A stretch of DNA of 39,946 nt, taken from positions 123,198,303 through 123,238,248 of the forward strand of contig NC_068983.1 of assembly GCF_001194135.2 (NCBI RefSeq). Direction: 5' to 3'. The notes below the pieces were generated by a model that had not been told where the DNA came from, did not search any database, and saw nothing but the letters and a program-made list of their open reading frames with translations. Below, one piece after another: positions 1-39,946 of this stretch (within the stretch, counting starts at the first letter, position 1; each line of letters begins with the position of its first letter). Source of the stretch: Octopus bimaculoides. Taxonomy: Eukaryota. The translations under genes were made by a program, and so were the position numbers.

Positions 1-18
1 TATGCTTATATATATAAT

Positions 19-280
19 ATAGGTAATCTTCAAGTTTAGGGGATAAAAAATAAATAAAAATATTCAAGGGAAGTAACTGAACGTCTTACCGGTATTCTCC
101 GTACATCTCTGTTTATAAATAAATCACACACGTGATTTGATTGACGTTAGGGTTAGGATTAGGGTGTGATTTATTTATAAACAGCTAGAAGAAAACGGAT
201 AATACTGGTAAGTCGTTCAGTTATTTCCCTTGAATATTTTTATTTATTTTTTTATCCCCCTAAACTTGAAGATTACCTAT
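19..280. mobile_element. Foldback/MITE-like palindrome, TA-flanked, with telomere-like hexamers in the loop
   Basis: Arm 19-129 (ATAGGTAATCTTCAAG...AAATCACAC) is the imperfect reverse complement of 164-280. The centre contains gttagggttaggattagggt. (TA)n on both sides. Confidence 0.8.
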
Positions 281-2080
281 AATATATATATATATATAAT
301 ATGCTTGTACATATACATATATGTGTGTGTGTGTTGGAGGGTGGTAATTCAATTTCTTTGGCTGTGCAACACCAGCCAACATGACATATATCCACATAAA
401 CATCCAGCTATTATCAATCTATCCAACAAAACCAATTTATCACTACATAGACTCAGTCAGTCAAGCCGCTGTTTAGTAGTAAAAACGGATGTGATTGCTC
501 GTATAAAAATCTGAGGTGGAAACACTGTTTTACTTGGACGTCATGAGTTGATCTATATACATATACATATATATATATGTATATATATATATATGTATGC
601 ATACACATATGTGTATGTCAACTTGTTGAAATTCAAAACCTACAAAAAATTTAAACAGTTAAGTATGTTTTCTACCGCTTGCAATTAATCATGTACTTAT
701 AAAACATACGTACGTATTCTTTTCTTATATCTTTTTACCTGTGTGTATTATCTTTTTTTTTTCACTTTTAATTTCAATAATATTTTAGTGTTTTCACCTC
801 CCAAACCTAATACCTATCGCACACGAGCCTATACGCTGTCGCTCGGTCTGCTAGAAATAGTAGCTAAATCTAGCTCAAATCACACCTTCCCATCTTTAAA
901 AAGGAATATTAAGTAATGTAGACCTCTGTATAATACTATATTTGAATGTAAGATGCAATGGTCATGGATAGAACGCCTGTAATCATACTCTGCTGGATCA
1001 GGGGTGATCTCTGACTAAACACTGTAATGCACTAAACCTTTGTGGTGATTCACAAGATGTTTTCTTTGACTCATACACACGTTAACGAACCTTTGTTATA
1101 AGAATATATATATTTAGTTTAGGATTTCGTTTGAAGCTTAATATGTGTTATATACACGCCGACGTATGTGTATACATTCAGGTATATTAGGGGTGTTGTG
1201 CTTTATAGGTGGCTAACTTCTATAAGAAATTGAGGGTACAACCAAATTTCAGTATTAAATTAGAACCGCTTTCTCTTCTGTATTGTCTGTGTGGCTATGG
1301 AAAGAATATAAACATCGTACGATCCTGCCGTTCCTAACTTTCAATTTCTGTGCACGATGTCTATGATAAAATCGGTGTAATTATGATTGTATATCGACCT
1401 TGAACATTTCTTTATTCTTTCACTTTCTCTAATTATTATCGTTCGTAATCCAATTCACTTACACAACTGATATGATTTTAGAAAGCATCAACATTACTAT
1501 AATTTATTTTTACTCCTACACTCCCTAAAATATCACACCTAGAATTTGAGATGACCCCATCAATAAATATGTGTTGTACTATTATACTTTAACACTATGA
1601 AGTTAGTCCGATATTTCACTTGTTTTAAGTTCAAATCTCGAATGGTGTCAACAATGTAATGTGATTCTGGTAGTTAAATTTATACGAAACCAGTTAACAA
1701 TAATAACTAACACCCGAATGTAACAGAATTTATCATATTAAATGCAACGACTAGTGACAAAATAATCCACATTTAATACTTATTATTTAATTAATCTTAC
1801 AACAAATTTAATGATCTCTGGAACCCTTTGACCCTCAGGAGGAATTTCGTGGACCCACAGGATTAATACACTGCTCACAGATGATTATTGAGAATATTTG
1901 TATGGAAATGAAAATAAAATTTAGGAGTGCTTATTTACTGGGTCTTTCATGAAGATATATTTTGGTGCTTCTCTGTCCACCAGAGTCTAGCTTGTCTGAA
2001 CATTTCAGAAGCTTTTAAATATTGCTTCAAATCTTTTATCACCGTTAATACATTTCGTCACTAATCATTAAATATTAAGG

Positions 2081-2331
2081 TCTTCTTGGGCCTGCCTCTT
2101 CCACAGGTTCCCTCAACTGCTAGGGTGTGGCACTTTTTCACACTGCTATCCTCATCCATTCTTGTCACATGTCCATACCAGTGCAATCATCTCTCTTGCA
2201 CATCACAACTGATGCTTCTTAGGTCTACCTTTTCTCTCAAGGTACTTACACTCTGTCTAGTATGCACACTGACATTACACATCCATCGGAGCATACTGGC
2301 TTCGTTTCTTGCGAGCTTACGCATGTCTTCA
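2081..2331 (-). mobile_element. RTE-clade LINE ORF2 C-terminal fragment
   Basis: Minus strand reads EDMRKLARNEASMLRWMCNVSVHTRQSVSTLREKVDLRSISCDVQER, then ...GTCGRGRP in another frame. Same family as 4619-4853 and 27870-28300. Confidence 0.85.
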
Positions 2332-2386
<55 letters not shown>

Positions 2387-2728
2387 AGTGTATATGTCTA
2401 TACATATATTTATATATTTTTATATATAACGTTGACCACTAACGTGGACATTCAATGTGCTAGAAATAGATCACATCTTGTGTCTACTAAGACCTAAATT
2501 GTTCTCAAAACGGAATTTACCTTCCCTTTTTTCTTTTTTCTTACTCTTCCTTTCTCATCTCTCTTCTTCCCTAATTTTTTTTTTGTATTCTCATGAAATA
2601 AAAGATTTTCATCTAGGTTGTAAAAAAAATTTTGATATTTTTCTCTTACATTCTTTTTATTAATTTTCTTTATTTTTTCTTTATTTTTTTTTTCTCTAGT
2701 ATATTATAAGTTGAAGAGAACTTCCATC

Positions 2729-2923
2729 ATGTCTTCAAGTTGCTTTCTTCGACCACTTCCTCTCTCCATGTTTCTACTCATCTCATTCTCCCTTGTATAT
2801 TTGGTCTTTGATGCATATTCAGTCTACAAGATTCCATTTCGTCTTCTTCCACGGAAAACTGAGCATGACCGAAATCGTGACTATTCTCGGTGGCCAACCT
2901 ACAAGCACATGAACTTTAATAAT
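2729..2923 (+). CDS. Exon 1 (first coding): MSSSCFLRPLPLSMFLLISFSLVYLVFDAYS...HMNFNN, with hydrophobic segment
   Basis: ATG in ccatcATG context, 65 open codons, donor gtaagt at 2924 (phase 0 matches exon 2). Upstream pyrimidine tract with AG at 2698-2699 or 2709-2710. No conserved motif anchors it, so it is less certain than the core exons. Confidence 0.75.
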
Positions 2924-5900
2924 GTAAGTCAAACTGAATTTATACATTGTTCAGGAAGTTAATGATTTTTCTCATTATCTATCTTTTTTACAGCTGTGCA
3001 AACTTTACTGTATCAATCTACTTTAGAAATGAACTAGCTTTGTAGGTAAACTATTGAATCCCTTGTTGTAAGTTGAAATCCAATACAGACATATTCTGTA
3101 TTGTCTTTTCATTCCAACTATGTTTATCTGGTATCTGACACTCTTGCAATGTTATTTTTATTAAATTTGTGTCCTAGCCAGGAGCAAGGTTTATGTCTCA
3201 TCTACTTCAAACTATGGTACTAGAGCTAAATACCAACACTTTGAGAATCCTCAAGAGTCAGTAAGTGATAATTTAAAATGAGGAATTTGTAGTTTTCACA
3301 AGTATGTAAATTTAAATATCACTATGTTATCTAGTTGATAAAGCCTGTGATAATCTGCAATTTCTAACTAGTATTGATACAAGTTTTGAATAGCATAAAA
3401 TGTGTTAAGATATCCCTCGGAGTCTTCTTACTACTAGCAGGAAGAGTCTAACATTTATTGTTGGACTCACAATCATGAGGTAGTGAGTTCAGTTCTTGGA
3501 CTGGACTGTGTGTTGTGTTCTTGAGCAAGACACTTTATTTCATGTTGCTCCAGTTCACTCAGCTGTAGAAATAAGTTGCAACATCACTGATACCAAGCTG
3601 TGTTGGCTTTTGCTTTTCCCTTGGATAACATCAGCGGCATGGAGAGAGGAAGCTGGTATGCATGGGCAACTGCTGGTCTTCCATAAACAAGCATGTAAGG
3701 ACTTGTGCCTTGAAGGGGAAATTTCTAGGTGCAGTCCCATGGTCACTCATGACCAAAGAGGGTTTTTACCCTTTATCCTAGTTATTTTCTCCAGGCCTAC
3801 TCTAATCAAGCAGATCTGTGATGAAAGGCATGACAAGCTATGACAATCCCATCTTTAAGAGTAAATTAGGCTGGATCAGTCTATTGTATCTTGTCCTGAT
3901 ATGACAATAGAGAGAATTGGATGATATTCCTTGCAAGTTGAACAACTAAATAGAGGCTCCATGAAATAAGGAGGTCATGCAGTTTTAGTTCAGTAATTGC
4001 TATCATGGCATCACCATTCATGAATAAGATAACTCATTCTTTATCAGTTACAAGGTTGTAACATTCCAAATCTTTGTCTTTGATAACATGCTTTCCAAGA
4101 CATTAGTTTTTCATTCATATCTATATCAGCATGGCAATCATTAACCTTATACCTCAAGAGATACTTTTGATTTCTTTTGACATTGTTCAATTCATTTATC
4201 CATAAGGCTCACCAGATTCAAATATCCTAAAGTTGACAACAGCTCATTAAGTTTCATCCCGTTTACTGTTGTCAGCAATACAGTCATCATCCATGGGTCA
4301 CATACATGACTCAATTCATGCAGGTAGACCATTTCTGTTTAGGGGTTTGTACTTCTAAAATCATATATAATTTATGTGAAAAGTTTTAGCTTTTCTTGTA
4401 AAATATGTATATGTGTTTTTGTATGTGGATATATATATATGATATCTGATATACATCATCATCATCATTATCGTTTAACGTCCGCTTTCCATGCTAGCAT
4501 GGGTTGGACAATTTGACTGAGGACTGGTGAACCAGGTGGCTACACCAGGCTCCAATCTGATTTGGCAGAGTTTCTACAGCTGGATGCCCTTCCTAACACC
4601 AACTACTCCGAGAGTGTATGCTCCGATGGATGTGTAATGTCAGTGTGCATACTCGACAGAGTGTAAGTACCTTGAGAGAAAAGATAGACCTAAGAAGCAT
4701 CAGTTGTGGTGTGCAAGAGAGACGATTGCGCTGGTATGGTCATGTGGCAAGAATGGATGAGGATAGCTGTGGGAAAAATGTCACACCTTAGCGGTTGAGG
4801 GAACCTGTGGAAGAGGTAGACCCAGGAAGACCTGGGATGAGGTTGTGAAGCACATACACACACATACAGAGAGCCAGAACACTTATTGTGAAGCAATCTA
4901 TTTAACTCTGCCAAGAGGCTGCCTATCATCATCTTCATCATCTATATAATATATATATACATGTGTGTCTTCATTATTTGATTTTTGTTAGATACTCTTA
5001 TATATTTTAGTCATGCATATCATTTTAACATGCTATGCTTTCCAGCACATTTTAAAATTTGTTTATATATATATATATATCATCATCATCATCATCATCA
5101 TCGTTTAACGTCCGCTTTCCATGCTAGCATGGGTTGGACGATTTGACTGAGGACTGGTGAAACCGGATGGCAACACCAGGCTCCAATCTAATTTGGCAGA
5201 GTTTCTACAGCTGGATGCCCTTCCTAACGCCAACCACTCAGAGAGTGTAGTGGGTGCTTTTACGTGTCACCCGCACGAAAACGGCCACGCTCGAAATGGT
5301 GTCTTTTATGTGCCACCTGCACAAGAGCCAGTCCAGGGGCACTGGCAACGATCTCNNNNNNNNNNNNNNNNNNNNNNNNNNNNNNNNNNNNNNNNNNNNN
5401 NNNNNNNNNNNNNNNNNNNNNNNNNNNNNNNNNNNNNNNNNNNNNNNNNNNNNNNNNNNNNNNNNNNNNNNNNNNNNNNNNNNNNNNNNNNNNNNNNNNN
5501 NNNNNNNNNNNNNNNNNNNNNNNNNNNNNNNNNNNNNNNNNNNNNNNNNNNNNNNNNNNNNNNNNNNNNNNNNNNNNNNNNNNNNNNNNNNNNNNNNNNN
5601 NNNNNNNNNNNNNNNNNNNNNNNNNNNNNNNNNNNNNNNNNNNNNNNNNNNNNNNNNNNNNNNNNNNNNNNNNNNNNNNNNNNNNNNNNNNNNNNNNNNN
5701 NNNNNNNNNNNNNNNNNNNNNNNNNNNNNNNNNNNNNNNNNNNNNNNNNNNNNNNNNNNNNNNNNNNNNNNNNNNNNNNNNNNNNNNNNNNNNNNNNNNN
5801 NNNNNNNNNNNNNNNNNNNNNNNNNNNNNNNNNNNNNNNNNNNNNNNNNNNNNNNNNNNNNNNNNNNNNNNNNNNNNNNNNNNNNNNNNNNNNNNNNNNN

Positions 5901-8467
5901 NNNNNNNNNNNNNNNNNNNNNNNNNNNNNNNNNNNNNNNNNNNNGCGCACCCACCCCCACTACTAACTTGGTCACCCAGATAGCGGAAGCTATCGACTAC
6001 CTCTAGTTTTTCTCCCTGGAATGAGATAGAAGTTGTTTCCTGTTTGTTTACAGTGTTTATTGCACCTGAACATCTGCCACATACAAAAACTAACTTCGTA
6101 GTTAATCTGCCTTTGATATTGCTGCACCTCTTATGTGTCCATAGCTTGCACCGGGTACATCTTATAGAGTTACTACCTACTCCTTTACTGCATACTGGAG
6201 TAGGTAGTAACTCTATATATATATATATATACATACACTCACATTCACTAATAAATGCACACACACACACATATAGTTTACATTTGTATGTTTCAGGAAT
6301 GGTTCAAGTTACACTGTTGGAACAATGAGAAAATTTCAATCTCTAATCTATATTCTGTCCTGAAGACACTAAAAATGTCTTCACTAAATGAGTGCAGGTA
6401 AGTTGATCTGTATATCTTCCTAGTGAACTTTTCTAAATGTTGACCTATCTGTCATTGCTTCTACTTGTGCTTCTTTATCTATTTCTTGCATCTTTTTTTT
6501 TTTTGTCTATTTGCCTATCTGTCTTTCTCTTCCTCTTTTTATCTCACTGTCTTTTTCAACGTATATTTAGCTATTTATCTGCATCTATCAGTGTATTCCC
6601 ACTGTCTGTATATTTGTGTATAGGATTAATGCATGTATGTACACATGCACATATATATACACATCAATCAGATGATTATATTTCACACCTGTGTAAAATT
6701 ACCATTTATTTACTATACATATATTTGTTCATTTTTACATATATATATGATGATGACACGCATGTATCTTAACATCCGTTTGCAGATGTATGGGGTTGGC
6801 TTACCTGTTCTAATAAATCTTCAGTAATCAAGATTCCTATGTACTGACCAAATTCACATAACATAGTTACACCAATATCTCTAAATAGATACAACATGCC
6901 TTGACTGTTATACTATACAAACAGCCGTATTGCATGATTCTCTTGTGTGTGGATTTTAGTGAATCTGCTTTGGTTTAATTACATTTCTATTTTTTAAATA
7001 CCTATTTCTCTCTCCATCAGAGAACTGTACGACAGAATCTCCAGTATATTCAGTGTAACTCAGAGGTCAGGTCAACTTGTGCTACCATCCCCATTTGTTG
7101 TGAAAGTGAGAAAATGGTTAGGTGGGAATCCATCATTATTTGCAGAAGCTAAATATCAGGTAAGTAAAATGTTTAAATGTCCAAGTGTATAGTGTGTATA
7201 TATATATATATATANNNNNNNNNNNNNNNNNNNNNNNNNNNNNNNNNNNNNNNNNNNNNNNNNNNNNNNNNNNNNNNNNNNNNNNNNNNNNNNNNNNNNN
7301 NNNNNNNNNNNNNNATAGTGTATATATACATATAGTATATATATATATATATATATAGTATGTTAAATATTCCAAGGAATTTCATTAACAAAGTATTGGT
7401 TTTGAAGTTTTCTTGCCAATATTTATCTCCATTAAGGCAGTGAGCTGACAGAATTGTTAGTGTGCTGAGCAAAATGCTTAGTAGTATTTTGTCTGTTTTT
7501 AAGTTCTGAGTTCAAATGCTGCCAAGGTTGACTTTACCTGTCATCGTTTTGGGGTTAGTAAAATAGATACCAGCTGAGTACTGGGCTCAATGAAATCAAC
7601 TTACCCCCTCACTTGAAATTACTGGCATTGTGCCAAAATTTAAAACCATTATTTATATCCATACACTGACATACATTTATATCAATATATGAGAAGGTGC
7701 TGAGAAGTTCATGGATTTGGGGAAAAGAAAATACAGGAGGATCTGGTTATTATGGTTTTAGTCAATATATTCCCCTCCCAGATTCACACACTTATTGCAG
7801 CAGTCCTTCAGGTGTTCTAAGCCCTGTAAAAGAACTCAGAAGGTTAGACTTTCAACCAGGCTTTTTGCAATACCCTTAAAGCCTGGAACTTTTTAACACC
7901 CGCGTACATGTGTGTGTGTGTTTCATAAGCTTCCTAATAGTTTCTATCTACCAAATTGCTCTTACATTGCTGTAGTAGAAGACACTTCCTTGCTGCACAT
8001 TAGGATCAAACCTGGAACCTTGTATTTGTGAATTGAACCAAGCAATCATGCCAGCATTCATTTACTCTCTGTTTAATACAATGATGCCTTCTGCTTGTCT
8101 TTTCTAGCACATCACTCTTGCCTTTAATGAATACACACGTGACAATACTATGTTTAATCCTCTTCGCTCAAAACGTCCTCTCCAGAAACCAAATCAACCA
8201 CAAAGAGAATAGTGAGTATCTATAGAGAATTGTTTTACTTGTCATCATCATCATTATTATGGTGGGGAGTTGGCTGAATCATTAGCATGTTGGACAAAAT
8301 GTTTAGCCACATTTCATCTGTCTATGTGTTCTGAGTTCAAATTCCACTGAGGACTTTACCTTTCACCCTTTCAGGGTTGTTAAAATAAGTACCAATTGAA
8401 CTCTGGGGTTAATGTAAACAATTTACCCTCTCCCCCTAAATTGCTGGCCTTGTGCCAAAATTTGTAA

Positions 8468-8501
<34 letters not shown>

Positions 8502-11500
8502 CATTATTATTATTATTATTACAGTGTAGAGCTAGCAGGATCATTAACATGCCGAGCAAAATGTTCAACAGCATTTTGTCTATACATTCTAAGTTCAAAT
8601 TCCACCAAGATTCAATTTTGCCTTTCATCCTTTTGAGATCAGACAAATAAGTACCAGTCAAGCACTGGGATCTATGTAAGTAACTAATCCCCTCTCCCAA
8701 AATTCCAGGCCTTGTGCCTGGCAGAATCATTAGCACACCAGGTAAAATGTTTAGCAGCATTTTGTTCATCTTTATGTTCAGAATTCAAGTGCCATTGGGG
8801 TGGACTTTGCCTTTCATCCCCTTTTGGGGTTGATAAAGTAAGTACCAGTTGAGTACTTGGGTTGATGTAATTGACTTACTCCTCCCCTGAAATTGTTGAC
8901 CTTGTGCCAAAATTTGAAACCATTATTACTATTATTATTATTTCCATTATTATTAAGGTTGTGAGCCGTGGAGGCGCAATGGCCCAGTGGTTAGGGCAGC
9001 GGACTCATGGCCATAGGATCACGGTTTCGATTCCCAGACCGGGCATTGTGAGTGTTTATTGAACGAAAACACCCAAAGCTCCACGAGGCTCCGGCAGGGG
9101 ATGGTGGTGAACCCTGCTGTACTCTTTCACCACAACTTTCTCTCACTCTTATTTCCTGTTTCTGTTGTGCCTGTAATTCAAAGGGTCAGCCTTGTCACAC
9201 TGTGTCATGCTGAATATCCCCGAGAACTACGTTAAGGGTACACATGTCTGTGGAGTGCTCAGCCACTTGCACGTTAATTTCACGAGCAGGCTGTTCCGTT
9301 GATCGGATCAACTGGAACCCTCGACGTCATAAGCGACGGAGTGCCAACAAAGGTTGTGAGCTAGTAGAATCATTAGTCATTATCATCATCACTTTTCCAT
9401 GTTTGCATGGATCAGATGGAATTTATTAAGGTAGATTTTCTATAGCCAGATACCCTTCCTATTGCCAACCCTCAACTGTTTCCAAACAAGGTAATATTTC
9501 CCCGTTGCCAGACATGTTTTCACAGAATATTGGAAATGAATGACAGTAAAAGTACCTTCCAGTATTTTCTTCTTGCATGCTACATTCTGAGTTCAAATCC
9601 TGACAAATAAACTTGGCTTTACATCCATTTGGCGGGGTTAGTCTAATTAACCCCTCCCATCAAAAATTGCTAGTTTTGTGCTTAAATTAGAAACTTTTAT
9701 TATTGTTATTTGTTTTGTTTTTGTTTTTTTGTTATTGTTATGATTAGGAAAATCATAAGAATATTGGATTTCTTCTGCCGCTTTACATTAAAATCCTGCT
9801 GTGGTCAACTTTAATTTTCATCTTTCTGGGGTTGATGAAATGAAGTACTAGTCAAATGCTGGAGTCCATATCAACTAAAGTCTCTTCCTAAAAAACTGTT
9901 GACCTTATATCTAAATCAGAAGCAATTATTATTATTAATGAGAGATGATACAATGTCATTAAGGATTTAATTACATTGAGTTTTAATTCTGTATGGAGTC
10001 TGGTTTGCCTTTTATTCAGCTGGGGGGAATTAAATCAATTACACTGCTCGCTCCATTGACATTTTGAGAGTTTGTTAAAGTGTCAGAAACAGTAAGACTA
10101 AATATGTCTTGCAATATTTTGTTAGGTCTCTTTATGTTTGATTTCAATTTACATTAAAAAAAAAAAATTATTATTTTTTATTTCTTTTGTTTTTTTTTTC
10201 CCCCCTGCAGTGTGGAAAAATTATCTGAGAAGACTGGTCAAAACTGTGACTTTTGTAAATATTCAAAGTAAGAAAATGTCTTCAAAATTATTTTCAGATA
10301 TTTTTGTTTTGTTTTTGTAGTTTTTTTGTTGTTTATTTGTTTTGTTGTTTTGTTATTTTTGTTCTTTTCATTTTTTTTTCTTTATATATGTCTGGTGTTG
10401 TGGAAATGGTTGTATCAGTAATGCATCAAACCAAATGCTTTATCTCTCAGCACCTTCAGTTTAAAATCTACCATGGATAATGAATTAAGGACTAGGAAAT
10501 ATTGAAGTACCAACATGGCTATAGCCTTTGGGCTGAAATGCATCAAAGAACAAAAGAATATATATATATGTGTTTGCATGTATGTAATGTATATATGTAT
10601 CTATGTATAAAATGCATATATGTATGTAATGTATATATGCATGTGATGTATGTATGAATGCATATATACATACACACATGCATACATATATACACACACT
10701 CACTCACCCACTCACTCACTCACTCACACATTCACTCACTCAGTGATACATTCTACAAAATGTGCCTTGTACCTTATCAAGAGAGATGTGAAAATTTTCA
10801 TTGCTGAGTAAGACATCTACCACATGGTTGTTCTTTAGTCTCATTTCAGCCCTGACTAAGCAGAACTATGATCAAAGATATTCCAACCTTGACCATTCCA
10901 TCTTTTTTTCGTATATCTGGGACTACATAGTCCAATATGCCCAGCCCATTTAAAAATTGTAGGGTATGATTTGAGGGTGATCTAGCATCTACTACTAGCA
11001 GGTTGCGTGAGTATGTAGTCTCTGTCATTGTCTCATATATATATATATATATACTAGCAGTATAGCCCGGCGCTGCTCGGGATTAAGTGCTTTATTTCAA
11101 ACCAAAATAAGTAACATCGACATCAGATTTGAGCGAAATCCGTTGAAATTGGTTTGGCTGAAAATGGTTTGCTGGCAATTTGATTGGGAAATCCCATAAG
11201 GAATCAGTTTATTGGTTATTTTCACTCATTGACTCTTTTTTTAAATGTTGCATTAGAGATCTGCATAGGAGAAGGTTGATCTGAAGGTTTGCATTGGGGA
11301 TCTGGATTGGAGTAACTTAGGAAAGCTTACCAACAACCTTAACCAAAAAATAAGGGGCCTGTCCCTTCTAGGTTAACTCTAACCCTAACCCCTAACNNNN
11401 NNNNNNNNNNNNNNNNNNNNNNNNNNNNNNNNNNNNNNNNNNNNNNNNNNNNNNNNNNNNNNNNNNNNNNNNNNNNNNNNNNNNNNNNNNNNNNNNNNNN

Positions 11501-13200
11501 NNNNNNNNNNNNNNNNNNNNNNNNNNNNNNNNNNNNNNNNNNNNNNNNNNNNNNNNNNNNNNNNNNNNNNNNNNNNNNNNNNNNNNNNNNNNNNNNNNNN
11601 NNNNNNNNNNNNNNNNNNNNNNNNNNNNNNNNNNNNNNNNNNNNNNNNNNNNNNNNNNNNNNNNNNNNNNNNNNNNNNNNNNNNTGTTTCATAGTTGTGA
11701 AATATAAACAAAACTCTTTCGCTCCCAAAGTAGTGTATGTGTGAGAGTGAGAGGAGGGAGAAAGATGAACGATTTAAAATAAATAAATGATTTAAAATAA
11801 ATATATTTTAATTGTTATGTGAGAAAGTATATATAATCTTATTATAGAATATAGTGTCTTTCAAAAACATCTTATATTTGAAACTATATCTCATGTTTAA
11901 GAAAAAAAAAATGCATTTTACTCTGTCTTCCTTAGCTGCATTTTCTTTCGTAATACGCTGTCTCCCTCTTCCACTTTTTAATTTTTTTTTTTTTTAGACG
12001 CTTGGCAAACACTCTGTTTCTCCCCTTGTCACAAACACACTATTTCTTTCTTTCTTTCTCTCTCTCTTTCTTTCTTTCTTTCTCCCTCTCTTTCTTTCTT
12101 TTTCTCTCTCTTTCTTTCTTTCTCTCTCTCTCGCTCTCTCTCTCCTTCACGCGCATACGCACAGATTTGACTTCGCCATGTCAAACTTCAAAATTGGTAA
12201 AAGTTTATCGATTTTTACAGCTATACGCGGGTGCCTCTGAGAGAAAAAGTTGACAAAAACACAGATAGGGTCATAAACAATGTCCTCCTNNNNNNNNNNN
12301 NNNNNNNNNNNNNNNNNNNNNNNNNNNNNNNNNNNNNNNNNNNNNNNNNNNNNNNNNNNNNNNNNNNNNNNNNNNNNNNNNNNNNNNNNNNNNNNNNNNN
12401 NNNNNNNNNNNNNNNNNNNNNNNNNNNNNNNNNNNNNNNNNNNNNNNNNNNNNNNNNNNNNNNNNNNNNNNNNNNNNNNNNNNNNNNNNNNNNNNNNNNN
12501 NNNNNNNNNNNNNNNNNNNNNNNNNNNNNNNNNNNNNNNNNNNNNNNNNNNNNNNNNNNNNNNNNNNNNNNNNNNNNNNNNNNNNNNNNNNNNNNNNNNN
12601 NNNNNNNNNNNNNNNNNNNNNNNNNNNNNNNNNNNNNNNNNNNNNNNNNNNNNNNNNNNNNNNNNNNNNNNNNNNNNNNNNNNNNNNNNNNNNNNNNNNN
12701 NNNNNNNNNNNNNNNNNNNNNNNNNNNNNNNNNNNNNNNNNNNNNNNNNNNNNNNNNNNNNNNNNNNNNNNNNNNNNNNNNNNNNNNNNNNNNNNNNNNN
12801 NNNNNNNNNNNNNNNNNNNNNNNNNNNNNNNNNNNNNNNNNNNNNNNNNNNNNNNNNNNNNNNNNNNNNNNNNNNNNNNNNNNNNNNNNNNNNNNNNNNN
12901 NNNNNNNNNNNNNNNNNNNGGGCAAGACATAAATAAGTCATTAAATATTGTTCCTTATTGTAGTAAATTTGCCTTACAGCTGTTTCCAGGAGTCATTATA
13001 AGTTTGTTATAGACAGGTTTACTCAATTGGCCCATTGATCATTTGAGAAAAATTGAATGATCTAAACTAATTAATGCTACTTTCATCTGTCATTTCTGGT
13101 TATAACTAAGCAATTGCAAAAAATTTTTTTAAATTTAATTGCCTTCGATTTTATATGGTTTTTAAATAACTCTATTTGGTTTGATTTGATTTTAACCTCA

Positions 13201-13256
<56 letters not shown>

Positions 13257-14652
13257 TCTCTCTTTTCTCTCTTTCCCATCATAATATAGTTACTACTAAG
13301 TTTTTCATTCCTTCTCTTAAACGGTTTCCTCACTGTGCAGGGTAGTACATATGACAAAAAATTAAAGATTTAGCTTGGCCATGTGAGTAAGCGGCCTTTA
13401 TCAAATTTCAGCACAATATCTGGGGGGTGTTTGACCTGAAAGCAATGCATTTGTTTTCCATGTGTGATAACCCAGTTACAAGCACTATATTGTTTCTATG
13501 GCTCTGCCCTTTTTCCTATCAAATACCTCCCTTCTTCTACTCATTCTATTTCTTCCTTTCCTTCCTTCTCTTCCTTTAGTCCTCTTACAAATTATCACTT
13601 CCCTTTCCTCTTTATCTCTCTTCCACTTATCTTATACTGATTCTTATTGTCTCTCTTCACCCCCACCTTCCATGTCTGTACTATTCCTTCAGTGTTCTGC
13701 TTTGTTATAACCAGAAATGACTAACAAAAGTAGCATTCATTTTTTAAAGTCATTCAATTTTTTTTCAACCGATCTATGGACCGATTGAGTAAACCAATCA
13801 ATTAGCGAACCTATAATGACTACTGGAAACAGCTGTAAGTGAAATTTACTGTAATAAAGAAAAATATTTATTATTTATACCTTGTCTTGTGTGTCACTTT
13901 GTGTAAAAACCAGTACAACTGGAGCACAGCCATAGATTTACAATATAGAATGGTGATGCCACAAGAATACATGAAGTTCTTTACTAATAGGCGCAGGAGT
14001 GGCTGTGTGGTAAGTAGCTTGCTTACCAACCACATGGTTCCGGGTTCATTCCCACTGCGTGGCACCTTGGGCAAGTGTCTTCTACTATAGCCTCGGGCCG
14101 ACCAAGGCCTTGTGAATGGATTTGGTAGACAGAAACTGAAAGAAGCCTGTTGCATATATATATATATATATATGCGAGTAAAAATAAATACAAAAAAAGG
14201 TGGATTTTTTTGTATGATTGTGTATAGAGGAATATATTATTTTGCTTAAAAGAGTTCCAACACTGTCTGTTTTTTATGTTTTATTTATATTCCTGCAGAA
14301 CTAATGTGGGGTATAGAATATGGAATATACAATATNNNNNNNNNNNNNNNNNNNNNNNNNNNNNNNNNNNNNNNNNNNNNNNNNNNNNNNNNNNNNNNNN
14401 NNNNNNNNNNNNNNNNNNNNNNNNNNNNNNNNNNNNNNNNNNNNNNNNNNNNNNNNNNNNNNNNNNNNNNNNNNNNNNNNNNNNNNNNNNNNNNNNNNNN
14501 NNNNNNNNNNNNNNNNNNNNNNNNNNNNNNNNNNNNNNNNNNNNNNNNNNNNNNNNNNNNNNNNNNNNNNNNNNNNNNNNNNNNNNNNNNNNNNNNNNNN
14601 NNNNNNNNNNNNNNNNNNNNNNNNNNNNNNNNNNNNNNNNNNNNNNNNNNNN

Positions 14653-14699
<47 letters not shown>

Positions 14700-17600
14700 A
14701 TATATGTATGTGTGTTTGTGTGTCTATGTTTGTTCCGCCACCATTGCTTGACAACCGATGCTGGTGTGTTTACGTCCCCGTAACTTAGCGGTTTGGCAAA
14801 AAAAAAAAAAGAGACCGATAGAATAAGTACTAGGCTTACAAAGAATAAGCCCTAGGGTCGATTTACTCGACTAAAGGCGGTGCTCCAGCTTGGCCGCAGT
14901 CAAATGACTGAAACAAGCAAAAGAGTAAAGAGAATTTAAACAATATTGTTAGCCTGCTGTACTAACAGAGAGCTTATAAGGTATTTTGCCCAGATTAATA
15001 ATCCCTTACTAATAACTCTATTTTAGTATATGCGTGTATGTACATATGCAGTTTATGAAGAGATTCATACTTCAATATGACCAAGATGCTTCCAGTGAGT
15101 ATACTGTGTGGGAATCTTAATTTACTCCACTGATGGTGTTGTAGGACTGATCAACCATTGACAGGTTCCTTTCATTATGGAAGTTCTCTACCTTCCTAAC
15201 ATGTTTTATTTATCTTTCTTTTTATCTAAAGCAAGAGATTAGTTTATGAGATGACCATTTCCACTGCTGTTTCACAGCTGAATATTTGGTTTGTAGGAAG
15301 AAGGACAACTAGCTGTAAAAACTCTTAAGTCATTATGTATGTATTTAGACAAATGTACCCATTCTCCTATAGGTGATACAGCGTTACCTGGTCTTCCAAA
15401 TGAAATAATGTTTATTTATAACAAAAGTAAAGGATAACTTGTCCAAAATTTAGAAAAAGGAAGCATTTTTGCATATATGAAAAACTGAAACTCAAAATAA
15501 AAATATTTAAAGTATTCATCTTATTATATTTGAAAATCTAATGAAGCCACTCGAATAAAATATTTAAATGCCTGAGATAAATTAACACATTGGCTCCCAC
15601 ACCTCCTGCTGGTGGGTCATGGTGGTATGTTAGCGAGTCCCACCCGGTCCACCAGCGGGTTGTTTTTTTTAATCTCTTTCCTATGGGCTTTCTGAGAGCT
15701 GGTATGTTCCAATTGCTTTGATTTGTGCTGTTGTTGGTACACTAAGATAACAATTTTTTGGGGGGGGGGATTCTTGTTTTTCTTCTGATATCACCATGTA
15801 ATAAGGTAAAATAAAAGATTGAGTATTGAGAAAATTTTATTTTCCATTGAAACATAAATAACTAGTTCTTTTTGAAAAAAATGGTAGATTTCCTAATAGA
15901 AACAGAAGGGAATGAAAAATATTTTACTTGCCATGGAAACCGAAATAGTTCTTTTTGAAAAGATTTTGAGATCTTCCAATAGAAAGTACCCAAAAATTTT
16001 AATTGACCAATATTCCTAATGTTTCTTGCTGAAATACGCAAGGCAAAGGGAAGGATTATCTGTGCATTCAGCACAATATGCATTTACTTTTTTTGCTTTT
16101 TTATCTGCTTCTTTTGCACTCATTCTATTTCTCATTTGGCTGTAACAGTCTACACATCTTTTATGAACTATTCTGTTCGATTAGTCCCTTTCACTGCATC
16201 TTTTGAAGTTATGGCAGGTACCAGTGCTTGCAGTTCTTGATGTTGTTGGTGGGTGATTGTCCACATTACAGGGTGATTCAATAATAGATTTTTCTAAACT
16301 CTGAAATCTGCACTTTCTTTTGATTGTTCTTTCGAAATATCACTAAAACATTTACTACAGCTGTGCTGAGCAGGTATTCAAGAGCAAACTTGTGATACTA
16401 TCTGATGCTTTTTCTAAGCGGTGTGAAGTAGCTCGCCATTTGTTCAGAGATATCTGTCCCTTGTTTCATCGTATTGTAGCTGAGAATTATTTCTAGCTTC
16501 TTTACTTCCACATCATTTACTCTTTGCTCTGTTTCCCTGAAGCTAAGGTCATGTTTCATAGATGCGTTGGCACTCTGTCGCTTACGACGTCGAGGGTTCC
16601 AATTGATCCGATCAACGGAACAGCCTGCTCGTGAAATTAACGTGCAAGTGGCTGAGCACTCCACAGACACGTGTACCCGTAACGTAGGTCTCCGGGATAT
16701 TCAACGTGACACAGTATGACCAGGCTGACCCTTTGAATTACAGGCACAACAGAAATAGGAAGTAAGAGTGAGAGAAAGTTGTGGTGGAAGAGTACAGCAG
16801 GGTTCGCCACCATCCCCTGCCGGAGCCTCGTGGAGCCTTAGGTGTTTTCGCTCAATAAACACTCACAACGCCCGGTCTGGGAATCGAAACTGCGATCCTA
16901 CGACCGCGAGTCCGCTGCCCTAACCACTGGGCCATTGCGCCTCCACTGTTTCATAGATAACATTAGCACATCATGCCTATCCTTCTACTCTGCCACTACA
17001 ATTCCATCATTTTGTTACATGCTAGAAGTATCAGCAGGATGATAAAGATCATCATCTTCTGAAGACAGATTACATTGGGAATTATCATCTCCATCTTCGC
17101 TGCTGGAACTGCTCAGAATGGTTTTTCTTAGAACTATGAAAGAGAGTCACTGGTACTTTGCTTTGATCGGTGCTCATTATGGGATCTGCTGTTTTTGGAA
17201 TACCTGGTATTGCTAATTTATTTTTAGGTTTGCTAATTTATTTTTAGGTTTGCTAATTTAGATTATGCTAGTTTGCAAATTATAGACAATTAATAACCTG
17301 GAAAGAAAGAAACAAGAGTTAGTATGTATGTAATAGTTATATCTCTAAAATTTCCACACAACCCACAGGTAGGTCATGTGGTATCTAGGATGTAATATGA
17401 ACTAGGGTACCACGCGACCCTCCAGTGGGATGTAAGTATCAAATACTACCTATGTGATGGTTGCTTCGTGTGCGGTATAGTGTAAAAATATTATGCCGTT
17501 CATGTCAAAGTTAAGATATCGTATTGGGAGCCTGAGATAAAACGTAAAATGATTCTCAGGAGCCAATGCGTTGAGATAATCTACAGAGTAGGCATGAATA

Positions 17601-19203
17601 TTATAAATATAAATTCTAAAGCTCAAATTTTATGGTTTATAAAACCATAATTTAAACCTATTTAAACTTGTCACATTTTTGCTCATCATCTTCAGACCTA
17701 CAATGAAATTAAGTACCATACCAAGAAGCACTACTTAGATCTGGTAGAGAAATCTCCTTGTTTACTTCTTTAACAGTCAAATCCAGTGTTATTTGTTTAA
17801 TCATTACTATTACTAACAGTAGAATCTGTCATCAAATCCTATCCACACAACCAGTTAAGTTCTTTGTAGTTTTGCAATTTACTGTCTTAACTGAATATAT
17901 CAACATTATCTAACACTATTAATATAATGAATGCAACAATGTTAATCATTTTTTACTTTACTTTCTCTTCTAGTTTTACTGCTGAAGATTTGTTTGGACG
18001 TATTGAATCAAAACACTCATTCACAGCTGCAAATGCCTTTAAATATGATGCATGGCATGCTTTAGTTATTACAAGGAAACATCATCCATTGAAATGGTCT
18101 GAAGATATATTTTTAGACTGTATGAAAGTAGCTAGAGAATGGTGAGTTTACTGTTTTCCTTGTAAATACATTCCTTCAAAGGTAAGTTAACCATCAACCA
18201 AAATTGTTATTTGTAGTTTGAATTTAAAATCCAGTGTAGCACACAACTTCATCAAATGCTTTAACACTTTGAAGTTTGATAAGAATCACTTAGTTTATAT
18301 GATGATGATGATGGACTCTCCTGTTGAAGACAGCATATGGGCATTCAGCTTTTGCGTAACAACCTGCACAAATGATCTGCTTATACTGATCAAATGTATG
18401 TACTGTACATTAGCTCACTTTCTCCATTAAATCAATGTTGTCTGAACAGGCACACAGTGTACCACATGTCAGGTGTCGAAGTGATTGCAGAGCAACATGA
18501 ATCGAAGTGTTTTTGCTCAACAACACAATGCACCACCCAGTCTAGGAATTGAAACCACAATCTTGCGATTATGAGTGCAACACCTTAATCACTTCGCCAT
18601 GCATCCTCAGAACATGATGATGATAATGATAATGGTCTCAAATTTTGCCACAAGGCCCACAATTTTAGGGGGAGGGATAAATCAATTACATTGATCCCAG
18701 TGTACAAATGGTACTTCTTTTATTGATCTTGATAGAATGAAAGGCAAAGTCAACCTCTGCAGGATTTGAACTTGAAACTTAAAGATGAACGAAATGCTGC
18801 TATGCATTTTACCCAGGATTCTGCCAGCTCTCTTACCTTAATAATAATGATTTCAAATTTTGGCACCGAACCAGCAGTTATTCTCATGTTATTTTGTGAT
18901 CACTTCGACACCTGACATGTGGTACACTGTGCACCTGCTCAGGCAACAGTGATTTGATGGAGGGAGTGAACTAATGAACAGCACATACATTTGATCATCA
19001 TAAACAAATCATTTGTGCAGGTTGTTTGGCAAAAGCCGAACACTTATACGTTGTCTTCGGTGGTAGAGTCCATCATATAAACATATAGTTTTTATTGAAG
19101 TGGATTGCACTGTGTTGACAAGCTTGCTCTTAAAATTCCTGTGTTTTAAATCAAAACTTGTTAGTTACTATAGTGACAACACTATCTATTTATCTTTCAC
19201 ATG

Positions 19204-19279
<76 letters not shown>

Positions 19280-22200
19280 CTATCTCTCTCTCTCAACAAC
19301 TTTTTCTTCTCACCTTCTAAAAATACATTGTGGCATATGTTTCGATACCTCCCCTTCTTTCCCTCCTTCTAATGCATATTATGACAGACAGACAGACAGT
19401 CAGATCCACTTCTATTTTATAATAGATTATAACTTAGGTATTATTAGGGAAAAGAGCACAATCTTTCTGTGTATTTCCACCTCATCTATTAAAGACTTTC
19501 ATGATATGGTCTTCTTGCAACTATCACTTCCAACTCTCCCTGCTTTTATGTATCCTATAACATATATATATATATATATATATATATCTGTCATTTCTTA
19601 CTTATATGTGAGTATGTATGTGTATGTGGCTGTGTGCATATAATGAGTATACAGATATATATGTGCTTGTTTGTATGTAAGATACATGTATATGTGAATG
19701 TACATATATATGCTTACATGTATGTATAAAATACATATGAGCTATGTTTATACACTTACTCTCACCATTGCCAATTTTCCATGGTGTTGCTCACAGTTTC
19801 CTTTTCTCTCCTTTTCCCCTAGCTGAGGCTACTCGGTGCCTAGGTAGGACCCCACCTCTTCTTTTTCCTTGTCTACCTCTTCATCACCCTCTCCCTTTCA
19901 CATATTTGTACCCAGTGATTTGTGGGATTAGGTTTTGTATGATTACAATGAACTAAAATCTCATTCTTCTTCTTGTATCTCAGGAGGACCTGCTAGGAAT
20001 CTTTCTACAGTCTCATCCTCATATTTCTGATTATATAATCAATAGCAACATAGCTATTTTTGAATGATTTTAACACTGTAAATAATGGAGCTTTGGTCTA
20101 TAAAGAATTGAAATATATTAGTTTTCTGCATTAATACAAAACCACAAATATTTTATATTAGGTCAATTGAATCAACTTCATGCATGTGTTGCATTTATTT
20201 TACTGAACCCAGTTATAAATTTAGAATGTAAGAAGACAAAACTAATTACTGTAAGATGTTTAACTTGACAAACTACTGTCTCTATCATACCTGAGTTAGC
20301 ACAGTTTTATGTAATCTGGGTAGCACAGTACAGCTAAGGATGTATTATGTGTTTTTAGGTTTAGAATATCACTCCCTAACAGGAGTTAACAATGGGGTGG
20401 ATGCTGGTGATGATGAGTTTCTAACTCATTGGGTACTACTGAAAATGTAATCTTCATATGGTGTATCTGTTGGATCCCATTTGCTTTTTAACTATACTTA
20501 CAGAAATAGTTAAACATAATACTACCAGCTAATAAAATAACTGTTAGTTTTACTGTTCTTGTTATTTAGAATGTTGAGTGCTTCCACACTATATTACCTA
20601 TTTGCTGTTAGTAGGACTGGTTTTAAACACAGTGCAATACTAATGACAGGATATAAGCCTTTCAGCTGCTGGCCCAACACCATATTAATTTTATGGTTCA
20701 AAACAGTTAAGCCAGTAGAAAATAGAAGTGAAGTTCTAACAGAAAACTGAAATTGCTACAGTTTTGTTCAAGGTGAAAATGCTGAAAAAACATTGTATCA
20801 GAAGATAAACTGTAGTACATTATTTCTCTCCCTTTTTTTCATGGATTTGTTCTTTTGCTTTCTCTCATGAGTTTTCTATATTATATATTGCTTATTTATC
20901 ACTGAACACTATCATTACAGGTATGAAAAAGTACATTCAGTAGATATCCGCTACAAATTACCAACGTTATTGTGGGATCTGCTGCCCCATGCCAGTGCCA
21001 GCCAAGTTCATCCACATATGCATATCAATCTACTTCCAGACAGATATTATGGTAAATATATTTAAATGAGAAATTATATGGTCATAAAGTCAACTGTATC
21101 TTCTTTATTTATGTTCATTTTTCATTCTGATATTTCAGCATAAGTACCCAACTGCATCTCCCTACCACAAATCACATATTCACCATTATACTGTCTACAC
21201 CAACAAAAGTTGATTATTTCATCAATGACAGAAACTCATAGACCCTGTAATCAACTTCATTTCCTTTTGCATTAGGTGGATAAACAATAATTCTTCTCAT
21301 CAGATTATTTATCTGTTGCTTGTTATATACCAAAACATCCCAGCAACTACTCACCAGGAAAGAGATAAACTGGGAGGATGTAGAATTAAATAAAATACCT
21401 ACAGCAGATTTTGATTACTGATTCATGAACTGATGGTCCATTACTTAGTCTGTTCAACCATTTCATTTACACAAAGCCACTTAGAATTGAAATTAAGATA
21501 TTTTAAACAATTGATGTGTAAATAGATAGGCAGAGGTCACTTTCTTAAGGAGTGGAGACACATGGCTTAGTGATTAGGGTATTGGTCTCATGATCATAAG
21601 ATCATGGTTTTGATTCCTGGACTGGGCGATGCATTGTGTTCTTGATCAAAACACTTCATTTCATGTTGCTCCAGTCTACTCAGCTAATAAAACAGAATAA
21701 TCCTGTGGTGGACTTGTGTCCCATCTAGGGAGGAATATATATACCAGAGAAACCAGGAAACTAGCCCTTTGCTGCTTATGAAGTAATGTGGACAAACCAC
21801 TTTGCTAAGAACTTAATAACAGAAAAAGCAGAGTAGACTTGTGATATAAACTTAGGGGGCTTTTTGAAAAAGCAAAAACTGCCAATATGATAACTGTGAG
21901 AACAGCATTTGACCACATTCTCTATACTAACCACAGATGCTGTGTTATTTGCAAAAAGGTTAAAATATAGGTCATATCAAACCTAGATATGTGCATAGTT
22001 TATAACTACTAACTACCCAGCTTAATATTATTTCAACATCACACTAGAACAAGGCATGGTATATTTGGAACAATGGAATTAGTCGTTTGAGAACTCTCTG
22101 CATGCCATAGATTTGCTAGCAACCAGAACCGTTCTTTACTGCAATATCATTTCAATGTCTCTCCTATCATTTCCTTACAGGGGTTATAGAAAACTGGCGT

Positions 22201-25200
22201 ATTGCAGCTGAACACTTCAGTAATGATTATCCAGAAAGAAACTATTTCTCAGAAGTACTCTACATCCATTCAATGTTAGACTTGGCTTTCCATTATAAAA
22301 CTGCCGCTGCATTTGCTAATATTGTGAGTATCTTTGCATTTCTCTTCTTTTTTATTCTTTTTTAATTTCTCCTTTTTGTGTGTTTTTCTTTTCTTGTTTT
22401 TAATATCAGTGCAATTCAGATCCGTTCAGTTGTCAATTATGTACTCAAAGAAATGCAGTCCATGTTGCTGAAACAACAAATTGTAGAAGTGAATTAATCT
22501 ATATCAAATGACAATCGAAGAGCTGGAACAAATACCACAAGACATTTTATCTCTACCAATTCTGTCAGTCCACTGTTATAATAATAATTTCTGACTTCAA
22601 AATAAGAATGAAGCATATAGTTGATTATGACTACTACTTATATGAACACCCTTGAGAGATGAAGACAAAGTCAATTTCATTGAGAGTTGAACTGACTATA
22701 GACAGATGATGCTAGATATTGTAAGATCCAGAAATGATGAACCAATGAGGAAGTCTTTATGTGGTCATTCAACCTGCTAGAAATATCAGTCAGATAACTT
22801 AAACCATAACTTAATATCTTAAGAAAGAAAAGTCAAACTATATAATATAGTTCTAGATACACTGTGTAGCAAAAAGTAATTATAGCTGCTACACCATTGG
22901 TCATAAGTTTGCTTGATCTTAACTGACCTTTGGTAAACAATTTCATCAGCAATATTTCAATAACATAATGTCATAACAGTAACAAAAATATTTTTACTCT
23001 GGAGTTGTTGATGATATTAAGAGTATTTACTGACTGAAAGAAGAAAACCTGCACAACAAAGACTAGCAGTTTTCTCTGTTGCTATGTGGACAAAAATATA
23101 TAAGTGACAAAATGCTGAAAAACCTGTCCAATCCATACCAGTATGGGGAAAAAATAGATGTGAAATGATGAGGATGTAATAACATGATATTGTTTCACAT
23201 AATATTTCTTCTTGAAATTTTGCAAAGTAAGCAATAACATCTCAACTACTGAAAGCTGTTTGTTCCTTATAGGGACCCAGGGAACCTACACAACCAACCT
23301 CTGCATAATAGTTTGTTACATTATAGTCAAAGCCCAGACTATAGCATTTCATGTCTGAGGAGCCAATTACATGAGATACTTTTCTTTGACAATCAAGTGT
23401 GTCAACATTTATTATTATTATTATTAGGTATTAGTGTTAGTCTATAATAATTTAATGATTATTTTTTTCCAGCTGATATTGACAAATTCAAATCACAACA
23501 GAATACACTCTAATATAGCTGTGACAATAACTGCTTCCATAGCACCAAGCTCTATGCTGAGTTAGAAAATCCCTGCACTGTGTTTGTATCTAACATTAAC
23601 TAAGTTTATCATTTGATATATTTTTTAATTCCATCATCACCATTTAACATTGACTTACATACTGGAATGGGTTAGATAGCTGGATAGTTTAACTGGATCC
23701 AATTAGTAATGGGACTGCATTGTGCTCCGGTGTCTTCTTTAGCGTAGTTTCTATGACTAGATGCCCTTCCTAATGTCAGCTGCTTTCTTTTTACATGGTC
23801 CTTACAATCAAAGGAAGATAAAAGAGAGATGGTACAATGATTTGGACTGGGTGATGAGAGAGAAATGGGATTTATAGATATGCAAATGTGGTAGTAGGGA
23901 GAGTAGCAAAACAGAAGCTATTAGAGGAAATAGTATGGAAGAGACAGGAGAAGGGATTTGTGTCAGAGATTAGTGAAAAAGTGGAGACAGAATGGAAAGA
24001 TGATTAAGTGGGTTGTGTCAAGGTTGTCCAGGAGCATCCTACATTAGAAGTTTGAGTATGAATGAATGGTACATGGGAAAGCTGAACAAGAAAGGTAGAA
24101 GTAGATGAGGGTGGCAAGAGATGCAAAGAATCATTGAAAGGGAAGTATGAGAGTTGTGGGTGTAGATGAGAGAAGCTTGTTGAGGTAGTTGAGAAGCTAT
24201 AAGATGACAATGAGGGAATAATGGGGTAGTCCAACCAATGCCAGCATGGAAAAACGGATGGGAAATGATGATGAAGATGTTGATGAGCGTACAGTGGGCG
24301 CAGTAAGAACAATCAAGAAAAAAATAGTGTGGCAGGCACCTTAAAGGTAAGGGAGAAGAAGAGAGTGTGAATCCAGAGAAAGTATCCTATGTGAGGAGGC
24401 TGTGGAAAGGGGACAGCAAAAGAAGTGGGTAGAGGGAGCACTAAAAAGTTATATATTTCCTGTTTTGATTGCAAAGCTAAAATATGATAATAGGTGCAAA
24501 ATGTCAATTGTCCTCCAACTATTCAATTAATTGTCCCTGTGCTGTACTAAGATTCGCTTGAGTGAACTCGTTACAATTACACTACAATATCAGCAGGTTA
24601 AGTAATCAAATATTTCAACCTCATTAATAAAAAAAAAAAATAAGTACTTAATTTTGAAAAATGGTTTATAATGCTCACAGAACATTATCTTTTAATAGAG
24701 AACTAAAAAAGTTGCTGTGAATATTAGGCCTCGTTATCTCTGAACACTCCTCCCCCCCCCCCCATCCACATATATATCAAAACTACATCACAAAGACTTT
24801 AAATCAGAGAAATACTTCAGCTATTAGTTACTAAGACTCTACGGAGCTCAAAGAAGTCCCACATTGGAATACTGCTAACATAACATAGATGCTGCTGCAC
24901 ATCAAGGAGTGAAACCTAAAGAAGGCCAGTCATCTGATTTAACATGTTTCACCCACCAATTTGCTACAACCAGGGGCTCACAGAAGTATGGTTTCTTTTT
25001 TTTTTGCGGGGGGGGGGGCTTCTTCTACAACTACTATAATGGTTTCTGCTGTTTGCATACTCCTATCATGCAGGTTGATCTGATCCACTCATCTGTCCTC
25101 CTCTTGTCACCCTTATTATGTAACATCTCCCAGAACCTTCATTGAATACATCATCATTCATTCCAATCCAGGACTACAACCCTCTAGAACTCCATCCTTG

Positions 25201-26167
25201 CCCACATTCTTCTATAGATGTTAAGGTTAAACATCAACTGAATCAGTCTCTGAAAGGCCTGCAATGGTCATAGGCACTACCTCTCTTCTAACTTATTAAA
25301 AGAAAGCAAAAACACAAGATCATATATATATATACTAAGAGTAGTTTATATTTTGTGACATAGAAACTTTTCTCAAGGGCGTTAGTGGCATAAATGAAAG
25401 GATATAGCTTTTATTCTGTATCATTTGTTAAATACAACTGAAAGAAATTCTGTTTAATGTCCTAGGTTATTTTATTTTGTTTTTCATTTGTCTTATTTAA
25501 ATTTTCATTTAGACGCCAAAGAAAGATAATGAAATTGTTGTTCTTGGTGAAGCCCCCAACGATGATTTTTTTAAACTGTTGTACTATGTACTAAGAGGTA
25601 AACAGCTTTATTTTATTAAATGTCTGTTTGAAATGAGCTATTAATAAGATTATTATTTTTTTGGACTATTCATCTCATTGTTAGAGATGAAACACTTTTC
25701 TGTATATATATCTACATTGTTTTTGTTGATTTGATCTCTTATTTCTATTTGGTGCCTTATTTTTGGCAGTCTACATAGTACCAGACTGCTTTATTTCATT
25801 TGTTCTTTTTTTTAACCCTAATTTATCAGTCAAATCGTCCAACCCATGCTAGGCATGGAAAGCAGACGTTAAACAATGATGATGATATATATATATATAT
25901 CTGTAAAAATATGTGACACTTATTCGGTAGCAATGATAAAACTCTGAGTTTTGGATGCCAGGGTGGGAGCCCACGCCAACATCTCTTCAGTTATCCAGCC
26001 ATTGAAAATTCCTGTGAAAAATGATGTTGGCGTGGGCTCCCACCCCGGCATCCGAAACTCAGAGTTTTATCATGGCTACCGAATAAGTATCACATATTTT
26101 TACAGATAAATTCCTTTATTTACATAATATCAAGGCCCCTTTCTTTCTTTTGTTGTCCTTCCTATCA

Positions 26168-26199
<32 letters not shown>

Positions 26200-29100
26200 T
26201 TGAAAGTGAATAGTTACTGTGGTAGAACAGTACATAACAGTGGAAAGTTGATAAAAGATTTGTACCTGGTAAGATTTAAATGTATATCTCTTTTCTTTAA
26301 ACTAGTGAGTCAACAAATAATATCCATTAACACTTTTATACAACTACACAGTAAGTCTGAATCTTGTATATGTATATTAATACATTTGTTTGTTTTGATA
26401 TTGCAATAGATTCAGTATTTTCTTTGTTATTTTGGCCTTAAAGCAACAAAACCTAAGGCTAAGCTTCACGGTTAGTGGTCACAGTTGTGGTGCAGTTGGA
26501 CATATAGATGCGATCTGTGAAACTTAACACCTATTTTGACTAGATATACAGTATTGAACTAAGCACAAACAGCCAGTGAGACATCAATTTTATAACAGTC
26601 AACGATCCCACCTTATTGAAAGACAATTTCACATTATTGAGGAGTTGCATTCTGAAAGCTTTACCATAATATGGAATTCTGTAATGCAAAAACCTATTTT
26701 CACATTGACTTCCATTGTTATAATTGAGATGTGTCCTATGGATTTTTTCAGGAAAAGTACAAGTAATACAACCACATGACAATTTTTAAACACATGCAAT
26801 ACAATATAAATAGAAGGCATTTGAAGAGAAATACAAATAAATAGCGAGATCATTGCCGGTGCCCCTGGACTGGCTCTTGTGCGGGTGGCACATAAAATAC
26901 ACCATTTTGAGCGTGGCCGTTGCCAGTACCTCCTGACTGGCCTTCGTGCCGGTGGCACGTAAAAGCACCCTCTACACTCTGAGTGGTTGGCGTTAGGAAG
27001 GGCATCCAGCTGTAGAAACTCTGCCAAATCAGATTGGAGCCTGGTGTTGCCATCCGGTTTCACCAGTCCTCAGTCAAATCGTCCAACCCATGCTAGCATG
27101 GAAAGCGGACATTAAAAGATGATGATGATACACTTTATAGCTTTTACTTGAATGACTACCAGAAACAGGTGTGCTGCCACAAAGAAAATATATGGTTGCC
27201 CAACCTGAGGGAAGTGCAGGAAAAAGAGAGAGAGAGCGTGTGAGAGACTGCAGGATGGAGATGGTGACAACATGCTGGGCATATTCACAAGGAACAGGGA
27301 TCAGAATATAAATGAGATGGTTGAGTAAAGGGAGAGAGCGATATAGATAGTGGCAAGTGCCAGGGCATACCCTTGAGGTTCAAATGCCATAATATAAGTG
27401 ACAGGATATTGCGAAGTGGAGAAAGACTTGGGTATATATAGAGTTGGAGGGGCTACCGAGTAGCAATGATACAGAGGAAAAGGGGTGTGAGGACAGGATT
27501 GAGGAGTGAGAGCTAGATTTAGTGAACAAAGGAGGAAATGCGAAAAAGAGAAGAAATGTAGATTGGTTTGTTGGGGTAGGATGAGGGAAAAGTTTTCTTA
27601 TGTGTGGGTGGAACACCCAGGTTGGGGTCTAGCAGATGGCAATAATAGAGTGAGACAAGGCATGTGGATATAATGCACAGGTCAGAAGCAAGCAGAAAGC
27701 AATGATACAGTGGCACTGGGCCAAGAGGGCAAGATTAGGGAGTGTGAGGTAATCATAGTACATGAAGTGGAAATGTGAAGAAGAGAAGGGATGTAGAGAT
27801 GTTTAGTTCATTGTGGTAGAGTGTGTGAGAAGTTTTCTTGTTGAATGTGGGTGGGACACACAGTGCTTCCAGAACTCAGTTTTGCTGATGTGGGCGAGTC
27901 TTCTCAAGAACTTCATATCGCCAGACATCTCACTCCATGATCATTTCCTTTGTGAGGTCCAACTTCCTGAAATCAGTCCTTACCACTTCATCCCATGTCT
28001 TTCTGGGTTTCCCTCTTCCACAGGTACCATCCACTTTCAGTGATCGGCACTTCTTTATGCAGCTGTCCTCATTCATAAGTATCACATGTCCAAACCAACA
28101 TAGTCTTCTCTCTTGCATGCTACAGTTGATTCCTCTTATGCCCAACTTTTCTCTCAGTACATTTGCACTTTGTCGTATATGTGCACTGATGTTGCACACC
28201 CAACAGAGCATACTACCTTCGTTTCTCTCCAGTCTATGCATGTCTTCAGCATTCAGATCCCATGTCTCACTACCATGGAGAATAGCCATTCATACACAAG
28301 CATCATATAGTCTACTTCTCATTCTGAGAGAGAGAAGCCTTTTGTTGCCAACAGAGGTAAAAGCTCTCTAAACTTCCTCCACTCAATTCTTATTCTAGAA
28401 ACAATACTTTCAGAGTATTCTCCACCATTGCTAATTTGGTCACGTAGGTAACAGAAACTATCTACAACCTCAAGAGAGCCTCCTAGGCATTTGAGAGAAT
28501 CTAATTCCTGTGTGCTCTTAGTGCTTATTGTTCCTGAACATCTGCCACATACAAAGACAACTCTATCTGTTAATCTACCTGTATTACCATTGCATCTCTT
28601 ATGCATCGATAGTTTACACTGGGTGCAGCAGATAGAATTTCTTCCAACTCCTTTCCTACATATGNNNNNNNNNNNNNNNNNNNNNNNNNNNNNNNNNNNN
28701 NNNNNNNNNNNNNNNNNNNNNNTAGGTAACAGAAACTATCTACAACCTCAAGAGAGCCTCCTAGGCATTTGAGAGAATCTAATTCCTGTGTGCTCTTAGT
28801 GCTTATTGTTCCTGAACATCTGCCACATACAAAGACAACTCTATCTGTTAATCTACCTGTATTACCATTGCATCTCTTATGCATCGATAGTTTACACTGG
28901 GTGCAGCAGATAGAATTTCTTCCAACTCCTTTCCTACATATGGAGTAGGGCCATTTACCTGATGGAAAGAAAGTTTTATCTTCTTACTAACAACCATTTT
29001 TGTCTTAGCTAGGTTAACTTTAAGGCACTTTGATTCCAGGTTTTGTTTCCATACCTGGAATTTCTTCTCCAATTCTGCTAAAAATTTTGCAATAAGAGCA

Positions 29101-30483
29101 AGGTCATCAGTATATTGTAGTTCCCACAGGCACCCAGTTTTGAATTCCTCTGTTATGGCCTGGAGGACTATAATGAATAAGAATGGGCTGAGAACTGAGT
29201 GCTGGTGAACCCCTACCTGAACGCTAAGCTCATCACTGTATTCATGGCCAACTCTCACCTTACTGACAGCACCACTGTACATGGCTTGGACAGCTCTAAC
29301 AAGCCATTCCTCTACCCTTAACTTCCTTTGAGACCACCATATAAAAGAGCGGAGAACCCTGTTGAAAGCTTTCTCCAGGTTGATGAAGGCTAAGTACAAT
29401 GGCTTACTTTTGGCCAAGAACTTTTTCTGCAGCTGTCTCACTTGGAAGATGGCATCTGTGGTACTCTTCCCAAGCACAAAGCCAAACTGTATCTCATTTA
29501 GTTTANNNNNNNNNNNNNNNNNNNNNNNNNNNNNNNNNNNNNNNNNNNNNNNNNNNNNNNNNNNNNNNNNNNNNNNNNNNNNNNNNNNNNNNNNNNNNNN
29601 NNNNNNNNNNNNNNNNNNNNNNNNNNNNNNNNNNNNNNNNNNNNNNNNNNNNNNNNNNNNNNNNNNNNNNNNNNNNNNNNNNNNNNNNNNNNNNNNNNNN
29701 NNNNNNNNNNNNNNNNNNNNNNNNNNNNNNNNNNNNNNNNNNNNNNNNNNNNNNNNNNNNNNNNNNNNNNNNNNNNNNNNNNNNNNNNNNNNNNNNNNNN
29801 NNNNNNNNNNNNNNNNNNNNNNNNNNNNNNNNNNNNNNNNNNNNNNNNNNNNNNNNNNNNNNNNNNNNNNNNNNNNNNNNNNNNNNNNNNNNNNNNNNNN
29901 NNNNNNNNNNNNNNNNNNNNNNNNNNNNNNNNNNNNNNNNNNNNNNNNNNNNNNNNNNNNNNNNNNNNNNNNNNNNNNNNNNNNNNNNNNNNNNNNNNNN
30001 NNNNNNNNNNNNNNNNNNNNNNNNNNNNNNNNNNNNNNNNNNNNNNNNNNNNNNNNNNNNNNNNNNNNNNNNNNNNNNNNNNNNNNNNNNNNNNNNNNNN
30101 NNNNNNNNNNNNNNNNNNNNNNNNNNNNNNNNNNNNNNNNNNNNNNNNNNNNNNNNNNNNNNNNNNNNNNNNNNNNNNNNNNNNNNNNNNNNNNNNNNNN
30201 NNNNNNNNNNNNNNNNNNNNNNNNNNNNNNNNNNNNNNNNNNNNNNNNNNNNNNNNNNNNNNNNNNNNNNNNNNNNNNNNNNNNNNNNNNTTGTGCTTTT
30301 AATTATTAATTTTTCTATATGTGATAGTGGATTTTCATCGATGAGTTCTTGAAAATTGGTTATTTTCCCTAAAACTATATATATTTTATATATACTTTAT
30401 CTATAAGGCTCAATTTAATTTTAATTTTTTATAAATTGATTTTAATTGAGTTTTTTACCTGTAATTTTGGATTTTGTCCCTAA

Positions 30484-30514
<31 letters not shown>

Positions 30515-32062
30515 TAGATAAAAAGAGATAACAAAGCCAGTTGTGAGGAGTTTTCAGGACATTTATAAGGAAATAGCTACATAAGAAAATAGATATAGAC
30601 ATTCTAATCATGCACATCCGTCTCCTCCCTCCTATCTATCCATAAATACTACCAATACATTCTCAAATTTTTATTCACACCACAAAACCCTTTCGAATGA
30701 GCAACACAGAATCCACAGCTCCATACTTTGAAATGACTAAATATGGGGAAGTGAAATCGAAATCGAAAATTGAACCAAATTCGTTGACTGGCACCCATGC
30801 CAACCTTCCTTCATTGGACACTAAACTCAGCTTGCGAAGACCTGTTGGGGCAAGTGAGATTGGGACTGAACCAAATTCGATGACTAGCACTTGTGCCAGT
30901 GGAGCGCTAACAGCACCATCCGAGCGGGATCACTGCCAGAGCAGCGGTCTCGCTTCCGTGCCGGTGGCACATAAAAAGCACCATTTGAGCTCGATCGTTT
31001 CCAGCTTTGCCTTACCGGCACTTGTGCTGGTAGCATGTGAACAAAACATTGGCTGACTCCTGTGCAGGTGGCACGTAAAAAACACCACTTGAGCATGGCC
31101 GTTGCCAGTACCACTTGACTAGCCTTCGTGCCGGTGGTACCTAAAAGCACCCACTACATTCGTGGAGTGGTTGGCGGTAGAAAGAGCATCCAGTTGTAGA
31201 CACTCTGCCAAATCAGATTGGAGTCTTGTGTAGCCATCTGGTTTACCAGTCCCCAGTCAAATCGTCCAACCCATGCTAGCATGGAAAGCGGATGTAACAT
31301 AGTGGTTCAGCAAAAGTAACTGATAGAATAAGTACTGGGCTTTTTTTTTTTCAAGTCATGGAGTCAATTTGTCCAACTAAAACCCTTCAAGGTGCTGCTC
31401 CAGCATGACCACAGTCAAAATGGCCTGAAGCAAGTAAAAGAATAAAAGAATATATATAGCAACAAAAAAATATCTCATATAACGTCACAATACCTTTTGA
31501 CACTAGTTCTCAACAGCTTCTTTCTGTGAGGCTATTATTAGCAATTCAATTTCTCATTTTGTGTTTTTAAATATATTGATATATATTTATATGTGTGTGT
31601 ATGTATATATATATATATATATATATACATACATACATACAAAGAAATCACAAAGGAGTGTTGGAAGGGTTTATAAAAACCATTGATAGCGACACTGTTG
31701 AAAACAACATACTCCACGCCCAATTGAATAGGTACAGAATTTTCAAACATTAATCTTATGTTGTTTACTTTCAGTTTGTCAGTAGAATACATATATATTA
31801 ATACATATATTACATATACAATGTATGCTGTATATAACACACTATATATAAGGTGGTCCAAAAATAGGTTTACAGTCATCATGTAGGCATTTTAAATTTC
31901 TTTTAAAACATTTTATTACATTTCAATTTCTATCTTATAATTAACTAAATTCGCATAGAATAATGGTTTCTTATTTTTTTTTATAATTAAGATCTAGACT
32001 GTTAATATATGAATGCGAAAGAGATATTTGAATAACTGTAAAGCTACTCTTGGGCCACCCTC

Positions 32063-32119
<57 letters not shown>

Positions 32120-35100
32120 GGTGGCCCAAGAGTAGCTTAACCTGTTGAAAGCCACTGACCAGATTTGTGGGTGGTGTAAGGTCCCCTCCCGACCCAGAGT
32201 AACGTGGTGGTGGAACAAGGAGGTAGACAGGGCTATTAGACAAAAGAAACAGGCTTGGAAGGACTGGAAGAATGGTGGTAGCAGGGAATTGTACCAATGT
32301 GCCAGAAGGGAGGCTAGGCGACAGGTTTATTTAGCCAGAGGGGAAGCAGATAAGAAAAGATTTACCANNNNNNNNNNNNNNNNNNNNNNNNNNNNNNNNN
32401 NNNNNNNNNNNNNNNNNNNNNNNNNNNNNNNNNNNNNNNNNNNNNNNNNNNNNNNNNNNNNNNNNNNNNNNNNNNNNNNNNNNNNNNNNNNNNNNNNNNN
32501 NNNNNNNNNNNNNNNNNNNNNNNNNNNNNNNNNNNNNNNNNNNNNNNNNNNNNNNNNNNNNNNNNNNNNNNNNNNNNNNNNNNNNNNNNNNNNNNNNNNN
32601 NNNNNNNNNNNNNNNNNNNNNNNNNNNNNNNNNNNNNNNNNNNNNNNNNNNNNNNNNNNNNNNNNNNNNNNNNNNNNNNNNNNNNNNNNNNNNNNNNNNN
32701 NNNNNNNNNNNNNNNNNNNNNNNNNNNNNNNNNNNNNNNNNNNNNNNNNNNNNNNNNNNNNNNNNNNNNNNNNNNNNNNNNNNNNNNNNNNNNNNNNNNN
32801 NNNNNNNNNNNNNNNNNNNNNNNNNNNNNNNNNNNNNNNNNNNNNNNNNNNNNNNNNNNNNNNNNNNNNNNNNNNNNNNNNNNNNNNNNNNNNNNNNNNN
32901 NNNNNNNNNNNNNNNNNNNNNNNNNNNNNNNNNNNNNNNNNNNNNNNNNNNNNNNNNNNNNNNNNNNNNNNNNNNNNNNNNNNNNNNNNNNNNNNNNNNN
33001 NNNNNNNNNNNNNNNNNNNNNNNNNNNNNNNNNNNNNNNNNNNNNNNNNNNNNNNNNNNNNNNNNNNNNNNNNNNNNNNNNNNNNNNNNNNNNNNNNNNN
33101 NNNNNNNNNNNNNNNNNNNNNNNNNNNNNNNNNNNNNNNNNNNNNNNNNNNNNNNNNNNNNNNNNNNNNNNNNNNNNNNNNNNNNNNNNNNNNNNNNNNN
33201 NNNNNNNNNNNNNNNNNNNNNNNNNNNNNNNNNNNNNNNNNNNNNNNNNNNNNNNNNNNNNNNNNNNNNNNNNNNNNNNNNNNNNNNNNNNNNNNNNNNN
33301 NNNNNNNNNNNNNNNNNNNNNNNNNNNNNNNNNNNNNNNNNNNNNNACGATCGTATCCGATTAACTAAAGACTTGTTTTGTTTATGCCTTTCCCTCCGTT
33401 TTTTTGTTCTATGTGTGCCATAAATATTGCCATCCGTTTAGAGAAAAATTTGTAGTTTAGAATCAGTAGTTCTTTGACTGCTATTTCTAAATTTTCAGTA
33501 TGTTGGAGAAGCAACTCAATGCTAATCCCTGTATATTTATGATGATAAATGGTTTTACCGATAAAGGTTTTTTCATACTGAACTACTTGGCAAAATTGTT
33601 AATTATTAATTCTATTATTAATTGACGATTCCCTGCCCTTATTCTTGTGTATATATATATATATTGTAGCTTTGTGTCTATGTTTGTCCCCCACTTCCAC
33701 TTAATAACCGGTGTTGGTGTGTTTACATTCACTAACTTAGTAGTTCAGTAAAAGAGGTCAATAAAAAATAGTACCATGCATAAAAAAGAAAGAATTGGTA
33801 TCAATTTGTTCAATTAAAATTCTTCAAAGCATAACCCATTGTGGTCGCAGTCTGATGACTGAAAAAGATAAAAGACCCACTAAATTTCTTAGTAAAACTT
33901 TAAGCTAAGGGAGATGTTATGACATAGCTATAAACGTCTGGTGTAAAATGGTATTACACAAATAAATAGTTGGTTGTGGTTATCTAAAAATGACCTATCG
34001 CAGAAATATATGTTGACACAGAACGCACTCCATACATAGGTACAATACTCAGTATTCAATGTTCAACTTCTGACTGTTAAACCAACACACATCGAACTAA
34101 CATGGTTAACCAACATGTTCGAAGTAACACCATCAACTACACCCTGACAGTTCACTCTTCTTATTTATTGTAATTGGTTAGTCCACCTTCAGTCACATGG
34201 GGGTGTTCAGGTTTCTCCCATAACAGGAGGTAACTTTTGTTCACCTATCTCAGTAATACTATGGTACTGAAACCTCTCACGGTCGCTTTAACTGCTAGAA
34301 ATGCTTTTAAATCCGATCCTAATGCTGGATATTCAAGAAGCAAATGAAGGGCAGGTTTTCAATCCCGGGATCATCCTGGTTCCAAGAAGGTATAATATGT
34401 CTGTCTAGAGCAAATGTAGACTGAGGTACAGAGACAGTTACACTTTTATTAATATAGATACACACATACATATGCATGTATACACACACATATACACATA
34501 TATGTTTATTTCACTTCCAAATCACACCTGGCATCTTTAAAAAACATGACACATTAGATAAGAAGATTATTACAACTGGAATGTTTCTACTTTTAGATAT
34601 GCTTCAAGTAACAAAATAGGTTCATTTCATACTCAGTATATTGTGATTAAGAATTTCCTTCCTACTTTCAAACCCTTCAACTGAGCATTGTATTTTCTCT
34701 TTCCAGCTTATATTGATGACATGGAAAAACTTTGTTTTAGTATGGCTATTGCATTTCCAAGTATTGTAAGTATCACATTTACCATTTAAACTGAATCTGT
34801 ATGTTTATTTTGGGAATCCATTTTGTTATTTTACAGATTTCCATATTATTCCAAGCATAACATTCATGGCCTATCTCAGCTCATTTGTCTTTTAAGGCAT
34901 AGGATCATTTTGCTTTTAAAAACAAAACTTGCCTCTTTTGAAGGTTTTGCCAGCTCAAGATGATTTTCTAATTTCTTACACTTTGGTTTATTATGGTTGT
35001 CTTCACTAATTGTATTTATGCAGAGTTGAATGCTTTTTGGTATCTTCAAAGCTTTTGCAGAGTGAGAATGTTATATGTATCAATGGTGGAAAAAATTCTT

Positions 35101-36281
35101 TTGTAATTTTATTATCATGATATTTGTGAATAGTTTGCATAAGTTCCCAAAATTATATTATTCAAAGTAGAAAACACAATCAGACAAGTGAAGAGAATAA
35201 GACTCTAGAATACAACATAACATCTGATGTCTTAAAAGATGTAAAGATTGATGCCCAGGACTCAATAGCTTGTAAATATATGCAAAAACTTTGATGTGTA
35301 ATAAGCTTTGCTATATCCAACTTACCTTGGCAGGTGGAAGGACATGACAAGTAAAAATCAACCATAACAGATAAAGACTACTTTCACAGTGTGCTGCCAA
35401 ATTCCTATAATATGTTATCTTTAATTTTTTACTTGTTTCAGTCATTAGACTGCAATCATGCTGGTGAGTGCCTTGAAGAATTTTTAATCAAATGAATCAG
35501 CCCCACTACTTTTTTTTTTAAGCCTGGTACTTATTCTATCAGTCTGTTTTGCCAAACTGCTAAGTTACAGGAATGTAAACACACCAGCACCGGTTGTCAT
35601 GTGGTGGTGGGAAACAAATATATTCACAAAGACACACTCACATAGATATATATATATATATGATGGACTCTCCTATCGGTTTTTATGTATGAGGATTTGA
35701 CAACCTATTCTTTCTTTGTCGTTCACAATATTTATGTCGAATATGGCATTTGAATCCCACCAATGATTTGCAAAGAAGCCCACATGTTGCAAGTATGAGG
35801 ACTACGGGTCAGTGCAGGTGGTATATTTGCAGTTGGTTTTCTCGTTTGCCTTGCACCCCTAAACCAGTTGATGCTGGTTGCAACAGAGTTTCTGAAACCA
35901 TTTTGACATGACAATCTCCATTTTGTTTGCTCCAAGGCTGTTTACTCAAAGGTGTTGTGAGCCAACTTGACTGCTGAGAAGTTCAGCTTGTCCTTACTAC
36001 TCTCTTGTATGGCTCAATATCATGGACACCCTATTGACAGCACATTAACCAACTAGACATCACCACAAAGGCTGTCTCAGGACAATCTGTGGTTATTCAC
36101 TAAAAGACAGAATTTCTAATACCAACCTGCTTAGCCAGTGTAAGATTGGTGGAATCGAGAGCTTCCTTATGCATTTGCAATTGCACTGGGCTGGCCATTG
36201 TGGTCAGAATGAGTGACAGAAGAATACCCAGTTCTTATGTACAGCCAGCTTGAAAGTGGGCACAGGAATGTTGGTTGGCTC

Positions 36282-36325
<44 letters not shown>

Positions 36326-38227
36326 TCAGGCTTCTTTCAGTTTCCATCTACCAAATCCACTCACAAGGTTTTGGTCAGCCTGAGGCTAGAGTAGAAGACA
36401 CTTGCCCAAGCTGCCATGCAGTGGGACTAAACCCAAAACCATGTAGTTGGGAAGCAAGCTTCTTACTACACAGACACATTGCACCTAAAATATATTTTTA
36501 TGATTTTTATATCGGTGGTGAGAGCAATGAACATTGGAGGTTATCATGGTGGTGTTAAATCAATAGTCAAATTTATTGCAGCTGCTCATTAAAACTGGTT
36601 TTGTTGATTTTTGGTATTTTAATGTCTTGTCTGCAACTATATTTTAATTTATTCCCTTTTCATTTTTTCCTTTTTCTTTTTAGTTGAAGGAGGATGTCAC
36701 AGGTCGCTTACCTGTCTATGCACGGCTGATATCTCGAGGTACAGTTGGTGAAGTACGCTCTGATATCAGCTCCCTGGAGCTATTTGCGGTAAGCTAAAGA
36801 ATAGATTTCATCCTTCATTGTATTGTTTGTTTTCTTAATTTGTCTGAGCTTTTTGATGTTCTTTGCATTGAATATGGTAACACTAACTTATTTTAATTTT
36901 TAATTCTGATGACATTGATTAAATTAAAAGCTTTTATTTTAGTTTGTTGGGTTTATCCCTTCATGGCATTCTATATCTCATTATGTCAGTGCTGGCTGGT
37001 TTTCTTTGGTATTAATCATCATCGTCGTTTAACGTCCGTTTTCCATGCTAGCATGGGTTGGACGATTTGACTGAGGACTGGTGAAACCAGATGGCTACAC
37101 CAGGCTCCAATCTGATTTGGCAGAGTTTCTACAGCTGGATGCCCTTCCTAACGCCAACCACTCAGAGAGTGTAGTGGGTGCTTTTACATGTCACCCGCAC
37201 GAAGGCCAGTCAGGCGGTACTGGCAACGGCCATGCTCAAGATGGTGTATTTTATGTGCCACCTGCACAAGAGCCAGTCCAGAGGCACTGGCAAGTGTTTG
37301 AAAAACAAATCTGCTCCTGGTTTGGCTGCCAGTCTCTTACAGATGACATTTCTGCACTTAATACTGTATGCCAATGAATCAGTTATCACTTTTACAGTGA
37401 TGTTGCTCTATAATACTTAACTAATGATACCATCCCAGTGAGAGAACCTCTACATGGCTGCTTAGAATTAGCAGCTAATCTCCCTACAAAACACACTCTG
37501 TTGTCTTTATAATGGAAGGTTATTTTGCTGAGTTAGTAGTGCAAAATTTTCAAAATGTATCATATTCTGTTAGAAAGTAACCTAAAATGAAGATTAAATT
37601 ATATCATATCATCATCAACATTGTTGTCATCATTTAACGTCCATGTTTCATACTGGTTTGGGTTGGACTGTTTGACAGGATCCTATGAATTGAAGGACTG
37701 CGCTGTGACATGGTTTCTATGGTTGGATGCCCTTCCTGATGCCAACCACTTTACAGTATTTACTGAGTGCTTTATTCGTGCCACCAGCAGTAGTGGAGTT
37801 GCATTGCAATATGCAAAACTACAAACTCTGAGGGGGATGGTTTATGCTAGCAAATGAGGGATGCCCTGGTACAAAAATTAAGAAATTTGCAGAAAGGAAT
37901 TAGACATTTTCCTCTCCCCAATACTAGATGAACCAACAGTCCAACATGAGGTACAGACGAGGGCAGTGGAATCAAACTCAGTTATATATCAAATATACCA
38001 ACAGTTGGGAAAATGGCACATACAGGAGTAGTGATGTGAAACACCCAAACTGAGAAAGTTAGGAAGACCATGGAGGTGCTCCAGCATGACCACAGCTGCA
38101 TGGCTGAAATGAAAGAATATATATATATACAAATGATATATATATATTATATATATATAAATAATATATATATATATGTAAATAATATATATATTATATA
38201 ATGTATAATATATATATATATATATAT

Positions 38228-38265
<38 letters not shown>

Positions 38266-38571
38266 TCAAGGTGAATATGGTACTTAAGTTTAAGCACCAC
38301 AATTAATTATGGTATTATCCAAACAATTCCAAAATAAGGTGATTCAAATCAAAATAAGCAACAAGGATATTCAAGGTTAATGCAGTAATGTGTATTGAAG
38401 TAATTTGTTTTCGTATTTCACATTGTTTACTGTTGGAGACGTCCTGTACCCATATATGTATGTGTATATATATCATCATCATCATCATCATCGTTTAACA
38501 TCCGCTTTCCATGCTAGCATGGGTTGGACGATTTGACTGAGGACTGGTGAAACTGGATGGCAACACCAGGC

Positions 38572-38641
<70 letters not shown>

Positions 38642-39130
38642 ATATATTTATTTATCAATAGATAGAGATTTATTTATTGATTTTATTGGATTGATCCACA
38701 TATGAGATGGAGTTGCTCTTAATTACCATTCTGTAATTATAACACATGCTCTAGAAACTGATAATTTTAATAAATCAAGAATTTGTTATACGACATACTT
38801 GGCTATGTTGTATATACATAACCCATGCTAGCATGGAAAATAGACATAAAATGCTGATGATGATGATACACACTTAAACACAAATACATTCAAGCATATG
38901 ATATTACTACCTCTAAGTCAATGTTGTTTGTTATGATATTATAAATATTTAAATGTTTGAACTTGTAACTGTCTAGTGATTATCCATTTTTGTAATGACT
39001 GAGAGATTTTTACTTCAATACATTCTTGATTTTTTTATTTTTACAGGCATCCAATGTAAATGTCGACCCATTTCAAGTGGCTACCAAAGTCCGGAATTTT
39101 ATTGCAAAAATGACCAGTGCTAAAAGTTAA
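2729..39130 (+). CDS. 12-exon gene, 456-aa GalT/HIT-superfamily protein with N-terminal hydrophobic segment. join(2729..2923,6297..6397,7021..7159,8108..8211,10211..10267,17974..18141,20921..21051,22181..22323,25513..25597,34707..34765,36684..36788,39047..39130)
   Basis: Manual splicing. Every intron has a GTRAG/GTAAA-type donor and a pyrimidine-rich AG acceptor; end phases 0,2,0,2,2,2,1,0,1,0,0 match; 1371 nt with no internal stop. Motifs in GalT order: R165-S-K-R-P169, C192-D-F-C195, H227, H285-P-H-M-H289, C-terminal SLELFAASNVNVDPFQVA. Family assignment is by motif recall, not a database search. Confidence 0.9.
3465..3780 (+). mobile_element. Degenerate tRNA-derived SINE
   Basis: tRNA-like head remnant, then gtgttgtgttcttgagcaagacact...tgctccagttcactcagct core shared with 21550-21780 and (minus) 18490-18605. 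Confidence 0.6.
4456..4617 (-). mobile_element. 3' end of (GAT)n-tailed RTE-type retroposon
   Basis: catcatcatcattatcgtttaacgtccgctttccatgctagcatgggttggac...; the same tail recurs at least nine times in the window. Confidence 0.8.
4619..4853 (+). mobile_element. RTE-clade LINE ORF2 C-terminal fragment
   Basis: MLRWMCNVSVHTRQSVSTLREKIDLRSISCGVQERRLRWYGHVARMDED, then ...EGTCGRGRPRKTWDEVVKH after a frameshift. Confidence 0.85.
5081..5355 (-). mobile_element. (GAT)n-tailed retroposon 3' region with GTGCC-N3-GGCAC-type modules, cut by gap
   Basis: Close match to 26835-27130 and 37016-37292. Confidence 0.85.
5945..6210 (-). mobile_element. RTE-clade LINE fragment (post-RT Cys/His-rich region)
   Basis: VCSKGVGSNSIRCTRCKLWTHKRCSNIKGRLTTKLVFVCGRCS...LEVVDSFRYLGDQVSSGGGC; homologous to 28400-28660. 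Confidence 0.85.
6297..6397 (+). CDS. Exon 2: EWFKLHCWNNEKISISNLYSVLKTLKMSSLNEC(R)
   Basis: tttcag acceptor, gtaagt donor, phase 0 to 2. Confidence 0.8.
7021..7159 (+). CDS. Exon 3: ELYDRISSIFSVTQRSGQLVLPSPFVVKVRKWLGGNPSLFAEAKYQ
   Basis: ttctctctccatcag acceptor, gtaagt donor, phase 2 to 0. Confidence 0.88.
7434..7650 (+). mobile_element. Degenerate tRNA-derived SINE ((ATT)n-tailed family)
   Basis: aaggcagtgagctgacagaat head, gagttcaaat B-box-like, gactttacctgtcatc...ccagctgagtactgg core, tgtgccaaaattt end. Confidence 0.7.
8108..8211 (+). CDS. Exon 4: HITLAFNEYTRDNTMFNPLRSKRPLQKPNQPQRE(Y)
   Basis: tcttttctag acceptor, gtgagt donor. RSKRP resembles the GalT R-x-x-R-P motif. Confidence 0.9.
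8261..8950 (+). mobile_element. Head-to-tail array of three degenerate (ATT)n-tailed SINE copies
   Basis: Repeated gagttcaaattcc...gactttgcctttcatcc...aagtacca...tgtgccaaaattt units at about 8261-8470, 8525-8720 and 8720-8930, with (ATT)n after the first and third. Confidence 0.75.
8968..9349 (+). mobile_element. Full-length tRNA-derived SINE with 12-bp TSD
   Basis: Head with A box (tggcccagtggtt) and B box (ggtttcgattccc); TSD AAGGTTGTGAGC at 8955-8966 and 9350-9361; inverted copy at 16566-16946. Confidence 0.92.
10211..10267 (+). CDS. Exon 5 (57 nt, phase 2-2): VEKLSEKTGQNCDFCKYS(N)
   Basis: Long T/C tract ending ctgcag, gtaaga donor. CxxC sits where GalT has its CPFC zinc knuckle. Confidence 0.88.
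11054..12289 (-). mobile_element. Non-autonomous Helitron-like element (two gaps; 5' end not seen)
   Basis: On the minus strand a GC hairpin (cccgagcagcgccggg, 11066-11081) lies 8 nt before a terminal CTAG followed by T, in an (AT)n target. Internal (CCCTAA)-like and (TTTC)n repeats. Continuity across gap 11397-11684 is assumed. Confidence 0.5.
13990..14155 (+). mobile_element. tRNA-derived SINE 5' half (family with internal TA/TG microsatellite)
   Basis: ggcgcaggagtggctgtgtggtaag...ggttcattcccactgcgtggcaccttgggcaagtgtcttctactatagc; minus-strand relative at 36325-36484. Confidence 0.8.
14690..14932 (+). mobile_element. 3' half of the same SINE family
   Basis: ttgacaaccgatgctggtgtgtttacgtccccgtaacttagcgg...ggtgctccagc...gcagtcaaatgactgaaaca; relatives at 31295-31450, 33670-33875 and (minus) 35435-35640. 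Confidence 0.75.
15582..17574 (-). mobile_element. Internally deleted, degenerate piggyBac transposon (SINE nested inside)
   Basis: Minus-strand remnants: acidic N-terminal stretch (~17040-17120), DGIVVAE*KDRHDVLMLSMKH, YNTMKQGTDISEQMASYFTPLRKSIR*, and Cys-rich end KRCVDCYS...AYCAECTDNPSLCLAYFSKKH* (stop 16016-16018). Ends TTAA-CACATTGGCTCC (15582-15597) and GGAGCCAATGCG-TTGA (17559-17574). Confidence 0.85.
16566..16946 (-). mobile_element. Full-length tRNA-derived SINE with 12-bp TSD
   Basis: Reverse complement of 8968-9349 with about 25 substitutions by eye; TSD TGTTTCATAGAT at 16552-16563 and 16947-16958. Confidence 0.92.
17974..18141 (+). CDS. Exon 6: FTAEDLFGRIESKHSFTAANAFKYDAWHALVITRKHHPLKWSEDIFLDCMKVARE(W)
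   Basis: ctttctcttctag acceptor, gtgagt donor; lies within track ORF 17927..18145. Confidence 0.92.
18439..18840 (-). mobile_element. Two adjacent degenerate SINEs (18439-18605 and about 18634-18840)
   Basis: Reverse complements of the families at 3465/21550 and 7434/8261. Confidence 0.6.
19147..19293. repeat. Compound microsatellite (CT)n(ATCT)n (core 19206-19293); one of many simple repeats, e.g. (TA)n 2333-2366, (ATT)n 8470-8520, (TTTC)n 12045-12145, (TC)n 13204-13270, (TA)n(GATA)n 38105-38263
   Basis: Direct reading. Confidence 0.9.
20921..21051 (+). CDS. Exon 7 (catalytic motif): YEKVHSVDIRYKLPTLLWDLLPHASASQVHPHMHINLLPDRYY(G)
   Basis: cattacag acceptor, gtaaat donor; HPHMH at 21009-21023. 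Confidence 0.92.
21550..21780 (+). mobile_element. Degenerate tRNA-derived SINE
   Basis: ggagacacatggcttagtgattagg head, ttgattcctgg B-box-like, tgctccagtctactcagct core. Confidence 0.65.
22181..22323 (+). CDS. Exon 8: VIENWRIAAEHFSNDYPERNYFSEVLYIHSMLDLAFHYKTAAAFANI
   Basis: tttccttacag acceptor, gtgagt donor, phase 1 to 0. Confidence 0.9.
23633..24500. mobile_element. Old RTE-type 3' regions (degenerate tail on minus at 23633-23790, purine-rich segment, second tail on plus at about 24230-24290)
   Basis: Degenerate gatgcccttcctaat and ccatgc...gcatggaaaa...gatgatga motifs. Confidence 0.45.
25513..25597 (+). CDS. Exon 9: TPKKDNEIVVLGEAPNDDFFKLLYYVLR(A)
   Basis: ttttcatttag acceptor, gtaaac donor, phase 0 to 1. 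Confidence 0.88.
25827..25886 (+). mobile_element. Short 5'-truncated (GAT)n-tailed retroposon end
   Basis: cagtcaaatcgtccaacccatgctaggcatggaaagcagacgttaaacaatgatgatga. Confidence 0.8.
25898..26108. mobile_element. Hairpin MITE, 86-bp TIRs, 39-nt loop, TA-flanked
   Basis: 25898-25983 versus reverse complement of 26023-26108: 4 mismatches, no indels. Confidence 0.9.
26835..27130 (+). mobile_element. (GAT)n-tailed retroposon 3' region with two hairpin modules
   Basis: ...gtgccggtggcacgtaaaagcacc...ggttggcgttaggaagggcatccagctgtagaaac...gatgatgatga. Confidence 0.88.
27135..29505 (-). mobile_element. Degenerate RTE-clade LINE: RT domain, post-RT region and probable 3' UTR
   Basis: GKSTTDAIFQVRQLQ...LYLAFINLEKAFNRV...GVHQHSVLSPFLF...QYTDDL (YADD-like, about 29100-29117), EVVDSFCYL, HGSETW, RLCWFGHV, GRGKPRKTW; stops and frameshifts. 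The assignment of 27135-27870 as UTR is inferred. Confidence 0.9.
30690..31292 (+). mobile_element. Longest (GAT)-tail-family copy, about five hairpin modules
   Basis: GTGCC-N3-GGCAC-like units near 30891, 30959, 31024, 31064 and 31128, followed by the shared tail (tail repeat itself degenerate). Confidence 0.75.
31847..32064. mobile_element. Tc1/mariner-like MITE with about 30-bp TIRs and TA ends
   Basis: tataaggtggtccaaaaataggtttacagt versus reverse complement tagagggtggcccaagagtagctttacagt. Confidence 0.7.
32137..32367 (+). mobile_element. RTE-clade LINE fragment (region upstream of RT), cut by gap
   Basis: LNLLKATDQICGWCKVPSRPRVTWWWNKEVDRAIRQKKQAWKDWK...YQCARREARRQV. Confidence 0.85.
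34707..34765 (+). CDS. Exon 10: YIDDMEKLCFSMAIAFPSI
   Basis: ttttctctttccag acceptor, gtaagt donor, phase 1 to 0. Confidence 0.85.
35435..36484 (-). mobile_element. Minus-strand SINE split at its microsatellite by a LINE insertion
   Basis: 3' half 35435-35640 and 5' half 36325-36484 match 14690-14932 and 13990-14155. Confidence 0.75.
35662..36283. mobile_element. BovB-like RTE fragment with inverted 5' part
   Basis: Plus strand about 35980-36283: VLTTLLYGS..W..., CGYSLKDRISNTNLL...LHWAGH..RMSDRRIP. Minus strand 35935-35662: LEQTKWRL...HTCNM...GFKCHIRH and 3' end. Confidence 0.75.
36684..36788 (+). CDS. Exon 11: LKEDVTGRLPVYARLISRGTVGEVRSDISSLELFA
   Basis: Long T tract ending ttttag, gtaagc donor, phase 0-0. 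Confidence 0.9.
37016..37292 (-). mobile_element. (GAT)n-tailed retroposon 3' region
   Basis: Close match to 5081-5355 and 26835-27130. Confidence 0.88.
37610..37860 (-). mobile_element. Older (GAT)n-tailed retroposon 3' region
   Basis: catcatttaacgtcc...ggatgcccttcctgatgccaaccac. Confidence 0.65.
38473..38578 (-). mobile_element. Short (GAT)n-tailed retroposon end abutting a long (TA)n
   Basis: (CAT)n cgtttaacatccgctttccatgctagcatgggttgg...ccaggctccaat. Confidence 0.85.
39047..39130 (+). CDS. Exon 12 (last coding): ASNVNVDPFQVATKVRNFIAKMTSAKS*
   Basis: ttttacag acceptor, TAA at 39128-39130. With exon 11 it resembles the GalT C-terminal G-F-E-L...I-N-x-V-x-P-E-x-A-A pattern. Confidence 0.88.
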   Translation, partial: ASNVNVDPFQVATKVRNFIAKMTSAKS

Positions 39131-39759
39131 CTCTTCACCAGTATTATTGTTGCTATTATTTTTATTTAAATTTTTTCTTCATCATTTCAAAGTGCTCTTG
39201 ATGTTGCTGCAGCCTTTGTATTAGAGCTCTGTTAGTTTCATTGTCTTACATTGCATGCTCTAATGGCTGGCTACCGTAGCCCATCATTTGGCATTTGAAT
39301 GATTTCTTGATCTCTGTATAGACACACTGCAGCATGTGTTGCTTTGTCACATGGGATTTTGAACAATGCATTCGGCAATTCCAGTCTTTCAAATCTTTAT
39401 AAACTCTGTATTGATAAATGATCACTTGCACAACATCTATACACTTGGATATCTCTTGATATAGATATTTTACACATCACATCACATACAGTTCTAGACA
39501 CAGACGTATGCAGATATCAATATAGACATTGATATTAATATCTGAACATTTGCTTACACTCTTTTATAAACATACTCAAACATACTTTAAAAGGTAAAAC
39601 ACACTCTCAGTGACATACACACACATCACACATGTATATTCAAATTTACAAATTAGACAAAACAATGTTCAATTTATATTACAGAGTTTTTTTTTTTTTC
39701 TATTCAAACCTCTGGCCTCCCCAAAAGTATCAAGATAGAGAAGCACCAACTTCAAATAC

Positions 39760-39796
<37 letters not shown>

Positions 39797-39946
39797 ATTG
39801 CAGCGTGGAAGGTGCTTATAAGCCATTTAAAATAACACACAAAATCCGTTAGATTCACTTCAACATTTAAATTTAATTTGTCAAAATATTTTCGTCGCTT
39901 TGAGACCGCGACCTGTTCACTGACAAAATTCTGTGCTGCATCTGAG
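39797..39946. repeat. Probable interspersed repeat running off the window end (class uncertain)
   Basis: CpG-containing block after (TA)n; ttcgtcgctttgagaccgcgacctgttcactg loosely recalls Penelope-like termini. Single copy here. Confidence 0.3.

What the first reader, a model, noticed from the sequence alone, without database searches (positions are those of the whole stretch)
2729..39130. Hidden 456-aa GalT-fold enzyme gene that I cannot match to a named animal gene
Seen: 12 exons splice in frame. Established: GalT-branch enzymes (Gal-1-P uridylyltransferase, ADP-glucose phosphorylase) carry R-x-x-R-P, a CxxC zinc knuckle, a His-containing beta strand, A-S-x-x-H-P-H and a C-terminal E-L...N-x-V-x-P segment. 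This protein has all of these in order (R165-P169, C192/C195, H227, A281-H287, E426 onward). It does not read like canonical animal GALT, whose motif is HPHCQ. Inference: an uncharacterised nucleotide or nucleotide-sugar processing family. Eleven introns argue for long residence in the genome.
Basis: partly seen in the sequence, partly recalled or inferred. Interest (0 to 1): 0.85.

Follow-up and report, generated by a model that had tools for sequence, protein, structure and literature searches.

The report
Membrane-anchored GalT-like enzyme gene, octopus
This is a real, intact 12-exon octopus gene for a membrane-anchored enzyme with the fold of galactose-1-phosphate uridylyltransferase; its family is conserved from bacteria and protists to most invertebrates, was not found in vertebrates, and has no known substrate.

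Summary
Twelve + strand exons (2729-39130), all with GT-AG borders, splice into a 1371-nt reading frame of 456 aa. All eight N gaps lie in introns. The protein aligns without internal gaps to the Octopus sinensis (98%) and Argonauta (82%) orthologues, so no exon is hidden in a gap. Ten of the 11 intron positions and phases match amphioxus exactly, and nine match Lottia.

The fold claim also holds. An AlphaFold model (pLDDT 92) matches Arabidopsis ADP-glucose phosphorylase At5g18200 best (Foldseek E 7e-12, TM 0.70), then E. coli and human GALT.

It is not canonical GALT. No Pfam or NCBIfam model reaches its cut-off, and every named homologue is called 'uncharacterized'.

New points:
- Eukaryotic members carry an N-terminal type II signal anchor and an extra Cys pair, so the catalytic domain is probably luminal or extracellular.
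- The third zinc ligand is H235 (or H236), not H227.
- The third motif residue is His in molluscs, an annelid and arthropods, and Gln in most other members.
- The family holds about 500 clusters, mostly bacterial.

The likely mechanism is a covalent His287-NMP intermediate acting on a nucleoside-diphosphate compound. The substrate is unknown. This is a new variant of a known kind, of moderate interest.

The parts
2729..2923 (+). Coding exon 1 (aa 1-65), with the start codon at 2729. Contains the signal-anchor helix.
   Evidence: ATG at 2729, donor AAT|gtaagt. Aligns to orthologues.
2753..2809 (+). Hydrophobic transmembrane segment, aa 9-27 (PLPLSMFLLISFSLVYLVF). Probable type II signal anchor.
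   Evidence: Mean Kyte-Doolittle hydropathy over 19 residues is 2.06, and it is the only such segment. Helical in the AF2 model. A TM segment is present in 42 eukaryotic homologues, and 35 of them have the more positive N-terminal flank.
6297..6397 (+). Exon 2 (aa 66-99). Holds C72 (6315-6317) and C98 (6393-6395), a Cys pair found only in the eukaryotic, membrane-anchored members.
   Evidence: C72 is Cys in 40 and C98 in 39 of the 42 eukaryotic sequences; the columns are absent from bacterial members.
7021..7159 (+). Exon 3 (aa 99-145). Family-specific N-terminal extension that precedes the GalT core.
   Evidence: Perfect donor CAG|gtaagt. Conserved also in bacterial members.
8108..8211 (+). 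Exon 4 (aa 146-180). Contains FNPLRSKRP; R165-P169 lies at 8165-8179.
   Evidence: R165 is invariant, R168 is 75/77 and P169 is 76/77. Aligned with the RAKRP of At5g18200 and E. coli GalT.
10211..10267 (+). Exon 5 (aa 180-199). Zinc knuckle C192-D-F-C195 at 10245-10256.
   Evidence: Aligned with C63/C66 of At5g18200. Present in all eukaryotic members.
17974..18141 (+). Exon 6 (aa 199-255). Contains invariant T201 and N219, conserved R208 (74/77), H227 (18056-18058), and the probable third zinc ligand H235/H236 (18080-18085).
   Evidence: H235 is His in 50 of the 51 sequences that have the CxxC and in 4 of the 26 that lack the full pair; those 4 keep C195 only.
20921..21051 (+). Exon 7 (aa 255-299). 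HIT motif A281-S-Q-V-H285-P-H287-M-H289 at 20997-21023. H285 is the zinc ligand and H287 the nucleophile.
   Evidence: S282, H285 and H287 are invariant in 77 of 77. Aligned with the HSHSQ of At5g18200 and the HPHGQ of E. coli GalT.
22181..22323 (+). Exon 8 (aa 299-346). Start of the second half-domain.
25513..25597 (+). Exon 9 (aa 347-375). Contains conserved TPKKDNE.
   Evidence: K350 is 67/77 and E353 is 75/77.
34707..34765 (+). Exon 10 (aa 375-394).
36684..36788 (+). Exon 11 (aa 395-429). Contains conserved R412-G413, D421 and E426-L427 (E426 at 36777-36779).
39047..39130 (+). Exon 12 (aa 430-456 plus stop TAA at 39128-39130). D436-P437 lies at 39065-39070.

Best explanation
This is an intact, conserved protein-coding gene, the orthologue of Octopus sinensis LOC115209428. 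It encodes a single-pass type II membrane protein.

Shown:
- Its large C-terminal domain has the double-HIT fold of class I GalT and ADP-glucose phosphorylase.
- It keeps the invariant HIT-motif histidines H285 and H287 and the conserved RxxRP motif.

Inferred from the known GalT / At5g18200 mechanism:
- A structural zinc is held by C192, C195, H235 (or H236) and H285.
- H287 attacks the alpha-phosphate of a nucleoside-diphosphate-X substrate, most likely an NDP-hexose.
- A covalent NMP-His287 intermediate forms, and X-phosphate leaves.
- The NMP is passed to inorganic phosphate (phosphorylase) or to a sugar-1-phosphate (transferase).
- H289, which is Gln in most of the family, steadies the phosphate.

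Inferred from the anchor, the charge bias and the eukaryote-only Cys pair: the reaction takes place in the lumen of the secretory pathway or at the cell surface.

The nucleotide, the leaving group and the acceptor are not known.
For: Gene:
- 12 GT-AG exons give 456 aa.
- 98% and 82% identical, gap-free orthologues.
- Intron positions and phases are shared with amphioxus (10 of 11 exact) and Lottia (9 of 11 exact).

Fold:
- AF2 model pLDDT 92.3.
- Foldseek top hits are 2h39/1z84 (At5g18200), E 7e-12, TM on target 0.70, then E. coli and human GALT.
- The family profile against PDB finds 1z84 first at E 8e-4, with RAKRP, CxFC and the HxHxQ block aligned.

Catalytic apparatus:
- R165, T201, N219, S282, H285 and H287 are invariant in 77 sequences.
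- CxxC and H235 co-vary: 50 of the 51 sequences with CxxC have His at 235; only 4 of the 26 that lack the full pair do, and those keep C195.
- The roles of the first and second His and of Gln are as summarised for class I GalT and At5g18200 in bioRxiv 10.64898/2026.09.13.751320.

Topology:
- One N-terminal TM segment.
- 35 of 42 eukaryotic homologues have the more positive N-terminal flank.
- C72 and C98 occur only in the anchored eukaryotic forms.

NDP-sugar lead: the bacterial homologues P0068 and P0069, among the best-scoring bacterial hits, which keep the CDFC knuckle, sit directly upstream of a trehalose-phosphatase gene. In P0068 this is followed by a GMPPB-like NTP-transferase, PGM/PMM and GT20 (OtsA-type). 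Another homologue lies near a GH15 gene.
Against: - No biochemical or expression data exist for any member.
- Sequence identity to the structural matches is only 12-14%, so substrate cannot be transferred from them.
- Other bacterial homologues lie in purine (purF-purM-purH, purB-purA-guaB), NAD-salvage and histidine operons. That points to nucleotides rather than sugar nucleotides.
- The octopus motif is HPHMH, the form seen in hydrolytic HIT proteins, not HxHxQ.
- The octopus protein's own charge bias across the TM segment is weak (+2 against +1). Disulfide formation by C72/C98 was not checked in the model, because no coordinates were available.
Confidence: 0.7

Rival explanations
1. Same fold and chemistry, but the substrate is a plain nucleotide conjugate rather than a nucleotide sugar. 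Candidates are a dinucleoside polyphosphate, adenylyl-sulfate, or an NAD/ADP-ribose-type or purine-pathway nucleotide. The animal enzyme would then be an ecto- or luminal nucleotide phosphorylase or hydrolase.
For: Bacterial homologues sit between purH and pncA plus a QRPTase-type gene, directly after purB-purA-guaB, and beside hisD in a his cluster. Protostome members, including octopus, have HxHxH, as HIT hydrolases do. There are weak sub-threshold matches to Ap4A_phos_N in 12 of 77 members.
Against: The pur/NAD-context bacterial members lack the CxxC knuckle and are more distant from the animal proteins; the purB-purA-guaB neighbour (P0108) keeps CDFC but was the second-weakest hit. P0068 and P0069, among the best-scoring bacterial hits, keep CDFC and lie in a trehalose / NDP-sugar operon. 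The structural match to yeast Apa2 is poor (TM 0.27-0.42) compared with At5g18200 and GALT. The conserved E426 region aligns by eye with the sugar-contacting GYEMLAE segment of E. coli GalT; this comparison is from my knowledge and was not tested.
Confidence: 0.25
2. It is simply the octopus orthologue of canonical GALT, or of GDPGP1, and so is already characterised.
For: UniRef names two homologues 'Galactose-1-phosphate uridylyltransferase'. The fold is the same.
Against: The Pfam GalT model is matched by only 1 of 77 members, and only weakly (E 0.0013). TIGR00209 scores 17 bits against a cut-off of 102. Identity to human GALT is 12-13%. The protein has an N-terminal anchor and a roughly 80-aa extra domain that GALT lacks. 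No vertebrate member was found although vertebrates have GALT and GDPGP1. No GDPGP1-type Pfam family appears.
Confidence: 0.02
3. The model is an artefact: a chance chain of ORFs, a pseudogene, or a chimera created by scaffolding across gaps.
For: There are eight assembly gaps inside the span. One gap, at 28665-28722, is flanked by a 220-bp perfect duplication, so the assembly is locally unreliable.
Against: The frame is open through all 12 exons. It is colinear with orthologues, with no indel. The invariant residues (R165, T201, N219, S282, H285, H287) are all intact. Intron positions are conserved across phyla. All gaps are intronic.
Confidence: 0.02
4. It is a non-catalytic nucleotide-binding or receptor-like protein that only keeps the fold.
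For: No activity is known. The membrane anchoring is unusual for this superfamily.
Against: The nucleophile His, the zinc-ligand His, R165, N219 and S282 are invariant across bacteria and eukaryotes. That pattern is expected for a working active site.
Confidence: 0.05

Closest known systems
Arabidopsis At5g18200 ADP-glucose phosphorylase (PDB 1z84, 2h39)
   Same: It is the best structural and profile match. It shares the double-HIT fold. The RxxRP motif, the CxxC knuckle, the 'AGAS..HxHxQ' block and the zinc ligands line up.
   Different: Identity is only 12-14%. At5g18200 is soluble, with no membrane anchor, no eukaryote-specific Cys pair and no roughly 80-aa N-terminal extension. The third motif residue is Gln there and His in octopus. 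The substrate of the octopus protein is unknown.
Class I galactose-1-phosphate uridylyltransferase (E. coli GalT 1hxp/1hxq, human GALT 5in3)
   Same: The fold matches (TM on target 0.60-0.65). The HPH core of the motif is shared. A ping-pong mechanism via a His-NMP intermediate is expected.
   Different: The protein fails the Pfam and NCBIfam GalT models. The motif is HPHMH, not HPHxQ. It is membrane-anchored. It forms a separate family that also has its own bacterial members.
Other GalT-branch families: Ap4A phosphorylase Apa1/2, DUF4921, DUF4931 (PDB 4qvu)
   Same: There are weak sub-threshold Pfam matches in 7-12 of 77 members. Foldseek gives E about 1e-6.
   Different: The superposition with Apa2 is poor (TM 0.27-0.42). 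None of these families reaches its gathering score.
Small HIT proteins (Hint, Fhit)
   Same: The first half-domain aligns to Pfam HIT (aa 210-295, E 0.077). Both have an HxHxH motif and an 'H-phi-L-V-I-x-K-x-H' strand.
   Different: Those are single-domain homodimers of about 110-150 aa. This protein is a fused double domain with a zinc knuckle.

Membership tests
HIT superfamily, GalT branch | Two tandem HIT-like half-domains in one chain (GalT fold) | tested here: met
   The AF2 model (pLDDT 92.3) was searched with Foldseek. The top 19 hits are At5g18200 and class I GalTs, with E 7e-12 to 2e-7 and TM on target 0.60-0.70 over about 280-355 alignment columns.
HIT superfamily, GalT branch | [quoted passage not shown] | tested here: met
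   H285 and H287 are invariant in 77 of 77. The third position is Gln in 48 and His in 29 members; octopus has HPHMHIN. Octopus itself therefore departs from the Gln, but the family as a whole keeps it.
HIT superfamily, GalT branch | Structural zinc site: CxxC, a His after the central strand, and the first motif His | tested here: met
   The residues are present: C192, C195, H235/H236 and H285. CxxC aligns with C63/C66 of At5g18200. CxxC and H235 co-vary in 50 of 51 sequences. Actual metal binding cannot be tested here.
HIT superfamily, GalT branch | N-terminal R-x-x-R-P nucleotide-binding motif | tested here: met
   R165 is invariant, R168 is 75/77 and P169 is 76/77. It aligns with the RAKRP of At5g18200 and E. 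coli GalT.
Canonical GALT (class I GalT; Pfam PF01087/PF02744, NCBIfam TIGR00209) | Scores above the curated family thresholds | tested here: not met
   There is no GalT Pfam hit for the octopus protein. PF01087 is matched weakly by 1 of 77 members, at E 0.0013. TIGR00209 scores 17.1 bits against a cut-off of 102.1 for one bacterial member and gives nothing for the others.
Canonical GALT | UDP-hexose : hexose-1-phosphate uridylyl transfer activity | not testable with these tools
   This needs an enzyme assay.
ADP-glucose phosphorylase (At5g18200 type) | Orthology or close sequence relationship to At5g18200 | tested here: inconclusive
   It is the best PDB match, but only at E 8e-4 by profile and 12-14% identity. 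It is a sister family at best. Phosphorolysis of ADP-glucose cannot be tested here.
Ap4A phosphorylase (Apa1/Apa2) | Matches to the Ap4A_phos_N / ATP_transf models and the monomeric Apa2 architecture | tested here: not met
   There are only sub-threshold Ap4A_phos_N hits, in 12 of 77 members, with best E 0.0017. Foldseek TM is 0.27-0.42 with rmsd of 18-19 Å.
Type II (signal-anchor) membrane proteins of the secretory pathway | A single N-terminal hydrophobic segment with the more positive flank on the N-terminal side | tested here: met
   Mean Kyte-Doolittle hydropathy is 2.06 for aa 9-27. Of 42 eukaryotic homologues, 35 have the more positive N-terminal flank and 3 the opposite. Actual localisation cannot be tested here.

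The most novel reading that the evidence does not exclude
This would be the first GalT/HIT-type nucleotidyl-transfer enzyme that works inside the secretory pathway or on the cell surface. One possibility is that it phosphorolyses or interconverts luminal nucleotide sugars. Another is that it removes or installs nucleotide or sugar-phosphate groups on glycans or proteins. It would be an ancient eukaryotic activity, present in choanoflagellates, filastereans, a ctenophore, cnidarians, most invertebrate phyla and euglenozoans, that vertebrates have lost or replaced.
Probability: 0.3. Interest if true: 0.7.

Novelty: new variant of a known kind. Interest (0 to 1): 0.5.

Why it matters
The characterised GalT-branch enzymes I know of (GALT, ADP-glucose phosphorylase, GDP-sugar phosphorylases, Ap4A phosphorylases) are soluble proteins of central nucleotide-sugar or nucleotide metabolism (from my knowledge, not tested here). 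This family adds a membrane anchor and probably a luminal or extracellular location. It is conserved with its intron structure across bilaterians and has about 500 sequence clusters, yet no Pfam or NCBIfam model and no published function. Finding its substrate would define a new reaction in invertebrate, and possibly trypanosomatid, secretory-pathway or ecto-nucleotide metabolism. It would also explain what vertebrates do instead. For genome annotation, the family deserves its own profile and a better name than 'uncharacterized LOC'.

Tried and rejected
- A Pfam scan of single exon peptides and of a 124-aa concatenate found nothing.
- The first homologue search, with that 124-aa fragment, found no candidate because too few 5-mers were shared. 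The full 456-aa model was needed.
- phmmer of the protein against PDB found nothing. Only the family profile reached At5g18200.
I therefore used the alignment headed by the 98%-identical O. sinensis orthologue for the exhaustive search and for structure prediction.
- The weak Pfam hit to 2H-SAK (aa 113-153, E 0.008, below cut-off) is treated as chance.
- A search for the upstream 5' exon encoding 'MRRL' of isoform X3 in window 1-2700 found no match.
- Literature searches for locus names of family members, and for a characterised membrane-bound GalT-like or HIT enzyme, found nothing relevant.
- Bacterial gene neighbourhoods were expected to give one conserved partner. They instead gave four different contexts, so they do not fix the substrate.
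- I considered and rejected H227 as the zinc ligand.
- I did not test whether canonical GALT exists at a separate octopus locus. No octopus genome search is available here.

Full report
**1. The window and the gaps**

The window is AT-rich eukaryotic DNA, 30-40% GC outside the N-containing stretches. It has eight runs of N: 5356-5944, 7215-7314, 11397-11684, 12290-12919, 14336-14652, 28665-28722, 29506-30290 and 32368-33346. The last two were not in the program's list.

**2. Rebuilding the gene**

I found FNPLRSKRP at 8108-8209 and ASASQVHPHMH at 20871-21062 on the + strand.

I then read the splice sites and enumerated AG...GT-bounded open segments of the right phase and length. This gave one consistent chain of 12 exons:
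- 2729-2923
- 6297-6397
- 7021-7159
- 8108-8211
- 10211-10267
- 17974-18141
- 20921-21051
- 22181-22323
- 25513-25597
- 34707-34765
- 36684-36788
- 39047-39130

All borders are canonical, with pyrimidine-rich acceptors. The CDS is 1371 nt, giving 456 aa plus TAA. All eight gaps lie in introns 1, 3, 5 and 9.

**3. Is it real and complete?**

The 456-aa protein finds 109 homologues. The best is Octopus sinensis 'uncharacterized protein LOC115209428 isoform X3' (98% identity). Next is the 456-aa Argonauta hians protein (82%).

In the alignment there is no internal indel against either. So no exon is hidden in an assembly gap, and exon order and strand are right across all gaps.

I mapped the Lottia gigantea and Branchiostoma belcheri genes onto their genomic loci. 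I then placed the introns of all three genes on a common alignment:
- Ten of the 11 octopus introns have the same column and phase in amphioxus. The eleventh lies 2 columns away, in an indel-rich loop.
- Nine are exact in Lottia, one is 3 columns away, and one is absent.

The O. sinensis isoform has 13 extra N-terminal residues. In the window the corresponding in-frame sequence follows an acceptor-like site at 2699/2700 and contains no ATG. A 5' exon therefore probably lies upstream. I did not find it in the window.

**4. What the protein is**

No Pfam model reaches its threshold. The only suggestive hit is HIT (aa 210-295, E 0.077). Across 77 family members there are only weak, sub-threshold hits, to Ap4A_phos_N, HIT, DUF4921, DUF4931_N and GalP_UDP_transf. 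All of these belong to the HIT/GalT clan. NCBIfam gives nothing usable.

A profile of the 77 sequences searched against PDB sequences finds At5g18200 (1z84) first, at E 8e-4. The RAKRP motif, the C-x-F-C knuckle and the AGAS-x-x-H-x-H-x-Q block are aligned. Next come a small HIT protein, yeast Apa2 and E. coli GalT.

AlphaFold2 on the alignment, headed by the 98%-identical orthologue, gives a confident model (pLDDT 92.3, pTM 0.86). Foldseek against the PDB returns At5g18200 ADP-glucose phosphorylase first (E 7e-12, TM on target 0.70). E. coli, human and other class I GalTs follow (TM on target 0.60-0.66). Apa2 superposes poorly. The GalT fold is therefore confirmed, at 12-14% sequence identity.

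**5. Active-site anatomy**

In 77 aligned members R165, T201, N219, S282, H285 and H287 are invariant. R168, P169, R208, W273, E353, R412, G413, E426 and D436 are nearly so.

The CxxC knuckle is present in all eukaryotic members and in some bacterial ones, including most of those that score best against the animal proteins. It has been lost in a large bacterial subgroup. H235 co-varies with it: His is found in 50 of the 51 CxxC sequences and in only 4 of the 26 that lack the full pair (those 4 keep C195).

So the zinc tetrad is C192/C195/H235/H285. The HMM alignments put the GalT and At5g18200 ligand one residue further on, at H236, which is also His in octopus.

By analogy with class I GalT and At5g18200 (roles summarised in bioRxiv 10.64898/2026.09.13.751320), H287 is the nucleophile that forms a covalent NMP-enzyme. 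The third motif residue contacts a phosphate. That residue is His in the molluscs (one sea-slug sequence excepted), the annelid Owenia and the arthropods aligned. It is Gln in all but one of the deuterostomes, in a bryozoan, in Capsaspora, in ichthyosporeans and in all bacteria.

**6.

The protein starts with a single hydrophobic helix (aa 9-27, mean hydropathy 2.06). All but one of the 43 eukaryotic homologues examined have such a segment. In 35 of the 42 that do, the N-terminal flank is the more positive one, which is the signature of a type II signal anchor. Bacterial members lack it.

Two cysteines, C72 and C98, are conserved only in the anchored eukaryotic forms. This fits a disulfide in an oxidising compartment. 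The catalytic domain is therefore probably luminal or extracellular. This is an inference; nothing here shows localisation.

A roughly 80-aa extension (aa 66-145) precedes the GalT core. It is shared with the bacterial members.

**7. Distribution**

An exhaustive profile search finds 505 clusters (at 50% identity) at E <= 1e-30, and 1252 at E <= 1e-10. Most are 350-390 aa and bacterial in size.

Named eukaryotic members come from:
- molluscs, annelids, a bryozoan, a priapulid, rotifers and an acanthocephalan
- crustaceans, a myriapod, a pycnogonid, springtails, dragonflies or damselflies, crickets and locusts
- echinoderms, hemichordates and amphioxus
- cnidarians and a ctenophore
- a choanoflagellate, Capsaspora and ichthyosporeans
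- Trypanosoma conorhini and a diplonemid

Apart from the three UniRef names 'Galactose-1-phosphate uridylyltransferase' (two proteins) and 'HIT domain-containing protein' (one), all are called 'uncharacterized', 'hypothetical' or 'unnamed'. No vertebrate, dipteran or nematode protein appeared. That suggests loss but does not prove it. Literature searches found no paper on any member.

**8. Clues to the substrate**

Bacterial neighbourhoods are not uniform.
- P0068 and P0069, among the best-scoring bacterial hits, keep the CDFC knuckle. They are translationally coupled to a trehalose-phosphatase gene. In P0068 this is followed by a GMPPB-like NTP-transferase, PGM/PMM and a GT20 (OtsA-type) gene.
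- Another homologue is near a GH15 gene.
- Chloroflexi-type members without the knuckle lie between purF-purM-purH and pncA plus a QRPTase gene.
- One follows purB-purA-guaB.
- One sits beside hisD in a his cluster.
- One context is uninformative.

All of these are nucleotide or nucleotide-sugar contexts, but they do not single out a substrate. I rank an NDP-hexose substrate first, because of the trehalose / NDP-sugar context of P0068 and P0069 and the best structural match. A nucleotide-conjugate substrate, such as Ap4A, APS or an NAD type, comes second.

**9. Verdict**

Observation: confirmed. Interpretation: supported, with corrections (the zinc ligand, the membrane anchor, the wider distribution, and the existing 'uncharacterized' annotation in a sister species).

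It is not canonical GALT and not an orthologue of a characterised gene. It is a distinct, unnamed family within the GalT branch of the HIT superfamily, so a new variant of a known kind. Interest is moderate. The fold and chemistry are familiar. The membrane-anchored, probably luminal setting, the broad conservation, the apparent loss in vertebrates and the complete lack of functional data make it a worthwhile target for enzymology.

Noticed in passing
window 28445-28664 and 28723-28942: A 220-bp, 100% identical direct duplication lies directly on either side of the 58-N gap (28665-28722). It is most likely an unmerged assembly overlap rather than biology. It lies in intron 9 and does not touch the CDS.
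   Followed up: partly
window 8968-9348 and 16566-16946: A 381-bp inverted repeat (93% identity) sits in introns 4 and 5, on either side of the 57-nt exon 5 that encodes the CxxC zinc knuckle. Skipping exon 5 would keep the reading frame (TA|T gives Tyr). Flanking inverted repeats of this kind can favour exon skipping or circular RNA.
   Followed up: no
window 27930-29477, minus strand: A LINE remnant lies antisense in intron 9. The ORF at 28848-29477 matches Pfam RVT_1 (E 1e-15) and has a YTDD motif. The ORF at 27930-28289 carries the typical C-terminal tail '...GRGKPRKTWDEVV'. Related tails occur at 4597-4946 (+).
   Followed up: partly
window 4432-4618, 5064-5355, 25826-25900, 26846-27129, 31050-31295, 37015-37293, 38452-38577: A SINE-like interspersed repeat of about 280 bp is present in at least seven copies, in both orientations, at 88-96% identity. 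All copies are intronic. (TA)n and (TATAC)n-type microsatellites are abundant throughout.
   Followed up: partly
window 2700-2728: An acceptor-like site (ttttctctag|TAT) lies 29 nt before the ATG. The in-frame sequence YYKLKRTSI resembles the N-terminal extension MRRLYYNLKRLRI of O. sinensis isoform X3. A 5' exon, and possibly an alternative start, probably lies upstream. I did not find it in the window.
   Followed up: partly
window 21021-21023 (H289); alignment A2: The third residue of the HIT motif is His in the molluscs (one sea-slug sequence excepted), the annelid Owenia and the arthropods aligned. It is Gln in all but one of the deuterostomes, in a bryozoan, in Capsaspora, in ichthyosporeans and in all bacterial members (29 His against 48 Gln). 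This is a lineage-level switch between the 'hydrolase-type' and the 'GalT-type' motif.
   Followed up: partly
L001, L003, L004, L005 (bacterial loci): In Chloroflexi-type metagenome contigs the homologue has lost the CxxC zinc knuckle. It sits in a conserved purF-purM-purH-(130-aa ORF)-X-pncA/QRPTase-plsY arrangement. That suggests a nucleotide or NAD-related role for that subgroup.
   Followed up: partly
P0182, P0189, P0243 (homologues elsewhere): Family members exist in Trypanosoma conorhini, a diplonemid and the ctenophore Bolinopsis. The eukaryotic distribution is therefore wider than Holozoa.
   Followed up: no

What the first reader, a model, noticed from the sequence alone, without database searches (positions are those of the whole stretch)
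2729..2830. N-terminal anchor or signal would put a HIT-family catalytic domain in the secretory lumen or outside the cell
Seen: short N-region with R8, then LPLSMFLLISFSLVYLVF (residues 10-27), then DAYS-V (A-x-S fits a signal peptidase site) and a polar stem. Two sequons form across exon junctions (N199-F-T; N345-I-T, the second followed by Pro and so weak). Established: characterised GalT and most HIT enzymes are soluble intracellular proteins, while the type II layout is typical of Golgi glycosylation enzymes. Inference: lumenal or secreted nucleotide-sugar turnover, possibly part of an undescribed glycosylation or extracellular nucleotide pathway.
Basis: partly seen in the sequence, partly recalled or inferred. 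Interest (0 to 1): 0.75.

Follow-up and report, generated by a model that had tools for sequence, protein, structure and literature searches.

The report
Membrane-anchored GalT-like HIT enzyme, octopus
The flagged stretch is the start of a real 12-exon octopus gene for a galactose-1-phosphate-uridylyltransferase-like (HIT-fold) enzyme. Its N-terminal membrane anchor is conserved from trypanosomes and choanoflagellates to corals, worms, molluscs and amphioxus, so the catalytic domain probably sits inside the secretory pathway, where no enzyme of this fold is known to me or turned up in my searches.

Summary
Window 2729-2923 is the first coding exon of a 12-exon, 456-aa gene.

- **Anchor:** residues 10-27 are the only strongly hydrophobic segment (Kyte-Doolittle 2.06).
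- **Exon 1 is real:** it is under purifying selection against a cuttlefish-like genomic contig, and an intron-free ORF from that lineage joins it to the catalytic domain.
- **Family-wide anchor:** 77 of 81 long-N-terminus homologues have a hydrophobic segment before the catalytic domain. These include mollusc, annelid, cnidarian, echinoderm, amphioxus, choanoflagellate and Trypanosoma. Prokaryotic homologues (~350 aa) have none.
- **Orientation:** flank charges favour N-in/C-out in 64 of 77.
- **Fold:** AlphaFold2 (pLDDT 91.7) plus Foldseek give a GalT-type double-HIT fold, closest to Arabidopsis ADP-glucose phosphorylase (E 2e-11, TM 0.70). No Pfam or NCBIfam model reaches threshold, and I found no literature.

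The lumenal or extracellular reading is likely (about 0.65 to 0.7) but untested. The two sequons are not conserved, and a signal anchor fits better than a cleaved signal peptide. The substrate is unknown; a nucleotide sugar or dinucleotide is the best guess.

The parts
2729..2923 (+). Coding exon 1 (aa 1-65): start codon, short tail, hydrophobic anchor, start of stem
   Evidence: Conserved with synonymous-biased changes and the same GTAAGT donor in L001.
2756..2809 (+). Hydrophobic segment L10-F27 (signal anchor)
   Evidence: KD19 = 2.06, unique in the protein. AF2 models a helix over the equivalent of residues 10-34. Equivalent segment present in 77 of 81 long-N homologues.
2813..2824 (+).
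   Evidence: Present. Conserved only within cephalopods. Lies inside the predicted helix.
6297..6397 (+). Exon 2 (aa 66-98 plus 2 nt): stem with conserved Cys72 (6315-6317), Cys98 (6393-6395) and M92
   Evidence: Found by tblastn with homologues; splice sites. C72 in 45/46 and C98 in 41/46 long-N-terminus homologues; the region is absent from prokaryotic homologues.
7021..7159 (+). Exon 3 (aa 99-145), where similarity to prokaryotic homologues begins
8108..8211 (+). Exon 4 (aa 146-179): FNPLRSKRP motif
   Evidence: R165, R168 and P169 are invariant or nearly so. Aligns with FSPARAKRP of 1z84.
10211..10267 (+). Exon 5 (aa 180-198): C192-D-F-C195 (10245-10256), the putative Zn ligands; skipped in RefSeq isoform X3
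   Evidence: CxxC in 46/46 long-N-terminus homologues. Aligns with CPFC of 1z84. Skipping isoforms are P0255 and P0254.
17974..18141 (+). Exon 6 (aa 199-254): N199-F-T junction sequon, invariant N219, H227
20921..21051 (+). Exon 7 (aa 255-298): HIT motif S282-Q-V-H285-P-H287-M-H289 (His codons 21009-21023)
   Evidence: S282, H285 and H287 are invariant in 67 sequences.
22181..22323 (+). Exon 8 (aa 299-346), ends with N345-I
25513..25597 (+). Exon 9 (aa 347-374): TPKKDNE, second half-barrel
34707..34765 (+). Exon 10 (aa 375-394)
36684..36788 (+). Exon 11 (aa 395-429): R408, R412, D421, E426 nearly invariant
39047..39130 (+). Exon 12 (aa 430-456 plus TAA stop)
600..709 (+). Probable 5' UTR exon. 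The 5' limit is not defined; the donor GT is at 710. If spliced to the acceptor at 2699|2700 it leaves an in-frame TAA (700-702) upstream of M1.
   Evidence: Matches the N-terminal extension of O. sinensis isoform X1, P0250. Inferred, not shown.

Best explanation
The flagged bases open the coding sequence of O. bimaculoides LOC106875681, a 456-aa single-pass membrane protein.

Layout:
- A short basic tail: 9 aa in isoform X2, 22 aa in X1.
- An 18-19-residue hydrophobic helix that acts as an uncleaved signal anchor.
- A roughly 70-residue stem with two family-conserved cysteines.
- A GalT-branch, double-HIT catalytic domain.

The anchor most likely inserts N-in/C-out (type II). That places the catalytic domain in the ER/Golgi lumen or on the cell surface.

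Inferred chemistry, by analogy with GalT, ADP-glucose phosphorylase and Ap4A phosphorylase: His287 attacks the alpha-phosphate of a nucleotide-sugar or dinucleotide and forms a covalent NMP-enzyme intermediate. The NMP is then passed to phosphate or a sugar-1-phosphate. C192, C195, H227 and H285 would form the structural Zn site.

Shown: gene structure, conservation, anchor, fold, motif. Inferred: orientation, compartment, chemistry, substrate.
For: Gene model and identity to RefSeq.

Exon 1 under purifying selection and spliced to the rest in a related cephalopod.

The anchor is a family trait:
- 77 of 81 long-N homologues have KD19 of at least 1.6 upstream of the catalytic domain.
- The uncharged stretch has median 21 aa (range 19-30).
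- The segment starts at residues 1-68.

Named examples with the anchor: Mytilus, Owenia, Capitella, Dendronephthya (cnidarian), echinoderms, Branchiostoma, Priapulus, Salpingoeca, Capsaspora, Creolimax, Trypanosoma conorhini.

The 65 short forms, including planctomycete, Dehalococcoidia and archaeal proteins, have no TM-like segment.

Orientation:
- N-flank charge exceeds C-flank charge in 64 of 77, equals it in 8 and is lower in 5. Means are +3.3 and +1.0.
- C72 and C98 are conserved in a stem that exists only in the anchored forms. This is consistent with a lumenal disulfide.

Fold:
- AF2 pLDDT 91.7, pTM 0.86.
- Foldseek top hits 2h39/1z84 (E 2e-11, TMt 0.70, about 335 columns), then E. coli and human GALT, Apa2 and DUF4931.
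- The family profile gives collinear weak hits to 1z84 and 1hxq over RAKRP...CxxC and AGAS.H.H.Q.

Motif: H285 and H287 are invariant. Position 289 is Q in all 21 short (mostly prokaryotic) sequences, and Q (18) or H (28) in the 46 long-N-terminus sequences of the alignment.

Prokaryotic gene neighbours are purine and NAD genes, or an otsB / NDP-sugar pyrophosphorylase / PGM / otsA cluster.
Against: - No localisation, glycosylation or activity data exist.
- For the window's own isoform X2 the flank charges are equal (+2/+2). The orientation argument therefore rests on isoform X1 and on relatives.
- Sequons are neither enriched nor conserved.
- The proximity of C72 and C98 in the model could not be measured, because no coordinates are available.
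- Sequence identity to solved GalT-branch enzymes is only 11-14%, so the substrate cannot be read from homology.
- Cephalopods carry H instead of the GalT-branch Q at position 289, which may change the chemistry.
- I could not run SignalP or DeepTMHMM.
Confidence: 0.6

Rival explanations
1. The N-terminus is a cleavable signal peptide, cut after A29-Y-S31. The enzyme is released as a soluble lumenal or secreted protein.
For: In isoform X2 the layout fits: a 9-aa n-region with R8, a hydrophobic core, and small residues at -3 and -1. Many relatives have small or polar residues just after the hydrophobic stretch.
Against: - The h-region is long: 18-19 aa here, median 21 in relatives.
- Many relatives carry 30-68 residues before it.
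- Isoform X1 adds a 13-aa basic extension.
- AF2 gives one helix across the site.
- The A-x-S motif is conserved only in cephalopods.
Confidence: 0.12
2. The hydrophobic segment anchors the protein with the catalytic domain facing the cytosol (N-out/C-in, as in P450-type or outer-mitochondrial signal anchors). The enzyme would then use cytosolic nucleotides at a membrane surface.
For: - Isoform X2 has equal flank charges and a very short, easily translocated N-tail.
- Sequons are not enriched or conserved.
- To my knowledge all characterised GalT-branch enzymes are cytosolic or organellar and soluble.
Against: - The family-wide charge bias is N>C in 64 of 77, against N<C in 5.
- Long basic N-tails sit next to the helix.
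- A Cys pair is conserved in the stem of the anchored forms only.
Confidence: 0.2
3. Exon 1 belongs to another transcript or is an annotation artefact. The true protein would start downstream, as in the older 297-aa model beginning at M160.
For: The older O. bimaculoides models (P0257, 297 aa; P0258, 278 aa) lack the N-terminus.
Against: - The phase-consistent 12-exon chain equals the current RefSeq model.
- The uninterrupted decapodiform ORF P0154 joins exon 1 to the rest; a cluster member is seen on 91 Logan contigs.
- The anchor is present in 77 of 81 long-N-terminus homologues.
Confidence: 0.02

Closest known systems
Arabidopsis At5g18200 ADP-glucose phosphorylase (PDB 1Z84, 2H39), a class I GalT-like HIT enzyme
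   Same: Best structural match: Foldseek E 2e-11, TMt 0.70, about 335 aligned columns. The motifs are collinear: R-x-K/A-R-P, CxxC, and AGAS-x-H-x-H-x-Q/H. The double-HIT half-barrels lie in one chain.
   Different: - Only 12-14% identity.
- The plant enzyme is soluble and has no TM or stem.
- The octopus protein has H289 in place of the Gln.
- About 100 N-terminal residues (anchor plus Cys-containing stem) have no counterpart.
Galactose-1-phosphate uridylyltransferase (GALT/GalT, IPR001937; PDB 1HXQ, 5IN3)
   Same: Same fold (TMt 0.62-0.65), the HPH core, and Zn-ligand positions that include the first His of the motif. The role of that His is described in bioRxiv 10.64898/2026.09.13.751320.
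   Different: - Not an orthologue.
- tblastn with a human GALT sequence that I recalled from memory (a lead, not a test) finds nothing in the window.
- The Pfam and NCBIfam GalT models do not hit.
- GALT is cytosolic and soluble.
Ap4A phosphorylase Apa1/Apa2 (PDB 4I5T) and the DUF4931 protein BCE0241 (PDB 4QVU)
   Same: GalT-branch HIT fold with an HxHxQ motif. Foldseek E is about 1e-6. One prokaryote-length family member gives a weak DUF4931_N hit.
   Different: Lower structural overlap (TMq 0.26-0.33), and neither has a membrane anchor.
Type II-anchored lumenal or ecto nucleotide enzymes such as FICD, ENPP1/3 and Golgi glycosyltransferases (analogy from general knowledge, not tested here)
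   Same: The overall layout: short basic cytosolic tail, single signal anchor, stem, then a catalytic domain that acts on nucleotides or nucleotide sugars.
   Different: The catalytic folds are unrelated. No HIT-fold member of this class is known to me or was found in the literature searches.

Membership tests
HIT superfamily, GalT branch (H-phi-H-phi-Q) | Histidine-triad motif with a conserved nucleophilic second His | tested here: met
   The window has H285-P-H287-M-H289. H285 and H287 are invariant in 67 sequences. The family consensus is HPHxQ, and cephalopods have H at the Q position.
HIT superfamily, GalT branch (H-phi-H-phi-Q) | Two HIT-like half-barrels in one polypeptide (GalT-type fold) | tested here: met
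   AF2 model with pLDDT 91.7. Foldseek matches to 2h39, 1z84, 1hxp and 5in3 have E from 2e-11 to 1e-8 and TMt 0.62-0.71 over about 335-355 columns.
HIT superfamily, GalT branch (H-phi-H-phi-Q) | Structural Zn site: CxxC, a His, and the first His of the motif | tested here: inconclusive
   C192/C195 are present in 46/46 long-N-terminus homologues, H227 in 45/46, and H285 is invariant. CDFC aligns to CPFC of 1z84. Geometry and metal content were not testable.
GALT proper (Pfam PF01087/PF02744, IPR001937) | Match to the curated family models at the gathering threshold | tested here: not met
   Pfam gives no GalT-family hit. The only relevant hit is generic HIT PF01230 at 14 bits against a cutoff of 21.5. 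NCBIfam gives nothing. PDB phmmer gives nothing.
GALT proper (Pfam PF01087/PF02744, IPR001937) | UDP-hexose:hexose-1-phosphate uridylyltransferase activity | not testable with these tools
   This needs an enzyme assay.
Type II (N-in/C-out) signal-anchor membrane protein | A single N-terminal hydrophobic segment of about 18-25 residues with no other TM segment | tested here: met
   KD19 is 2.06 at residues 9-27 and nothing else exceeds 1.6. AF2 predicts a helix there. The segment is present in 77 of 81 long-N homologues.
Type II (N-in/C-out) signal-anchor membrane protein | Positive-inside charge bias (N flank more positive than C flank) | tested here: inconclusive
   The window isoform X2 is +2/+2. 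Isoform X1 is +4/+2. Across the family N>C in 64, equal in 8 and N<C in 5 of 77. So the criterion is met for the family and neutral for this isoform.
Type II (N-in/C-out) signal-anchor membrane protein | Catalytic domain experimentally lumenal (glycosylated, disulfide-bonded, protease-protected) | not testable with these tools
   The only indirect evidence is the stem Cys pair conserved in anchored forms. Sequons are not conserved.
Cleaved secretory signal peptide | Short h-region (about 7-15 aa) followed by a -3/-1 small-residue site, as called by a trained predictor | tested here: inconclusive
   A29 and S31 satisfy the -3/-1 rule. Against it, the h-region is 18-19 aa, relatives have long pre-TM tails, and the site is not conserved outside cephalopods. 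SignalP and DeepTMHMM were not available.

The most novel reading that the evidence does not exclude
This is the founding example of an ancient eukaryotic family of type II-anchored GalT-branch HIT enzymes. It occurs in kinetoplastids, choanoflagellates, filastereans, ichthyosporeans and most invertebrate phyla, and no vertebrate appeared among the named hits. The enzyme would work inside the secretory pathway or on the cell surface. It would phosphorolyse or transfer nucleotide sugars or dinucleoside polyphosphates there. That would be the first lumenal or ecto HIT enzyme and an undescribed step in lumenal nucleotide-sugar or extracellular nucleotide metabolism.
Probability: 0.45. Interest if true: 0.8.

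Novelty: new variant of a known kind. Interest (0 to 1): 0.62.

Why it matters
To my knowledge, every characterised HIT or GalT-branch enzyme is soluble and cytosolic, nuclear or organellar. A conserved membrane-anchored form whose catalytic domain probably faces the lumen would put covalent-His nucleotidyl-transfer chemistry where nucleotide sugars are consumed. That compartment is currently thought to hold only glycosyltransferases, NDPases and pyrophosphatases.

The family is broad, running from kinetoplastids to amphioxus. No vertebrate appeared among the named hits. It is covered by no Pfam or NCBIfam model that passes threshold, and it is annotated only as 'uncharacterized protein'. It is therefore an accessible target for enzymology, with clear catalytic residues to mutate: H287 and the C192/C195/H227/H285 Zn site.

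Prokaryotic gene neighbourhoods (purine/NAD genes, and a trehalose/NDP-glucose cluster) give starting substrates to test.

Tried and rejected
- **Recalled human GALT:** tblastn of a human GALT sequence that I recalled from memory against the window gave only noise. The gene is not a GALT orthologue.
- **False exon 2:** my first ab initio exon 2 (3178-3260) had good splice sites and a compatible phase, but it was wrong. Homologue-guided tblastn placed the true exon 2 at 6297-6397.
- **Family libraries:** Pfam, NCBIfam and PDB phmmer on the spliced protein gave nothing above threshold.
- **First homologue search:** the query was a partial concatenation of exons and found only the exon-1 ORF P0001.
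- I used exon 6 alone for that search, and the O. sinensis orthologue P0152 (98% identical) as the structure target.
- **Upstream start exon:** I looked for the exon encoding 'MKI' of isoform X1 inside the window and found none.
- **Rfam:** no hits in the window.
- **Literature:** searches for a membrane-anchored, lumenal or secreted HIT enzyme and for the locus names returned nothing relevant.
- **N-glycosylation as a topology indicator:** sequons are under-represented and unconserved, so I rejected them as evidence either way.

Full report
**1. What is at the coordinates**

The window is AT-rich eukaryotic DNA with eight assembly gaps. Bases 2729-2923 read MSSSCFLRPLPLSMFLLISFSLVYLVFDAYSVYKIPFRLLPRKTEHDRNRDYSRWPTYKHMNFNN and are followed by GTAAGT. 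The description in the finding is accurate: R8, hydrophobic residues 10-27, then DAYS|V. The Kyte-Doolittle 19-residue average peaks at 2.06 at residue 9. It exceeds 1.6 nowhere else in the protein.

**2. Gene model**

Splice-site and phase logic gave me most exons. One of my choices, 3178-3260, was a decoy.

A full HMMER search with exon 6 alone returned 222 relatives. tblastn of those relatives against the window then fixed exon 2 at 6297-6397 and revealed the last three exons.

The final model has 12 exons: 2729-2923, 6297-6397, 7021-7159, 8108-8211, 10211-10267, 17974-18141, 20921-21051, 22181-22323, 25513-25597, 34707-34765, 36684-36788 and 39047-39130. All have AG/GT boundaries and consistent phases, and the product is 456 aa.

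Other RefSeq isoforms:
- X1 adds 13 basic N-terminal residues (MKILYYKLKRTSI).
- X3 skips the 57-nt CDFC exon.

An older 297-aa model started at M160 and was named 'Galactose-1-phosphate uridylyltransferase' in UniRef.

**3. Is exon 1 real and part of this protein?**

Yes, on two lines of evidence.

First, a 1010-nt genomic Logan contig from a cuttlefish-like cephalopod (L001) aligns to the window only across the exon, at 76% nucleotide identity. Differences fall 5/5/25 by codon position over 47 codons. Residues 15-36 are identical at protein level despite near-saturated third positions. GTAAGT follows at the homologous position.

Second, P0154 carries that same N-terminus continuous with exon 2 and the whole catalytic domain. 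It is a 458-aa uninterrupted ORF on a 1680-nt contig, and a cluster member is seen on 91 Logan contigs. The genomic contig instead runs into the intron.

Upstream of M1, conservation is lost. A likely 5' UTR exon ending at 709 would leave an in-frame TAA before M1.

**4. Do homologues share the anchor?**

Among family members with both the N-P-x-R-x-x-R and S-x-x-H-x-H-x-[HQ] motifs, 81 have a long N-terminus.
- 77 of the 81 have a hydrophobic segment (KD19 of at least 1.6) before the catalytic domain.
- The uncharged stretch has median length 21 aa (range 19-30).
- The segment starts at residues 1-68.

The 65 short forms have nothing above 1.85.

Named anchored examples come from these groups:
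- bivalves and gastropods
- annelids (Owenia, Capitella)
- an octocoral (Dendronephthya)
- echinoderms, hemichordates and amphioxus
- a priapulid, rotifers, an acanthocephalan and a bryozoan
- a centipede, odonates and a springtail
- Salpingoeca, Capsaspora, Creolimax and Amoebidium
- Trypanosoma conorhini

Short forms include Planctomycetia, Dehalococcoidia and an archaeon. No vertebrate appeared among the named hits, but the search was not exhaustive.

**5. Orientation**

The N flank is more positive than the C flank in 64 of 77 proteins, equal in 8 and less positive in 5. The means are +3.3 and +1.0. By the positive-inside rule this predicts N-in/C-out.

The window's isoform X2 is itself neutral (+2/+2). 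Isoform X1 is +4/+2.

The stem (exon 2) exists only in anchored forms and carries two cysteines. C72 is conserved in 45/46 and C98 in 41/46 long-N-terminus homologues. This fits a lumenal disulfide, but I could not measure the distance in the model.

Sequons are not informative.

A cleaved signal peptide is less likely than a signal anchor, for four reasons:
- the h-region is long;
- many relatives have long pre-TM tails;
- AF2 models one helix across the A-Y-S site;
- the site is specific to cephalopods.

**6. The catalytic domain**

Pfam gives only a sub-threshold generic HIT hit. NCBIfam and PDB phmmer give nothing.

A 67-sequence alignment shows invariant R165, P169, T201, N219, S282, H285 and H287 in window numbering, and a family consensus of HPHxQ.

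The profile hits 1z84, 1hxq and 4i5t weakly but collinearly. RAKRP...CxxC aligns with FSPARAKRP...CPFC, and AGASqvHpHaq aligns with AGASMSHSHSQ.

AF2 on the 98%-identical O. sinensis orthologue gives pLDDT 91.7 and pTM 0.86. Foldseek ranks the hits as follows:
1. Arabidopsis ADP-glucose phosphorylase (E 2e-11, TMt 0.70)
2. E. coli and human GALT
3. Apa2
4. DUF4931

The protein is therefore a GalT-branch double-HIT enzyme, but it is not GALT. In class I GalTs the first His of the motif binds Zn, the second is the nucleophile, and the Gln stabilises the intermediate (bioRxiv 10.64898/2026.09.13.751320). The equivalents here are H285, H287 and H289. Position 289 is Q in all 21 short sequences and in 18 of the 46 long-N-terminus sequences of the alignment; the other 28 have H.

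**7. Function**

This part is inferred. Prokaryotic homologues have the following neighbours:
- purF-purM-purH on one side and nicotinamidase/QRPTase genes on the other;
- directly after purB-purA-IMPDH;
- at the head of an otsB / NDP-sugar pyrophosphorylase / PGM / otsA cluster;
- two genes upstream of a GH15 gene.

Together with the structural match, the best guess is NMP transfer from an NDP-hexose, or a dinucleotide, to phosphate or a sugar phosphate. The compartment in eukaryotes is the new element.

**8. Novelty**

Literature searches found no description of a membrane-anchored or lumenal HIT enzyme, and no mention of these loci. The gene is already annotated, so the sequence is not new. 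The family is unnamed and uncharacterised, and the anchored layout is a new variant of the GalT-branch HIT kind.

Noticed in passing
window 3178-3260 (+): An 83-nt decoy exon with a good acceptor and a GTAAGT donor. It has an open frame and the same phase behaviour as the true exon 2 (101 nt). It is not supported by any homologue.
   Followed up: yes
window 10211-10267 (+): The 57-nt exon that encodes the CDFC putative Zn ligands is skipped in RefSeq isoforms (O. bimaculoides X3, O. sinensis X2). Skipping keeps the frame (…QPQREY|FTAEDL…). The isoform may be non-catalytic or regulatory, or it may be splicing noise.
   Followed up: partly
window ~600-709 (+), with the acceptor at 2699|2700: A probable 5' UTR exon that is homologous to the 'coding' N-terminal extension of O. 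sinensis isoform X1. In this window it carries an in-frame TAA, so M1 at 2729 is the first usable ATG. The 'MKI' start exon of O. bimaculoides isoform X1 was not found in the window.
   Followed up: partly
window 4343-4513, 4982-5143, 36897-37067, 38399-38533 (+); related fragments near 26963-27112, 31200-31316 and 37598-37672: A repeated intronic element whose translation ends …HHHHHRLTSAFHASMGWTI. It is probably a SINE or other dispersed repeat. Retroelement-like ORF fragments (…RLRWYGHV.RMDEDS…) lie at 2061-2186 (-) and 4618-4791 (+).
   Followed up: no
L002 8001-9104, L004 8001-9098, L007 7001-8140, L005 4712-5854, and the P0248 contig: Prokaryotic homologues have no TM. They sit next to purine-biosynthesis and NAD-salvage genes in three contigs. 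In one contig the homologue heads an otsB / NTP-transferase / PGM / otsA (trehalose) cluster, and in another it lies two genes upstream of a GH15 gene.
   Followed up: partly
window 21021-23 (codon H289); alignment A1: The GalT-branch Gln of HxHxQ is replaced by His in cephalopods and in 28 of the 46 long-N-terminus homologues in the alignment. All 21 short (mostly prokaryotic) sequences keep Gln. This may mark a shift in chemistry towards Hint/Fhit-like HxHxH.
   Followed up: partly
P0002 (Haliotis rubra XP_046582314, 565 aa): This model contains an internal duplication of the exon 6-7 region (FTAEHETHRLESS…HPHVHGF appears twice). It is most likely an assembly or annotation artefact.
   Followed up: no
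P0051 (Trypanosoma conorhini, 451 aa): A kinetoplastid homologue also has an N-terminal TM segment but lacks the stem Cys pair. The anchored form is therefore either older than Holozoa or was transferred horizontally.
   Followed up: no
window 5356-5944, 7215-7314, 11397-11684, 12290-12919, 14336-14652, 28665-28722, 29506-30290, 32368-33346: Eight N-runs (3746 nt in total) lie inside introns of the gene. None interrupts an exon of the final model.
   Followed up: yes

What the first reader, a model, noticed from the sequence alone, without database searches (positions are those of the whole stretch)
20991..21029. Hybrid active site: GalT-type ASQVHPH ending in a hydrolase-type third His (HPHMH)
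Seen: ...PHASASQVHPHMHIN. Established: HIT-superfamily transferases/phosphorylases (GalT, VTC2, Ap4A phosphorylase) use H-x-H-x-Q, whereas hydrolases (Hint, Fhit, aprataxin, DcpS) use H-x-H-x-H. Inference: a GalT scaffold rewired as a hydrolase, for example an NDP-sugar or dinucleoside-polyphosphate pyrophosphatase, with H287 as nucleophile and C192/C195/H227/H285 as a zinc site.
Basis: partly seen in the sequence, partly recalled or inferred. Interest (0 to 1): 0.75.

Follow-up and report, generated by a model that had tools for sequence, protein, structure and literature searches.

The report
Octopus membrane-anchored GalT-like enzyme, HPHMH motif
The motif is real and lies in exon 7 of an intact 12-exon octopus gene for an uncharacterised, membrane-anchored enzyme with a GalT fold, but its unusual third histidine alternates with the usual glutamine across the family, so it does not by itself show a switch to hydrolysis.

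Summary
Window 20991-21029 (+) encodes ASASQVHPHMHIN in exon 7 of a 12-exon gene (2729-39130).

The GalT scaffold is confirmed. An AlphaFold2 model of the O. sinensis orthologue (pLDDT 92) best matches Arabidopsis ADP-glucose phosphorylase and E. coli/human GalT. No Pfam or NCBIfam model reaches threshold, so this is an uncharacterised clade of the GalT branch. It occurs in bacteria, unicellular holozoans and non-vertebrate animals. Eukaryotic members add an N-terminal membrane anchor and a conserved cysteine pair, which points to a lumenal or extracellular enzyme.

H289 is not invariant. Of 202 members, 133 have Gln and 68 have His; the remaining sequence is gapped there. Gln is ancestral. 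His occurs in a cnidarian and most protostomes. The rest of the catalytic set is equally conserved in both forms, and a known HxHxH enzyme (M. tuberculosis Rv2613c) is a phosphorylase.

The hydrolase reading is therefore untested and weakened. Covariation also shows that the third zinc ligand is H235, not H227.

The parts
2729..2923 (+). Exon 1 (ATG at 2729; residues 1-65). Contains the hydrophobic N-terminal anchor, residues 9-32 (2753-2824).
   Evidence: tblastn of homologue N-termini; splice and ORF check; best Kyte-Doolittle 19-aa window scores 2.06 at residue 9; AF2 helix 23-45 of P0160 corresponds to 10-32 here.
6297..6397 (+). Exon 2 (residues 66-99). Carries the conserved cysteines C72 (6315-6317) and C98 (6393-6395).
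   Evidence: tblastn; AG/GT boundaries; C72 is conserved in 76/83 and C98 in 78/83 eukaryotic members.
7021..7159 (+). Exon 3 (residues 99-145).
   Evidence: tblastn with oyster P0001; AG/GT boundaries.
8108..8211 (+). Exon 4 (residues 146-180). Contains FNPLRSKRP (161-169), the GalT-type N-terminal nucleotide-binding motif with N162, R165 and R168.
   Evidence: The motif aligns with At5g18200 FSPARAKRP and E. coli SPHRAKRP. R165 is conserved in 201/201 members.
10211..10267 (+). Exon 5 (residues 180-199). Contains CDFC: C192 (10245-10247) and C195 (10254-10256), two zinc ligands.
   Evidence: It aligns with the CxxC of At5g18200, E. coli GalT and the 1Y23 HIT protein.
17974..18141 (+). Exon 6 (residues 199-255). 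Contains N219, K222, H227 (18056-18058, the Hint-type HxLVI histidine) and H235 (18080-18082, inferred third zinc ligand).
   Evidence: H235 co-varies with C192/C195: His in 158/158 non-gapped members when C195 is present, and in only 4 of 41 when it is absent. An equivalent exon is present in the oyster genome at L001:11930-12094.
20921..21051 (+). Exon 7 (residues 255-299), the exon holding the finding. Contains D274, H278, S282, H285 (first motif His, zinc ligand), H287 (nucleophile) and H289 (third motif residue).
   Evidence: conservation.
22181..22323 (+). Exon 8 (residues 299-346).
25513..25597 (+). Exon 9 (residues 347-375).
34707..34765 (+). Exon 10 (residues 375-394).
36684..36788 (+). 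Exon 11 (residues 395-429). Contains the conserved C-terminal block R408, R412, G413, D421 (RLISRG...RSDISSLELF).
   Evidence: R412 and D421 are at least 89% conserved in both the H and Q groups.
39047..39130 (+). Exon 12 (residues 430-456 plus the TAA stop).
   Evidence: it matches the C-terminus of the oyster and O. sinensis proteins.

Best explanation
The exon belongs to an intact octopus gene for a 456-aa protein of an uncharacterised clade in the GalT branch of the HIT superfamily. The protein has a short N-terminus, one hydrophobic anchor (about residues 9-32), a stem with a conserved cysteine pair (C72, C98), and a two-lobed GalT-type catalytic domain (about residues 140-456). By inference, the catalytic domain faces the ER/Golgi lumen or the cell exterior. 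I infer that it cleaves a nucleotide-pyrophosphate substrate, most likely an NDP-sugar or a related purine-nucleotide conjugate. The inferred mechanism is the ordinary HIT one. H287 attacks the alpha-phosphate to form a covalent NMP-histidine intermediate, positioned by the zinc site C192/C195/H235/H285, with N162/R165/R168, N219 and S282 holding the nucleotide and phosphate. The NMP is then passed to an acceptor. The third motif residue, H289, takes the place of the Gln that hydrogen-bonds the phosphate in GalT and Apa2. In this family that position accepts only Gln or His, which are one codon-third-base change apart. Gln is ancestral; His is the derived state fixed in the one cnidarian identified and in most protostomes, including cephalopods. 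I read it as a lineage-specific and largely conservative replacement of a phosphate-binding hydrogen-bond donor, not as proof of a change of reaction class. Shown here: the gene model, the fold, the conservation pattern, the zinc-ligand covariation and the phylogenetic distribution. Inferred: topology, substrate class, covalent catalysis, and the functional near-equivalence of H and Q.
For: Gene model: 12 exons with AG/GT boundaries and 98% colinear identity to O. sinensis LOC115209428. Fold: the AF2 model has pLDDT 92.3 and pTM 0.87; Foldseek top hits are 2H39/1Z84 ADP-glucose phosphorylase (E 1.6e-11, TM 0.70 on the target) followed by E. coli and human GalT. Profile against PDB: 1Y23 4e-6, 1Z84 5e-6, 1HXQ 1.7e-5, with the RxKRP, CxxC and HxH motifs aligned. 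Third residue: Q133/H68 among 202 members, the remaining sequence being gapped at this column; the Fitch root is Q with at least 14 changes on the NJ tree. Taxa with H are molluscs, annelids, arthropods, Priapulus, an acanthocephalan and a cnidarian. Taxa with Q are echinoderms, hemichordates, amphioxus, bryozoans, a choanoflagellate, Capsaspora, ichthyosporeans and bacteria. Fifty-two positions, including all inferred catalytic residues and the C-terminal R408/R412/G413/D421 block, are at least 85% conserved with the same residue in both H-type and Q-type holozoan members; only 7 Q-conserved positions are relaxed in the H type. Membrane anchor: 72/82 eukaryotic members have an N-terminal hydrophobic window, and C72/C98 are conserved. 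Bacterial neighbours are purine (purH, guaB, purA, purB) and NAD-salvage genes, or a trehalose/NDP-glucose operon. Literature: in GalT and Apa2 the third Gln hydrogen-bonds the alpha or beta phosphate (bioRxiv 10.64898/2026.09.13.751320); the M. tuberculosis HxHxH enzyme is a phosphorylase (PMC7705103).
Against: There are no biochemical data for any member. Each state is very stable within large clades: in the sample, every mollusc orthologue outside one gastropod paralogue pair has H, and nearly all ambulacrarians have Q, even though H and Q are one nucleotide apart. That stability suggests selection for the particular residue, and possibly a real functional difference. Some neighbouring positions co-vary with the switch: 288 is Ala in the Q type and a bulky hydrophobic residue in the H type, and K278 becomes His in about half of the H type, including octopus. 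Several apparent reversals involve divergent copies. The Asterias H copy has also lost R412 and D421, and the gastropod Q paralogues have a polar residue at 288. The count of 14 rests on an unbootstrapped NJ tree. The lumenal topology comes from sequence features only. I could not read the model coordinates, so no active-site geometry was measured.
Confidence: 0.55

Rival explanations
1. The Q-to-H change converts a GalT-type transferase or phosphorylase into a hydrolase, for example an NDP-sugar, NpnN or NAD pyrophosphatase. H287 is the nucleophile and H289 acts as it does in Hint/Fhit, so that water replaces phosphate or sugar-1-phosphate as acceptor.
For: The motif is a true HxHxH on a GalT fold. 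H is derived from an ancestral Q and has been retained across a cnidarian and most protostomes, which is consistent with selection for it. Positions 288 and 278 co-vary with it. The family keeps Hint-like features: the best PDB sequence hit is a Hint-type protein (1Y23), and the HxLVIxKxH spacing matches Hint. An ecto or lumenal location would suit a nucleotide-pyrophosphatase role.
Against: The acceptor-side and C-terminal conserved residues show no relaxation in the H type. The motif rule is not absolute, because Rv2613c has HxHxH and is a phosphorylase (PMC7705103). H and Q have exchanged many times, including back to Q. No assay exists.
Confidence: 0.2
2. The enzyme acts on a non-sugar nucleotide conjugate in the secretory pathway or outside the cell. 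Candidates are dinucleoside polyphosphates, ADP-ribose or NAD, or nucleotidylated (AMPylated/UMPylated) proteins or glycans. On this reading the H/Q state tunes the pH optimum or leaving-group protonation in an acidic compartment.
For: In 5 of 8 loci examined, bacterial members sit next to purine-nucleotide genes (purH, guaB), in two of them also next to NAD-salvage genes, and once next to a His_Phos_1+HIT fusion protein. Ap4A phosphorylase Apa2 is among the structural matches. The anchor and cysteine pair point to a lumenal or extracellular site.
Against: One bacterial member lies in an otsB / NTP_transferase / PGM / otsA operon, and another lies two genes from a GH15 gene, which favours NDP-sugars. 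The closest structures are NDP-hexose enzymes. Bacterial context at about 30% identity may not transfer to animals.
Confidence: 0.15
3. The protein is a catalytically dead pseudo-enzyme, a nucleotide-binding or scaffolding protein that only keeps the fold.
For: There is no direct evidence. The Asterias copy shows that members can lose conserved residues such as R412 and D421.
Against: The octopus protein keeps every residue that is near-invariant in the family: N162, R165, R168, C192, C195, N219, H235, S282, H285, H287, R412 and D421. It is 98% identical to the O. sinensis orthologue and 82% identical to that of Argonauta.
Confidence: 0.05

Closest known systems
Arabidopsis At5g18200 ADP-glucose phosphorylase (PDB 1Z84, 2H39), GalT branch of the HIT superfamily
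   Same: It is the best structural match over the whole catalytic domain (Foldseek E 1.6e-11, TM 0.70 on the target, about 335 columns) and the second-best sequence-profile hit, 5e-6. It shares the N-terminal xNPxRxKRP motif, the CxxC, both the HxxVI histidine and the downstream zinc-ligand histidine, and the GAS..HxH block with its nucleophile.
   Different: Identity is only 12-14%. The plant enzyme has HSHSQ (third residue Gln), is soluble, and has no N-terminal anchor or cysteine-pair stem. The spacing between the two upstream histidines is 9 residues there and 8 here, which is the Hint spacing. No Pfam or NCBIfam GalT-type model reaches threshold on the octopus family.
Galactose-1-phosphate uridylyltransferase, class I (E. 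coli 1HXQ/1HXP/1GUP; human 5IN3, 6GQD)
   Same: It has the two-lobed HIT fold (TM 0.62-0.65 on the target). Its zinc site Cys52/Cys55/His115/His164 corresponds to C192/C195/H235/H285, its nucleophile His166 to H287, Ser161 to S282 and Asn153 to D274 (alignment; E. coli residue numbers from established literature).
   Different: GalT has Gln168 (human Gln188) where octopus has H289. GalT is cytosolic. Sequence similarity is detectable only with a family profile (E 1.7e-5).
Hint/Fhit-type HIT hydrolases (e.g. B. subtilis HIT protein 1Y23, Hint1, Fhit)
   Same: They have a full HxHxH triad. The CxxC and HxLVIxKxH motifs have the same spacing. 1Y23 is the best PDB sequence hit of the family profile (E 4e-6).
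   Different: They are single-domain proteins of about 110-150 aa that work as homodimers. The octopus protein is a fused two-lobe GalT-type chain with the GalT-specific N-terminal RxKRP segment. Pfam HIT scores 13.7-15.7 bits against a cut-off of 21.5.
Mycobacterium tuberculosis Rv2613c Ap4A phosphorylase (PDB 3ANO)
   Same: It is the mirror case showing that the third motif residue does not fix the reaction class: a proper HxHxH motif in an enzyme that phosphorolyses and does not hydrolyse (PMC7705103). It appears among the weak structural matches.
   Different: It is a small Fhit-like single-domain protein, not built on a GalT scaffold.
Bacterial GalT-like families of unknown function DUF4921 (PF16268) and DUF4931 (PF16285; PDB 4QVU)
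   Same: They give weak sub-threshold Pfam hits for bacterial members of the family, and 4QVU is a structural match (E 5.8e-6).
   Different: All scores are below the gathering thresholds, so the octopus family is a separate clade.

Membership tests
HIT superfamily, GalT branch (GalT / ADP-glucose phosphorylase type) | One chain carries two HIT-like alpha/beta lobes (the GalT fold). | tested here: met
   The AF2 model of the 98%-identical O. sinensis orthologue (pLDDT 92.3) matches 2H39/1Z84 and E. coli and human GalT over about 335-355 columns, with TM 0.62-0.70 on the target.
HIT superfamily, GalT branch (GalT / ADP-glucose phosphorylase type) | N-terminal nucleotide-binding segment xNPLxxxRxxRP. 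| tested here: met
   FNPLRSKRP at 161-169 aligns with At5g18200 FSPARAKRP and E. coli SPHRAKRP. N162, R165, R168 and P169 are at least 93% conserved.
HIT superfamily, GalT branch (GalT / ADP-glucose phosphorylase type) | Structural zinc site made of Cys-x-x-Cys, an upstream His and the first motif His. | tested here: met
   C192/C195 align with the CxxC of 1Z84 and 1HXQ. H235 is His in 158/158 non-gapped members that have C195 and in only 4/41 that lack it, whereas H227 is independent of C195.
HIT superfamily, GalT branch (GalT / ADP-glucose phosphorylase type) | The second motif His acts as nucleophile. | tested here: met
   H287 aligns with E. coli H166 and At5g18200 H186 and is conserved in 201/202 members. 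Covalent catalysis itself cannot be tested here.
HIT superfamily, GalT branch (GalT / ADP-glucose phosphorylase type) | The third motif residue is Gln (HxHxQ). | tested here: not met
   The octopus protein has H289 (CAT, 21021-21023). The family as a whole has Q in 133 and H in 68 of 202 members.
HIT superfamily, GalT branch (GalT / ADP-glucose phosphorylase type) | Recognised above threshold by a curated family model (Pfam GalP_UDP_transf, Ap4A_phos_N, DUF4921, DUF4931; NCBIfam galT). | tested here: not met
   Only sub-threshold hits were found for the octopus protein and 10 family members.
HIT superfamily, GalT branch (GalT / ADP-glucose phosphorylase type) | Ping-pong nucleotidyl transfer to phosphate or a sugar-1-phosphate acceptor. 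| not testable with these tools
   This needs an enzyme assay.
Hint/Fhit-type HIT hydrolases | [quoted passage not shown] | tested here: inconclusive
   HPHMHIN has all three histidines, but the last phi position is Asn. Other H-type members have hydrophobic residues there.
Hint/Fhit-type HIT hydrolases | A single HIT domain of about 110-150 aa that forms a homodimer. | tested here: not met
   The catalytic domain is a two-lobe chain of about 320 aa that matches GalT-type structures. Hint and Fhit match only about 105-120 columns, with E values of 4e-3 or weaker.
Hint/Fhit-type HIT hydrolases | Pfam HIT (PF01230) above the gathering score. | tested here: not met
   The scores are 15.7 and 13.7 bits against a cut-off of 21.5.

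The most novel reading that the evidence does not exclude
Non-vertebrate animals carry a previously unstudied, membrane-anchored, lumenal or ecto-facing enzyme with a GalT fold. In it the Gln/His toggle at the third triad position is a genuine acceptor switch. Q-type orthologues (deuterostome invertebrates, unicellular holozoans, bacteria) would phosphorolyse or transfer. H-type orthologues (cnidarians and most protostomes, including octopus) would hydrolyse NDP-sugars or dinucleoside polyphosphates. That would be a natural, repeated experiment showing that one residue sets hydrolase versus transferase chemistry in the HIT superfamily.
Probability: 0.15. Interest if true: 0.7.

Novelty: new variant of a known kind. 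Interest (0 to 1): 0.45.

Why it matters
The HIT superfamily is a standard example of one fold and one covalent-histidine mechanism being partitioned between hydrolases (HxHxH) and transferases or phosphorylases (HxHxQ). This family sits on the transferase scaffold but carries both motif types in orthologous proteins. It therefore offers matched natural pairs, for example octopus or oyster against sea urchin or amphioxus, for testing what the third residue actually controls. No Pfam or NCBIfam model covers the family and I found no literature on it. It is conserved from bacteria to animals, was not detected in vertebrates in this search, and in eukaryotes appears to face the secretory lumen or the cell exterior, where no GalT-type enzyme is known to me. 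The substrate and biological role are open. If the residue proves functionally neutral, the finding reduces to the annotation of a new GalT-like subfamily.

Tried and rejected
(1) The 44-aa exon peptide alone gave nothing in Pfam or in the k-mer homologue search.

(2) My first guess for the CxxC exon (CWNC at about 17032-17124, weak GTTTTT donor) was wrong. tblastn with the oyster homologue placed the real CDFC exon at 10211-10267.

An attempt to submit the exon translations aligned to the oyster protein failed because MAFFT misaligned the fragments. I used the oyster protein P0001 alone instead.

(4) tblastx of the 5' region against the oyster locus found no conserved upstream exons. Exons 1 and 2 were found with full-length homologues instead.

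(5) phmmer of the single protein against PDB and NCBIfam found nothing. Only the family profile reached GalT and HIT structures.

(6) I considered the sea stars Asterias (H) and Patiria (Q), 73% identical, as a clean example of a neutral swap. I rejected this because the Asterias copy has also lost R412 and D421.

(7) H227 as a zinc ligand is rejected in favour of H235 by covariation.

(8) An idea from memory only: the never-cloned yolk-platelet GTP:GTP guanylyltransferase (Gp4G synthetase) of Artemia, which forms an enzyme-GMP intermediate. I did not pursue it. No branchiopod appeared among the 112 named hits, and I cannot test it here.

(9) Rfam and tRNA scans of the window found nothing.

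(10) Two literature searches aimed at finding a GalT-type or HIT-family enzyme with HxHxH, or one located in the Golgi, found nothing relevant.
Full report
**Observation**

The window is eukaryotic DNA: it has introns, eight runs of N, and many (TA)n and (CT)n tracts. The finding's coordinates, 20991-21029 (+), translate in frame to ASASQVHPHMHIN. They lie in a 131-nt exon (20921-21051) bounded by AG and GT.

The exon peptide alone found nothing in Pfam or in the k-mer homologue search. A 179-aa hand-spliced fragment found one relative, a partial oyster protein (Pinctada imbricata, P0001). tblastn of that protein against the window located eight of the other exons. It also showed that my first guess for the CxxC exon (CWNC near 17100) was wrong; the real one is CDFC at 10211-10267. 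Exons 1 and 2 came from full-length homologues, and the last exon from an ORF scan matched to the oyster C-terminus.

The final model has 12 exons on the + strand, all with canonical splice sites: 2729-2923, 6297-6397, 7021-7159, 8108-8211, 10211-10267, 17974-18141, 20921-21051, 22181-22323, 25513-25597, 34707-34765, 36684-36788 and 39047-39130. It encodes 456 aa. The protein is colinear without gaps with Octopus sinensis LOC115209428 isoform X3 (448/456 identical) and 82% identical to the Argonauta hians orthologue. The window therefore comes from an Octopus species, and the gene is intact.

**What family it is**

Pfam gives only a sub-threshold HIT hit, and NCBIfam gives nothing. This holds for the octopus protein and for ten relatives. 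An exhaustive phmmer search of 1.84 billion representative proteins with the oyster protein found 627 relatives at E<=1e-3.

A profile of 105 full-length members (alignment A2) hits solved structures:
- a Hint-type HIT protein, 1Y23, at 4e-6;
- Arabidopsis At5g18200 ADP-glucose phosphorylase, 1Z84, at 5e-6;
- E. coli GalT, 1HXQ, at 1.7e-5.

In these alignments FNPLRSKRP lines up with the GalT-type RAKRP segment, CDFC with the zinc CxxC, and GASQxHxH with the catalytic block.

An AlphaFold2 model was made for the O. sinensis orthologue, because the tool does not accept spliced window sequences. It is confident: pLDDT 92.3, pTM 0.87. Its best PDB matches are 2H39/1Z84 (E 1.6e-11, TM 0.70 on the target, about 335 columns), then E. 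coli and human GalT, then Apa2 and DUF4931. Single-domain Hint and Fhit match only one lobe.

The protein belongs to a separate, uncharacterised clade of that branch.

**Distribution and topology**

A profile search that returns source names, plus one cluster look-up, found the family in the following groups:
- Molluscs: cephalopods, gastropods, bivalves.
- Annelids: Owenia, Capitella.
- Bryozoans.
- Arthropods: odonates, Strigamia, Orchesella, Armadillidium, Nymphon.
- Priapulus, and the acanthocephalan Pomphorhynchus.
- The cnidarian Exaiptasia.
- Echinoderms, hemichordates and amphioxus.
- The choanoflagellate Salpingoeca punica, Capsaspora, and ichthyosporeans.
- Bacterial MAGs (Chloroflexi, Planctomycetia).

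No vertebrate, tunicate, fly or nematode protein was among the 112 hits. All entries are labelled uncharacterised or carry automatic names.

Eukaryotic members are about 100 residues longer than bacterial ones. Seventy-two of 82 have a strongly hydrophobic 19-residue window near the N-terminus; in octopus it is PLPLSMFLLISFSLVYLVF at residues 9-27, and the model predicts a helix there. C72 and C98 are conserved in 76 and 78 of 83 eukaryotic members. I infer a signal-anchored, type II-like protein whose catalytic domain faces the lumen or the exterior. This is not shown.

**The third histidine**

In an alignment of 202 full-length members, the column of H289 holds Gln in 133 and His in 68. No other residue occurs there; the remaining sequence is gapped. 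S282, H285 and H287 are essentially invariant.

By taxon:
- Bacteria and unicellular holozoans, including the choanoflagellate, have Q.
- Echinoderms (except one Asterias copy), hemichordates and amphioxus have Q.
- Bryozoans, the sea spider Nymphon and a gastropod paralogue pair have Q.
- Cephalopods, the main gastropod and bivalve lines, annelids, most arthropods, Priapulus, the acanthocephalan and the sea anemone have H.

On a neighbour-joining tree built without that column, Fitch parsimony gives Q at the root and at least 14 changes. The tree is not bootstrapped, so the number is rough. Taxonomy alone still requires several independent changes.

H289 is encoded by CAT. Gln codons are one third-position transversion away, so the restriction to {Q, H} reflects selection and not mutational distance.

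Within the holozoan clade, 52 positions are at least 85% conserved with the same residue in both the H type (58 sequences) and the Q type (24). They include N162, R165, R168, C192, C195, N219, H227, H235, D274, S282, Q283, H285, H287, R408, R412, G413, D421 and D436. Only seven Q-conserved positions are relaxed in the H type, the most notable being K278, which is His in octopus. There is thus no sign that acceptor-binding residues became dispensable in the H type.

Against a purely neutral view, each state is very stable inside large clades, and positions 288 and 278 co-vary with it. One apparent recent swap, Asterias against Patiria at 73% identity, involves a copy that has also lost R412 and D421.

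**Literature**

GalT-family proteins are described as having HXHXQ. The Gln hydrogen-bonds the alpha-phosphate in E. coli GalT or the beta-phosphate in Apa2, and zinc is bound by the first motif histidine (bioRxiv 10.64898/2026.09.13.751320). I found no paper on this family or on a GalT-scaffold HxHxH enzyme.

**Zinc site**

The profile alignments place the known third ligand (E. coli H115, At5g18200 H133) at octopus 235/236, with a one-residue register ambiguity, and not at 227. H227 corresponds to the HxLVI histidine of Hint-type proteins and to H124 of At5g18200.

Covariation settles the question. In the 161 members that keep C195, position 235 is His in all 158 that are not gapped there. 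In the 41 members that lack C195, of which all but one also lack C192, position 235 is His in only four and is otherwise Pro, Tyr, Ser or Ala. H227 and position 236 show no such dependence. The zinc set is therefore C192, C195, H235 and H285.

**Bacterial gene neighbourhoods**

The results are:
- In five of eight loci the gene directly follows purine-nucleotide genes. It follows purH in three loci; in two of those it is followed by the nicotinamidase and phosphoribosyltransferase genes of NAD salvage. It follows guaB in two loci, once with a His_Phos_1+HIT fusion gene in between.
- In one locus it heads an operon with otsB, a sugar-1-phosphate nucleotidylyltransferase, a phosphoglucomutase and otsA.
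- In one locus it lies two genes upstream of a GH15 gene.
- In one locus the context is uninformative.

This fits an enzyme acting on purine-nucleotide conjugates or NDP-glucose, but it does not fix a substrate. At about 30% identity the transfer to animals is weak.

**Conclusion**

Two inferences do not hold as stated:
- That a third His makes the enzyme a hydrolase is untested. It is weakened by the Q/H alternation, by the unchanged conservation of the remaining catalytic residues, and by the Rv2613c precedent.
- That H227 is a zinc ligand is contradicted by covariation.

The most likely picture is an active, zinc-stabilised, covalent-histidine nucleotidyl-transferring enzyme of the GalT branch, anchored in the secretory pathway, in which His is a lineage-specific substitute for the phosphate-binding Gln. 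A real change of acceptor in the H-type lineages is not excluded, and I put it at roughly 15-20%. Reciprocal H289Q and Q-to-H swaps in matched orthologues would test it directly.

Noticed in passing
window 4432-4618, 5064-5355, 26846-27129 (-), 31050-31295 (-), 37015-37293, 38452-38577: An interspersed repeat of about 130-290 bp is present in at least six copies at 88-96% identity, all inside introns of the gene. It looks SINE-like, and its translations repeat the string ...RLTSAFHASMGWTI. Neither the Rfam scan nor ARAGORN found any RNA or tRNA gene in the window, so no tRNA-like head was detected in these copies.
   Followed up: partly
window 4597-4946 (+) and 27933-28289 (-): Two stop-free stretches have the typical C-terminal tail of a LINE reverse-transcriptase ORF (...ERRLRWYGHVARM...GRGRPRKTWDEVV...). 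They look like retrotransposon fragments in introns 1 and 9. I recognised them by eye from the translations and did not scan them against Pfam.
   Followed up: no
window 8968-9348 (+) and 16566-16946 (-); 28445-28664 and 28723-28942: There is a 381-bp inverted repeat pair at 93% identity in introns 4 and 5. There is also a 220-bp exact direct duplication flanking the 58-N gap at 28665-28722; the duplication may be an assembly artefact.
   Followed up: no
L001:11930-12094 (Pinctada imbricata VSWD01000005.1): The deposited oyster protein FSP39_020641 (P0001) lacks the exon equivalent to octopus exon 6, which carries H227 and H235. The oyster genome does encode it (TAEDTFGRVETEMSFTAANTFKLDSWHTLILTKKHHPLNW...). 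The public model is therefore mis-spliced as well as 5'-partial.
   Followed up: yes
P0002 (565 aa, representative-library hit): This homologue contains the segment FTAEHETHRLE...HPHVHGFLTPHMYHGVVE twice in tandem, so the catalytic block is duplicated. It could be a gene-model or assembly artefact or a real tandem exon duplication. I excluded it from the alignments.
   Followed up: no
L002, L004, L009 (purH-[gene]); P0244 locus and L008 (guaB-[gene]): In bacterial MAGs the homologue is repeatedly placed immediately after purine-biosynthesis genes. In two Chloroflexi contigs it lies between purH and a nicotinamidase plus phosphoribosyltransferase pair (NAD salvage). In L008 a His_Phos_1+HIT fusion gene sits directly upstream.
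   Followed up: partly
L005:8001-14128: One bacterial homologue (P0178) heads an apparent operon with trehalose-6-phosphate phosphatase, a sugar-1-phosphate nucleotidylyltransferase, a phosphoglucomutase and trehalose-6-phosphate synthase. This suggests an NDP-glucose link in that lineage.
   Followed up: no
family alignment, octopus positions 192, 195 and 235: About a fifth of the members (41/202, apart from two aberrant models all about 350-410 aa, i.e. bacterial-size, including the named Dehalococcoidia MAG) have lost the whole zinc triad (both Cys and H235) but keep H285, H287 and Q289. They would be a zinc-free subgroup; the preprint read notes that metal binding has not been confirmed in yeast Apa2.
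   Followed up: partly
window 2699-2728, upstream of the ATG at 2729: O. sinensis isoform X3 has 13 extra N-terminal residues (MRRLYYNLKRLRI). The corresponding in-frame stretch in the window (..VYYKLKRTSI) is open but has no ATG, so the window's protein starts at M1 = 2729, as does the 456-aa Argonauta protein.
   Followed up: partly
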